Assembly: GCA_964247055.1 (NCBI GenBank)
Contig: OZ176053.1
Span: forward strand, 5,146,001 to 5,210,000
DNA from: Paragordius varius
Taxonomy: Eukaryota; Animalia; Nematomorpha
Reading direction: 5' to 3'
DNA: 64,000 nt
Shown here: piece by piece, positions 1-64,000 of the stretch
Position numbering within the stretch: position 1 is the stretch's first letter
Layout of the letters: the number at the start of each line of letters is the position of its first letter
The notes under the pieces: generated by a model
Database searches by the model: none
Told to the model about the DNA's origin: nothing
What the model saw: the letters and a program-made list of their open reading frames with translations, nothing else
Made by a program: the position numbers and the translations under genes

Positions 1-562
1 TAATATAATTAACTACCAGAATATTTTGACAACTAACATGTGTAAAATTATTTGTTATGAAGGCAATTGGACTATATTCATTAAGCTCTCTGAAGCTAGT
101 TGGACAAATTTCCCACAAACCCTCATAACATTTATGGTTAAAAGGAGAGCTCATTTAGTACGAAACATGCAGAGAGTGAGAAAAAGGATGTAACTTGTCT
201 CTCCTATAGATTTGACAGAACTTGTCAGAAAGAGCTTGGTTTCAGAATATTAAACTCTAACCTAGCATTTAATTTAAATACCCTTTTTTCATGTGTCGTC
301 ATCGCATTTAAAAAATCACAAAAAAGTCTTATTTTTAAATTGAGTTTTGCAAACTGTCAGTCCATTACATAGAAAAAAAGAGCGAAAACGGTTTTTTTAA
401 ACGAAAATGTGTGCTCTTCGAAATATTGAATTTATCAATGTTTGAGGGATTATATATATACTATATTAAAAAGTATTTATCTATAATGATGTGGATAAAA
501 AACATATATCTTAAATCCAAATTTTATCTCATTGTCTAATTTCACAGATATAAAAGTTTTAA

Positions 563-1450
563 TCTATATTTTATAAAAATGGAAAGTGGTGGCTTTGTGA
601 TCTTCCGGAAAACCGATAGACCCATTAAAATCCAAATATCGAAAACCCGACAATGGCTTCCCTTTTTTTGAATTAGGCCCCCAGTTCGGGCCCACCCCGT
701 GTAATAAACGGTTTTTTTTCAAAAACATAAGTCCACAAAAATCGTGTCTTTGAAAAAAATTTCCCCAAAACGCGTTGGACCATTCGATTTCAAATATAAT
801 TTTTTTTTCTTATTATGATTGCGCCGAACATAGTCGGCTCGCTTTATAATTTAGGCGTCTTTTTACCCGCTCCCCCCGTAAAATGCCACTTTTTTCAAAA
901 AAATTAAGTCCACAAAAATAATTTTTTGAATCTATTTTTCGCCCAAAGTATGAGACCGTAAAAATTCAATAAAAATTCCAGGTAATCCCTCTTAAAAGGC
1001 AAAAATTTTAGTCAAGCGTTTTTTTGATGATAGCTGCTTGGTAAGGAGATACACGCTAAAAACTGACCCGTCATATCAAAACAGCCTGCCTTTGAAGCTA
1101 AATTTCAGAAACCTATCAGGCCATATGATTTAAATAGCTGCTTAAAATATTCAATAACAAGGCAAAAATATAGATCGGTGCTTTTTTTAAATTAGCTGTT
1201 AATTAAGCCCTTCATGCCCTGAAAAATGGGCCACCATAGAATGATTTTTCAGTTTTGAGGCAATTTTTCCAAAAACTAATGAGAGCATATGGAATCAATC
1301 ATGATTCCAGGTATTCTCCGTAAAAAGGCAAAAATTTTATTCAAGCGCTTTTTTTCTATCAGCCTCTGGGTATGGAGCTACCCGCCTAAAACTGCGCCAC
1401 CATATCGAATATGTTTATAGTATTATTATATGCCTGTAAGCAGAAAAATG
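563..1450 (+). mobile_element. Non-autonomous Helitron-like element, long form; 3' end not found
   Basis: A|TCTATATTTTATAAAAATGGAAAG 5' end at 563, shared with copies at 8644(-), 15521(-), 15828(+) and 63929(+). After TATGAGACCGT it continues into about 300-bp internal repeats also present in the 14272-15521 copy. No CTAG terminus seen, so the right boundary is approximate. Confidence 0.7.
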
Positions 1451-2368
1451 TTTAAAAAGCAGATTAATTAATAATTGGACAAAAGTAACCAAAAGATCTC
1501 ACCAAAAAATCCGGCTAAAAAAGTTTAACTGCAAAACCTCTTAGAAATCATTTACCATTTAAGGGAAAGCTCCACACCTATACTCTCCGGATTCGTAGGA
1601 ATAATTTTTTTACACGGATATTAACAATATCGAAAATGTGATGCCTGCTTATGATTGCATTCATTTTTAGATAACCAATCAATATTATTAAAACTGTGAA
1701 TATATGACGGTAACTAAATATTTAAATTAATTTTTTAATTAAATTTTATAAAGTCATTTAATAGTTTTTAATTGGTTATTTTTATCAATCTCATAAGCCT
1801 AATGCTTATCTCTTTCATCATCCATTTGTTATTTGAAACGATAATTGGAAAAAAGTTCATATGGTAAAATGGCTTATTTAAAATTTATAAGAACCGTTTT
1901 TCAGCTGGTTAGTAACGTCCTATCAAAAACCGGTTAATGTCAAAAATCTCATAAAACAATATCTGTCCATCATGCGTTGGCTAACTCAAAAACTTATTTT
2001 TCAAATTTATCTATGCCCAAATAAGTAAATGATCCAAAAATAATTAAAAGATAGATTATTAAATTTAATAAGAAAATTTTTTAATTTGGCAAAATGGAAT
2101 TCTTCAAATTAATGATAACCTTTAATGGTCTTTTTTAATGGTTTTTTCCGTAAACTTAAAAGTTGCTTTTTCACCCTTGAGCCCTTATTTTATAAATATA
2201 AGAAAGTTGTGGCTATATTTTGCAAATAAATGATAACATTTTACGCCAACATTAAATGTATTAAGGGTGTTTATTAAAAATAAATGCCAAAACGTTTTTT
2301 TCTTAAAATCATATTAAACCCATCACTTTTCATTAATATTAAGTGACTGCCATGGGATGTGACAATGA

Positions 2369-2601
2369 ATACGGACAAACTTAAAAATATAAAGGCAATA
2401 TTTTTTTTAAAAGACATCCATACTTTTTTTAAACAATTAACTCTATGTATTTATTTGTAAAATATATAATTGATTGAGGTACCAATAAACAACTCTATTT
2501 TCTACATTGCAGATGAGTTAGTTTTATATGAAAATCAGGTTTAAAGTACTTTGGACTTGTAAAAAAATATTTGCCCAATATTTTTACGGTTTGTCCGCAT
2601 A
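2369..2601. mobile_element. Possible small MITE
   Basis: Imperfect inverted ends ATACGGACAAACTTAAAAATAT / ATATTTTTACGGTTTGTCCGCAT about 230 bp apart; no TSD confirmed. Confidence 0.3.
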
Positions 2602-3422
2602 ATTTTGGTTTTTTCTGTAATGTAAAGGGATAACTGTAAAAAGAACCCCTTTGAATGATTATTATCAATAGTCAATTTTTTTATATTTCAAAATATTTTT
2701 CCTTTACATTCATAATATTGACAATAGGCTTTATTTGTAATTTTATGCATTATATATATATATATATATATAGTTTAGATACAGATATTAATTAAAACAT
2801 GGGTAGAATAATAATATATACATATTTAATTAAAATTTTTTGAAATAAATTTGATGATATATATCTAAGTATCTTACTGATTTATCCGTTTAACATGTAT
2901 ATAAAAATTATAATAACATTTAAAAATTTTCGATGATTGTGGGCTTTTTGATAATGACTTTTAAAATTCAAGTAAAAATATGGAGGCAGAAAAGGGATAA
3001 TAGAGATTTTTGTTCAATACAACCATAACATAACATTTCGTAAAAATAAATTTTAAAATGTTCGTAAATGTGCATATTCAGTGGCTTATAAAATGTTTTT
3101 TAACCTAAAATCCAATGATCCCCCAATATTTCATAGCATATTTGAATAGAGTAATACCATCAGGGTGTGTGTGTTTTGAGCGTTATCAAATAAAACTTTG
3201 TTTAAAAAAAAACTATTTTAATTAAATTGCAGTGCATTCATTATTACATGATTTACATTGAGAATGTTCAAAATTAGAAAAAATATTTTGCAATTATTAT
3301 TATAATTGCAAAACAATTAATTATATTTGCATCCGGTAGATATAAATACAAATTGATGAGGATTTAAAATGGTATATCAAAGGGTGGTGTGGTTACTTTT
3401 GATTTTGGATATCGTAAGTTAA

Positions 3423-6400
3423 TTAACCCCTTCTCCATTCAATAAAATTAAAAATGGCTGACAGTAGATAGAATATTGTCAGCACGAAACCCAAAATCTA
3501 GAAATGTATGTATAAATAAAATAATGAAACATAATTTAATTAATTTTGGAGGGGTTTAAATCGCCATTTAAAAAAATTTAAAATGTAAGTATATAGAATT
3601 GCATTATGACCAAACATATTTTGCAAAATAATTAAATTACGAAAGATTTTGATTGATTTTAGGGCACACAAAAATTAAATTTTTTTATAAAAGTATGAAT
3701 ATAATCGTACCGCTGCCACGATCCAGAATGTCCTTCTAAAACTAATGACCACTAAAACGATTGAAGCTATGAGATAAAGGACAAAGGCTAACAAGTTGAA
3801 CAACATTTCCTGCAAATGAAAAAATATAATATATCTCATGTATATATATTTACTACTTTGAAAAAATAATGTTTGCTATAATACCCTAAAATGTTTATAA
3901 AGTCCAAAAAATTGGGAATAATCTTAATATAACATCACAGAAAAAGCCATAATTATTGTTTAAACAATCATATAATTGATAAGTTAAGAAAAAAAATTTA
4001 TGTATGTAAATTTCTATGAACACTTTACCAATTTTTTCTATGTTCACCAATTTAAAAGACCTTTTTAACCGATTATAATATATATATATAGATATAAATG
4101 ATCATACCATTAAATTCCATTTACTTCCCGTACTCTTGTAGCAAGCCCAGAACAAAAGGAACAATATGGTGAATATCAAGCAAAATGATGCTGTGAACAA
4201 GAAATAGTGTACGCTTCCAGGTCTGAAACGAATTGACGTTTCATAAGCTGCCAAAATGATCACAATCATCCCCAACAGCTAAATAAAAAATAAACCACAT
4301 AAAATTAGTCGGATATATTTTTTTAATATATATTTTTTGGAACATAAGATACAAAAAAATAATTATTCTGTAAATCCCTACATAATTACCGAGTGAGACC
4401 AGACTTAACTTTTGATTATTGTGTTACAAAACCCAAAGCCCTATTTAAAAATCCTAAATAATAAACATGATCTATAATTAATTGAGGAACTGGTTAAATA
4501 ACGGCTCACACCAATGTGTCCTCCTCGTGATATAATTAAAAATTAATGACAGGTAAAAGTAAAAATTATCTGCACAAAAAAATTTTGGTTCGAAAATGTA
4601 TATCTATCATTACTCATAAAAAACTTAACTGAATATTTAAAATTAAAATATATGAAATAGAGCCAATGAACTTTATTTGCCGAAACATCTCTGTAAGCAG
4701 TATTATTAAAAAATATTTTAATTTAACTACAAGGTTTGTCAGTTAATAATATGTTCCGTAACTTCATTATATTTTCCTGCAAGATATTGAATTCTGGGCA
4801 ATATTTAATAAAAAATCACCCAAAATTTTACGAAACTTTAATATTTATTAAATTATTTAATTTTGGAAAATACGGAAAAGAACACATTAAATGGATATTT
4901 TAATACTAAAGTGTCTAATTATATATTAGATAGTTACAACTCAACCAAAATTGTCCAAATAAGTTACATGGATTTAATCTTAAAAATGGAGGGAACGGAC
5001 CCCGTGACTAAATCATACTCTCTTAAGGCACAATAGACACCTAGAGTTCAACTATCCTTTCAATATCATAAATTAGAGCTTCATGTAACATCTATTTTAT
5101 AAAGGCTAACAATTACCGGTAAAATTGTTTGGCTTAAAATGTAATTAATATCAGGTAGATTAGAAAGACTGCATATCAAAAAGGTTAAACTTTTCTATTA
5201 CTAATACTAACAAACAAAGTTTAAGGTTAAAATAACTTTACATATTTTTAATTTATATTGTAAATGAATATTTTAAAGTTTATTTTCATTAAAAAAGTTA
5301 GTTTTGTTAAATGCAGTTTTTACGGTTTAAATAAACACAATATATATACTTTTTAAAACAAACAAATATCAAATACTTCCAATAAACTTAATATATCGTT
5401 GTTTAATTACGCTTAGAGATAGATTATAAAAATTAAAGCTAAATTTATATTTTGTATAATTCATGCCAAAATTTGGTTTTTGCGATTATATACATTATAT
5501 AGTTAATTTTGCCTATCGTTTTCCCCCATTATAATGCAGTTTATTTTATATATATATATATATATATACCATAAAAATAAAAAAAGTATGAATATGCCCC
5601 AATTTTTGCAAATTAATCATTACTCCTGTGATATTTTAATTTTTGTTACACATAATTAAAATGCCACATAAATTAACGAAAAAATAACCAATTGTAAAAA
5701 ATAAAATTGAATATTTTACAACAGTAATAAAGTATACTTTATTGTGTTATAATTAGAAAAATAATAGAGAAAAATTAATTTCAAGAGACAAGGTCGCCGA
5801 AAACGGCACAGTATATATATATATATATATTATTATTATATACATTTTTAATCGATTTTTCTTACTTTTTATTGATAGATTTTATGTATGTATGTATGTA
5901 TATATAAATAATGTTGTTACATTAATAAACCTTTTGTTAACGCAATCTAAAAATCGTTGTATATAGATATATGTATATTATTGTGTGATTATTATGATGT
6001 AAGAAAAAAAACAGTTTCTTTTTCCATAAAAATTATTTTTTTGTTGAAAAAATCTATAAATATCAAGGTAAAATTCATTTTATATGTATATGCATTTCCC
6101 CCCATCATTCGCATAAAATGTATTGTTTTGTCGAAAAAAAATAATTTAATAAAATCTACTATCTCATTGGGTGTCAAAACGACACATAAGGCATTGAAAA
6201 AATGTGTGTGTACATTTGTTAATACTAAAACTTTAATTCAAAATAATTTTGGCCAAAAAATGCAAAAAAAATTAACAAAATCTTACAATTTCTAATATCT
6301 TTAACAGTCCCGGTATAGAGAAGCAGTATGACATATTAGAGCCCGTTCGGGGGGCTGTGTTTGATACTACTGGCATATCTAAACAAAAAAAATTAAAAAT

Positions 6401-9400
6401 TTAACATTTATGAAATAAACTTTATCAACCTGATAAATTAATTAATCAATATATATACGTATATATATATACTTGTGAGTTTTTGTTTGGAATATTACAG
6501 TAACTTAAAATTATAAGTTAATTAAATTTTATTGTTTAACCGCAAATATAGTCGAAACGATAGAAAAACACTCGATTTTTATTGAGTATCTGCGTATATG
6601 TGGTGTGGCAGTGATCAAAAAATTAAAATTTTAATATTATGAAAACGCAATTATACAGTATTTATAACAAAAATTTTTTTATTGCTTAAAGCAGAAATGG
6701 AAATAGATAGATAAATGGTTTAAAAAAGTTAAAAAATTTACTTGTATGTTTTATTTTTCGGAATGCAATGGGTCTAAAACCTTTTGGGGATATTATTTGC
6801 GCAAAAATATTTTTTTTACAATATATACTTTTATAATTATAAACAAATAAAAACAAAAGGTGAGAGAAGAAATAGAAAAAAAATTTTATTATATTTTTTA
6901 CCTTTGAATGATGCGTGTGCGTATGTGGTAAATGTAAACAAATATATAATAGATTTTAATAATAAGGTAGGTCTGATTAAACGAAATAAGTGAGTAAGTA
7001 GTAAATTAAGTTGGAACTAATTCCACTATTTATGCAATAGCGTATGGCATAAAAGAAAGTTTGTCCATAATTTACTAAACACTATTAATGTTAAAACTTA
7101 GAGGTGAATTGTATTTAATTTTAACCATTTGCTGTTTGTTACCATACGCTACTGTATTTTATATTTATACCTAAGGATCATTATTACGAAGGTGTTTGTT
7201 TCATATATTAGGTATAATATAAAATAATAAATAAGGCCAACGCTTATTATTTTAAAAAATAATAATGGATTAATTAAATTGAGTTTATCAAGGCATATGA
7301 GTGAAAAAACACGGTGTTTTGATAATAAAATTTTTAGAGAAATAAATAATAAAGCTGGAATGAAATTTACCGAAAGGTTTCGCTAAACAAACCATAAACG
7401 GAGTTAAAGATCAATATCAAGAAATCAATTTATATGAAACAATCGAATTAAGAACAACCATAGCTTTTCCCCAAAACAATTCGAAATAATAATCGATTTT
7501 ATGGCTAAAAATTTACAATTCATTGGTTGGTTATATTTCAAACATATAATTTTAAGTAAGTTCAAGGCAGGGGCGTACCGAGGGGGGGGCAAGGGGGTGC
7601 ATCATGCCCCGGGCGCCGTTATTTAGGGGCGCCTAAATGATTTTTAAAATTAAATTTTAATTATGCAAAAATAATAAGAACTTTCAAAAAGATTTTTCAG
7701 CTATTAGATAATAATCCCTAATATATATACTCTATATTATTCACCTAATTAGTACCATAAAACAGAATGACTTAACATTGTTGAGAGTGGAAAAAGAAAA
7801 ATATGATAGATTTTAATAATATAATTGATAATTTTGCAATATCAAAAGCCAGAAAAATTTTTACATAAAAGATATTTTTTCTCTTAGTTGCTTTTTTCCT
7901 TTCCAAGTGATAAAATCTTCATATAATTAATATTTTATTAAACAAAATGCATTATAATTATGTTTATGGATTGTAAAATTCTCCTAGATTTACAATTATT
8001 TTTTAAATCATTATTGTTCGCCATTATCATAAGATCAATTCAATATATGCAACAAAAACATTATTTTTATATATAACTAGCGAAAATATAAGGCTGTTAA
8101 GCAGCCCGAGAAAGTCCTTCGGACTTCCAGGTGGGAGGGGGCGCTATTTGAAAAAAGTATTTCGAAACATTATATGATCATAAAATTTTAAAACGGTGGA
8201 GTCACACTAATATATTGTTTACTTGGGCCAAACGGTCTCATACCTAGGGCGAAAAATAGATTTAAAAAATTATTTTTGTGGACTTTGTTTTTGAAAAAAA
8301 TGGCATTTTATGGGGGTAGCGGGTAAATATAGGGCCTAAATTAAAAAAGCGAGATGACCATGTTCGGCGCAATCGAAAATGAGTAAACAAAAATCACATT
8401 TGAAATATGGTTCAACACGTTCTCCGGAAGATTGTCTCAAAGACACGATTTTTGTGGACTTCTGTTTACAAAAAACTGTTTTTTAACGGGTGCGCCCGAA
8501 CTGGGGGCCTATTTCAAAAAAGGACGAAGCTATTGTCGGGGCATTTATTAATGATTATATTTTTTCGATGTTTGGATTTGAATGGGTCTACCAGTATGCC
8601 GGAAACATACAAAGCCGCATTTTCCATTTTTATAAACATATAGATTTTACAAGTTAAAAAACATTTTTTGTTAAATTTTAATTTTATCACTCGCGACCCC
8701 AAACGGGGTCGCGACCCATAGTTTAAGACGCCCTGATTATATATATATAAATTTAAAATTTATATGACTGTGCTGTCTTTTCTATGGTGTTTAGGTTACA
8801 ATAAATTGTATTATTGGCTTTTAAAAAAAAGGGGGGGGGGGGCGCCATTAAAGTTTTATGCCCCGGGCGCCGCAAATGCTCGGTACGCCACTGGTTCAAG
8901 GGCGCAATAAACTATGAAAAATGTTAAAAGTGGTTGGTTAATCTTTAGGATGGATTAATCATGATTGTATATTAAAAAATTAGTCATAAAACATTAGACT
9001 TAGTGACAAAATATGTTCTAGCAAGGGAAACAAACGATTTTAAGGCGTAAATTAAATAAAATCCAATAATAGCGAAAATGATTAAAATGTAAGACTAATT
9101 GCTGGCGACACGCTTATTCTACTCATCTACTATAAAAATCTCATATAAACTAACCTTTAGTTAATAAATGTTTCACAGTCGCTATCCTAGGATCTAAATG
9201 TTTTGTTAAAAATCTTTTGAACAATGTTAAACAATGATATCAACACACCATCCTCTACGTTTCGTGATATAACCAATCATTATATTCATTTTAATATGAG
9301 CCATAAAATGATATGAAAAAACGGCGTATCGAGCGGCCCATCATAAAATTATAGTTTTAAATTATTATATATCTTCAATATTTGTTTCGGCTTCTAAAAC

Positions 9401-12387
9401 TAATATTTGAGACACTATATATCAAGCGTTTTTAAGATTGACTTTAATATTGTCATAAAAAAGTGTGTCAAGGTTGACAATATGTAATACTGGGAATTTT
9501 AAGAAAATGAAATCATAAATTAAAACTAATGGGGTATATATGATTTAATTTCCCAAAAATAAAAAAGCGTGTGTTTGAAAACGCCAGAATTTAGTTATAT
9601 CAAGGTCTAATTCAAATGTTCCCATGAGGGGAGCGTAAAGAGAGGGTGAAAAATTTGGAGAAACGAATTTAAGTTAGTTGAAATATGATTCAACCATTTA
9701 AAAATAACTTGGCTAATCTTCATGTCTAGATAATTTAAAGCGCCTAACCTGTATACAAAATCATCAATTGCCTTACCTATTTTGATGGCTCTTGGATCAA
9801 CGTATTGTGTAAAACTGGATTCTCAGCCTTGGGTCAATTAAAAAAATGAACTAGAAACAAATTGAAGGTTAATAAATATCTCAAGTAATAAATAATTTCC
9901 CCGGGAAAAAATATTTAAAGAATCGCAGATACAAGGATCTCATTTTTTATTTTCGTTGTTTAAGTGAGGGGGGTGACAAGAATTTTTTTCAATTTGGTGG
10001 GGCATGAACAAAAAGGTTGGTAACCGCTGTCTAGTTCAGATTTCGGAGCGTAAAACAATTTACATTGTACATATGGCACTAAAAACGTTTTAACGAAAGT
10101 TTCCGAAAAAGTAATTTTAAAATTGCTTAAAAATTGAAATTTTAAGAATTTTTTAAAATATCAAATAAAATTACATAAATACTTTCAGATTTAAACATGA
10201 ATAAATAATAATTTATAGGATTTTTTCTATTTTTAAAATTATATATCTTAACACTTAAATACCTTCTGGAATAATAATCCTATTGCGATTTTGATAAAAT
10301 ATTGAAAAAGTACGATATTGGGCTAAATTTAAAAATATGCATTTCATGGCCTTTTAGGTGCTATAATTAACTTTTTGGGATTTTCTAAAAAATTAACCCA
10401 TATATATTTTTATAAATAATATAATTAACTTTAAAATGCTTTTGAATATATTTATCAAGAAATTTTTGATAATTAATTATTTCAAAATTAGCTGTTTCTC
10501 AAGCGAAAATGAGGGTTATCTAAATTTTAGATTCTAAACCTTACAAAACTGTAAAAGGTAAATCTTTTCCGTGCAACACAAAAGTTTTGTTGGATAGTCC
10601 AAACATTTTTTAGAATAATATTTTATTAAATTAGGCACTAGAATCAGTTACCCGAATACGTCTCTTCATATATAACAAAGTGTTATATAATCTTATTTCG
10701 TTTTTGGCTTTTACCACGTGTTTGCAATATTTTATGAATGAATTGTCTCAAATTTTCCGAAATCAATTTTCGAGTTTAAAGATTTTTATCTTGGGTTACT
10801 GTTTTCAAAAAAATACAAAATATTAGTCAAATTCAGAGGAAACAATATGTTTAAACATTGATGTTAAAAACAATTTATTTTTAAAATTAAAGGAGGTGAT
10901 TTACATAAATTTTTAATAATATTTTTAAGAATTAACATCAAAGTTATATCTTTCCATAAATTAATACGATTCCGTCATTTTTGGTGCCGTCTGAGAGGCA
11001 AACATGATAATTACAAAAAAAATAGTAGAAAAATATACAAATACAAATCATTTCAATTTTAATTAACACTTGATTACCTTTTTGGGGCCAAATTTATATT
11101 TCAAATTTAAATATTTGAAAATTCCGATGATTTAAACCAAATTATACTATTCTGGCCTTTTAAACCCATATGATTTTTTTTAAAAAAGTGAAGTTGCAAG
11201 AAGATCTTAATATCAAACTTTTAACCGAACAATTTTCTAGATGTTAAGTCAAAAAACTGACATAAATAAATATATGACGCAAATAAATTTAATTAACTTA
11301 AATTGTAATTCGACAGCTTTCGTTATATAAATCTTAAAAAAGATGTAACTTTTAATATTTAAAATGTTAGTAATTACAGAAACTGCGGCTAAACACTCGT
11401 ATATTTTTTTTCAATTTATAAAAGTAGGGTTGGGTCGGTCAAATATAACTTGCCGCTTAACATTTGATATAATTAAACAAAAAAAATATTTTATCAATCT
11501 AATTGTTTTATAAAATATTTATATTAAACAATATTGAATAAAATTATACAAATTCACATTTTTTAAATTTTTTTATTATTATTTTTAACGACCCATTTAA
11601 TATTACATGCTAAACATGTTAAAAACTTGGTCGGGTTGCGGTGACCCAATTTCGATTTATAGGCTTTACTGAATGCCCACACTGGTAATAATCATGGTCA
11701 TAATTAAATTAGATCGGACCCTATAATTTATCATTATGTAAACCGAAATTTTCCTTAATCTTTAAAATTAATAGTAGATTCCTTTTTCCATTAAATATAT
11801 TAAAAAGACGTCATAGTAATTTTTGCGTTTTATATGAGTATGAATTATGAAAATTTGGTGCAAAAACTTTAAGAAGAATATATTTTTAATTTAAAATTTT
11901 ATTGTATAAATATTATTTTTTAATTTAAGCCAGAGATTGGATAACCTTTTACCAGTTTAATCTCAAATTCGTGGGATGAAATATATCCCCCAAAAGGCAA
12001 TCCAAGCTTTATTTAATCTTATATCGGCTTTAAAAAGAAAATAAAATAAAAAACAAATAACTTACGGCCTCCAACATGGTGCTGGTGATGCACTGTTCCT
12101 GTAGGCGCATTTGCATTATGGTGGTGAGTATGATGGCCGACATTTTGCTGTCCGCTACCACTCAAATCACCTGATACCGGCTGATATCCATGAGTATGGG
12201 TGTGAGGAACGACAACTTCTTTATAAACTGGGCCGGTTCCAACCCCACCATGTATATGGCTACCACCCGCTATACTTGTATTGACTGTACTTCCCATCAC
12301 ATGAGTCGTTTCAGGCGGTCCCGTAGATAAGGGATAATATTCGTGTTTAACAGTTGGATGATTTGTATTCGAAGTAGTATTGTCCAT
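3423..12387 (-). CDS. MARVEL-domain 4-TM protein (CMTM/plasmolipin-like) with His/Gly-rich N-terminal extension, about 251 aa
   Basis: Exons complement(12066-12387, 6287-6378, 4108-4278, 3711-3809, 3423-3497), all GT-AG and phase-compatible. Translation: ...SYCFSIPGLLKILEI / LLGMIVIILAAY...HYFLFTASFCLIFTILFLLFWAC..KWNLM / EMLFNLLAFVLYLIASIVLVV..WIVAA / ILGFVLTIFYLLSAIFNFIEWRRG*, the typical MARVEL four-helix pattern. The core (3423-6376, 144 aa from an internal ATG) is high confidence. Linkage of the 12 kb exon rests on a matching phase-1 junction (C|AT). Confidence 0.85.
7742..7868 (+). pseudogene. hAT transposase C-terminal dimerisation-domain remnant (frameshifted)
   Basis: Reads HLISTIKQNDLTLLRVEKEKYDR then, after a frameshift, DFNNIIDNFAISKARKIFT*. 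Resembles the recalled hAT C-terminal motif RSTM.QERL..LAILSIE....DF..IID.FA..KARK. Confidence 0.7.
8077..8644 (-). mobile_element. Complete non-autonomous Helitron (568 bp)
   Basis: On the - strand A|TCTATATG...GAAGTCCGAAGGACTTT hairpin...GGCTGCTTAACAGCC hairpin...CTAG|T; no TSD; highly similar to 15828-16403. Confidence 0.85.
8690..8735. mobile_element. Orphan terminus of a Buster-type hAT MITE
   Basis: CGCGACCCCAAACGGGGTCGCGACCCATAGTTTAAGACGCCCTG matches the right end of the 13962-15657 element; partner TIR not found. Confidence 0.6.
9613..10029 (+). mobile_element. Decayed Buster-type hAT element with transposase C-terminal remnant
   Basis: Right TIR AAAAAGGTTGGTAACCGCTG. Frameshifted coding remnant PNLYTKSSIALPILMALGSTY / CKTGFSALGQLKK*TRNKLKV resembles the Buster STYLCE.GFS...IK.K.RN.L motif. 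TSD-like GTCTAATT (9605-9612) vs GTCTAGTT (10029-10036). Confidence 0.65.
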
Positions 12388-13154
12388 ATATTTATTTTAG
12401 TAAAGAGTGATTATGTTTTTCGAGACAATAAAAATAATGCGCGATTTAACTGATGATATAATAATTATAATAATCTAGTATGCAAAAGTTATAAATAATT
12501 GGTAGCGATTCCTAAAAAAATGATTGGGAAAGATTTATTTCGTTTGATTGAAGGAAACAGAAACAATAATAAAAAACGATGTTACAAACACACAAGTAAT
12601 TTGATCCAGACTTGTCGGATCTTTTGCCAAAAAAATGTTATATACACAGACTTATTTATATTTTATACACAAATGTAAGTGTTTTAATTAAGTATGTTTT
12701 GTTGTTAAATAAATTTGAAAAATCCAATAAACTTAATTTACTAATAAAAAACCCAATAGTAATAATTATAATGTTAATTATAAACATAAATATGTATATG
12801 TATATTGGTTTTTTAATTTATGTACATGAACAATGAATGATAAAATCAGAGAGAGAGTGAGGGAGGAGGGATTTCAAGTGTTAAAATTTCTATGTGCGTG
12901 ATAACTTTAACAAAAACTTTATCATGCAACACAAATCAATATATTATATATTTATATATGAAAATACGCGAATTGGATTTATAATTAAAATAATTTGGCA
13001 ATTAGCACTAATTAAAATCATTACTGTATTTTATCTTATTTTATATCATATCATAATGCGTCAATATAATGGGATAAAGTACAGTCAAATTTCTATTTGT
13101 GGGGTATGGGGAATCGCCGCGCAAATAATATTATGTGTAAATACAGATATTTTG

Positions 13155-13414
13155 TTTACTAACACTTCAAATTCACCCTTAACAATTCAAATTACCTTCA
13201 AACAATTCAAATTCACCCTAAAATAAATTGTTTTTTAAGCATAAATATTACCTATATTTTTTAATATTTTTAAAAAATGAAATTTTGTTTGTAATTGAAA
13301 TAATACTGAGGAAATAATAAACTATTTCATAAAAATATATTTCTTATTAATAATGAGTTATATTAGCTTGAAAACAAATAATTTATTTTTAGGGTGAATT
13401 CGAATTGTAAATGC
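13155..13414. mobile_element. MITE family B, degenerate copy
   Basis: AACAATTCAAATTCACCC subunits at the left end and GGGTGAATTCGAATTGTAAATG at the right; same AT-rich core as 22637, 51955 and 54308. Boundaries approximate. Confidence 0.6.
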
Positions 13415-14096
13415 TAAATATGTCGCAATGAAAAATGCATAAATCTTTATTGGGTCAAAGAAACCCGAACAGTTTTCCCGTAATATTATCGAAAAACGAA
13501 AAAGGCTATTTTTCAGCTAATAAAAGTGTGTTTTTACAGAATTTTATATTTTTTATTTATGTTTTCTGAGGAATTATAAAATATATTTTATGCTTAAATC
13601 TTAAATGATGTAAATGATAATCGAAATTATCATATATATTTTATAAATAAATTTTTCCCATTAACAAATATATACAGTTAATTTTAAATTAAATTTCATA
13701 AACTTAAAAAATATATATAATTATTATATATTTTTGCTAAATCAAATTTGAGGAACCAAACATTAATCCTATTTAATTTTGGGTTTCTAGCATTCTAAAA
13801 ATTTAATATTTTGGGCGATAAATTCAAAAAATGATTCCAGCTATTAGCAATTAAAATAGCTACGATATCTAAAAAGGGGAGGAAGGGGGCATCTAACAAA
13901 AACAGTTTTGAAAAACAATAAAAATATAAAATATCGGTACTTTAAAAAAAACCCATTAGTCCAGGGCTTCTAAACTTTTGTAGTTCCCGAGCCCATTTAT
14001 GATAGCGTTTTTCTTAACGACCCCAACAAATATAAAAGAAAAATAATATTTTCTTCGAAATAACACTTAATTTTGTTGATAATATTTATCAGGATG

Positions 14097-14271
14097 ATTT
14101 CGGTTTTAAGAGATTGACAAAAATAAATCTACATTTTTTATAAATTTTTATAACATTTTCTAAATCATAGTAAATTTATACAAGATATTTTCGGTTTGAA
14201 GAGATTGAAAAAATAAATCTACATTTTTTATAAATTTCTACATTTTCTGATATATAGATTTATACAAGATA
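14097..14271. repeat. Two-copy tandem duplication, unit about 90 bp
   Basis: TTTCGGTTTTAAGAGATTGACAAAAATAAATCTACATTTTTTATAAATTT...TTTATACAAGATA is repeated (CGGTTT at 14101 and 14192); the Helitron begins right after the second unit. Confidence 0.85.
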
Positions 14272-15521
14272 CTAGCTAGTTGGTCCTGTCACGCTTCACT
14301 GCGACGTAATCCCGCTGATAATTTTTCCTTAAATTCACAATAAATAGATTTAATGGAGATGAAAAATAATTAAAAACATATTTAATAAAAATGTCTTTAA
14401 TTATTCTTTTACGAAATTTTGCATAGGCTCAAAAATTGTTTACTCGAAATTGAACATATTTTAACTGTCCCTTATTAAAGTTAATATTCAACTATCATTG
14501 GATTTATTTTAAGACTTTTGTTTTGCGAAATCATGGTTAAAAGTTCTAATTTAAAATTGTGTTCATACAGCTGGGATCAAGGGATAGAAAAAGTAAATCA
14601 TTTGTGGTCCCTTTTTAAAGGAAAGAATGATATTATACAAATTTCCCAGAAATGTGTTTAATTGAAGTATGGTTTCTTAAGTTTTTGAAAATTAGCTCCA
14701 AAACTAGGCCATTTTATATATGGCGTCTTGTTTTAAACCGGTAGACCCCCACCCATAGTATGGAAAAAGCGTTTAGTTAAATTCTTCTTTATGGGGCAAA
14801 TATTTGGAATCATCTTTGGAACCGTCGTCTCATGGGTTATTCAAAAAAAATACCTCGACACTAAATAACGTTTAATGATGGCAGGGCATAAAGACCCCAA
14901 ATTAACGGCTAATAAAAAAGCACCTTAATTTTTACCTAGTTAGGGGTAATATTTCAAGCTTTTAATGAGCTCATATGGCTTCATATCTGTAAATTAGCTC
15001 CAAAACAACACAATTTTTATATAGTGGCGCAGTTTTAACGGCTATTTGTTTACCCGGCAGCCAATATTATAAAAACGCAAGATTAAAATTTTTGCCTTTT
15101 AACAGGGAATACCTGGAATCCTCATTGAATTTTAACGGTCTCATACCCTGGGAAAACTTTATTTGGTTTTTTTTGAAAAAATAGAATTTTACGGGGGAAG
15201 AGGGTAAAAAGAGAGCCTAAATTAAAACAGTAAGCCTACTATGTTCGACACAATCGAAAAAAGATAAAAAAATCATATTTGAAATTGACCAACACGTTTC
15301 CGGAAAATTGTTTGAAAGACAATTTTTGTGGACCTGTTTTTTCAAAAAAAACCCGTTTTTTACATCGGGTGGGCCCGAACTGGGGGCCTACTTAAAAAAA
15401 AGAACGAAGCTATTGTCGAGACATTCATTAATGATTATATTTGTTGATATTTGAATGAATCTACCGGTTTTCCGGAAACAGATAACAAAGCCAGCATTTT
15501 CCATTTTTATAAATATATAAA
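14272..15521 (-). mobile_element. Long-form Helitron with an alternative 3' terminus
   Basis: Family 5' end at 15521 (TC mutated to TT); body homologous to 563-1450; 3' end on the - strand GTCGCAGTGAAGCGTGACAGGACCAACTAGCTAG|T, unrelated to the short-form end. Confidence 0.75.
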
Positions 15522-15827
15522 TTATAATGATTCACATAAAAATGATGGTATAAACAGTCTTTAAGAACCAGAAAATTTTAGGATATGTTTATATACGATG
15601 ATTGTTATTTTTCTTTATAACAATAAGGGGTAGCGACCCATAGTTTAAGAAGCCCTGCATTAGTCAATAAGCTGATAATAATCATAGTAGAAATTATTTA
15701 TAAACAACGAACTTTTGAAAATGAACTTGGGGCTTAGCTATTTTACAGGATTAAATTATTTAAATAGCTAATAACTGCTTATATTTAATCAACGTTAATT
15801 ATTCATTGGAACAATGAGATTTTGTAA

Positions 15828-16403
15828 TCTATATATTTATAAAAATGGAAAATGCTGGCTTTGTGATCTGTTTCCGGAAAACCGGTAAACCCATTCAAAT
15901 CCAAATATCGAAAAAATAAAATCATTAATAAATGCGGCCACAATAGCTTTGCCCTTTTTTGAATTAGGCCCCCAGTTCGGGCCCACCCGATGTAAAAAAC
16001 GGTTTTTTTTGAAAACAAGTCCACAAAAATGTCTTTGAGACAATTTTCCCGAGAACGTGTTGGACCATTCGATTTCAAATATAATTTTTGTTTAGTTATT
16101 TCCGATTGCGCCGAACATAGTTTTTTTAATTTAGGCCCTCTTTTTACCCGCTCTCCCCGTAAAATGCCATTTTTTTCAAAAAACAAAGTCCACAAAAATA
16201 ATTTTTTGAATCTATTTTTCGCCCAAGTAAACAATATATTAGGATAAATGCACCGTTTTAAAATTCCTATAAGATCATAGTTATTAAATAATGTTTCGAA
16301 ATGATCCACATATATAGATCATTTTATTGTCCTTTTTTTCAAATAGCCCCCCAGAAGTCCGAAGGACTTCCTAGGGCTGCGTAGCAGCACAAGAATACGC
16401 TAG
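15828..16403 (+). mobile_element. Complete non-autonomous Helitron (576 bp)
   Basis: A|TCTATATATTTATAAAAATGG...GAAGTCCGAAGGACTTC hairpin, GCTGCGTAGCAGC hairpin, then CTAG|T at 16400-16404. Confidence 0.9.
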
Positions 16404-17699
16404 TAAAATAAAATAATTGACTTATTTAATTGGGATATACAACAAATATTTTCCATTAGTTGAGAGGAGAAACTTTTTTTATAAATGATTAGGTACATCA
16501 GCAGACATAAATTCACTATGGTGCATCATTAAAAATATCCTTCTAATTAACATTTTAAACATTAATCTTTATATGGTAATAAATATTTTTTATATTGAAA
16601 ATTTTTTATCTTAAAAATTCAGATTAGAAAACAGATTTAGCAGAAAGGAGTCTCATACGAATCTATTGGAGGTAAAAACATCTCATTTTTCAAAGTAATT
16701 TACCTTATTTTCATATGTTTATTTAAGAACACAGGGCTCATAAAAGATAATCAGAAAATATATTTTCTATCGGAACATGTCACGATTCCCATAGGTTTTT
16801 AACAAGGATTGGAACCAGAACCGGGAATTATAAACTTCCTTGATACGGATATAGAACCAAAAAATGCAAATATAAAATTAAAAAATCATATTTTTTGATT
16901 AAACTTACATTATTTTGTTTTCTATTTATTGGTTGACTTTTTGGGTATGGAATGATCAAAAATCTATTTATATTCGAGAGCAAAAAAACTATGTGGTTTT
17001 GTAATAAATAATATATTAGTTTAACGCATTATACACTACTTGCAAAATTAACTGGTTTAGATTTAAGCTAAACCAATTTAGAATCTTCTGAGCCTATCTT
17101 TCTAGTAGCAAACAAGATAAAAATATAACTAAATATCCAAAATTACTATTTTTCAATCATGGGTTTCCTGTAAAAGAATATCTGTAGCCTAGAAGAAGAG
17201 GGTATATTTAACCGAAGACCATGGAGATATGGATCATACAATCTAACTTTCTACAGCCTAAAAAATATATCAATTGAATTAGTCGTGATCAAACAAGAAA
17301 TTTAGTCGGAAAAATTTATAATCTAACACATTTAATTTGTAAACCCTAAAACTAGAAATGCCTTCGTTGTTGCCGAGGCCGCAGATTTTGAGATCGCATA
17401 AAAGAATTACTAAGCAATAAAACGATTTTTCCACGATAACTTATGCCAAAATATAAAAAAAGAATAAATATTATTAATATCTAACAAACAATCAATATCA
17501 ACCTAAAATAATAAAATGCAATAATTTAGACAAATAAAATATAGTATTTGGAAGCAAAATGTTACTAATTATATATTAAACCCTGAGCTATCCCTTCCAT
17601 AGTTTTTCCATAATAAGCTAATCAAAAGTGATATGTTTTAAAACTAAAGATATTTAACAAAATATGAATACGTTTCTACAGAAGCCACCATAGCCTATC

Positions 17700-17910
17700 A
17701 ATAATTTCGTACGAATTAATACTCATATCACTCATACCAAGATTAAATCTATTAAACATGGATTTATAAAACCAATAATTCTAATTAACACGTATTGCCA
17801 TATAAAATTATTGGAGAACTGTGATTTCACTATGAAATATTTATATTCCGAACTTGACAACCTCAAATTATCAAAAATTCTGCTCATTTACATGGTTATT
17901 TCTGCCCTTT
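17700..17910 (+). pseudogene. Possible decayed LINE endonuclease (APE) fragment
   Basis: Open stretch ...KPIILINTYCHIKLLENCDFTMKYLYSELDNLKLSKILLI loosely resembles I.IINVYAP...F..L...L...IILGDFN; weak. Confidence 0.25.
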
Positions 17911-19374
17911 GAAATATTCAAAACAGTGATAAGTCATTGACAAATTATAGTTATTTATTTGGGGCAAAAGTGAGAAATTTTTTGGATAGTTTTATATTTT
18001 TTAATAATATTGTTAGCATAGTGATTATAAAGGTTCTACTAGTTTGGTATTGATGATTTAATTTGTTTTGGGAGAAAAAAATACCACAAAGGTGAGAAAT
18101 TTTTTTTCAATATATATTATTTATCAATACGGAGCTCCCTAAAAAAATTTGATGCAAAAACTATTGTGGCAAATATTTTGATTTAGCATACTCAAAATAT
18201 CAAATCTCAAATCTGTTAAATGCTAAAAATTTTGTTCTCTGTCGAAAATGTTAAGCACAAAATGTTTTTTAAAATAGAAAGAAATGTAACACTTCATTAT
18301 TAATTTTTTATTTTTTTAGACGATCACGTTTGGAGTAGTTTCATATTTCACAGCTTAATCTTGTACTACTAATGTATAGTATGTTTTTTTTAAATTAAGT
18401 ATACAACATTCCTTTATTTGATCAAAAGGCTTATATTTTTATAAGTTTTTTAACTAATAAATTGTTTAAAATTAATAATTATCAAATAATTCTGATAAAA
18501 TGAAACCTGAAAACTTTCTAAATTAATGATTTACATTATCTAAACTTATAGATATATCCTGTTCTATTGGAGATTTAAAAGTCTTCGAAAATCCTGCGGC
18601 GAAAAAGTTTGAGATCAGGATTTATTTGCAATTTTACATTTTTAATAAATTTTATGTATCATGCGCCTAAAAGGCTTAAAAAGCACATATTAACTACTTT
18701 GTAATATATTAAATATTTAACTGGGATTTTAAACAACCCTAGTGAAATTTGTTAAAGAACGTTTAAATGTATCGTTAGAACCCAAAAACAATTTTTTTAA
18801 AAAGTTGGCAAAAAGCCCCGAATTAGCTTGAATAAATTTCTTAAAACTAAATATGCTCACAGGCTATTTTTAATAAGATAGGAGCATAAATAAAAATTGG
18901 AACCATTCGCTTTTTTTAATTTTAAAATTGGGATAGCCAGTGACCCTAATTCGCATGGAGGAGATTTAATATATAACTATACTTAATAAATTTTTATAAA
19001 AATAACATGTATTATCTGTATATTTTTTGAAATATGTCCTAAAAATAACTGTTAATAGCAACATCAGTAGTCGAAACCTTTAATATTATCTTTTATATAT
19101 AACTTGATTTATTTCATTAGCAAGTGACATAATTAATATAATTGATTTTTTGGCGTTATGCCATCCCATTTGATTTTCAAAATTTCAAATTGGTTATTTA
19201 AAAAAATATCATTATTTTAAAAATTTTAATTTTCTAAACTTTATTACCACTTTATATATTAGAATTTAAGATATATAGCAAAAAATAAATGATAAATGAA
19301 AAGCATATTCTCGGTTGAAACTTCAAACACATGTTTTAGGGAGCTCGCCAAACAACGGCGTGGTGAATATTTGA

Positions 19375-22300
19375 ATGTCGGAAACTTATCCAAGAATATC
19401 CATATTCCCCTCTCATATTGCGCTGTTATGTACCCATGACGTAGAGGTGTTAGCTCAAAAAAATAATCTAGCATTTGTGGAAATGTTAGAAATTTATTCA
19501 GTGATTGAATTAAATAGTAAACATTGCTTTAACCTTAGCTCACATACGCGATTACAATGGTAACGCTCATGCAATTAATAATATGTATGTAAAATTTAAC
19601 GAAATGAAAAATCAAAATGTACAGCCTTTGATTGCCAGAAAACTATTAAATGAATCTGTATCCAAATACAACTTATATCAAAAATCTGCGCTGGATTATA
19701 ATTATAACATCGAAAATAAAGAATTTAGTATCCCTCTTGGAAATATAAACAGTTTTGTTCAAATAATTTTTTAGAATCTTTGTTTAATATAAATTTCCCT
19801 CTTAGTGCTCCGTGGTTTGAACAATATAAACAAACATTTTTTAATGTTATGGTTTGTAGTGACCACGAATTTTTGCGACATTACCTTGCTTGTAAATTAT
19901 TGATATAATATTTATAAATTTAACCCTTTTTATAATCCACACTTTAATGCTTTATCGTTATTTTAATTTTGTTAAAAATTTCTAAATTTATGAAATAGAG
20001 ACATATATATTTGCGGATATCTATTATAATCATTTGCGTGATTTTTAATTTATTATATACAGTACATATATTAGTTGATAAAAATTTGACATAAAAATTA
20101 AATGAGTTAAAATACTTTGCATTATATATAATTTTGAAAGTTGAATTTAAATCCCGAAAAATTAGGTCTGTTTGTTGTTAGTTGCAACAGTCAGGATCCG
20201 TTACGAGATTTGGAAAATCTTATTCAACAACAACGAGAACATCAAGGGTTTCGGTCTCAAGTTCCACCCTTTACCAATACTAATTCACTTTCAGGTAAAC
20301 TTTATCAAATGTTTTTAAACAAATCTAATCTTTTTTTACCTTTTGAATTTTTATTTTATGCAAAAAGTATCAACGTTTATTATTGTTAACGAAAATAAAT
20401 AAGTTTATGCTATATAATATCTATGGTAAATAACTATTGAACTTAGTATGTTATGCGGAAATTTATTGTTATATTGTTTTACAATTTGGAAAGCAGGTAA
20501 ATTTGTCAAAGTCCTATATAATTTTGTATTTGTTATATTTACATAAAAATTGAACCATTAACTTTATTTATTATATCAATTTAGTTACTTTTAATTTTAT
20601 AATTACAAAAATCTTTTTCATTCAGTGTCTGCATCACACGTGGGAACTGGACATAAATGGTTTTGTCAAAGTGTTTTTCATTTCCATGTCTTATTATATG
20701 ATCCATCTGAGTGTGAGGAACAGCGGTAAGTAACAATTTTTTCGACGTATTTTAAAAAGATTGTTTGATATTTATCTAATTACGGTATAATCGATTGCAA
20801 TACATAAATTCTTGGGATATAAAATTTGCATGGCTTTTATCTCAAATAAAAGTAGCGATTTTGTTTGTTATATACAACGTCCAGCAAGTAAAAATTAGAT
20901 TTTAGGCATTCTTTATTTATTAATACCCATTTTTAAAGCATTTTTTTGTTAAGAAAATATTTTATGCCTTTAAATCTTACAAATTTAGCCATAAGCGCAT
21001 CTGGCTTCTTATTTGTTTAATATTTTCATTGCTTTCTCCAAAATTTTTGTTATTAAAATATTTGATTTTATGTAAAATAAAATTTCTTAATTAAATTATG
21101 ATAATATAAATAAATAAAAGCGGTATAATTATATTGCATTATCTATATAGAGCCCTGGGATTGTACGAAAATATGAAGAATATGTATGGTTCACATGCCT
21201 GCCACTTTTTACGCTTGAATGATACCGATTCGAATCTCTCGGTTAATTTTTCATTTTTTTTTCATTTTTTTAAAAATTTAAATAACAACATAAAAATATA
21301 GATATATTAATTTTATGATATGAAATGTTAAATTTAGACATCAATGAGAACTGATGAACCCTTACTCCCAACCCTTAACGGAGAACTTCCAATACAACTA
21401 AATTCCCTCCAAGATGCTTTGAAAGAAGGTGGTATTTTACTTCTACATTAGATTTTGTTGTAATTTTATAACCCAAATTTCCAAATTTTTTTAGGTGACA
21501 TCTTTCGGCTTCAATTTACATAATAACAAAATATTTACATTTTATTTGCACATATCCAATCCTTAATTATATTTGATGAATTTTGATAAAAATCCATTTT
21601 TTAAATCTATAAATGTAATAAATATATAAAACATCCCAAAAATCCTTAACTTTTCATAGATGCTGATTATTTAATATTTTATGACACATAGTTATTTAAT
21701 AAATGGGTAGTTAAATATAATTTATATGCTATCAATTTTATAATTATTAGGTAAATTGAAAAAGTTATTTGCTAATTATCTTTATTTATTTATTACAGAT
21801 AATACCGATGGAAGTCACCCATTAGATCAGTTAGCCCAGACACAAAATTTGTCCAACGTAAAATTATTTACAAATACATTAATCTCTTTTTTAGTTTATG
21901 TTTTACCACATTAGACATAATTAATATAATGATATGAAACTTTGACGTGTTTTATATACAGTAAATCATGAAAATTAATAACAAATAATATAAAATAAAT
22001 CTAGATGACATTTTAATTTTATATTAAAATAGCTTCAACAATATCATGTCGTCAAGATTTATTATAATTATTTGATATTAATTTTCCTTATTTCTTTATC
22101 ATAAATTGTATAAAATATATTTTAGATATAGAACCAAATAAATTTTAATAATCTCAAAATATTTTATTATTGATAGCCAACGCCTTACATGGAAGACACA
22201 TCCTCCCAACCCTCTTTAAGTCCAGGCCTCCTTAAATATAACGGTAAATAAATCTTAAGAGTATATAATAAACATTTAAACCAGAATTTTATAAATTAGC

Positions 22301-25300
22301 CCTTTTTTTCATAAATATTTTAGTTTGATCTAAATTCACTTTTGTATTTACAACTTTTAATACAGGCCAACAATTTGTGTTTTCTGTATCTTTATATGCT
22401 TTTAAATGCACAACCATTTGATTTGTATATAAATTCTTCATTTCTTCTAACAATTTTGAATATTACACCATATATGTATTAAATGAAATTCTAAAAAAAG
22501 TTGAGTAAATTTCTTTACTGTTTACCATTAACATATTTGATATGTTTACTAAGCAGAGTATATAATAACATGTATGTTTACCAAGGATAATAAATAGAAG
22601 CAATTATGGTGTTATATATGCGATAATTTATAAATACCATTTACACCTCAAATTCCCCCTCGAACAATTCAAATTCATCCCAAAAATAAGTTATTTTGTT
22701 TCAGATCAATATAACTCATCATTAACATAAATTAGTTTTCTTTGGCATAGTCCATTATTTTTGATTATAATTTTAATAAAGAAAATTTTATTTTTTTTTA
22801 AAAAATTATAAAGAAATATAGAGAATTTTTAATGCTTAAAAACACATAATTTATTTTAGGGTGAGAGTAAATTTGAGCTGTAAATGGTATATATCACATA
22901 TTATAAATTATAATATTAAACTAAACAAAACTAATTCTAAAAATAATAATGATAACATACAAACTATAGATGAAAATTTAAATTTATTATCGGCCGGGAA
23001 TCAAGCCGCAATGTCGGGTCTCGTTAAGGATTTTTGTGTTAAAGGACTTATTCCTTGGGCTGAACGGCATATGCGGTTATGGAATGAACAAGTTTATATC
23101 AATCTCTATTGTCTCTTTATTTTGTCTTAAACACGAAACACACAAATTAAATATTTTACAAAAAGTCAATCAGTGCTTTGAGTTAAATATTGTTAAATAT
23201 CATTGGTGGCGATGAAATCATTTTTATCATAAAATATGAAAAAAATCAGCGAAAAACCCTAAAAGCGTGTACGTTTTTCTTTTATTCTTTTTAGTGATAT
23301 GAAATTTACTTAAAACTATTTAAATTTAGACAAAAAAATGAATTATCCAATTTCCGCTGTGATAAAAAGGCAAAAAAATATTATAAAATTTTAAAAAATT
23401 CATACTGCCACAACAGTATAACATTAATTTATTTTTTTATAAAGATACCTTTTTACAAAAATGTCCGCACAAAAGTTCGATAAAAATCCTATATACATAA
23501 TATTATATATATTGAAAGATTCAATCTCGTCGAGGTCTCCTATCTAAAAGTATTATATCAGCAACGAAAAAATGGTTTGGAGTCAATTTGGGTGGTGGCA
23601 CTTCGAATGCAACTTTAAATGCGCCTCCACCCTCAGGAATATCTCATCAGCCTGTTATGGTATCGTTGAATAAACCGACACATGCATTAAAGACTATAGC
23701 GAATAAAAATAATTCAATACTAACTTTAAATAGCAACCAAAATCAAAATTATCAACCCTTAAACACTAGTAATTCTTCTATGATGTCTAAATCGGCTACC
23801 CTATCTTCGTTAGGTAGAAAGAGCTTTTTATAGATGTTTGTATAATTTAGAATTTACTCCATAATATATATGATATAAGTTGGGTTATATTTGTTCTATG
23901 TTTTATTTATAAATATAAATCTGGCACTGTTTTCATATAAAATTAAGGTAGAGTCAAAAACTTTATATAGTTTTATTAAAAAATAAAAAACATGGACATA
24001 ATAATATAACCTTTTTAACAATTATATATTTATACTTTGGTAATGGTAAAAACAGTATACTCTATAAGACAATTAATATACAAATTTATGGGCTCGTTTA
24101 ACTTTAATTAATAATGAGCAATGTAGTTATGATTTTTGATTATTCGCCATGTGATATATATTTTTTATTCTTGGATTAACTTTAATATATAACGCAATGT
24201 AAATTATAATTTTAGATTATTTGCCATCTTATCTTTATATTTTTTATAATAAATTAGGTAATGTTGGAATGAAATCACTATCCTCATCATCATCTTCTAC
24301 TAACACAATGCATAGTAGTTTAAGTACAACATCCGTTTTGTAAGTTGTATTTTTATATATAATTAGTAAAGTTTATTTTTCCTCATAAAGAATTAAACCT
24401 TTAATGATAGTTGATGATATAATAATAATACATTTTCTCGAAATGGAAAGTTCATTTGCATGAATATAATTTATGTTTTTATTTTGTTGTTTTTTTGGTA
24501 AGGATGATAGTATATAATATATATAAACCTTAATGCTTGTTGATTTAATAAAAAAAGAGTCGAAAACAAAATTATTTTATGTTACCCTCTTAGAAAATCA
24601 TTTACAGTTAATATTGAGAATTATACAGTATCCTTTAAACGATCCCCTATTTAATCGTTCAAATTTACATATATAGCTCTCATAATTAGTAAACATTCTA
24701 AAAAAGATAATATTTAATCTCCATAATATTACAATATTTTAAGGTATAATCAAGATTCGATTGAATTGCAATCCCGTCAATTGGCTGATTTATGTTTTTT
24801 GTTTCAATGTTATTCTCCAGCCTACCAATTATATCATAGCGTTAAAAAAGACTTTCAATCTGATCAAGCTTGGATTTATTATGCAGGCGCTATCGTATGA
24901 TATGCATCCAAATTTTATTTTGCTAGTTTTTGTTATTTAATGATGCCAGATATCAACAGTAAAGAGAATTATTTTTGTTGCAAAAAAGCAAAAAATAAGC
25001 CAATATTTTTTCGTGATTGTTTATGGCTATTTGGCAATATTTGATTAAAAACTAGCAATGCATTTTTATTACTGTATAATTAGGGTTTAAACTCACTGAC
25101 CGCTTGATTATGTATGCGGTTACATATGTTTATAAGAGTCATCATTACCACAAATGTAAAAATATGCTGCAATCAAATTAGATCTAATTTTTTAACATAT
25201 TTTTTAACAATTACTTGATAATGAAAGCTATGTAAAATCAGTAATAATTAAATTTATTTAAGACATGAATTTTTGATACTTCTAGTAATTTTTGCCAAAA

Positions 25301-28300
25301 TCAAAAATTTTAACAATAATACTTGGTAAATTTTTATACCATTATTTTATATACGTGATAATATGTAGGCATTTTTAACCAGTTAAACCCGACACCCTAA
25401 TTAATATATTTATCAACAAATTAATATACATTATTTAAATTTTGATTTCGATTTTTTTACTCAATAGGAAATGGCTGGTGTTACATCTTTTCTTATGAAC
25501 ACACCCCTCAATCAATATCCCCATCATTATATAGAATCAGCTATTAATACTTACCTCAATGTTTGCAAGTTCGAATTTTTTTATATGTTTTCAGTAAATT
25601 TAATACATTTTTTTTCAAACAAGATTAATCTTTTCATTATATATTGATCATTTTAGTTTACCGATATTTGCCATACGGTCAACATTAATTAGTACAGAGA
25701 TATTGAAATGGTTTGGATTATATACCCAGTCTGCATTACAATACCTTAAACTTACCTCAGAGGATTCTGATTTGAGAAGCGCTTTGTTTTTAGAACAATC
25801 GGCCTTGTGTTTCCTTAAGGTTTGATTTATTTCATAAGTTTTATCTTAACTGAATGTAAGTTAAATAATTATCATCTGTATACTTTATAATTTGGGTTTA
25901 TAGGGATAACTTTTTTTAAAAAATATCAACCCATAAAAAATATTTTATGATACTTAAAATCACAAACTATTTATGAATTTTTAGTTAATAAAATTGTCAC
26001 AAGTTATACATTTTGAATAATAGGATTAAAATATAACCAATACCTATTATATTGACAACATTTTAAATTTGATTAACCTATTTAATTTAGGTCAATTCAT
26101 CTGTAAATTTTCCCTTAAAAATAATTGAACAAGAAAATTCCAATGTATTAGAAGAAAAAAACAACCAATTATTGCCCAATGCAAAATTTTATACGGGGGA
26201 TAATGTTTCGACTAATTTCGGTGCTTCGATGAGTAAAGTGAAACCATACACTTCAATCGGAAGTTTGATAAGGAAATATGCATTTTACATGGTTTTGGCT
26301 GGAAATAAATATTTGAAAATAGCGGATGAAAATATACCTTCTGCCATGGTTTTGCAAACACCATTTACCAACCATAATAATAATAACCCGGTCATAACCA
26401 CCCCTAACCATATACATTCATCTCTTAAGTAATTTTAATTTTGCATTAAAAACTGGTCATAAATCTTGTCTTAATCATAGAAATAAATTTTAATTCGTAC
26501 ACACAGAAAACATTAAAGTTATAAAACAAATCGTAAAAAATAATAGACAAATATATTTTTAAGTATTTTATGTTTCTAAATGGGAATGTATGGTAATCTC
26601 CCCAATTATATTTCATAATATTAATCATTTAGGGTTTTATAATCGAGTATGTTTTTTTTGATTAACAAATTATTTGTTTTTAACTTTTTATGAAATGATT
26701 TATATGTTAATTTGTTTTGTTTATTTTTACGATGCTTGAAAAATATTCACATTTTTTAATTTTACCAAAGTATTTAATCAATAACAATAAGATATATAAA
26801 TTGGGTAAATAATAATCTCTTTAACTCTTTGCTTATCATACCATTTAAAATAATAAACTTTTTTTTGTTTTGAAGATTAGACTCTATAATTCTTGGGTTT
26901 TTGATAACTATTTATGCCCTAATATTTATTTTTCCTTTTTCAAAGTAATAACTATTTACTTTTATAAATGCATTCATAGCCAGTCAATCTAACCCATCAA
27001 TTTCAATTTCTTATTTTATATATAATTTTAAATGATATACTTATTTTAATTTACGGTATATTTTAGTATGTGTCTCTCCTTTAAACGACATGGCATACGT
27101 TGTTACAATTTAGCTAATCAAGTTTACAATATATTACCACAATTATGTGAAACATCTTTGGTTATTTCCAGTGATTTAAGGGACAGAAATTTGCACCATT
27201 CCAATTTTTATAGCAGCAGTAATAATGATATAATTAATGTTGAAAAACTGGGCTCATTTTCCCCTTACAAAGGCAATGAATGGAAAAGTGCCTGTGAACA
27301 TGTGCAGTTTACCTTAGCGAAACATTACAGATCCCTCTATCATTTGCTTTTGGCAAATGGCGTTCATAAAAGGTTTATATATATATATGTTTTTATCTTT
27401 TTTTCCTTTATGGTTAAATTGAATGTACTAGCATGTATCAGGCGATCAAAAAATTATACGAGGAATATATTTAATTTAATTTTTCTTATTAACTTATTTA
27501 AATAGCTTTCAATTTGTTTTTATCATATAGGGCCACAATATGTTTAAACGAATCACATTACCATTTATCGAATCTATTCACCCCATCTTTGAGCACACTG
27601 TACGACTGTAACATGTTATTTAAAATTTCTCAATCTACTACTCAAAACAACTCAAAAACACCATTTAACTATCACAAAAACATAAATAATTTAGACATTT
27701 ATTTGAATCTGTTGGGCTCAAATGTTAAAAACTTTGACAAACTTGGCCATCAAGATAACCAATTTATCATTGATGATAATAAATCTAACCGTGAAGGAAC
27801 TAATATGGCCATTCATGTCTCAACAAATCAAACGGCTAATCAAAATATACAAAATCACATCAAATATCTCAAAGAATTGATATCATTATTTACAGTTTTA
27901 TTTTTTTTATTTATAAATTCAAAAATTAGCGTTTACAAAATTTTTAATGTTTAAATGGATAATTGAACTGTTTTCTACAAAATATAACATTTGCGTGACT
28001 AAAAGAGGACTGTTATAAACCTAAAATTTTAACAGAATCATCGTTTAGTCGAAACTAATCAAAAATCCATTAAAATAAATTTTGAGGAAAATGACTTTTT
28101 TTATATATATAATATCTCACATCTACATAGGATTATCAACAATTAAAAAATCCGAATTTCCGTTTATCTTTACCCTTGCCTCTCTTTTTGTCACAAGCCA
28201 TTGAAGTTAAATTAGCCGATTATGATATTGAAAAACAAGCAAATACGTTTCGGCAATCGAAAGAAAACTACCATTTTGATCCAATGTTTCATTCCCACAC

Positions 28301-31300
28301 ATTTTATGGTATAAAGCGTAAATGATTAATTTTAAATGGAATATATATCTATAATCAGCTAGTGTATGGATTGATCTGGGATTAAAAACGGAACCTATTT
28401 TTGCGAAACAATTTTGGAACGAAAAATTCCCAACGCGACCCCAAAAAATAATATCTTCAATTATATTCTATTTTTTTATAAAATGTAAGCCTTATTTTAT
28501 ATTTTATTTAAATTATGGTAATATCTTTGTTAGTTTGCAGAAAAATAGCAGCACACAACAAAGTTTTATAGTTTAAGATTTAAATTTTTATAATATTTAA
28601 CCATAAAAATAAAGGTTATATGTAAGTTTAAAATGTTTAAGAGGTGTCAAAAAACAATGGCGGAACCTTAAATAGTTTTGGCGACAGATTTTTTGCAATC
28701 AAAACCATTTGGGTGAACCGGAATTAAAGACAAAAAAATGGAATTAAGAATGATTCCGATCCTAATCTTTAATATTAACAATAAATTTTATATAATATTT
28801 CAACAAAATTAAAAATTTATTTTTATGTTAATATGCAGATAGCTTGCAATTTTGTTATGCCAACATTTTACACCATTTGCACCGACAAAACACCCGAAAT
28901 TGTGATAAAAATTATCCACCTCATATTCCCAAAAATATCCTTAGAGCATGGACAAATCACATACATAATAATGCCACATACAATGATGAATATACCTCTG
29001 TCTTCCATAATGGTATATATTGATTTTGGCTTTTTAAAACGCCAAATATGTAGAATTTTGTAAAATATAACTTTTTTTTCAATAAATAAAGTAAATAAAC
29101 ACCTATGGGTGTCCGAAACACGTCCGGTTTTCAATAACAGTGGATACACCTCCTTCCATATATTCTTAAATGATAAAAAAATATATGCGATATCAACCAC
29201 ATGACCTTTTATTAATAATACATGAAAACTATTAAATTAACAATCATTAATATTATTTTAAATATGTTGGAAAAAATGATAAAATTATTTAAATTTTTTA
29301 TTATTTTTCTCTCATCTGGATTCCATAATCTTGAACCATTTTTTAGTTTTGGAAGATTTTTTAATTTAAAGCAATTATATCTTAAAAATTAGTAGATCTC
29401 CTTCAAAATTGAAAGTGTATGATCTTTATTTTATGAAGTTGTTTACATTAAAAAGCTTATCATGGGGGTGGGGGAGGGTAGTTATTATGGGTGTGTCTGT
29501 TATGCATGTTTTTATAAAATTTCATATTTTTTATACTGTGCAGAACCATTTGTTGTTGAAATTCCCGTGCTAAATACTGCCAAAATACCATTAGTATTAA
29601 CTGGAATAGAACTTGTTGGTTTTTATACAAAGAAAGAATCAACATTTACCGCCATAAATGACCATATATTGAGTTTTATATCTAATAATCATCAAAATAT
29701 ATCATCATCCAAACATCATTTAAGTACATCCACATCGAAAACAACACCTAAAGATGGATATGAATCGAAGCTAAATACATCGTTATGGGCTCATATACCA
29801 AACCGTATAGGGTTTGATACAGAAAATTCAGGTTAAATATTGTAAATTAAGAAATATATGTAATCTTTTTAATCAATATGTAATTGGTTATATATAATTT
29901 TTGGCTATAAAAGATATTCCGAGATAACTCTAAACATATATATAAATGAGTTATAAATTAAGCTAATTTACAATAAAACATATTTGTTGTAAAACTTTAT
30001 TGTATAATAAAAAATTACAATATAGGTTGAGATATATTTTGATCAATTGGGTCATACATTAATAGGCAAACTTTTTATATGGAATTTATTTGCAATACAA
30101 TCATTATTCTTAGTTAAGTTTTTGTTTTTTTATTTGTTTTATTTTAATGAATCCATATGATAATTTTACGTAACATCGTTTAATATATATGCATCTTTAT
30201 ATATAATTGATTAATATGGGTAGAAAAACTTAATTAACATTCAAAAATGAATATATTTTCGCATTCTTTATTCTTTTATTTTAAATGTGTTTTAATATAA
30301 TTTTTTTACACAGAGAGCTTCCTTAGTCCTGATAATCATAATGTGTACACTAGTATTGAAAGAGAACAATTGTTTAAGGAGCACCATTTCTACAATGAAT
30401 ACATGTCACCTTTTAAGAGTATTTACGATTTTTATGAAAATACAAATGAACCTAGTCAAAAGATGCATTTTCACAAGATTTTATCAGAATATTCAGACTG
30501 CAAAATACTTGGAGTAATATATTTGTTTTTACATATATTTTAATGGTTGCGTATTTCACATTAGAGTTGCACAATTCGTAACATAGGAGAGTGTATGGAA
30601 AAAAAGAAAGGAAAAAATTGTATATTCAACATTTTGTTGTTTTCTCCATACACTACTGTGTTGCAAATTGTTCAACTATAATTTGAAATAAGCAACCATT
30701 AAAATGCAGAAGACTTTATTACAAAAATTTTAAATTTGAGATATTGTTTTTTTGTGATTGTTCGCTTTAGGAGGCTATTGAATTGGATTTAACCAATACC
30801 GATTTGTGTATACCACCCCAGCAAGTTTCACTAGTAAAAAATTTAACTTGTTTCTTTGTTTTGTATTTTATTTATAATCATTTTTTATAATACTACACTA
30901 CCATCATAATATTATAATGTTTTTGTGATTAATTAGTTTATGACTATAAAGTTTCTTTATTATGGTACTTATTTAATAAATTTTAATCGGCAAAGTTAAC
31001 CCTTCAGGCGGATAATTAAAATATGCCTGGTAAAAAATCAAATTATGCTACTAAATCTTTTTAATCACCAAATTTATTTGTAACCGATTATGTCTAAGAT
31101 ATATTTTAAATATTATAACTATTTGAAATAATATTCAAATACATAAATTTTTTTTCAAAATGTGTTGTTATTTCCAACAGTATTTTGTTTTTCATTATAT
31201 GTTTGAAGAAAGTTAATTAAATATTTGTTAAATAGCTAATTAATAAATATATACCATTTCTTTTTTCCATATCCATTAAAATATTGTTGGATGTTAATTA

Positions 31301-34300
31301 TTTCATTTTTACATACCTACACTAGATTAAGTTAAGCATTAAAGCAAATCAAGTCGGATGGTTTCGAATCGATGGTTTACGCTATGAAATTGTTTTCCCG
31401 TTCACCAATTCATCTGCAACGGCTCATTTAGATACTCCCATCACTCATCTCAACAGTGGACAAATTATGCCAATGCCGGCCAATAGTTCATTAAATTCTT
31501 TAGGTATTCTAAAAATATGTTTTTTTAAATATGTCAACCCATATTTTCTAAACCTTATTTTATAAATATAAATGATCGTTTTTATTGAAAATATAAGAGA
31601 GTTGTAAATTGAAATATGTCTTTTTTAATAAGCCAACCATATTTTCTAAACCTTATTTTTTAAATATAAATAAATGATCGTTTTTGTTTGAAAAAATTAA
31701 GAATACAGTTGTAAATTGGTAATGTATATATTATATAATATTTCAAGGGTAAAAAAGTGTAGCTGTCTTTTTGAAAATATTTGTCTTTCATATTTTTGAT
31801 GTATACATATCAATAACAATAGGCCCCCCTGCCCCCATTTTGAAATTTTATTATTAAAACAACACTTTTCATAATTATTATCTTGCACTTTCCCGATTTT
31901 AAATAGTTACTTTTTGGGAGGCATTAAAAATTTTGTACGTTTTTCACATAACTTAAGGATGAGACATGACGATAGGTTAAAAACATTTGCCCTTTTTAAT
32001 ATTTGTGTAATTATATTTTTTCAAATTAACGATTTTTTAGTTAAAATGGTCCACTATGATAATAAAAAGCTATGTAGTATTCCCACCTAATTTAAGTTAT
32101 CGAGAGGGGATGTACATAATATGCATATGGTATAAATAAATATTTTTATAGCAAAATTTTTAATATAATTTTTATTTAGTGTCTTTTTCTCAGCCATTTT
32201 GGTGTCAAGGACACAGATTAAACCATAGCAACCAGCAGAAAAAATGCATGACATATTCGTTGGATAAAAGATTGCAATTTTGTGTTAAACCATCTTTGCC
32301 CCTTATAACAGTAATATATTTTTACTTATACGTACGGTTTAACACTTAGATTGACAATAATTTTTAAGAAAATCTTGTTATTTTAAATCATATTTTCCTA
32401 TTAAACTTTAGACAGTCATGTATCCTTTATTTTATCATAAGTTTATTTTCTTTCGTTAACTGGGTACACATATTTATTAAAGAATGGAAAAAACAAGAGC
32501 TCTATGGTATTAACAGTATCATATTCATCAAAAAAGTATAAGAATTACCATATCTTGTTTTTTATTCCATTATTTACCAAATATTTATACCCATTTAACG
32601 AAAAAAAAAATAAATTTTTGATAAAATAAAGGATACATGACTGTATAATAAATTAGGCACCTATCTTTTTGTTTATAAATTTTGTATTGTATATATGATA
32701 TTAACAATTTCCAATTTACAAATTTTTATATGTAATAAATGATCTCTTTGAAAAATGCAGGCTAAAATAAACCCCATACCATTTGTCATGTATGATGGAC
32801 AATTCCTTCCCAAACTTGATAGTAGCCTTGCTATACAAGCCCTTCAATCAATTCTACCATTTAGTGGCGTAGGAACACAAGACACTCAAACACCTTTGTA
32901 TAATATGATGATTGTATCAAACAATACTCATGCACACATTATTAATCACAACAATATATTATACTCTAGTGATAATAATTTTGATATGTTATACCATATC
33001 CCTATCCCGCCTGAGGAAATTAACACGGCGACGACTAGCATTAATAATACGACCACTACCAAAGTTGTTTCTACGATTTCTCCTTTAAACATTGGTACTG
33101 CTGTAACTAAAAATGTTGGCACAAATCTATTCCAAAAATGGTTACCTTTAGGTTTGCACAATGATAAAAGGTGTCGTACCACTTATTCAAAACATACGGA
33201 CAACATTGCTAATGATGCAAACATAAACACTGAAAAACGAAGTAAAATTCTCCGATTGGTGTAATATTTGTGTAGATAAATTCGATTTATTTGATGATAA
33301 AACAATAAACGGTAAAAAATTGTTTTTATTTACATGTTGTGGTTAAAATTTTTATTTAAATATTAATTTGGATTTCTATCATACTATTTCTTGGTTATTT
33401 TCCAATTATAGTTTTTTGGATTTTTATAACTTGTTATTTGGCTATCTCACATATTTTTTTTTGTTTAGATATGGATGTGATATCACATTCAGAACAAAAT
33501 CTTATGTGCAATATAACCATTTTTATTTATTCCTACACTGATAACATGAATGAATTATGTGACGAAAATGGTGAAACAAAAGACATTCTACCTATAAAGT
33601 ATCAATTAATACATATATTTGTATGAAAGATAAAACTATCGTAATTATGTTCTTATCGTCAAACTCCGACATTCTTTAAAAAAAATTAATATTATTCCAT
33701 AATAGTTTTAGAGCTTACACCTTACCGATTCGAGTCGAATCTCACCCATCTCTTAAATTAAGTACACGCATTTTGCTTAAAACATTAAAGCTGCATGACC
33801 CTATACCATCACAAATCACTGAAGCATCCGATAATATAGCAGCACAAATGGCATTTGACTTATTGATCGATTTAACGAATCTCACCAAAGTTTATCATGG
33901 ATTTGATTTTACTGATATATTTATTTTTAAAAGAATATGCTTTTTCTTTTTAAAGTTTTTAAAATTGATGATTATATAACGATATATAATGCTTTTGCCA
34001 AAATTTTAAACTGAAAATAATAAATTTACGTACATGCATTGAAATTAATTTTTCATAGGATACGGATGATAAAATTATGGTGATTCAAATCCATAAAATG
34101 GTACTTGTTAGTAGAACTCACACATTCAGTAGCACACAAAAACACTTGGGCCATTCAGGTTATCTTATGTAATAGAAATTATTGTTAAATATATATATCC
34201 ATCCAAAATAATTAAAAAAAGATAAATCTTATATGTAAGTTTAAATTTTCTACAGATTAATCATAGCTATAACGGGTTACCATTTATGTGGAAATTTTTA

Positions 34301-36714
34301 AATAAGTGGCGGAATACTATATTTATTTTACATTTAAATATTAAAAATTTGATTTAATATGTAGGAATCATAGAAATAAAGACCAATGAATCTTTACGCT
34401 TAATGTTGCATTCTCAAAATATTCCTTCTAAATCTTCAGAAAATGGTCCCATTGGTAATAACAATTTTTATAGATAGGCCTTTTTCACGAAAAATGACAT
34501 TTTTTTATTTTTTAACTTAACTAAATAGAATTATATTAATAATAAAATTTATCTTTTTTCTGGACAAAATAATTTTTAAATATATTTTAATTCGACTCTT
34601 TTTGGTGCTTTTTGGCACTTTTATGCCGACCAATATTTTGAATGAGTTTTAAAGTAAAAATTATTTTTGCATTTTTTTTCCATTCGCCGTGTAATCACAA
34701 ATTTATTTTTTTTCAAATAATAAATTACTCATAACTTAGTATCCGACATACTATGTTTTGGCTCATCATCAAATTACACACCTTTTAATCATTGCGCTCC
34801 CAGTGATAATTTTAATCAATCAGATGGCAAAGAATCAAAAATATATGAACCACTGTACAATATTATGCAAAAAGATTGGAGAAAACTTTCTGTTATAGAT
34901 AATGCATCCAAGCAACGTACCTCACTATATGCTTTCTGGACGGTAAGAATTAATTTGTTAGGAGGCATCTAAATGCAAAAAAGTGTCTTTTTTTACATTA
35001 TAATATTTTTTTTTATTTGCCTCAGAGTTTGATCATTGATGAAAAGGGGAACCGTGAAAACATACAGGGTATTCATACTATATCAAACATTCATGAAACG
35101 AATAGTTTGGAAAATGATAAAAGCCGGACAAAAGAAATGAATAATAATTATCAACATCTTGCCAGCGTTTTAATTTATAAACTTGAATATAAACCTATTG
35201 TTAATCAGGGCTGGGAAATGGTAAATCAAAAAAAGCGTATAATACCCATACAATTACACCTAACAAACATCGACCAAAATGATAATTTGCCCTTGTTAAT
35301 AACTGTAAAAACCAAAAATCACACAGGTATAGCAATAATATATAATTACTAGGTTTTATCCTTTTCTCAGTTTAAAGACATTTTCCCAGTCAATACAAAC
35401 ATGAGCTAATTTAAATGAAATGACTTAATTATAATACTAGACAACAAATTTTGACTTTTTTAAGTGCCATTTTTGTGAATTTAAAATTTATTTCATTTAA
35501 GAACAAAAATAGTATATCTAAAAAAGTTTAACACCTAAGAATTTTTTAATCAAGGTTTATCGAAAATTTTTGCCAATTTAACATTAAACTCGAAATTCAA
35601 AATTAAAAGTTAGGTATAGAGCCATGTATTTTATATCATTCGAATGAGTGCAAAAAACTGTATCTTTCGAATGGTAGTTGTTAAATGAATCTGATGTAAA
35701 AGTTATTTGGGTTCATATGGTCAAAATTTTTAACCCTGAAAAAAAACATTTTCACAGACAAACTAATTTAAAAATCATATAAATTATTTTATTATAATTA
35801 TTAGCGTTTACACTAGTATAAAATTTAAAAAAAACCTTTAAAAAGGTTTTGGTTTGCTTTTTTAATTCAAATTTTATATTTTACCTACTGGATGCTAAAA
35901 TGCATAGTTATAACTGTACATTTATTACATAATGGCTATAAAAGATTAAGAATACCTTAACATGAGCTATTTTCATTCATTAGTTTTAAAAATATATTAA
36001 TTTAAAAAACGCGCTCTCTTCGCGGGTTTGTCGCTTCCTATGTTTAATATTAACTATCGATATATAACATATTAGTATGCATTTTATAAAGTTTTCATTA
36101 CTCTTTCGAATGATATGGGCATCTGTTGTAAATTTTCAAATAAAAACATTTTTTAGTACAAAATTCTTAGGTTTAATTATTTTAGATTCAGAAAACGCTA
36201 AAAACTCGAGCGGCAGACAAATTTGTTCTATAGTAATTAATATATTGTTCATAATGACTGGAAAACCGTTTTGATTGACTGGAATATAGTTTTTATTGAT
36301 TAATAAAATTTAGTTGATTTTTTTATCCAATATTATACAGATTTCAATTATGCCTGGGTCGAAAAAACAGAGTATAACCAATTATTTTTAAGTTCTGGTC
36401 AAACAAAGCTTATTAACTTGTATGTATTGCCCTTTACATCTGCTACACAAACTTTGAAAATAAAATCTTTACAGATCATAGTTAAACAATGTAACCCTAA
36501 TATTCAATTAACAAAGAATGCTGCATCTGAATATATAAATAATAGCAATAATTACACATATATTGGTACCATATACGTCGATAATTACCATGTGAACATT
36601 CATACAAATATCCAACCATTATTGGAAACCGAAAATGCTTACTCAAACGAAAATGAGTTACAAAATGACTCTGTCGCGGAATTAATTAATGCCAATCTTA
36701 TCCAAATTATTTAA
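19375..36714 (+). CDS. TRAPPC8: Trafficking protein particle complex subunit 8 (Trs85), about 1,990-2,000 aa, 33 exons
   Basis: Exons: 19375-19516, 19539-19727 (or -19751), 19775-19891, 20166-20294, 20626-20725, 21151-21241, 21338-21431, 21799-21857, 22177-22243, 22970-23091, 23519-23813, 24258-24339, 24744-24894, 25468-25568, 25657-25819, 26091-26428, 27067-27372, 27531-27894, 28131-28308, 28839-29012, 29544-29831, 30314-30513, 30771-30833, 31326-31503, 32180-32310, 32761-33241, 33469-33598, 33706-33889, 34059-34158, 34365-34454, 34740-34942, 35026-35326, 36341-36714; phases chain without stops. Motifs: APWFEQY..SDHEFLRHYLAC, SATKKWF, QLADLCFLFQ, KKDFQSDQAW, LTSEDSDLRSALFLEQ, IRKYAFYMVLAG, QGHRLN, YAWVEKTEY. 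Exact N-terminus and a few insert-region boundaries are uncertain. Confidence 0.93.
22637..22887. mobile_element. MITE family B (TA-flanked) in TRAPPC8 intron 9
   Basis: TA|CCATTTACA...TGTAAATGG|TA with GAACAATTCAAATTCA(T/C)CC subunits. Confidence 0.75.
31535..31725. repeat. Two-copy tandem duplication, unit about 98 bp, in TRAPPC8 intron 24
   Basis: CCATATTTTCTAAACCTTATTTT...AAATGATCGTTTTT...GTTGTAAATTG is repeated. Confidence 0.8.
32413..32643. mobile_element. Tc1/mariner-type MITE (231 bp) in TRAPPC8 intron 25
   Basis: Perfect 25-bp TIR CAGTCATGTATCCTTTATTTTATCA / TGATAAAATAAAGGATACATGACTG; right flank TA, left flank GA. Confidence 0.8.
35435..36235. mobile_element. CMC (CACTA/Chapaev-like) non-autonomous element, degenerate copy, in the last TRAPPC8 intron
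   Basis: Ends TACTAGACAACAAATTT / AAATTTGTTCTATAGTA; collinear with 38324-40024 but lacks the TTAA insertion. Confidence 0.7.
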
Positions 36715-37844
36715 ACAGTGTAAAAATAGGTTTAATAGTTAGGAAAAAATCATGGAAAAATGGGGTCTATATCTCTAATTATTTCATTTTATAAACAAAA
36801 TAAATTATTGTCACACTTTTATATAAGTTATTTTCATGTTGTTTTCTTTTTTATGATTATACCGAATCTTTTAAGGATAGGATGAATTGTTTTTATATAA
36901 AACCTACTTGTATTGACAGCTAAAATAAATCAAATTCTATATCAAACGCCGCTTTTTTAAAGGTAAACAAATTTAAACCCGTTCTCTTATGATAATTATT
37001 TAAATTAAGTACATACAATTTAACTTTGTAAAAAGTTGAATACTTTGAGATATCTTCGCATATTTTTGTACTTATTTTATAAAATCAATCAAGGGGCTTA
37101 TTTCTTTTTCATATAAACAATAAAAAATGGGCAGTTTAATTGTCCAACAAATATTGTATAGATTTTAAATCAGTGGGCTAAATTTCGGAGAGTTTGTTAG
37201 TTTCAAAGGCGGGCACTATGTATAAATTAATATCTTCCTAACAAACATGAGAAGATATGGCTTTTTATTTTACTTGGTATTAAGTGAGTTAAAGATCTAT
37301 AAATACCTAACCATATTCTTTTACTATTTTATCGGTTTTTAAATAAAAACCAGGGTTTGGTCTGGTGTTTAGCCTGAATCGTGCCATCAATTTGATGAAC
37401 CCGAAAAACTAGAATTTACTATTAGGGCCATTGTATGTGCACCACATGATATATTAAATATATTTTCTGTAAAAAATGTTATATATCTACCGTTTTCAAT
37501 GGTCAAAAATATTTTTGTTCATAATTAATTTTATATCCTTGTATTAAAGTTGTATTTTTTGGTGACAAATAATGTTTTTGGTGTGTAATCGGGATCCACT
37601 TACCGTGCTGTTACTGCTAATTTTAGAATCATTTTATTAAAATAATAAAATCGGTGTAAATTTCAAATATTACTAGTTTGGAGTTAACAACATTATACTT
37701 AAATTTTATTATGATCTTATTCAAGCTCTTACTTCTTACCACAGGTCTTATTAAAAATACCAAATTTCTGATTAACGAGACAGTCAAAGCTGTGTTCAAT
37801 TTTTATTCGTGCAAAAAATTTTTAGAAATTCAAACAATTAGTGA

Positions 37845-40800
37845 TTATTTCACATTTATTTTTTCTAATATAGATTTTTTCCACATGTTGTAATCAATAT
37901 ATTCAAAATTATCCACATTTTTTTCCATCGCACTTTTACTAAGATCTTCAGATTGTTTTGCATTAAAAGGATACACATCATAATATGGATTATAATTATA
38001 TATTATAGCATCATCAATTATCGATTCATTATTTTCTACACTATTATTTTCTTGATCCAATTCGTCAAACGCAATTTTTCTTTTAGCAGTTGAAGATTGT
38101 ATATTTTTAGGGGTGTTTCTTATATCTGGATCATGGTGCGCTTTGCCATTAAGTATGTTTTGGCAAATTGTTTCAAGGATTCGTGTAACTTTATTTCGAT
38201 CAAGCTTTTTTGATATTTTATCATTTCTTAAATCGTATTTTATGGTTTCCATGTTAATTGGTATTTCTAAAGATCTAAAAAAAGTGTAAAAAATTTGATT
38301 CAAATGAACCCAACTACCAATTACACTAGACAACAAATTTTAACTTTTTATAACTGCCATTCTTGGAAATTCAAAATTTATTTCATTAAAGTATATAATT
38401 AGTATATCTGAAAAGAAAATTGGTCTAGCATGGAAGAATTTTTTTATATTAGAGTTTATCGATAATTTTTGGCCCCGATTTAACATTAAACTCGAAATTT
38501 CGAAAATTAAAAGTATTAGATATGAAGCCATGTATTTTATATTATTCGAAAGAGCGCAAAAAACTACATCTTTTAAATGGTAGTAAGTCATTTAAATCAA
38601 TCGGATGTAAAAGCTATTTGGATTTAAATGGTCGAAAATAAATCCTTAAATAAGTCAAGAATTTTCACAGTCAAACTAATTTGAAAATCATATAAATTAT
38701 TTTAATATAATTATTAGGGTTATATTAGTATTTAACACTTGGATACAACACACTCATTTTGGTCCTTCGATTCAAATTGGGGTAGTTGGATACCCCAGGC
38801 CTGTTTAAAATCAAATACTTTAAAAAGTATGGAAGGAATCGAAACCATGGCAAAATTTTGCACTTATATAACATAAATAAACCTAAATGTATAAAAAAAT
38901 TTTATTCAAAAAACATTTGATATTAAATATTTTAAGCTAAAACCTAAAGGTAAAAATTTCGTCAACGTGACATGTGTCAAATAGTAAAATTAAAAAATAA
39001 TACAAAATAAACCGCTTTTTCTATTCCTATCAATGTTAGATGTAATTTATATTCAAATTTAGCTTTAGTTTTACCCTTAAAATTAAATGAAGACGATGTT
39101 TTGCAAAAATTTTGTAAAATAAAAATGGCGTCGAAGTAGTTTGAGATGAAATTTTTTTTAAAACAAAATTTTATCAAGATTGGCATATTTATATAATTTT
39201 TATCAGGATAGAAGCATAAATTTAAATTGGGACCGTTTCCTTCAGTAGTTTTTTAAAAATTCTAACTTAAATTTAGTCTGGGGTATTTAGATACCCCAAT
39301 TCGAATCGAAGTGTTAATTTAAAAAAATGTTTGAAAAAGCTTTTGGTTTGCTTTTTTAATAAAAATTATTATTATCATAAATATTTTACCTAGTGGTACT
39401 AAAATGCATAGTTATAACTGTAAATTTATTACATAATGGCTATAAAAGATCAAAAATACCCTAAACTTTGTTTTTATCATTAAAATTTCGAAATTATCAG
39501 CCTCGTAAAGAAAATAAATTAATATTGATGAGATGGTAATTTATAAAAAACAAAAAACATAAAAATGGCTGTTTTGAGTGACATAAAAGCAATAAAAAAT
39601 GTTTTAATCAAAAAACTTTCTTGTGTTATCTTTTTTTGACATTCATCACCAGCTAAACAAAGTTTAAGCTATTTTCATCCATTAGTTTTAAAAATATAAT
39701 AATTAAAAAAAATGCTCTCGCTTCGCGCGTTTGTCGCTCTTTGTGTCCAATATTAACTGTCGATATAATACATATTAGTATGCTTTTTATATAGTTTTTA
39801 TTACTCTTTCGAATGATATATTACAAATGGGCATTACTTGTATATTTTCAAAGAAAAATATTTTTTAGTTAAATTTTGATAAAGAGGGCGCATAATCAAA
39901 AAAATCAAATTATACAAAATTGTTTCATCGAGTTATAATTTTTATTTCAGATTTACTGTTAAAATGATACTAAATATCAGAAAATTCAAAAAACTCGAGT
40001 GGCAGAAAAATTTGTTGTCCAGTGTTATCATTTAATATATTTTTAATAAAATTAAAAAGAAAAATTACTTGGCGGCGACTACAATCGAAATGACTTTATA
40101 GATTAAAGGAACAGTTTCTAACGAATAAATATTATCATATTGTGCAAGAAATCTATAAACAAAAATATAAAATGTGTTTATTCATTTGTAAAATTAAAAA
40201 TTATACTAGCCATGGCCCCTTAACAACTTAGTTCCCTTACTTATAATAATATAAAATTTTGAAATGAGAAAATATGATCATTAAATGTGCGGAATATACC
40301 TTTACATTACAGATTCGCTCAAATTTAAACCAATAGAACATTTTTAAATCAAAACAATCTTAATAAATAGGTACCTCTGAGTTAAATTGACTAATAACTA
40401 AGATAAAATAATTTTTTGGCATAATCATTTTTTAAAACATAAAAATGTGTTTTTAAAATAACTGTATACTTATAGGCGCAAAAAATAAATGTATTTGTAA
40501 TTTATAAAATTCGATATCTTGGTATTATATATAACGAAACGCTAAAAAAGTTATTTACTTTTTCTGCTATTGGTAATAAAATTACAATTTTTTGCAAAAG
40601 TATTTTAAATATTTAACTTGTATAGTCATTTCTATATAGACAATAATAGGATAAAAAATAATAAATATACACATTTACGAGACTAATGAAATTCGATTTT
40701 TTAAATTTCTAAAGCCAAATTTTATAATTTAAATAAATAAATGGATTATTATAATTGTTAAAAATTAAAACTAAAAATTTTGATAACAAACCTGTTAAAA

Positions 40801-41222
40801 ATTTGTGAGGGCAAATCATAAGACCCACATTCATATTTAATGCATAAACTTTGTATTTCTTCATTTAAATGTGGCCTGTTCGTTTTACCAGATATGATCG
40901 AAAGAGCTAGTTTGAATTCGTTGTTAAATGCCCTTTTGCTAATCCCGCTTAACTTAAAAACGCTGTCCTATGGCAAATTAATAATTATAATGTTGTATTG
41001 ATCAATACAAAAAAATTACTTTATCAATTTTATAATTTTTCTTGCAAGCAACGACGCATATTGAAAGAAGTTCCAAAAATTTAGGTTGACATCCGTTAAT
41101 AAAATCGTTTTTGCATTTTATTAGCTTTTCATGTATATCAATTACACTCCTAAAATAATTTTTTTAATTAACTTATGATCTTGTTGAGGTAACTCTTTGA
41201 AAAGTTCTCCCAATTGTTCCAT
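37845..41222 (-). CDS. ORC6: Origin recognition complex subunit 6, 289 aa
   Basis: Exons complement(41173-41222, 41020-41149, 40792-40967, 40069-40152, 37845-38274) = 870 nt. Motifs DSVFKLSGISKRAF (cf. human AYLIKLSGLNKETY), IQSLCIKYEC, VISIVVAAK/SLEIPIN and C-terminal DYNMWKKSILEK (cf. DYEEWKRKILEN); intron positions parallel human ORC6 as recalled. Confidence 0.85.
38324..40024. mobile_element. CMC (CACTA/Chapaev3-like) non-autonomous element filling ORC6 intron 4
   Basis: TIRs CACTAGACAACAAATTT / AAATTTGTTGTCCAGTG; 3-bp TSD TTA (38321-38323 and 40025-40027). Confidence 0.85.
38736..39313 (+). mobile_element. piggyBac-like TTAA MITE (family C) nested in the CMC element
   Basis: TTAA|CACTTGGAT...ATCGAAGTG|TTAA; asymmetric subterminal inverted repeat TTCGATTCAAATTGGGGTA..ATACCCCAG. 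Confidence 0.88.
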
Positions 41223-41263
41223 TTACATTTAAATTTTAAATTAACGAGTGTTTGGTTTTCCAT
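41223..41263. promoter_or_regulatory. 41-bp spacer between the divergent ORC6 and BAP1 start codons (putative bidirectional promoter / overlapping 5' UTRs)
   Basis: ORC6 ATG at 41222 (-) and BAP1 ATG at 41264 (+). The ORC6 ATG is preceded by an in-frame stop. Confidence 0.7.
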
Positions 41264-44200
41264 ATGAGCAATCCAATTCAAAGTTGGCTTGAACTTGAAA
41301 GTGATCCAGGTTTGAAAAAAAATATATTTAGGTTTGTTTTCGTTACTTTTGCGGGAAATGGGTTTTTTATATATTAATCATTAGGTGTAAAAGGCGTTGA
41401 AGTCGAAGATGTTTATGATCTAAATGATAAATGGCACGCAAAGTATCTTATTTATTTAAATTGTAAATATTAATGAAAACTTTTAAGCCTAACATTCAAT
41501 AACACAAAAATTATATTAAGCTGTGTGTTTGCCAAATTATCCCTTTTTAACACATTCATTTATGAAATTTCACTTTTTTTCGTTATAAAAATTTAATATG
41601 CTTTAAATAGTATTCTTTCTCATAGACACTTAAGGTAAGAACCAGTTTTTCTTAATAAGGAAGTATTTTGCGATGGTTATAAATGATAAAGAAAATTGAT
41701 TATATTTAAAACTCAATCAGGATTCGACACTTCATACAGATAATTTTATATAAAAATTAAGTTTAAATTTCTCAATTTAATTTAATTCTCATATATAAAA
41801 TTTTTTGACCCTTAGCAATTTAATAAGCACATGTCCTTTTGGTAAACCTATACATAATAACTAACTAACTACATTTAAAGCGTCATACCGCCTATTTTTA
41901 ACCGATCAAAATACATCATTAGTTATGTAATTCCATGAGCTTTGCCGTGATCCAAAATAGATTAAGTCTTTACATATCCAAATCAATATATATTGAATAC
42001 AAATTTCTAATACCTATTGGTAACATTGAAATCATCCTTTTTTCATTAAATTGTAAAATTGCTTTGAAAAGGCCATATTGTATTTTAAACTGTAAAAAAC
42101 AGAAATCGGTTTTAAACCGGCAGATTTGAATATTAGTTTTGCATACAAGTGGTTTTATTCTACATATAATCTATAAAATGGAGATTATTTTAAAGCAAGA
42201 AACTGAAATAATTGGTATGTATCTTAAAATTAATCAAGAACTGGTTTTGGTATTTTTGGTTCTTGTTTCAAGCCAAAATAATATTTATCAATGCTTATTA
42301 TTACCAAAATATAGGACCATAAATTATATATTTTATTTTTAATGAGGCGTTAATCAGCTTGATAAAATTTGCTTTTTTATATATATTTTACGTCAAACTA
42401 CAAGTTAATCACATATTATTACGCTTAGGTTTTCAAATTAATTTTATTTTATAGACATACTTATGGATTTATATTTCTGTTCAAATGGATTGATGAAAAA
42501 CCTAAACGCCGAGGCACGGCTGATACCTTGGAATCAACGAATTATTTAACTGATAGTGATAGAATCAAAAAAATGTTTTATGCTAAACAAGTTCTTTTTC
42601 ATTTTTTCTAAGATAAAACTTTAGATTATACCAAATTCATGTGCAACGCATTCCCTTCTCAGTATCGTAATGAACGTCAATAATTTAGATGTTGGACCCA
42701 ATTTGTTGAAACTCAAAAATTTGACGCAAAACCTAAATTCCGAGGTATCGTACACGCTTTTAACTATTTGCATCCAATGACGCGTTACCATAAATGAAAT
42801 TTTAAATCTAATAATTCAGCATTATAAATATTTATTTGGTTAACGATATATACAGTCACACTTAAAAGATTGCGAATCTTTATATTAAAAAATTAAGGAA
42901 GTGAATACAGCTCTAAGAAAAAATATAATGTTTAGTTGGATATAAAATTATACGTATTTTTGTAGCATTTTTTTCAAAAACATTTAGGCATATTCAAATT
43001 GATTATTTTAATGAATTTTGCCGATCATAGTTAAGTCGCTTTTAATTGGCCCTAAACTTTAAAATTTATATGAAACTATAAGACATGATTTGTATTGATA
43101 TTCTCTAGTTTTTATTCACATTATTTGAATATTAACAAAGCGTGAATCTTTAAAAAAATTGTTTTACTTATTTTTTATTCTCTATATGCTTTTATAACAA
43201 AGAGATAAATCGTTATTGATACAATTAAATATAATTATAAATTTTTGTTTCTATGAATTTTTTTAGTCCCATTTTAATTTCTCTCTTTTGTCAGAATTTT
43301 TTTTTAAGTAATCCTTTATTATCGCCAAAAACATTACCTCAAGGTCAGATAAAATTTCCTTTATTTTAGAGAAATTTAGGTCAGTTGCCTACGTAATTTT
43401 ACTCTGGCTTTTTCTATCTCTTTTGAAAATTTAAAAAATTAAACAATTAGTTAATATTATAACCATAAAATGATATTTAAAATTTTAAGTGGATTAAACT
43501 TTGTAGATTATTTTTAACCGAAATCCCATCCTCTTACGGCTTTATATTAGCTTATATTTTATAAAACGATTTTGGCAAATTATTTGAAGTAGAAATAAAT
43601 AGCATGGAATTTATAATTTTGAGCCCAAACATAACCTGTTTGGGTGTATCAAAGCCGTTTCTTTTTGTCAAATTCTGTTTTTGAATCTGATTCAAAAACT
43701 TTTTGGGTAACCTTCTAATTATATATATTAATTATATTAAATTAAAATCAAAGAGGAAATAATTTGATTTATTTCATAAATAAAAATTAAAGGTATATAA
43801 AATAGGCTCAAATTCCTTAGCGAGTTAAAGCCTTTTTGTGGAAATTAAAATGCATATGGTATCTCATAGTACTTAACCATTTTTTTAACGCATAAATCAA
43901 TGAGAAAAGATAATACTGTTTATCACAAATTAAATTTTTTGATAAATATATATTATTTTTGCGCTATAATAGGACAAAGGATATGCCATAGCAAATATAC
44001 CAGAACTAGCACATGCTCATCATAAATTTGCAAAGTATCATTTTTTTCTACCGTTTTTTTACATAGATCATTTATTAATAATAATATTTGTTCTAAAGTT
44101 TAAAAATGGAAATCTATTATATTATACGTGTGTCAAAATATAACATTATAAAGCGTAATATTCAATTCATTGATCTTCATCCTTTTTATATAATTTTTAA

Positions 44201-47200
44201 TATATATAAACACATTAGCCATCCACTTTTAAATATATAAAATAAGGTTATAATTGCCAAAATATATATGTTAAAACAAGGTAAATGATCCTTATCTTTT
44301 AAGGCTAAAAGGCATTCCATTTAATACATTTGTTGAAAAAAAAGCGACGGACAAATATTATTATTTGGGACAAATAGTATAACTACAAAAGTTTGTATCT
44401 AAGATATGCAGTTTTTATTTTTAAATCGCGAAACAAAATTATTGATTGTAATTATAGCGTAGTTATTGCAGCTCTAAGACTACCTTTAAATTTAAAAATT
44501 GATTTTTGCTCTTAACATATATTTTTTTATCATTTAATTGGATGCAATATGACTTTATTTCTGCTGTTGACTAAAATAACCATTTCGATATTGTATTTGA
44601 AAGAATATTTTAACAACGTTTGTTATTTATCAATTTACAACTTTATGCCTAAGCAGAAATATTTTTGTCTCACCATTGTCAGAAAAGTGGCCAAAGAATT
44701 GTGATGATTCTAATTTGTTTGCATCTCAATTAGGATCATCTTAAACATTTCAGCTGGTGTAGTTGCCTCTTTCATTAACAAATTTAAAATATTAAACCTG
44801 CTTGCTTGGCTAATTATTTAGATGCGTCAAACGAAAATATATGTTTGATTGATACTAAACAATGTTATGGATAGTTTCGCGCTATACTCACTAAATATAG
44901 CTAGTATTTAGCATAAGTTGTTTATCTATAAATAACATATGGTATTCTTAGGGAATATCATTCTTTTGAATTTTCACTTAATAACAACTATCAAATAATT
45001 ATTTTTGACATAATATTTTATTATAACTTTTATAAAATAGAAAAGATAAAAATTTTAGCCTCAACGTTCCAAAATCTACCACAGTCCAGGAAAAAAGGAA
45101 TACTGATTCAATAACCAACATTGATGTTGTTGAAATGGATACAAAAGTAATATTTATGCCAGAAATATATTTAATTTGTTTTATACAAATATTAAAAATT
45201 TACTAATATGGAATATAGGATTATATAGACACTGATAATATCAAAAATATTACAAGGAGCCATACTCCCACACAACTTAATGCAAACGTTACCACTTCAC
45301 CAGCCAAACAATCATTAGGTTAAATATATTATTACTGATAAACATATAATTTTTGTATGAAAAACATATGACTACTTAATAGAAAAAAATACATGTAGTT
45401 TAGATTTAGGTCTTTTAGTTTTGTTACCGTCAAACATACTGTTGTGCGGGTCATTATTGTACAAAGACGATTTCTATGTGTAATTCGTCATGTGCTATTT
45501 TTTCTGACACTTTTTATAATGACAAATTTTAAATGACAATTTAATCTGTTTTTACCACAAAAAATAATTAAATATATTTTAGTTGGCATTAATTAAATTA
45601 TTTAAATTTTGGTTATAATGCAGGAAACAGAAATTTGGAAGAAGATTGTTTTCACTATGTTAGCTTTATACCGATTGACGGTGAACTTTATGAGTTGGAT
45701 GGTTTAAAGCCATATCCGATTTCTCACGGTAATTTACCATTTTTCAAAATATATTGTTATACAAAATTGTTTAAAACAAAATATTTAAACTTCTTTTTAC
45801 CACATATAGGCCCTTGGAATCCAAACGAAGAATGGACAGATAAGCTACGAAGAATTATTATTTCACGCATTTCCAATAAACCCATGTAAATATATTAAAT
45901 ACTATCCCATATATTAATCTATCCATTAAAAAGACCAAAAAATATTTTATTAAGTCATAAGTTCTTTCTTAAACTTTATCTGTTAATCCACCGTATTATT
46001 TTATTGTATTTGATTTTATCTAAAATAATCTTTCAAAATCGGTTATTATAAACTTATAATTATGGTCATAAAGCTACTAATTAATCCGCATATATATAAC
46101 TTAAATCAACATATATTATATTAGCATATCTCAAGTAAGTATTGAGAACATTAATTCATCCAATCTTACCTTATCACAAATGTCCATTTCTCCCATAAAA
46201 GCTACTCTAACCCAACAATCTTTAACTACTTTAAGTTCAAATTCTATCACCACCACGATTTCCAACGATAATTTATCCAACAATCCCATTAGTGTTTCCA
46301 ATGAAATCCGGTATAATTTAATGGTTGTGTGCAAGGAAAAACGTACCATACTCCGTAATATATTAATGGCTAAACGATCTCACCTATACTCTGCACTTCA
46401 AAGCCTACCCGTGGTTTATTATTGTTTCATTATAGTGTTTTATCATGTAAAGCCTTAAAGTATGAATTTATTTTCAATATAAAGGATGAGAATTTTTTAA
46501 ATCTTGAATATGAGTCTTTATATCTAACACTGTTCAAATATTTTAAACATCAAATAGTTAATTTACCCATTGTTAAGTTTTTCTTTTTAACAAATATACA
46601 ATATATTTTAATGGTGATTATATTTTTTGTAAACATTCAGAAAGTTTTTAAATAGATTTAACCTATTCTTTATAGCCAAAATTAAATATAATTAAGTGCA
46701 TCCATGTTTATACTTTTTTAGAATTCATGATATATTTTAGACTTTACGGACATTTGAAGATTTGTTTCAATTGATTGTGGCTGAAAATATGGAAAAAATG
46801 CGTAATGTTTTGCGAAAAACAAAGGTTTGTTTTTAATTTACTGTGAATTTACATTTAATATATAAATAAATCTTGTAGGAGCGAGTTTTTATGCAATCGT
46901 TTAAAACCAATATTCCAACCCGAGTCCGAAATAAATTTTATTCCCATAGTTCCATAAAGGTATAATTAAATTATATTTCATTAAATCATTGCGTTTTTCT
47001 GGATTATTTTTATTTTTCTTTAGATTTAAGTAATTGTTTTTATCATAATAGGAAATATTATCCACGATGTACGACATGCATACTGACATAATTAACACTC
47101 ATACTAATTTAAAAAAGGAAAATGAAAAATGGGATCGATACAAAGTAATGTATATTAATTGAAATTAAATATATTTTAAAAAGTTACAGCGCTTTGTACA

Positions 47201-47492
47201 AGATTAATTTTGATCAAATAATTTTGTTTGCGCTAATAAATTAGATTGAAAATTCCCGTCGCATTCATGAATATGGACCCTTTATACAGGCCTTTATTCA
47301 GGCTTTGGCCCGTCATAATATGCTTAAAGGGATAATAGAAAATCATTTGCCTAAAAGTTTGTAAAATTTGTTTTTTGTATTGTTTAACATAATATTTTTT
47401 ACGGAATATGTTTTTTTATTGTTGTTTTATTAGAATCGTCTCTTTACACAAGAAAGATTAGGAAAATGTCCTGCCGCCAAGTCAAACTGTGA
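41264..47492 (+). CDS. BAP1: BAP1/calypso-type ubiquitin C-terminal hydrolase, about 511 aa, 16 exons
   Basis: Exons 41264-41309, 41332-41361, 41385-41442, 42455-42590, 42625-42744, 43973-44034, 45059-45146, 45219-45318, 45624-45728, 45810-45885, 46125-46410, 46741-46824, 46879-46959, 47052-47144, 47245-47356, 47434-47492. Motifs [35 protein letters not shown] (catalytic Cys), FHYVSFIP (His), [10 protein letters not shown] (Asp), [32 protein letters not shown] and a basic C-terminus. Confidence 0.93.
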
Positions 47493-47949
47493 TATCGAGC
47501 CCTATTATATTACTAAATTATTTTATTCTTATAATTATAGAAAATATATTATTTATGTACGCAAAAATTAGTATATATAACTTTCTATATTTAATAAAAT
47601 TAATCATTGATGATGTCGTTAAATAGCATTATTTCTCTTAAAAAAGATTTTAAGTATACATGATTATATGTTAGTTTTTATAACTATTAATTAAATCTTA
47701 AACTATTGCTTTATTGTGTTTGTCGTTTAAGAGATAAAAAGCTCCTATTCATTTTAGGTTTGAAAAAATACTGATTGGCTTTATTTTTATGTTAAAAGAG
47801 TTTATTGACAAATATATGATTTTTTATAGGCCGATGTTTTTGAGTTGGTATGAGATATATGTCAATATATGTAGGCCATTATTCAAAAGGAATTTCATTT
47901 GAGGAGTCCGTCGTAATGTTGTCTATAAGTTATTTAAATATAAGACACT

Positions 47950-48330
47950 TAATTATATTTATCTACTGATTTTAACAGCAAAATTTGCTTTTACCATTAG
48001 ACCTTTACCAGGCAAAATTAGTTAAAACCTTCTGACTAATTTTTTCCTGGTTATTATATTTTCAATGCGTTTTATCTGGTTCGTTACCCTTTACCAAATA
48101 TCGGCATCCAAATGTGTATTTTTATAAGTTTTATTATTTAGTCATTGTGTATATAATAATAAAATTCCATTTTGATTTAGTTTACAAGATTCCATTCTTT
48201 ATACCATACCCTTTATCCTGTATGGATCAATATTTTATAGCGTAGTGGTAAAGATTATAAACTGCATCCAACTTTCATGTTTAATTTCAATCCGATATAA
48301 TTTATCCAGCAAGGAAGTGTTATATATGTA
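47950..48330 (-). pseudogene. Possible decayed LINE 3' (zf-RVT-like) fragment
   Basis: Stop-riddled LLDKLYRIEIKHESW...KSKWNFIIIYT, reminiscent of L1/Tx1 C-termini; weak. Confidence 0.3.
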
Positions 48331-48793
48331 TTTAAATATTTAACATTAAAAAGTAAAATAATTTCTTATCAAATTTTTATTCCCTTATTAGTGTAAAAAA
48401 TTGCGTACAAAGTGTTAACAATTTTTAAATTATTTAGGGAGCTTAATAACGTTGATAAACCGCCCTTACTGCTCCAAACAATATCCATTTCAATTTTCAT
48501 TTTTTTACAATCGTTTAAAATATACAAAAGTTGGGACATGTTTTTGTTGTAGAACGGTATATTGACCCGTAGTACGGTTAAATAATTATTTTTAGAATAA
48601 CTTTATAATATCGTATTCAGATCTATATTGATTTCAAAAAATGGATATGATAAAATTGTTTATAAAAAAAATCTTTGGCGGAATATTTCAAAAGTAGATA
48701 TTAAGCGTGCAACGTTTAGTATAAACTAATGCAAAAATTTGCATAAAAAGCAAGTATTTTCAATATCTAAATTTATTTTTTTTGATATAACAA

Positions 48794-49090
48794 AGTCACT
48801 CAGAAAGCGACTCCTTCCCACCCCTCAAGGAAGAACAAAGGCCTAGCATCTGCATAGTGAGAGGTGCAGAGCTAAGGGCTTACAATGTTCCAACTCCCAT
48901 AAGGTACGCTCTTCAAAGCCCACCCATGGCACGCTAAACTATTAAGCATGCAGAGTGTGCTATGAATAGAATCACGTTTAAGGTTAGGAGTGCTATACAC
49001 TGTCCTCATCGTGACTGATGGTAACTAGTAAGCTTGGTGTAGCTTAGCACGTATCACACTACAGAAATGATCCTGTTGAAGTATGATCTT
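48794..49090 (-). ncRNA. U3: U3 snoRNA, about 297 nt
   Basis: 5' AAGATCATACTTCAACAGGATCATTTCTGTAGTGTG closely matches the recalled human U3 start AAGACTATACTTTCAGGGATCATTTCTATAGTGTG (boxes A'/A). Also box C' GATGAGGA (49003-49010), box D CTGA (48800-48803), closing stem AGTCAC/GTGACT and a B-like AAACGTGAT. Locally GC-rich island. Confidence 0.9.
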
Positions 49091-50023
49091 AATTTTTTCT
49101 TACTAAAGGGAACCCTATATAAATTCAATGAAGGAAAGATTACGAGTCGGTAAATAATATCAAAATTATATAAACACCGAGACACGTCTGTGGTATTTAA
49201 TTAAGGTTTTATATATGTGTAGAATATATAAAAAACATATTACCTTATATTATTAAAATATGAAGTTATTTAAATGACATCCATTAAATTATAAATGCGC
49301 ACTCTTATTTTTGCCAGTACAAACATCTACAAAAATAAAATATGCGAAAGGAAAAAACAAACACGCATCCCTTTCTACCATTTTGTTGCCCAAAGCGTTT
49401 TCACTAACATCACAGAATGTTTATCATATATCTTTCATTCATCTCATATTATGCTAATTTTATAAGTCATATAGCATCAGAAAATTTTCTATTTAATATG
49501 TAAAATGTATTAAAAAAATATTTTTAAATTATAATAAAAATATATCGTAATAGAATAATTTAAAAGCGAAATATTTTTGAATGATAAAAATATTCATATA
49601 AATAGTGGTAAAATAATTTTTACAAAAATATATTTAAAAATAATTTAAATGTTATTAATTGGTCATGAATTTTCGGGGGTGAGTATTTAATACAGTTTTT
49701 ATATTATATTTGTGTCCTATAAAATAATATTAATTGCTTATTACTTTATGTTCAGCTCATTTATGGACAACCTTACAAAAATGAAATGATACCCTAATTT
49801 GGCAATTAAAGAACAAGAGCTAGCTTGCGAATTTTATTTGTTATAATAAGAAGATGATAATGTGATACATCATTTATTTTTAGCCATTTTTTTATAAACT
49901 ACAAAGGGCGTTAAAGGCGAAAACTAAAAAATGTTTTAATGTTTTGAATTGCGATTGCCGCACCTAGTTTTTAGTTATTTCAGTACACAAAAATACTTGA
50001 AAGCCAATATTTTAAGATATATA

Positions 50024-50823
50024 TAAGGTGACCAGACGTCCCGCTTTTGGCGGGACAGTCCCGCTTTTTCACACTTTGTCCCGCGTCCCGCTGCGTTTTT
50101 GAAATGTCCCGCTTTTTCACAATTTTATAAAAAAAATTTTTTTGAATACATTTAAATTTTTTATGAAAAATTTATTTTTTTTATCCGTTTAAATTTTTTA
50201 TCATTAGTTATCTTTAAAATCTGTATCAATTTTAAATTAAAGTTTTTTATTTTTAAATTAAAAATATTTATTTTTTTCAAATTTATATATGATTATACAC
50301 TTTGCTTCCTAATCCTACTGCCAACATTATCAAACACAAATCGGTAGCTTATACGTTTACTCCAGAAAATTAAGGTAAATGGTTAGAAATATTTCATCAT
50401 TTTGATACAAACTATGTTCCATACAATATTTTAAAAATTGTAGAATTTGCCTTATCTTTACGTGGAACCAACGCTGCTATTGAGCGCGTTTTTTCCACAG
50501 CAAATCAGATGTGGACATCGGAAAAATCAAATTTAAATGTTGAAACTTTACCATTTTATCTGTTAAATATAATTTGACAGATTCTTGTGAAGATTTCTAC
50601 AATATTTTATAAAATGATGACATCTGCTAAAACGCATTCACTCAAATAAAAAATATACCAAGGAATTAAATATTTTTTTTATATTTATAATGTATTTGTG
50701 TTAAAAATAAATAATTACTACAATAAATTTTTTGTATAATTTGGTTGTACACCCCACCTCATAACCCCCCCCCCCTTTCTCAGATTTGTCCCGCTTTTTC
50801 CTTCAAAAAATCTGGTCACCTTA
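50024..50823 (+). mobile_element. hAT deletion derivative (800 bp)
   Basis: 13-bp TIR TAAGGTGACCAGA / TCTGGTCACCTTA; perfect 8-bp TSD GATATATA (50016-50023 and 50824-50831); subterminal GTCCCG repeats. Confidence 0.92.
50377..50577 (+). pseudogene. hAT transposase C-terminal dimerisation-domain remnant
   Basis: Open 66-codon stretch KWLEIFHHFDTNYVPYNILKIVEFALSLRGTNAAIERVFSTANQMWTSEKSNLNVETL; the GTNAAIERVFS motif is typical of the hAT dimerisation domain. Confidence 0.8.
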
Positions 50824-51609
50824 GATATATAATACATATAAACTACGAAAGGCGTTATCAAGCTATTTTTTATTCTACCGGAAGTAATGGTAGGCATTTC
50901 TTCTATACCATAATATATACTCTCCAATTAAAAAACCATGTGTCGACCCAAAAATCATTTTATTCATTACTTCTGCCGGATAAGTTGATTAAACATAATT
51001 TTATGTTAGAAATGAGGACAAATATTATCTAGGGGTGTCCAACACGCGTACCTTTAAAATATTAAATAGCCCGTGAAAAACTCTAAAAAAATAAATACAA
51101 TAATTAAAGAGAAATTATCAGTATAAATTTTACATGATTAATTTTGAATTATTATTTTTTAATAATAACAATTTTATCAGAATTATATCTTTGTTTATTT
51201 ACCATTAATTGTTTTGAAATCTATTTAGGACCGTTTGCATTGATATACCCCACATATTACCCTTAAATTGGATCTAGTAAAATACAATTAAATTTCAGGG
51301 TAAAAATTATTATCATTCAAAATTAGAGGCGAAACTAAAATAATAATCGTATCCAATTTTTTCATTGAAAATAGACTTTACTTCTTAGTATATAAAAATA
51401 TATGCAAATCAAAATCTTTCTTTCCGAATTTTGCCAACGTAATAAACGAAAAAAAATAGTAATTATATAGAGGTCGTAGATTTTTGCCATATAATTAGAT
51501 ACTTCCATTTGTTATATTTTTGTTCAATAGGGTCCGTAAAGCCATTTATTTTATCCCCTGTTTTATATAATTATTATTATTAAATTACAATTTCACCTCG
51601 TGAGTACCT

Positions 51610-52700
51610 TCATGTGAGGTAACCTGTTTCGTCATAGAACTCTGTCTATAAGCGTCTTCAGCTTTAAAATTATAATTTGCCAGTTCTCTTTTTATAGTAT
51701 TCATCCATGTTGTTAACGAATCCTCGTTTTTGCACTATATGACTGTTTATCGCATTTTCAATATAATGTTCAATGTGCCCAAACTAACAAAATCTATTTT
51801 TTCATTCTTTCAGTTATGAATTGAACATAAGTGCTATTCATTCTTGTTTGTCCTTCTTTCTGAGCCATACATTATCCTAAACTTTTATATTTCTGAGATA
51901 TATTAAAATGACTCTCTTCGGCTTTTTTAACGCCCCATATCTGTGAATTATATACCATCTACAGTTTAAATTCAAAACAATTCAAATCACTCTCGAACGA
52001 TTCAACACCCTTGAACAATTCAAACCCTAAAAAAAATTATGTTTTTCGAATTAATATAGCTCATTATCAATATGAAATATATCTTTATGGCATGGTTTAT
52101 TATGTTTTCAGTATTATTTTAATTTCAAACAAAATTTTATTTTTTAAAAATAATTAAAATATAGGTAATTTTTAATTTTAAAAAACACATAATTCATTTT
52201 AGGAGTCGAATAGTTCAAAGGTGAATAGGAATTGTTCAAAGGTGAATTTGAATTGTCCATGGGTGAATTTGAATTGTAAATGGTATACATCCTTATGGGT
52301 GAAATCGAGTTGTATAACTCATCTTTTCAATTGATACCGATATTTCTATCGTAAAACACGCGTGAAACTTTCTTACAATTTACCCACCTTCTCATACCTA
52401 AATTAATATCGTCCTTAAGGCATTTGAACTAACATTGTTCCCAAATATTTGCATCTCAAAACCCATCCCGAATCAACCTTCAGTTCATACTGTTGATTTT
52501 CTGAATATTTTTTTCAAGCCACTATTTTGGGGATTAGTTAGGTAGAATCCATAAGTTAATTTATAATCAGCTATTAAATGAATAATATCCGAAGACTATA
52601 ATTGAAAAAAGGGATCTTATTTTTTTCAACAAATGCCTTTAATACTTTGGGCGCATTTTTATGAGGGTGGCCCTCAGGCTAGGCAGCTAACACAAATTAT
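51610..52700 (-). pseudogene. Decayed RTE-type LINE reverse-transcriptase 3' region, split by a MITE
   Basis: Frameshifted motifs KYLGT (about 52435-52449), DDINLGMRRWVNCKKVSRV, FGHIE (about 51769-51783) and TTWMNTIKREL..EDA, in the expected RTE order. Confidence 0.6.
51955..52283. mobile_element. MITE family B inserted in the RTE relic
   Basis: TA|CCATCTACA...TGTAAATGG|TA with 3-4 subterminal about 20-bp units per end. Confidence 0.8.
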
Positions 52701-54307
52701 TTTTTAATAATAATTAATAAATGCTAATGCTCATTCTTAATAATTATAAAAATTAAATTTTGTTGCACTTCAAGAGAATAATAGTATATGATTGATACAT
52801 GGTTTGATTGATAAAATGTCGGAACAAAATAAATATTATCAAGGACCAACTTGAACTATTTAAAGTCTAACTTGACGTGTTCAAGGTCCAACTTGAAGTG
52901 TCAAATCACACTCTTGAAGCGGAAATGGCATATAAAAATTGTTAATTTGAGATTATCGAATCAATTTTTTTTATTTAATTTATTAAAAGTTAGACCTGTG
53001 TGCCCCAAATCGAAAGAATTATAAGACTGATACATTCTTCAACCAATATAAATATATTTTACTGGCTCCCTGTTACATGCGGATGTTAATTTGGAATTTG
53101 TGTTTTTGAAATATTTTTTTAGCAAATTGTATAAAAATAATAGTTCAAATATCTATAAAAATATGGGCCTCAATTTTACCTGGTTTTTCCTTCGCGTACT
53201 AGTTTTTAAAACCAATATAATAAATTGATTAATTTATTAATTGTGTCATATAAAAGCACTTAAACTAACTTTTTTAATTATATGATGCCAAACGTTTCCC
53301 ATATCGGGAGAATTCGCAAAGATATGGGCCTACCCTATCGGTAATTTAAGGAAGAACTCTACTTTAATCTTCCCCTTTATAACATAATCAATTAGGTCCA
53401 TCATAAAAATTATATTGTCCTACTTTCGAAATTTGATTTTAGGAAAGAAACTTAGATGTTTCATAAAACGTGATCATACTTCTCCAAGGAGTAGGGATAA
53501 ACAAGGAGTTAATTTATAACGGTGGTTTTACCGTTATCGGAAATGAATTTAAAGGCTACACTTTTCCTGCAAAATCTTCTCAAAGTCTCGGTTTAAAATA
53601 GCGTTAAATTATGGGACAAAAACGTACCATCAATAAATTCATCACTATTATGTTTTAGCTTTCGTTTTTTCTGAAAAAAGCGCTACTTTAGTAGAGCTAA
53701 ATGCATGGGATATAAAGAAGTGTATCAATTCTGTGGACAATATATTTATGTATATATTCGGATAGATAAATGCATTATGATTTTCAGTGTTTTGGGCCTT
53801 ACGAGTGATATAAGAATATTATACCGAACCAAATCATGAAATGCCAAAATCTGTGCACATATTGTTAAATAAGATTTTTTTCTTCAAAAATATTAATAAA
53901 ATATTTCAATCTATAAATAATAAAAAGCAGAACAATATTTTTATAAAATATAACTTTTAGATGTAGGCTCCGAAAGTGTTAATTTTTTGGACTCAAGTTA
54001 AAATAAACCAAAATTGCCGACATGCGACAAAAATTATAAATATATGCTGAATTTCACATCAAAAAAGTTTTTTTCCGAAAAATATGTATTTGATTAATGA
54101 GAAAGTTTTAAATTCGATGATGCTAAACATATCTACCACCCACTTTTTATTGAAAGATCCGTTTGTCCACAAATATAAGATATATATATATGTATATCAT
54201 ATATATGTTGTGTTTTTAACAAAAATCATTTGATTCGAAGTTAAAGACATTTTGAAATCAAGATATCTGATGTGATAGAAATGTTTAGCATAGTCGAATT
54301 ATATTTA

Positions 54308-54604
54308 CCATTTACAGTTTGAATTCACCCTCGAACAATTCAAATTGACCCTCGAACAATTTAAATTTACCCAAATAAATTATGGGATTTAGGCTTAAAA
54401 ATTACCTGTATTTTTTATATTTTTAAAAAAAAATTGTTCAAGTCAAAATAATACTGATAAAATATGAACTATGCCATAAGAATTTATTTACAAATAATCA
54501 GTTATATTAGCCCGAAAACAGATAATTTTTTTAGGGTGAATTTTAATTGTTCACGGGGGAAAGAATTTGAATTGTTTAAGGTGAATTTGAATTGTTTAAA
54601 ATGG
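54308..54604. mobile_element. MITE family B
   Basis: TA|CCATTTACAGTTTGAATTCACCCTCGAACAATTCAAATTGACCCTCGAACAAT ... GGGTGAATTT..GAATTTGAATTGTTTAAAATGG. Confidence 0.75.
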
Positions 54605-55996
54605 TTGAGTGGTTAAAAAACAAAAAGACAATTTGAGTTGTGATTTTAAAATATCTTAAAGTGTTTTTATATTCTTTTACTGTGAAAAGCCCGCTTCACA
54701 GAATTTTTTTTCTATCAATTAAATAAAAAAATCATTTCTTATATAAAAATTATCACATATTTAAAATTTTTATCGCGCAACCCTTTCGCCTTTATTTTAA
54801 TTAAACAACTCTATTAAAAAGGATACCAAAAATAAAGATTTACGGAGGCCACATCAAAAAAATAAAATATCATAATTCTTAACTTTTTAAATATAGTTTT
54901 AAATAATTAAGGATATTTTTGGATGAAGCATATAACTTTCACCAAAATATTGTATTTACCATGTTTTGGGAAAATTTTTATATTTTTCGAAGTGGAACAA
55001 GTACCACAACAATTTCATATGCAACTTGCAAGGCCCGAAACCAAAGGAACCATGAAAATCCTGAGACATTTGTCTAGCAGAATATATGGTTTCTAACCGG
55101 AACCGCAACCTGTTCCTGAAATTCTAACAGAAACCCCTTCCTGGATCCAACAAGGTTCGGCGACACATTTCAAATTCTGTAAAACCAGCCCGGTTCCGGT
55201 TCCATTAATGAAAATATCGATTTAATCGAAATGTTCAGCATCATCGAATTGCATAAAAAGTGTTATCATATCACATTACAAACACATTTTGAAAAATAAA
55301 AATCAACACCAAATATTTTTCAGGAATATTTATTTCATCAATATAAAACTGGCAAATATAATATAGTAATATATGGTAATATATTTAATTAACTTTTATT
55401 TGATTTTTTGGAATTAGCGATATTAAATCATATTATATCACTGTTTAATTCAATTTAAAATAGATTTTATTTAAATCTTTTACAAAACTCTTAACAAAAT
55501 TTAGTGTTATATGACACTTTTTTATATAAATACTTAACCCTGAGAACCTAATTTTAATCAACTTTCATAAAAGTTACGAATCTCAATATTTATCCGTTGA
55601 TAATATTAAAAAGGTAATGACTAAAAAAATAAATAAAATAGAAATTCAGAAGTTATGCAGGCCCTAAGCCTTAGAATATTAATCAATACAATATTATATA
55701 TAAATCTTATAGGGGAAGAATAATACCCCAAAAGGCTTAAGCTCGTTAGCAAATATAATAATGTTCAGAAATTAAAATTATCAAAACTGACAAAATTCCT
55801 TCTCACATTTAAATACTAAAAATTAAATTTAAATATATAACAATATTATTTTTAAAAAGTCATACCTGGATAATTTAGTTTATTTACTTTCATCATTTAT
55901 TTTATTTACCAAACATCAGCCAATTAATCAGCATAATCATTTGGCCTTGATTCAAAATTATTTTGTTGCTCATATTTTTTCGCTAACTTGATAATT

Positions 55997-56392
55997 ATGT
56001 CAGAAAACCATGAACAATCCAAAGCAGGTCATGGTGCAGCAGGTTTATTTTATATCTATATTAATAGTTAAAGTTGGAGGTATGCGGATTACGCAGCATG
56101 TGAATCCAAATCGTGAAAAACATGATAAGACTGAAGAAGTAGCCGAAGATATGAAAATGTAATATTCTTTTTATTTTAGAGCTCAGAAAGACAAGCATCT
56201 CGACATATCTGGATATCAATCTAAAGTAATGTTTATATCTAATTATAGGGTGATTTAGATTTTCCTACCGCAGCAGTTAAGGCATTCCATGATAAACCTC
56301 CACTTGCTAGCAAAGATTGTCCAAAAATTGATAAAAACACCTTTTTTGCTAAGAACTATCCGCTACAACAACCTCGTCAAATCAATCATTAA
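55997..56392 (+). CDS. DAP: Death-associated protein 1, 108 aa, 4 exons
   Basis: Exons 55997-56042, 56068-56158, 56180-56225, 56249-56392 (introns of 25, 21 and 23 nt) give MSENHEQSKAGHGAAVKVGGMRITQH...ISGYQSKGDLDFPTAAVKAFHDKP...LQQPRQINH*. Matches the DAP1 motifs KAGHPPAVKAGGMRI, GDKDFP.AA...H.KP and IQQPR. Missed by the ORF track. Confidence 0.93.
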
Positions 56393-56559
56393 ATTGTGCT
56401 AAAATTTATAAATAAAGTCATTAGCAATCTAATCAATTGATTTATTTTATTGATTATATCATAATAAATTTAATTAACAATATACGATGCATAATTTAAA
56501 ATGTTCATCTAGGCATCTAATTACTAAAAATTATTATATGATAAGTGATATTGCATAAT

Positions 56560-57553
56560 TCAATGTTTTGTAAAATCGTTTGTCTGACGCCAAGCAGCGT
56601 ATTCAACTTTTTCGGCCGGAGTACTCCCATAATAGTATTTGCCATCCTTGTATTTTAAATCTAAATTATCCACAGAACGTTCAATTGAGTTTCCAGCTTT
56701 ACGCAAACCACTTTCTATTTTATCTCCTGATGTTTTAAATCCGCTCTCAATTTTTTCACCGGCAGTTTTGAGTCCACTCCCCAATTTAGCACCTGCTGTT
56801 TTGATTCCGTCTTCTATCTTGTTTTCAACATTGCGGAATCCAGATTCGATTTTCCGTCCTATTAACATAATAAAGTATTAAATAAATTGTAAAAATATAT
56901 TTAATACCTGCGTTTTTAACAGAATCTTCGACGTTGCCAACAGCATGCTTTATCTCATGACCCCATTCATCAAATTTCTTTTCTCCTTTGGCAGCTATGC
57001 GATCAGTTTCCGTCAAAATTCGACTAACTCCACCTTTTATTTCACGACCAAATTCATCAAATTTTTTTTCGCTTTTGTAAACAAATCGATCAGTTTCATC
57101 TTTAACTTTTTCTTGCAACCGCTTATAATGTTGTGGATCATAACGTTCCTCATCTTCAATTACTTCAATAATTCTAGGCTTTGCTCTACCTTCAAATTGT
57201 TCGATTCGATTTCGATCAACATTGTAGCCACGGAAATTCCACCATTTATGTTTGTTATCATCGTAATATGGGTAGGCGGGTCCATGATAGTCTTTGTCTA
57301 AGGTTGCAAAGTATTTTTGTCGAGCAAATTCATGTCTACAGTTTGATATAGCCATTCCCATTCCTGTGCCAAAACCTAATGCAACAGGCCAAGGACGCCG
57401 ATTAAATGCGACCACAGAAAACAAAATACCAAGACCAGTTCCTGTAGCAGTTTTTAAAAGAGCGTCGGATAAACACAAATCCCATTTTAAGGCAAGTCTA
57501 TCTTCAGGGTATATCCGTGTCGTTTCTTTAATAGTTTTTTCTTCGACTACCAT
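56560..57553 (-). CDS. MICOS10: MIC10 (MICOS subunit) domain fused to a long C-terminal extension with 11-residue repeats, 314 aa
   Basis: Exons complement(56908-57553, 56560-56858) with a 49-nt phase-1 intron. N-terminus KWDLCLSDALLKTATGTGLGILFSVVAFNRRPWPVALGFGTGMGMAISNCRHEF is clearly MIC10. The symbol applies to this domain only. Confidence 0.85.
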
Positions 57554-57639
57554 ATCAAATAAATATTGGCCTGATTGACTAAAATATGTTTGTGATCAGC
57601 TGGATTTAACAAAATAGAATAATTTTACCACTGAGTTAA

Positions 57640-58187
57640 CACTTCGATTTAATTTGGGGCATCTATATACCCCAGACAATATAGAAAACTACTTAAGGAA
57701 ACGGTTCCAATTTAAATTAATGCTTTTATTCTAATAAAAGATATTTAAAAAGCCAAAATATCTAATTAAAATTAAGTTATGGAAAAAAAGTTCCGTATCA
57801 AACTGCTGGGACGACATTTCTATTTTAAACATTTTTGCTAAATTCGGATTTATTTGATTTCTAAGCCTAAAATTATTTAACTTTTTTAAAAATCACATTT
57901 AACATTGATGTAAACGGAAAAAGTGGTATATTTTGCATTATTTTTGTATTTTGCTTATGCACACATGTCATCTTGGCTAAATTTTTACATTTCAGTTTTA
58001 CCCCTGAATAAGCAATATCATGTATTTTTGAATCATTATTTTATTATATTTTTGTTAATTAATGTTATAGTAAAAACTTTCGCCATGGTTTTATTTATTC
58101 CATATTTTTGAAATATTTTTATTTAAACAAGCCTGGGGTATCTACCTACCCTATCGAAGGCCGAAATGAATGCTTTGTATCCAAGTT
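57640..58187 (-). mobile_element. piggyBac-like TTAA MITE (family C), degenerate
   Basis: TTAA|CACTTCGATTTAATTTGGGG at the left end, body antiparallel to 38736-39313, decayed TGTATCCAAGT at the right end. Confidence 0.75.
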
Positions 58188-58484
58188 TTGACCACTATTC
58201 GATAAAAAATGTCTGATGATACATCACATGACATATTTTGTGTTTTGAATGAATTTCGTTTTAACACATCGATTCAAATTGGGGTATGACCCGAAAATTT
58301 AAATTGACATTAACACTTCAATGCCTTTTTATTGTCCTGGTTTACATATTGTGACATTTTAGAGATCAGTTTTTTAAATAAACTTCGTTGGAAAGTTTTG
58401 GCCAGAATTTTATTATCAAGGGTGGGCTGATAAAAAAGTCGCACTTGACTTGTAAGCCAAGCGTGGCAAGTTGAGCAAGTTTAA

Positions 58485-59041
58485 CACTTGGATACAACAC
58501 ACTGATTTCAGTCCTTGAATTCAAATTGGGGTAGTCGGATACCCCAGGCCTGTTTAAAATCAAATACTTAAAAAGTATGGAAGGAATCGAAACCATGGCA
58601 AAATTTTGCACACCTAAATATATAAAAAAATATATTCAAACTTGATATTACTTATTTTAAGCTAAAACCGAAAGGTAAAAATTTGGTCAACGTGCCATGT
58701 GTCAAATTGTAAAATTAAGAAATAATATAAAATATACTGCTTTTTCTATTTCTCTCAATGTTAGATGTAATTTATATAAATAGTTAGCTTTAGTTTTACC
58801 CTTAAAATTAAATGAAGACGATATTTTTCAAAAATTCTGCAAAATAAAAATGGCGTCGAAGTAGTTTGAGATGGAACTTTTTTTTCAAAATAAAATTTTA
58901 TTAAGAGATTTGGCATATTTATATAGTTTTTATCAGGATAGAAGCATAAATTTAAATTGGCACCGTTTCCTTCAGTAGTTATTTAAAATATAAATTTAAA
59001 TTTAGTCTGGGGTATTTAGATACCCCATTTGAATCAAAGTG
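58485..59041 (+). mobile_element. piggyBac-like TTAA MITE (family C)
   Basis: TTAA|CACTTGGATAC...GAATCAAAGTG|TTAA. Confidence 0.88.
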
Positions 59042-59534
59042 TTAAAGCCATCTACACTTGAAGATCGGTGATAAAAAACACTTGTCAAGTCTTTTGCTTA
59101 TGAATATAACATTTTTTTGCCACCCAATTCGAATTTTACAGAAATTATTTTGATCATTTTCAGCCAAAATTTATGAAATAAGACACAAGATAAACAATTA
59201 ATGCATTTGACGTTTTTTCAAACTCACTGGCAAGTATCTTATTTAATATTATAGAATTTTTTAAATATTGAGCCTGGTAATAATTTTTAGATTGATAAAA
59301 CCATTCGCCCTTAAACCACTCTGTATTATTTTACCCTACTACTCATTTTGTTAGGAGTTCATTTGCAAAATAATGGGAAGATGTTTATACAATATAACAT
59401 AATTATTTTTAATTGATTATAAACATTACATTCGAAATAAATTTATGATGAAATAAATTCTTTACATTGGTTAATAGTGAAATAACCTTTTGCTTTTATT
59501 AAACGAAAATTTGAAGTTTTCCAATAATATTTAA

Positions 59535-60657
59535 CACTTCGATATAGTCTGGAAATTTGAATTAGGATTTTTAGTAAACTACTGAAGGAAACGGTCCGAA
59601 TTTAAATTAATGCTTCTATCCTAATAAAAATTATATAAATATGCCATAATATCTAAATAAAATTTTGTTTTGAAAAAAAAGTTGCATGTCAAACTACTTC
59701 GACTCCATTTTTATTTTACAAAATCTTTCCAAAATATAGTCCTGATTTGATTTTAAGGGTAAAATTAAAGCATATTTTTTAATTAACACTTGGATGCAAC
59801 ACATTCATTTTAGTCCTTCGATTCAAATTGGGGTAGTTAAATACCCCAGGCCTCTTTAAATTTAAATTCTTTAAAAAATATGGAAGGAATCCAAACTATG
59901 GCAAAATTTTGCACTTATATAACATAAATAAACCGAAATAAATAAAAAATTTCATTCAAAAATACTTGGTATTACTTATTTTAAGCTAAAACTGAAAGGG
60001 AAAAATTTCGTCAACGTAACATGTGTCTAATGGTTAAATTAAAAAATAATACGAAATAACCCGCTATTTCTATTTCTATCAATGTTAAATGTGATTTAAA
60101 TAAAAAATTAGCTTTCATTTTACCCTTAAAATTAAACGAAGTCGATATTTTGCAAAAATTGTGTAAAATTAAAATGGCGTCCAAGTAGTTTGACATGAAA
60201 CTTTTTTTCAAAACAAAATTTTATCAATATTTTGGAATATTTATATTTTAATTAGGATAGAAGCATAAATTTAAATTGGGACCGTTTCCTTCAGTAGTTT
60301 TTTAAAATTTTTAATTTAAATTTAGTCTGGGGTATTTATATACCCCAATTTGAATCGAAGTGTTAAATTACATCTAACATTGATAGAAATAGAAAAAGCG
60401 GTTTATTTTGGATTATTTATCAGTTTTACCATTGCACACATGTCACGTTGACTAAATATTTACCTTTCGGTTTTAGCTTAAAATAAGTAATATTAAGTAT
60501 TTTTAAATAAATGTTTTATATATTTCGGTTCATTAATGTTATATAAGTGCAAAATTTTGCCATGGTTTCGATTCCTCTTATATTTTTCAAGAAATTTAAT
60601 TTTTTATTTAACTACCCCAATTTGAATCGAAGGACTAAAATGAATGTGTTATAAGTG
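59535..60657 (-). mobile_element. piggyBac-like TTAA MITE (family C) containing another copy
   Basis: TTAA|CACTTCGAT ... AAGTG|TTAA; the two halves (59535-59782 and 60367-60657) join into one full antiparallel copy. Confidence 0.85.
59787..60362 (+). mobile_element. piggyBac-like TTAA MITE (family C) inserted into a sister copy
   Basis: TTAA|CACTTGGATGC...GAATCGAAGTG|TTAA. Confidence 0.88.
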
Positions 60658-61263
60658 TTAATTATTAATTTTAAGAAATTTTCGAGAATCCAGTTTTTTT
60701 GCGGTCACGGAATTGATATATTTAGCATATTTTTATATGCCATGTTTTTTATTAGCAGAGTTTTTCTATAAATTTATCCTCTTTTGTATCCACCCAATGA
60801 ATAGATTAATTAGCCAAAATTTATCAAATTAACAATTTATAGCATTAACAAAGGTTTAAATTAGATATTAAACCTAAATTTTATACATAAATAGTTTCCA
60901 AAATAATTTTATCCATATTTTTAAATCTATCAAGTGTGCCCTATACCACACTTGCAAAATCTTTAAGTTTTACTTGATCATATGATTTTTTATCACCTTA
61001 TCAAGTTTTCTTGCTTGACTTAATTGTTAAATTTTTTTTATAACATGAAAGCAATCCATGACTTGAAAAACTTGCAAGTCAAGTCTAAAAAATTTTTTTA
61101 TCACCCGACCCTATATTTTCAGTAAAGGTTAAAGACATCAAACAAGAATATTTTGTTGATATATATAATAAAAAATAATTATATTTAATTAATTTTTAAT
61201 ATCTTCGAAAGTCTCTTTGGGGCACCCTGCATTTTAAGATAATTAGTCCATTCTAAAAATAAT

Positions 61264-62290
61264 GGGTCGGGTGATAAAAAAATTTTTTTGACTTGACCTG
61301 CAAGTTTTTCAAGTGATGGTTTGCTTTCAGATAATAAAAATTTAACATTTCACCACTTAAGTCAAGCAAAACTTGATTAGGAGGTGATAAAAAATCATAT
61401 GATCAAGTAAAACTTAAAGATTTTGCAAGTCTGGTGTAGGGCACACTTGACAGATTTAAAAATATGGATAAAATTATTTTCGAAACTATTTATATATAGA
61501 ATTTAGGTTTTATATGTAATTCAAACCTTAGTTAATGCTATAAGTATAAATTGTTAATTTGATAAATTTTGGCTAATTTCTATTCATTGGGTGGATACAA
61601 AAGAGGATTACTTTATAGAAAACTGTTAGTATTTAATAACATGGCATATAAAAATATGCTAAATATATCAATTCCGTCACAGCAAAAAAATTGGATTCTC
61701 GATTTCTTAAAATTAATAATTAAATATTTATCTTGTAAAATTTCAAATCTTCGTTCATTAAAACCAAAAGGTTACGTCACTATTAACCAATGTAAAGAAT
61801 TTATTTCATCATAAATTTATTTTGAATGTAATGTTTATAATCAATCAAAAATAAATATGTTATATTGTATAAACATCTTCCCATTATATTTGCAAATGGA
61901 CTCCAAACAAAATGTAGTGTGATAAAGAAATGGAAAGTGTTTTAAGGGCGGATGGTTTCATCAATTTAATTATTACCATGCTCAATATTTAAAAAATTCT
62001 ATAATATTAAATAAGATACATGCCAGTGAGTTTGAAAAATGTCATGCATATTGTATTAATTGTTTATCTTTTTGTGCCTTATTTCATAAATTTTGGCTGA
62101 AAATGATCAAAATAATTTCTGTAAAATTCAAATCGGGTGGGAAAATAAATGTTACATTCATAAGCAAAAGACTTGACTTAAGTGTTTTTTTATCACCGTT
62201 CTTCAAGTGTACACTTACTGGCTTAAGTAAACTTTCTCAACTTGCCACGCTTGACTTACGAGTCAGCGCGACTTTTTTATCACCCCACCC
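61264..62290. mobile_element. About 1-kb TIR element (PIF/Harbinger-like, family E), intact right copy
   Basis: GGGTCGGGTGATAAAAAAA ... TTTTTTATCACCCCACCC; 3-bp direct repeat AAT on both sides; internal repeats of GGTGATAAAAAA and ACTTGAC. Superfamily inferred only from the GGG termini and 3-bp TSD. Confidence 0.75.
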
Positions 62291-63928
62291 AATATATCAA
62301 AAAAATGAATTGGTTGAAAGTCTTTAGCTTTTACGAAATATTTATTTTATGTGAGCTGCTTTTGCGTTTCCATATCAGGCAATTACCACATAAGTGATAT
62401 TGTTAGAACCATGATTCAACTTATTTTTATATGTACAATAGTTTAATTGGACAGGCATTCAAAAATTTAAAAATTTATAGGTTACTTATTCCAATTAAAG
62501 CATAATAAGTTGGGAAAATACTCAGAATTTCTTAAAATAAATTTAAAAAAAATAAAAAGTGTTGATTTTTAATAAAATATATAAAATATAATGCAAGCAA
62601 AATATCGTAATAAATATATATTGTGTTGAAAAATGCTTCCATTAGGCTTTTGGTGCAGACCAGTCATTTAAGAGAGTTTTTGTATTTTTATGATAATTCC
62701 ATATCGAAAAGTCGCAAAATTAATTCAAATAATTATTTGATGTAAAAAGGCTATAAAATTTGTTGAATAAAAGGAAAAGAATATTTATAATAAATTTAAT
62801 TATCGGGAAACCTCAAATTTTTGGAAGCGCCAAGGCGATAGGAATTATTAGCAGATGCTATTAGTATTAAACTAATATTTTTTGAAAAGGTTGAAACGGA
62901 ATAAAAATACTTAATATATTTTTTTAATTGATGCAAAGGAGGATTTTCCATTAAAATTTTGATTTAAAGATACGTGTTCAATAAAGTACGATTTGTGTTT
63001 AAAAAATTTACTTAAATTTGAAAGTCATGGATATATTGGTAAAAAGGTAGATGTTTCCACCAAAATATTTGTAAATTATATTTCAGCATTTAAATTCTGT
63101 TTTCCTTTATTATTTCGATATGGTCTCCCAAAAATTGATGTGGATATGTTAAAATACGTTTCTTATTAATTATAAACACAAAAAGTCGACGATGTATATG
63201 CTAAATTTTGCGTAAAATTTAGGTTGCTTAGAAGAGTGCTTAACAACGAAAATAACTAATGATTGATTTATTGTGAACATATATTTTATGGGGAATCTAA
63301 CCGTAAATTGTATAAAACAAGTTTGTATATTATATAAACACTATATCCAAACAATATACATTGCGCATAAAATTAAGTATAAAAAATACTTTCATGAAAT
63401 ATATATTCTGAAAGATTGTATCAGGCTTCTCGTGGTCGTTTTGGTATTAATCCTTATAGTTATAAATAAGTTATTAGCTCTTTTGTTATTACTGCTCCAC
63501 ATCTGAAAATGGCAAAATTTGGGCACAATTTTCTAAATAAAATTATTTTATTAGAAGGTGAATGCTTTATGCCAAAAAAATCAATATATCATAAATAAAC
63601 TATATATAAAAAGAAAATCAATATTTTCATAATTAGTTTTGAGTCCGACAAACTCAATGGGCCATCTATCTTAAACGCAAAATGCCGAGATTTCCCAATA
63701 AGAATTTTTGACATATGGTATTATGACAGCGAAAAATTAATTTTGAAATGCATATTTTAAAAATCTAATTTTTAGCAAAATTATGTTGAAGTGTAGTTCA
63801 TGTAATAAATAGGACAATTTTTCTACCAAAATGATGCTAAACATTTAAACCACTATTTTAATTTAAAAATTAGTTCGCTTGTATTTTCTGTCATAAATAA
63901 AATCGTTTTTCAAATAAATTAACACAAA

Positions 63929-64000
63929 TCTACATATCTATAAAAATGGAAAATGCTGACTTTGTGATCTGTTTCCAAAAAACCGGTAGGCCCATTCAAA
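63929..64000 (+). mobile_element. Helitron family 5' end, truncated by the window edge
   Basis: A|TCTACATATCTATAAAAATGGAAAATGCTGACTTTGTGATCTGTTTCC. Confidence 0.8.

Follow-up and report, generated by a model that had tools for sequence, protein, structure and literature searches.

In ciliates such as Paramecium and Stentor, all introns are tiny and are spliced at any position; these organisms are unicellular and show no positional class of introns. Among animals, introns shorter than 30 nt have been published only for the myxobolids and Dicyema (Hadjez et al. 2026, PMC13644364), and the text of that survey, which compared 51 genomes, mentions no nematomorph. Microintrons clustered at the 5' end have been described in the flatworms Opisthorchis felineus, S. 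mansoni, E. multilocularis and M. lignano, with modes of 37 and 90 nt and the class defined as <75 nt; the authors proposed intron definition for them (Ershov et al. 2019, PMC6530080). The general eukaryotic rule is that the first introns are the longest (Bradnam and Korf 2008, PMC2518113).

The window (the whole stretch of 64,000 nt that was analysed) is from the hairworm Paragordius varius, and the nearest homologue and the synteny are those of a nematomorph. The host genome is AT-rich and repeat-rich, and four ordinary genes in it (TRAPPC8, ORC6, BAP1 and DAP1) open with introns of 21-25 nt (Table 1). The first-pass annotation had listed seven GT..TAG introns of this size, all of which were located in the window sequence; an eighth, TRAPPC8 intron 2, was added here. 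A 47-nt version of the latter, with its donor further upstream, was rejected because it disagrees with the intron position in a related hairworm. All eight micro-introns start with GT and end with TAG, and the mode of their lengths is 23 nt. Excision of each of them gives back a continuous conserved reading frame or protein, as judged by homology, Pfam and gene models, and retention leads to a stop codon within 1-22 codons in every case. The tiny introns of ciliates have a similar length and also yield premature stops when retained, so that mis-splicing would be visible to nonsense-mediated decay. An A is present 5-9 nt upstream of the AG in all eight micro-introns, as expected by chance at 68-91% AT. 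The extended U12-type 5' splice-site consensus and the conserved branch-site motif were found in none of the eight.

Table 1. Features of the five gene models in the window, with the evidence for each.
Feature	Positions	Strand	Evidence and remarks
TRAPPC8 exon 1	19375..19516	+	ATG 19375; Pfam TRAPPC-Trs85 profile positions 4-37; aligns to 14 TRAPPC8 homologues
TRAPPC8 intron 1 (22 nt, phase 1)	19517..19538	+	Links two reading frames; homologues unbroken over the junction
TRAPPC8 exon 2	19539..19751	+	tblastn with protein query P0001, 68% identity
TRAPPC8 intron 2 (23 nt, phase 1)	19752..19774	+	Picked by the gene-model script
Rest of TRAPPC8	19775..36714	+	Gene-model script, blastp and per-exon tblastn against P0001; approximate, 3' end uncertain
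ORC6 exons 2-5 (introns of 52, 639 and 1794 nt)	37845..41149	-	Exons match ORC6 of Gordionus montsenyensis
ORC6 intron 1 (23 nt, phase 2)	41150..41172	-	Reading frame restored
ORC6 exon 1	41173..41222	-	ATG 41222; full 289-aa model; synteny with annotated ORC6 of G. montsenyensis
BAP1 exon 1	41264..41309	+	ATG 41264
BAP1 intron 1 (22 nt, phase 1)	41310..41331	+	Pfam Peptidase_C12 score; human exon end c.37
BAP1 30-nt micro-exon	41332..41361	+	Peptidase_C12 profile positions 1-53 filled, gap-free
BAP1 intron 2 (23 nt, phase 1)	41362..41384	+	Peptidase_C12 score; human exon end c.67
BAP1 exon 3 onward	41385..47360	+	Gene-model script; Pfam Peptidase_C12 matches on exon pieces; 3' end uncertain
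DAP1 (complete, 107 aa, four exons)	55997..56392	+	Gene-model script; ATG 55997
DAP1 intron 1 (25 nt, phase 1)	56043..56067	+	Gene-model script; DNA-run contig without indels, two SNPs inside the intron
DAP1 intron 2 (21 nt, phase 2)	56159..56179	+	Gene-model script; DNA-run contig; retention gives a stop after one codon
DAP1 intron 3 (23 nt, phase 0)	56226..56248	+	Gene-model script; DNA-run contig
MIC10-like gene (control)	56560..57553	-	Pfam DUF543, E = 5e-20; gene-model script

The gene structures were compared with those of the hairworm Gordionus montsenyensis (assembly GCA_954871325.2, loci L001 and L002), in which the tail-to-tail order of TRAPPC8 and ORC6 is kept. A base-by-base check showed the same codon and phase at introns 1-2 of TRAPPC8 and introns 1-2 of ORC6, and ORC6 introns 3 and 4 are placed between matching exons. 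TRAPPC8 introns 1 and 2 and ORC6 intron 1 match in position and phase introns of 40, 232 and 77 nt in G. montsenyensis, respectively, whereas their lengths here are 22, 23 and 23 nt; introns of G. montsenyensis were seen down to a size of 40-47 nt. BAP1 forms a divergent head-to-head pair with ORC6, their ATGs being 41 nt apart, and its introns 1-3 correspond to the human BAP1 exon ends c.37, c.67 and c.122. Human BAP1 exon 2 (c.38-67) is likewise 30 nt long, as deduced from the variant names c.37+1 and c.67+1, and the Pfam Peptidase_C12 score of the hairworm protein is 49.3 bits with the 30-nt micro-exon vs 23.4 bits without it. Every micro-intron compared (TRAPPC8 introns 1-2, ORC6 intron 1, BAP1 introns 1-2) is at an ancestral position, and the earlier proposal that ancestral introns contracted to a narrow length class near 23 nt is supported. 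Chance is excluded, since each junction needs a GT..AG segment of the right length where the homology breaks, and three junctions share position and phase with introns of the relative. From their sequence, the eight segments look like real introns, which are presumably removed from the RNA.

It is very improbable that the segments are instead indels of the assembly, traces of pseudogene decay, DNA eliminated from the soma or places where translation is recoded. From three runs labelled as RNA and as the same species, no contig was obtained on the stretch of DAP1 and the MIC10-like gene, even at a likeness of 85%, which would fit such explanations. However, all eight share the GT..TAG ends and the length of 21-25 nt, their positions are orthologous to those of known introns, and all four genes are otherwise intact. 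Exons 2 and 4 of DAP1 match positions 9-34 and 63-98 of the Pfam DAP profile. Moreover, a contig from a DNA run contains all three DAP1 micro-introns at unchanged length. It differs by four SNPs and no indels; two SNPs are in intron 1, and the two in exons leave the encoded amino acids unchanged when the spliced frame is read. The DNA sequence at DAP1 is correct.

The micro-introns are separated from the other introns by both size and position. After the 21-25 nt class, the next lengths are 34 nt (BAP1 intron 4, 42591-42624), 49 nt (MIC10-like gene) and 52 nt (ORC6 intron 2), followed by introns of at least 72 nt. All eight start within 377 nt of the ATG, vs none of the approximately 47 introns further downstream (of 55 in the window), which measure 34-1794 nt; the downstream models come from a crude script plus homology, so micro-introns in poorly conserved regions could escape them. 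The approximate TRAPPC8 model has another 33 or so introns, of 83-859 nt, and the later BAP1 introns measure, in order, 1012, 34, 1228, 1006, 72, 305, 81, 239, 327, 227 and 100 nt. The control MIC10-like gene is intron-free in its first 646 nt and has a single intron (56859-56907). Adjacent micro-introns form runs, with three in DAP1, two in BAP1 and two in TRAPPC8. With four informative genes in this one window, the 5' restriction gave p = 3e-8 in Fisher's test, p = 5e-6 in a gene-wise permutation and p = 6e-4 with clusters as units. The first-pass annotation had found no downstream intron below 34 nt and had confined the tiny introns to the gene 5' ends of a long-intron genome, and both statements hold in the window. 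It had also set the starts within about 250 nt of the ATG; this limit should be about 380 nt, because TRAPPC8 intron 2 lies 377 nt from the ATG.

A positional rule might nevertheless be absent, if runs of micro-introns stood at the start of four genes by chance and if conserved N-termini and short genes were favoured in detection. The sample is small, three of the eight micro-introns are from DAP1, in which all introns are necessarily at the 5' end since the gene is only 396 nt long, and the poorly conserved downstream parts of TRAPPC8 are beyond the reach of the homology check. This explanation is unlikely, as the clustered test remains significant, the best-conserved downstream exons of TRAPPC8 and BAP1 adjoin introns of 72-1228 nt, and the same polarity is seen in G. 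montsenyensis. The TRAPPC8 introns of the latter measure, in order, 43, 40, 232 and 292 nt, and then at least 139 nt; the first ones are its shortest, as in the window.

The eight segments are probably ordinary U2-type GT-AG introns of ancestral origin that shrank, in this hairworm lineage, to the minimum that its spliceosome can still excise. They would constitute a discrete class of minimal introns in adjacent runs at the gene 5' ends, the later introns having remained long, and one spliceosome may serve both size classes. The tiny introns would most likely be recognised via splice-site pairing across the intron (intron definition), and exons flanked by long introns further down might be recognised across the exon. 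Intron definition alone is no explanation for the 5' location of the tiny introns. The 5' polarity could reflect a constraint on intron length that varies with position and already exists in G. montsenyensis; since TRAPPC8 there already has introns of 43 and 40 nt first and of at least 139 nt later, the polarity is older than the 23-nt size, and the lower minimum length would be the novelty of this lineage.

Two splicing regimes had been suggested in the first-pass annotation, in which a cap- or promoter-proximal mechanism lets or makes the 5' introns shrink to about 23 nt. An example would be U1 recruitment assisted by the cap-binding complex early in transcription, and introns of this size could then not be spliced further downstream. 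The cap-binding complex aids splicing of the cap-proximal intron. The strict 5' restriction in the window, the runs of up to three micro-introns, the first starting 46 nt from the ATG, and the convergent 5' bias in flatworms (PMC6530080) are consistent with this suggestion. However, the splice signals are alike in micro and long introns, with loose GTW..TAG ends (GTAA, GTTT, GTAT or GTTA at the 5' side, mostly TAG at the 3' side). Introns in second and third place, as far as 377 nt from the ATG, are tiny too, and the effect is therefore not limited to the cap-proximal intron; closeness to the start does not force shrinkage either, as BAP1 intron 3, of 1012 nt, starts just 179 nt from the ATG. 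Moreover, short introns of 34 and 49 nt occur further down the gene, 1.3 kb and 0.65 kb from the ATG, G. montsenyensis has the same polarity at the ordinary size of 40-43 nt, and ciliates splice introns of this size anywhere. Two regimes are therefore quite unlikely. It is similarly doubtful that the length minimum of splicing depends on the distance from the cap or promoter, through co-transcriptional pairing of promoter-proximal sites that arose convergently in hairworms and flatworms.

Comparison of the proposed minimal introns with the flatworm microintrons showed several similarities (PMC6530080). Both are a discrete short class that accompanies a peak of long introns, and both occur in parasitic worms with non-compact genomes; neighbours cluster, and the location is biased toward the transcription start (here the 5' end, in this window only). 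Flatworm microintrons have also been under-annotated owing to the minimum intron lengths of the software. The differences are in size (modes of 37 and 90 nt vs 21-25 nt) and in phylum (Platyhelminthes vs a hairworm ecdysozoan). Moreover, the flatworm introns are RNA-supported, whereas the hairworm ones are predicted from DNA, and the flatworm splice sites are nearer the consensus than those of other introns, a difference that was not seen here with n = 8. The introns of the Myxobolidae and Dicyema japonicum are likewise shorter than 30 nt and GT-AG with reduced motifs, lie at conserved positions between conserved exons, and adjoin other short introns; however, their entire intron complement is short (median 22-27 nt), the genomes are compact and no 5' polarity was reported (PMC13644364). 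The hairworm micro-introns are outnumbered by introns of 0.1-1.8 kb, and the genome around them is rich in repeats. As in the first-intron rule (PMC2518113), length depends on ordinal position, whereas the hairworm first introns are the shortest. Whether the pattern had already been described was a question of the first-pass annotation; the layout has been published for flatworms (PMC6530080), and no report of 5'-clustered microintrons in hairworms was found in the literature searched. The hairworm case may be regarded as a smaller version of the flatworm layout in a new lineage, and the pattern as partly known.

If this is true, the hairworms would be the third animal group with introns shorter than 30 nt, after the myxobolids and Dicyema (September 2026 survey, PMC13644364), and the first such case in a repeat-rich genome, with kilobase introns left to the same spliceosome. 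Since the same spliceosome would handle introns of about 23 nt and of kilobases, the physical lower limit of splicing could be tested in one organism. The shortest-first polarity in two unrelated parasitic worm phyla also suggests a general rule on splice-site recognition near gene starts. In many hairworm genes, the 5' end will be broken by aligners and gene finders that set the minimum intron at about 20-40 nt. The BUSCO score of G. montsenyensis is 71.6%; such low scores call for a new check with tools tolerant of micro-introns, as do the claims that Nematomorpha have lost genes on a large scale.

The downstream introns had further been described as long and TE-laden. They are long, and TE-laden only in part, since sequence repeated within the window was found in only 3 of the 33 downstream TRAPPC8 introns. 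Exclusion of TEs near promoters found no support as a cause, because the downstream TRAPPC8 introns are mostly non-repeat and a high-copy repeat is present near the ATG of the MIC10-like gene. The copy number of this repeat is very high, and it lies 40-150 nt upstream of that ATG.

Eight introns of 21-25 nt are found in the window, in the genes TRAPPC8, ORC6, BAP1 and DAP1. All seven reported in the first-pass annotation were recovered, and TRAPPC8 intron 2 was added as the eighth. These micro-introns (8/8) have GT..TAG ends and an AT content of 68-91%; the GC content of the window is 24-32%.

Micro-introns, ordered intron lengths and neighbouring features in the Paragordius varius window
Feature	Coordinates	Strand	Description
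TRAPPC8 intron 1	19517-19538	+	22 nt
TRAPPC8 intron 2	19752-19774	+	23 nt; starts 377 nt from ATG
ORC6 intron 1	41150-41172	-	23 nt
BAP1 intron 1	41310-41331	+	22 nt
BAP1 intron 2	41362-41384	+	23 nt
DAP1 intron 1	56043-56067	+	25 nt
DAP1 intron 2	56159-56179	+	21 nt
DAP1 intron 3	56226-56248	+	23 nt
TRAPPC8 introns in order			22, 23, 274, 331, 425, 96, then 83-859 nt
ORC6 introns in order			23, 52, 639, 1794 nt
BAP1 introns in order			22, 23, 1012, 34, 1228, 1006, 72, 305, 81, 239, 327, 227, 100 nt
DAP1 introns in order			25, 21, 23 nt
MIC10-like gene	56560-57553	-	single intron, 49 nt, at 646 nt from ATG
TRAPPC8 331-nt intron	20295-20625		continuous exon 5 in Gordionus montsenyensis annotation
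ORC6-BAP1 gap	41223-41263		ATGs head to head, 41 nt apart
U3 snoRNA gene	48795-49090	-	Rfam RF00012, 56 bits, full length
MARVEL-domain gene	~3680-4280	-	Pfam E = 6.5e-5; intron ~294 nt
Open frame, 125 codons	12022-12396	-	His/Gly/Thr-rich; no Pfam match
hAT-like open frame	50374-50574	+	resembles transposase C-terminal dimerisation part
Repeat family	567-809, 8404-8640, 15806-16318 and neighbours		related open frames

Retention of any of the eight micro-introns would lead to a stop within 1-22 codons. The junction of TRAPPC8 intron 1 is crossed gap-free by 14 homologues in the alignment, and the exons of the 289-aa ORC6 model, opened by intron 1, match ORC6 of the hairworm G. montsenyensis (GCA_954871325.2). 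The spliced DAP1 product has 107 aa, with exons 2 and 4 matching positions 9-34 and 63-98 of the Pfam DAP profile. When the intron penalty was set high, the gene-model script favoured a single 75-nt intron in BAP1 that skips the micro-exon. This reading was rejected, since its N-terminus scored only 23.4 bits on Peptidase_C12, a cost of 26 bits, as against 49.3 bits (profile positions 1-53, gap-free) with the 30-nt micro-exon included. A 47-nt reading of TRAPPC8 intron 2, with the donor site placed further upstream, was also rejected; it is in frame but off the intron position of G. montsenyensis. Judged from the sequence, it is very probable that the micro-introns are true spliceosomal introns at the minimum size of their lineage.

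The read data bear on the three DAP1 micro-introns of the eight. A contig from the DNA run X3 covers 55831-56509 without gaps, and therefore these introns are not assembly indels. Four SNPs separate the contig from the window, one pair within DAP1 intron 1 and the other in exon 2, where both are synonymous in the spliced frame; the micro-intron lengths are therefore the same in another haplotype or individual. RNA-labelled runs under that species name had a word share of 0.00 with the window, none of the sampled words being present; three of these runs (X12-X14) yielded no contig against 55800-57700 even at 85% likeness.

The micro-introns are located at the 5' ends of their genes, and all eight start at most 377 nt from the ATG. 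Given the number per gene, their occupation of the first positions has p = 5e-6, or 6e-4 with adjacent micro-introns merged into one unit. The MARVEL-domain gene was left out of this test, its 5' end being beyond modelling. The earlier claim that no downstream intron is shorter than 34 nt is borne out by the later introns of the window (0/~47), the downstream gene models being approximate; calling them TE-laden is correct only in part. Lenient script runs gave additional downstream 'introns' of 18-35 nt. The 19-nt one at 25711-25729 was an artefact, homology supporting an 88-nt intron at 25569-25656 instead, and the others were located in non-conserved or spurious exons. The last BAP1 'exons' of the script (48621-48937) were also spurious; the opposite strand carries the U3 snoRNA gene, which lies downstream of BAP1.

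The nearest homologue of the window TRAPPC8 is that of G. montsenyensis (P0001), with 36% identity across the first 780 residues, and the tail-to-tail order of TRAPPC8 and ORC6 is common to both. By sequence, the two hairworm genomes are related yet clearly diverged. TRAPPC8 introns 1 and 2 and ORC6 intron 1 share codon and phase with G. montsenyensis introns of 40, 232 and 77 nt, respectively. Splice variants of human BAP1 carry the names c.37+1, c.67+1 and c.122+1; the first two names imply that human exon 2 is likewise 30 nt, and the three together that BAP1 introns 1-3 are ancestral. BAP1 was absent within 1.4 kb of ORC6 in G. montsenyensis, and a search of relatives with a 71-aa spliced DAP1 query gave no candidates. 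The first two of the 29 TRAPPC8 introns of G. montsenyensis are the shortest (43 and 40 nt), and every later one is at least 139 nt. The 43-nt intron, directly after ATG plus G (L001 3004-3046), is additional to those of the window gene. The 331-nt TRAPPC8 intron of the window points either to an intron having been gained or lost or to the G. montsenyensis annotation reading through one. AAG ends 15 of the 29 G. montsenyensis TRAPPC8 introns; the window mostly has TAG. In the interval from TRAPPC8 to ORC6, G. montsenyensis carries a hAT transposase gene (L002 44442-45209).

The first-pass annotation had proposed that there may be two splicing regimes, with a cap- or promoter-proximal mechanism permitting or driving shrinkage of the 5' introns to about 23 nt; no evidence for a separate cap-dependent machinery was seen, and such a machinery has a low probability. 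The long introns begin with GTAA, GTTT, GTAT or GTTA and mostly end with TAG, and the micro-introns share this splice-site repertoire. The 1012-nt intron of BAP1 starts only 179 nt from the ATG, and introns of 34 and 49 nt are present well downstream in BAP1 and the MIC10-like gene. Moreover, the relative shows the same polarity; since its TRAPPC8 also has the shortest introns first, the 5' polarity predates the 23-nt size. What changed in the lineage of the window's hairworm is the minimum intron length. The cause of the 5' polarity is something we can only infer, and exclusion of TEs found no support.

Small 5' introns are reportedly present in S. mansoni, on the basis of the flatworm comparison in PMC6530080. 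Among 51 animal genomes, introns below 30 nt were described only from Myxobolidae and Dicyema, and no nematomorph is named in that study (PMC13644364). Introns are absent as a topic from the hairworm genome papers. The usual rule is that first introns are the longest (PMC2518113). In O. felineus, microintrons (<75 nt; modes 37 and 90 nt) are clustered and located close to the TSS, alongside a 3-kb intron peak, and intron definition was suggested by the authors (PMC6530080). The window micro-introns are arranged like those of the flatworm, whereas they are about 14 nt shorter and belong to a different phylum.

Other features of the window were also observed. The 41-nt distance between the ORC6 and BAP1 ATGs implies an extremely compact promoter region common to both genes. 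The MIC10-like gene joins a MIC10 (DUF543) domain to a long amphipathic-repeat tail, and X3 gave two haplotype contigs over its repeat part. At 57592-57700 the word depth of the X3 contig rises from ~300-700 to ~100,000, with many loose ends at 57635-57682, evidence of a very high-copy repeat lying 40-150 nt upstream of the ATG of the MIC10-like gene. The 125-codon open frame could be a real low-complexity gene. The regions at 38-40 kb and 58-62 kb are largely sequence repeated elsewhere in the window.

Follow-up and report, generated by a model that had tools for sequence, protein, structure and literature searches.

The 64,000-nucleotide stretch of hairworm DNA analysed here (the window) very probably harbors an intact, single-copy gene for DAP1 (death-associated protein 1, Dap-Dapl1 family) whose three GT..AG introns are 25, 21 and 23 nt long. 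The locus occupies 396 bases of the forward strand (55997-56392) and is divided into four exons of 46, 91, 46 and 144 nt. Together these give 327 nt, i.e. 108 codons plus a TAA stop, which is within the family range of about 95-117 residues. That this is a real DAP1 gene, spliced in the way we read from the DNA, appears very likely. The encoded protein is an ordinary addition to a known family; the interest of the locus lies in its introns.

Exon 1 (55997..56042, + strand, 46 nt) starts with the ATG at 55997-55999, encodes residues 1-15 (MSENHEQSKAGHGAA) and ends one base into codon V16. It is followed by intron 1 (56043..56067, +, 25 nt, phase 1, GTTTAT...AATAG, 12 % GC). Exon 2 (56068..56158, +, 91 nt; KVGGMRITQHVNPNREKHDKTEEVAEDMK) completes V16 with two bases, encodes residues 17-45 and ends two bases into I46. 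Intron 2 (56159..56179, +, GTAATA...TTTAG, 14 % GC) has 21 nt and is the only one with a length divisible by three (3n); it lies in phase 2. Exon 3 (56180..56225, +, 46 nt) completes I46 with one base and encodes residues 47-61 (AQKDKHLDISGYQSK), and intron 3 (56226..56248, +, 23 nt, GTAATG...TATAG, 17 % GC) is in phase 0. Exon 4 (56249..56392, +, 144 nt) encodes residues 62-108 (GDLDFPTAAVKAFHDKPPLASKDCPKIDKNTFFAKNYPLQQPRQINH), including the DFP..AVKAFHDKPP block and the C-terminal tail L-Q-Q-P-R-Q-I-N-H (56363-56389), and ends with the TAA stop at 56390-56392. The two split codons read G|TT (V16) and AT|A (I46). All three introns start with GT and end with TAG, with an A 5-7 nt upstream of the acceptor, and none of the donors (GTTTAT, GTAATA, GTAATG) has a G at +5. 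The exons have a GC content of 37-46 %, the introns of 12-17 % and the window of about 26 %. No other in-frame ATG occurs between the upstream stop at 55934 and the start codon. A candidate polyadenylation signal, recognised by its AATAAA motif, is located at 56411..56416 (+), 19 nt past the stop codon.

There is no ORF of at least 60 aa at the locus, so ORF-based calling would miss the gene, as the first-pass annotation had pointed out. The intron sequences that it had given were identical, letter for letter, when we read the DNA again, and its coordinates and uninterrupted 108-aa product were confirmed. The gene for MIC10 lies nearby on the opposite strand (−, open over 56828-57595, Pfam DUF543). 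In a Pfam scan of 20 long ORFs from 264 kb of contiguous DNA that includes the window, this gene and a LINE-type endonuclease gave the only matches.

We then compared the exons with the DAP family one by one. Exon 2 alone matches the Pfam DAP family (PF15228) with E = 7.8e-4 (20.8 bits, profile positions 9-34), and exon 4 alone with E = 4.2e-5 (24.8 bits, profile positions 63-98). Scored singly, each is just below the cut-off of 27 bits; the two matches are colinear, and neither exon matched any other Pfam family. A HMMER search with exon 4 against 1.84 billion representative proteins resulted in one significant match (E = 6.5e-8, 59 % identity), XP_065316724.1. This protein (also CAK9294714.1) is the 107-aa death-associated protein 1-like of the hairworm Gordionus sp. 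m RMFG-2023, which itself scores 73 bits against Pfam DAP. For exon 4, the bit score was 73 with Gordionus versus 39.7 with the next best family member. A tblastn query with the Gordionus orthologue against the window found only the DAP1 locus (joint E = 5e-20), and the 110.6-Mb assembly contains one DAP locus.

An alignment of 16 DAP proteins (A1), to which each exon was aligned separately by hhalign, gave the same picture. Exons 1 to 4 fall on template positions 16-25, 28-41, 67-75 and 78-115, in this order. Exons 2 and 4 were aligned with E = 1.8e-8 and 1.9e-11, respectively. The match of exon 1 is weak (E = 0.012) and places its KAGHGA on the family KGGHxP block; that of exon 3, also weak, places ISG on the VSG block. 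A BLASTP comparison of exon 1 with the Gordionus protein resulted in no match, and taken alone this exon is weakly supported as DAP by its sequence. The N-terminal family motif P-A-V-K-A-G-G-M/K-R, which spans intron 1, reads A-A-V-K-V-G-G-M-R here, with the first proline replaced by alanine; its K, V, G, G and R do not vary within A1. The central block SG ... DFP..A(V/A)....H.KP is present as well (ISGYQSK-GDLDFPTAAVKAFHDKPP).

The Gordionus protein also allowed us to examine the junctions residue by residue. By BLASTP, exon 2 matches Gordionus residues 20-33 with 71 % identity (the KVGGMRI block) and exon 3 matches residues 49-63 (10/15 identical, 67 %). Exon 4 corresponds to residues 64-107, so that exons 3 and 4 adjoin directly at 63|64. 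The residues that precede the matched blocks in Gordionus, V19 and I48, are the same as those encoded by the split codons V16 and I46. Removal of intron 1 creates V16 and restores A-A-V-K-V-G-G-M-R; removal of intron 2 creates I46, the counterpart of Gordionus I48, in the context K-I-A-Q-K-D-K; and removal of intron 3 makes SK|GDLDF contiguous (SK-GNLDF in Gordionus). Consistently, a single template column is left to accommodate V16 in the hhalign placements, and no column separates exon 3 from exon 4. The tblastn alignment passes through intron 2 in frame. The first-pass annotation had described a complete DAP1 gene with all introns of 21-25 nt and with junctions after GHGAA, before the ISG block and before GDLDFP. 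Exon-by-exon homology to Pfam DAP and Gordionus bears out the gene, the tblastn check with a DAP1 orthologue recovered the locus as its sole match in the window, and the junctions are residue-exact against both Gordionus and the family profile.

It is conceivable that the gene is real and that its boundaries differ, either because longer introns use other GT and AG dinucleotides or because the 21-nt segment is kept in frame. Indeed, the frames allow 13, 5 and 4 GT..AG pairs at junctions 1, 2 and 3, and the acidic linker near intron 2 is little conserved in the DAP family. However, only the proposed pair retains all conserved residues at each junction. Alternative pairs for intron 1 lose GHGAA or KV, those elsewhere drop conserved or Gordionus-shared residues such as IAQKD and GDLDF, and keeping the 21-nt segment leads to an immediate TAA, while the proposed junctions give the correct count of alignment columns. 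We consider other boundaries extremely improbable. The locus could also be an unexpressed relic that still resembles DAP1. A word-based search with the Gordionus protein through 5.8 billion proteins recovered DAP sequences from a mayfly, mussels, a copepod and unnamed sources, and none from this species; moreover, the C-terminus departs from the family motif in having Q for K/R and three additional residues. Against a pseudogene, all 108 codons are open once the introns are removed, all six splice dinucleotides are intact, and the start codon, the stop codon and the AATAAA motif are present. The locus is also the only DAP locus in the genome, and a single Dap gene is the rule in invertebrates (10.1101/2021.11.03.467131). 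Finally, the identity with Gordionus is concentrated in the conserved family blocks, with lower values in the acidic linker, the pattern expected of purifying selection between lineages that share about 55–60 % identity. An inactive relic therefore seems quite unlikely, and we keep to the reading as an intact gene.

Another explanation is that the DNA belongs to one of the groups in which tiny introns have already been described, namely a ciliate, a myxobolid cnidarian or a dicyemid; the intron size would then be nothing new. The comparison with Paramecium in the first-pass annotation could point to a ciliate, and the GC content of about 27 %, the 110-Mb assembly and introns of 21-25 nt are reminiscent of myxobolid genomes. 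However, the contig extends over 14.2 Mb, the genetic code is standard-like, and the family-variable parts of the protein (AQKDK..SGY.SKG.LDF and PP.ASKD) are common to the Gordionus DAP1 only. The GC content also resembles that of Gordionus (about 27 % versus 26.9 %), and the identity of the conserved blocks to Gordionus sp. m (59–71 %) indicates a different species. As to a ciliate origin or code, a code with TGA as the only stop yields no unusually long ORFs, TAA terminates DAP1 three residues past the Gordionus C-terminus, and the best relative is a hairworm protein. An origin in one of the known tiny-intron lineages is thus very improbable, and the locus is best read as a hairworm gene.

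A further point concerns the consequences of intron retention. With intron 2 retained, the reading frame runs into ATG TAA, an immediate stop at 56160-56162. Retention of intron 1 would lead to a TAA at 56069-56071, 9 codons from the donor, and retention of intron 3 to a TAG at 56256-56258, 10 codons from the donor. The first-pass annotation had noted the in-frame stop in the 21-nt intron and had taken it as the pattern visible to nonsense-mediated decay (NMD) that is reported for tiny Paramecium introns. The stop itself is there, but its value as evidence for such a pattern did not hold, since a GTAA donor in phase 2 invariably reads G|TAA. GTAA begins two of the three DAP1 introns. When the interior of a 21-nt intron of the same composition was shuffled, a stop appeared in 21–38 % of the trials in phase 2 and in about 74 % in phase 0, the latter because the intron ends with TAG. 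The stop in intron 2 thus follows from splice-site consensus and phase, and a single intron is uninformative on selection.

A translation-coupled surveillance as in Paramecium, in which 3n introns need an in-frame stop so that their retention is seen by NMD, would make DAP1 intron 2 one instance of a general rule. Such a rule has been documented for short introns of ciliates (PMC5014332), where it rests on tens of thousands of introns in a genome with nearly all introns tiny (PMC5014332, PMC8997360). In the hairworm, the sole 3n intron has an in-frame TAA and both non-3n introns shift the frame and run into a stop within 10 codons. Numerous kinase-domain matches in this genome cross in-frame stops, as stop-bearing short 3n introns would produce. 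However, because GTAA in phase 2 gives a stop every time and shuffled controls often carry stops too, we regard the extension of the rule to this intron as rather doubtful. The same degree of doubt applies to the wider proposal that tiny introns are kept here under translation-coupled control, with 3n introns rare and nearly always stop-bearing and unspliced mRNAs destroyed. If true, it would mean that 'splicing spell-checking' and intron miniaturisation arose convergently in a third animal lineage, with DAP1 as a minimal natural reporter.

What the DAP1 protein may do in a hairworm is suggested by its relatives. The Dap, Dap1b and Dapl1 proteins on egg ribosomes of zebrafish and Xenopus are small, disordered ribosome dormancy factors; binding in the exit tunnel and repression of translation are known for zebrafish Dap1b and Xenopus Dapl1, and the family also has a role in the negative regulation of autophagy (10.1101/2021.11.03.467131). 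Their N-terminal motif P-A-V-K-A-G-G-M/K-R crosslinks near Rpl31 at the tunnel exit, while the C-terminal motif I-Q/H-Q-P-R-K/R-x sits within the polypeptide exit tunnel. There, the invariant glutamine sits where a nascent chain would have its last residue, and it forms a hydrogen bond to the hypusine of eIF5A (10.1101/2021.11.03.467131). The Gordionus orthologue matches the ribosome-bound Dapl1 and Dap1b chains 7OYC and 7OYA/7OYD, with E-values of 6.9e-7 and 3.7e-4. A phmmer search with exons 2 and 4 against the PDB sequences returned nothing relevant, so that the link to these chains was obtained via the Gordionus orthologue only.

The disordered product of about 108 residues would act like its vertebrate counterparts. 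Its C-terminal tail would thread into the exit tunnel, with two glutamines at the peptidyl-transferase centre beside eIF5A, and its PAVKxGGMR motif would sit at the tunnel exit. Stored ribosomes would thereby stay silent, which is plausible in eggs and encysted larvae; hairworms lay very many eggs, and their larvae encyst. Judging from the conservation of the motifs, we slightly favor such a ribosome plug as the main function here. The role in autophagy, which is said to be under mTOR control, may coexist with it or dominate. In the tail L-Q-Q-P-R-Q-I-N-H, the Q-P that is invariant in A1 and the following R are kept, while Q stands in for K/R. The invariant glutamine is followed by six residues, compared with 2-5 in the A1 relatives (16 aligned, with P0015 and its long, probably spurious extension set aside) and four in fish and frog (10.1101/2021.11.03.467131). 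This atypical tail could change the seating at the peptidyl-transferase centre; as a minor variant of the ribosome-plug mechanism, it lends itself to experiment.

The DAP1 introns would be removed by the normal, U2-type spliceosome, and they have company in this genome. The start of another gene in the same window, which we take to be BAP1, can be read directly as a 30-nt micro-exon between GT..AG segments of 22 and 23 nt. On contig 5, two gaps of about 23 nt separate successive domain pieces of a UCH gene. At the same time, kinase-domain matches imply many introns of about 80 to several hundred nt, so ultra-short introns coexist here with ordinary ones. In a sequence-only census of 264 kb of contiguous DNA, the window included, GT..AG segments of 21-26 nt were no more frequent than control dinucleotide pairs, whether by ORF-joining at several stringencies, composition filters, a codon-usage dynamic programme, junction listing or combined filters, and no usable set of introns emerged. 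This null result can be explained by the abundance of random ORFs of 20-30 codons at 27 % GC, by control pairs that catch the 'shadows' of real introns and by the sparse distribution of genes. Tiny introns are therefore recognisable in this DNA only via homology.

A 2026 survey of 51 metazoan genomes names animal introns of less than 30 nt in only two lineages, the myxobolid myxozoans and Dicyema japonicum, and Nematomorpha are absent from its main text (PMC13644364). Our literature search found no paper linking nematomorphs to short introns, and the Gordionus genome preprint is silent on introns. The DAP1 locus provides homology-anchored animal introns of less than 30 nt outside Myxobolidae and Dicyemida (PMC13644364); it would be a very clean example of a class that is new for the phylum and known in kind. 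With all introns tiny and 396 bp in total, the gene is easy to amplify and clone and can serve as a minigene for metazoan splicing of 21-25-nt introns. Gene finders that rely on ORFs, and standard ones that impose a minimum intron length, would miss or fragment such genes, which bears on the large losses of universal genes reported for Nematomorpha.

Among known proteins, the Gordionus DAP1-like is similar in family, length and order of blocks, in the residues V and I at the split codons and in the SK|G junction. Compared with it, the DAP1 described here is 3 residues shorter at the N-terminus, has one more residue in the acidic linker and ends with QPRQINH instead of QPRK. It shares with vertebrate Dap, Dap1b and Dapl1 the small disordered protein, the N-terminal motif and, close to the C-terminus, a pair of glutamines with P-R after them. 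It differs from them in the first proline of the motif (alanine), in the basic residue after P-R (glutamine) and in a tail that is two residues longer than in fish and frog. The match to the human exon structure that the first-pass annotation proposed is conjectural. An indirect hint concerns intron 1 alone: in zebrafish dap and dap1b, deletions spanning the boundary of exon 1 with intron 1 lead to truncated proteins of 18 and 20 aa (10.1101/2021.11.03.467131), which places the first intron of these genes near the PAVK codons, as in the hairworm.

The introns themselves resemble the 25-nt introns of Paramecium in size range and AT-richness, and retention of any DAP1 intron leads to a premature stop. 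However, Paramecium is a ciliate with genome-wide counts, and TAA is not a stop codon there; the hairworm gene offers one 3n intron with a stop that comes from GTAA in phase 2. The myxobolids and Dicyema japonicum share with this locus a parasitic host organism, GT..AG introns of less than 30 nt (21-25 nt in DAP1, medians of 22-27 bp in those animals), AT-rich interiors and an A a few bases before the AG (PMC13644364). The splice signals of DAP1 also agree with the reduced signals (approximately GT[A/T] and AG) of these other tiny-intron animals (PMC13644364). In contrast to them, the tiny introns of the hairworm are mixed with longer ones, in a 110-Mb genome that is not compact.

Reading the sequence directly, we observed the start of another gene, putatively BAP1-like, on the plus strand of the window (41264-41450). 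It begins with a stretch encoding 17 residues, followed by a GT..AG segment of 22 nt, a micro-exon of 30 nt (10 residues), a second GT..AG segment of 23 nt and a further 12 residues. The next pieces along this gene are Pfam matches to the UCH domain at 42625-42765 and 45635-45736 of the window, so that it also contains kilobase-size introns.

Genome-wide, many matches to the protein kinase domain contain at least one in-frame TAA or TAG codon, in some cases several, and keep a single frame throughout (domain search; for example C4:6062153-6062845 and C3:6561438-6561866 on two contigs of the assembly). Short introns that are divisible by three and carry a stop codon would produce this pattern, and the loci concerned would be useful material for surveying such introns.

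DAP1 adjoins, tail to tail, a minus-strand open frame of 256 codons (window 56828-57595). Residues 20-90 form a MIC10/DUF543 domain (Pfam, E = 5.9e-20), and the long remainder is without a Pfam match. In the 264 kb formed by the window and its adjoining segments, a minus-strand open frame of 715 codons with 32% GC (L008:7949-10000 into L009 = C4:5247949-5250093) gave no match in a Pfam scan, nor did 17 more open frames of 150–350 codons. They could be genes restricted to this lineage, or mobile elements that have gone unrecognised. An island at L016:9046-9816 (C4:5329046-5329816) has 49–54% GC, compared with 27% for the genome, and both of its strands carry long open frames, of 257, 152 and 116 codons. 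Of these, the 257-codon frame (minus strand) was scanned and lacks a Pfam match.

An endonuclease/exonuclease/phosphatase domain of LINE type is encoded on the plus strand at L019:7999-8841 (Pfam, E = 2e-8). It is directly followed by an open frame of 480 codons (C4:5359483-5360922), and together they look like a fairly intact non-LTR retrotransposon. Elsewhere in the assembly, the 12 full-length 18S rRNA copies listed on the minus strand of contig C2 (1811658-1995730) are unevenly spaced, at intervals between about 9.3 kb and 46 kb. This spacing suggests that the rDNA array contains insertions or is interrupted.
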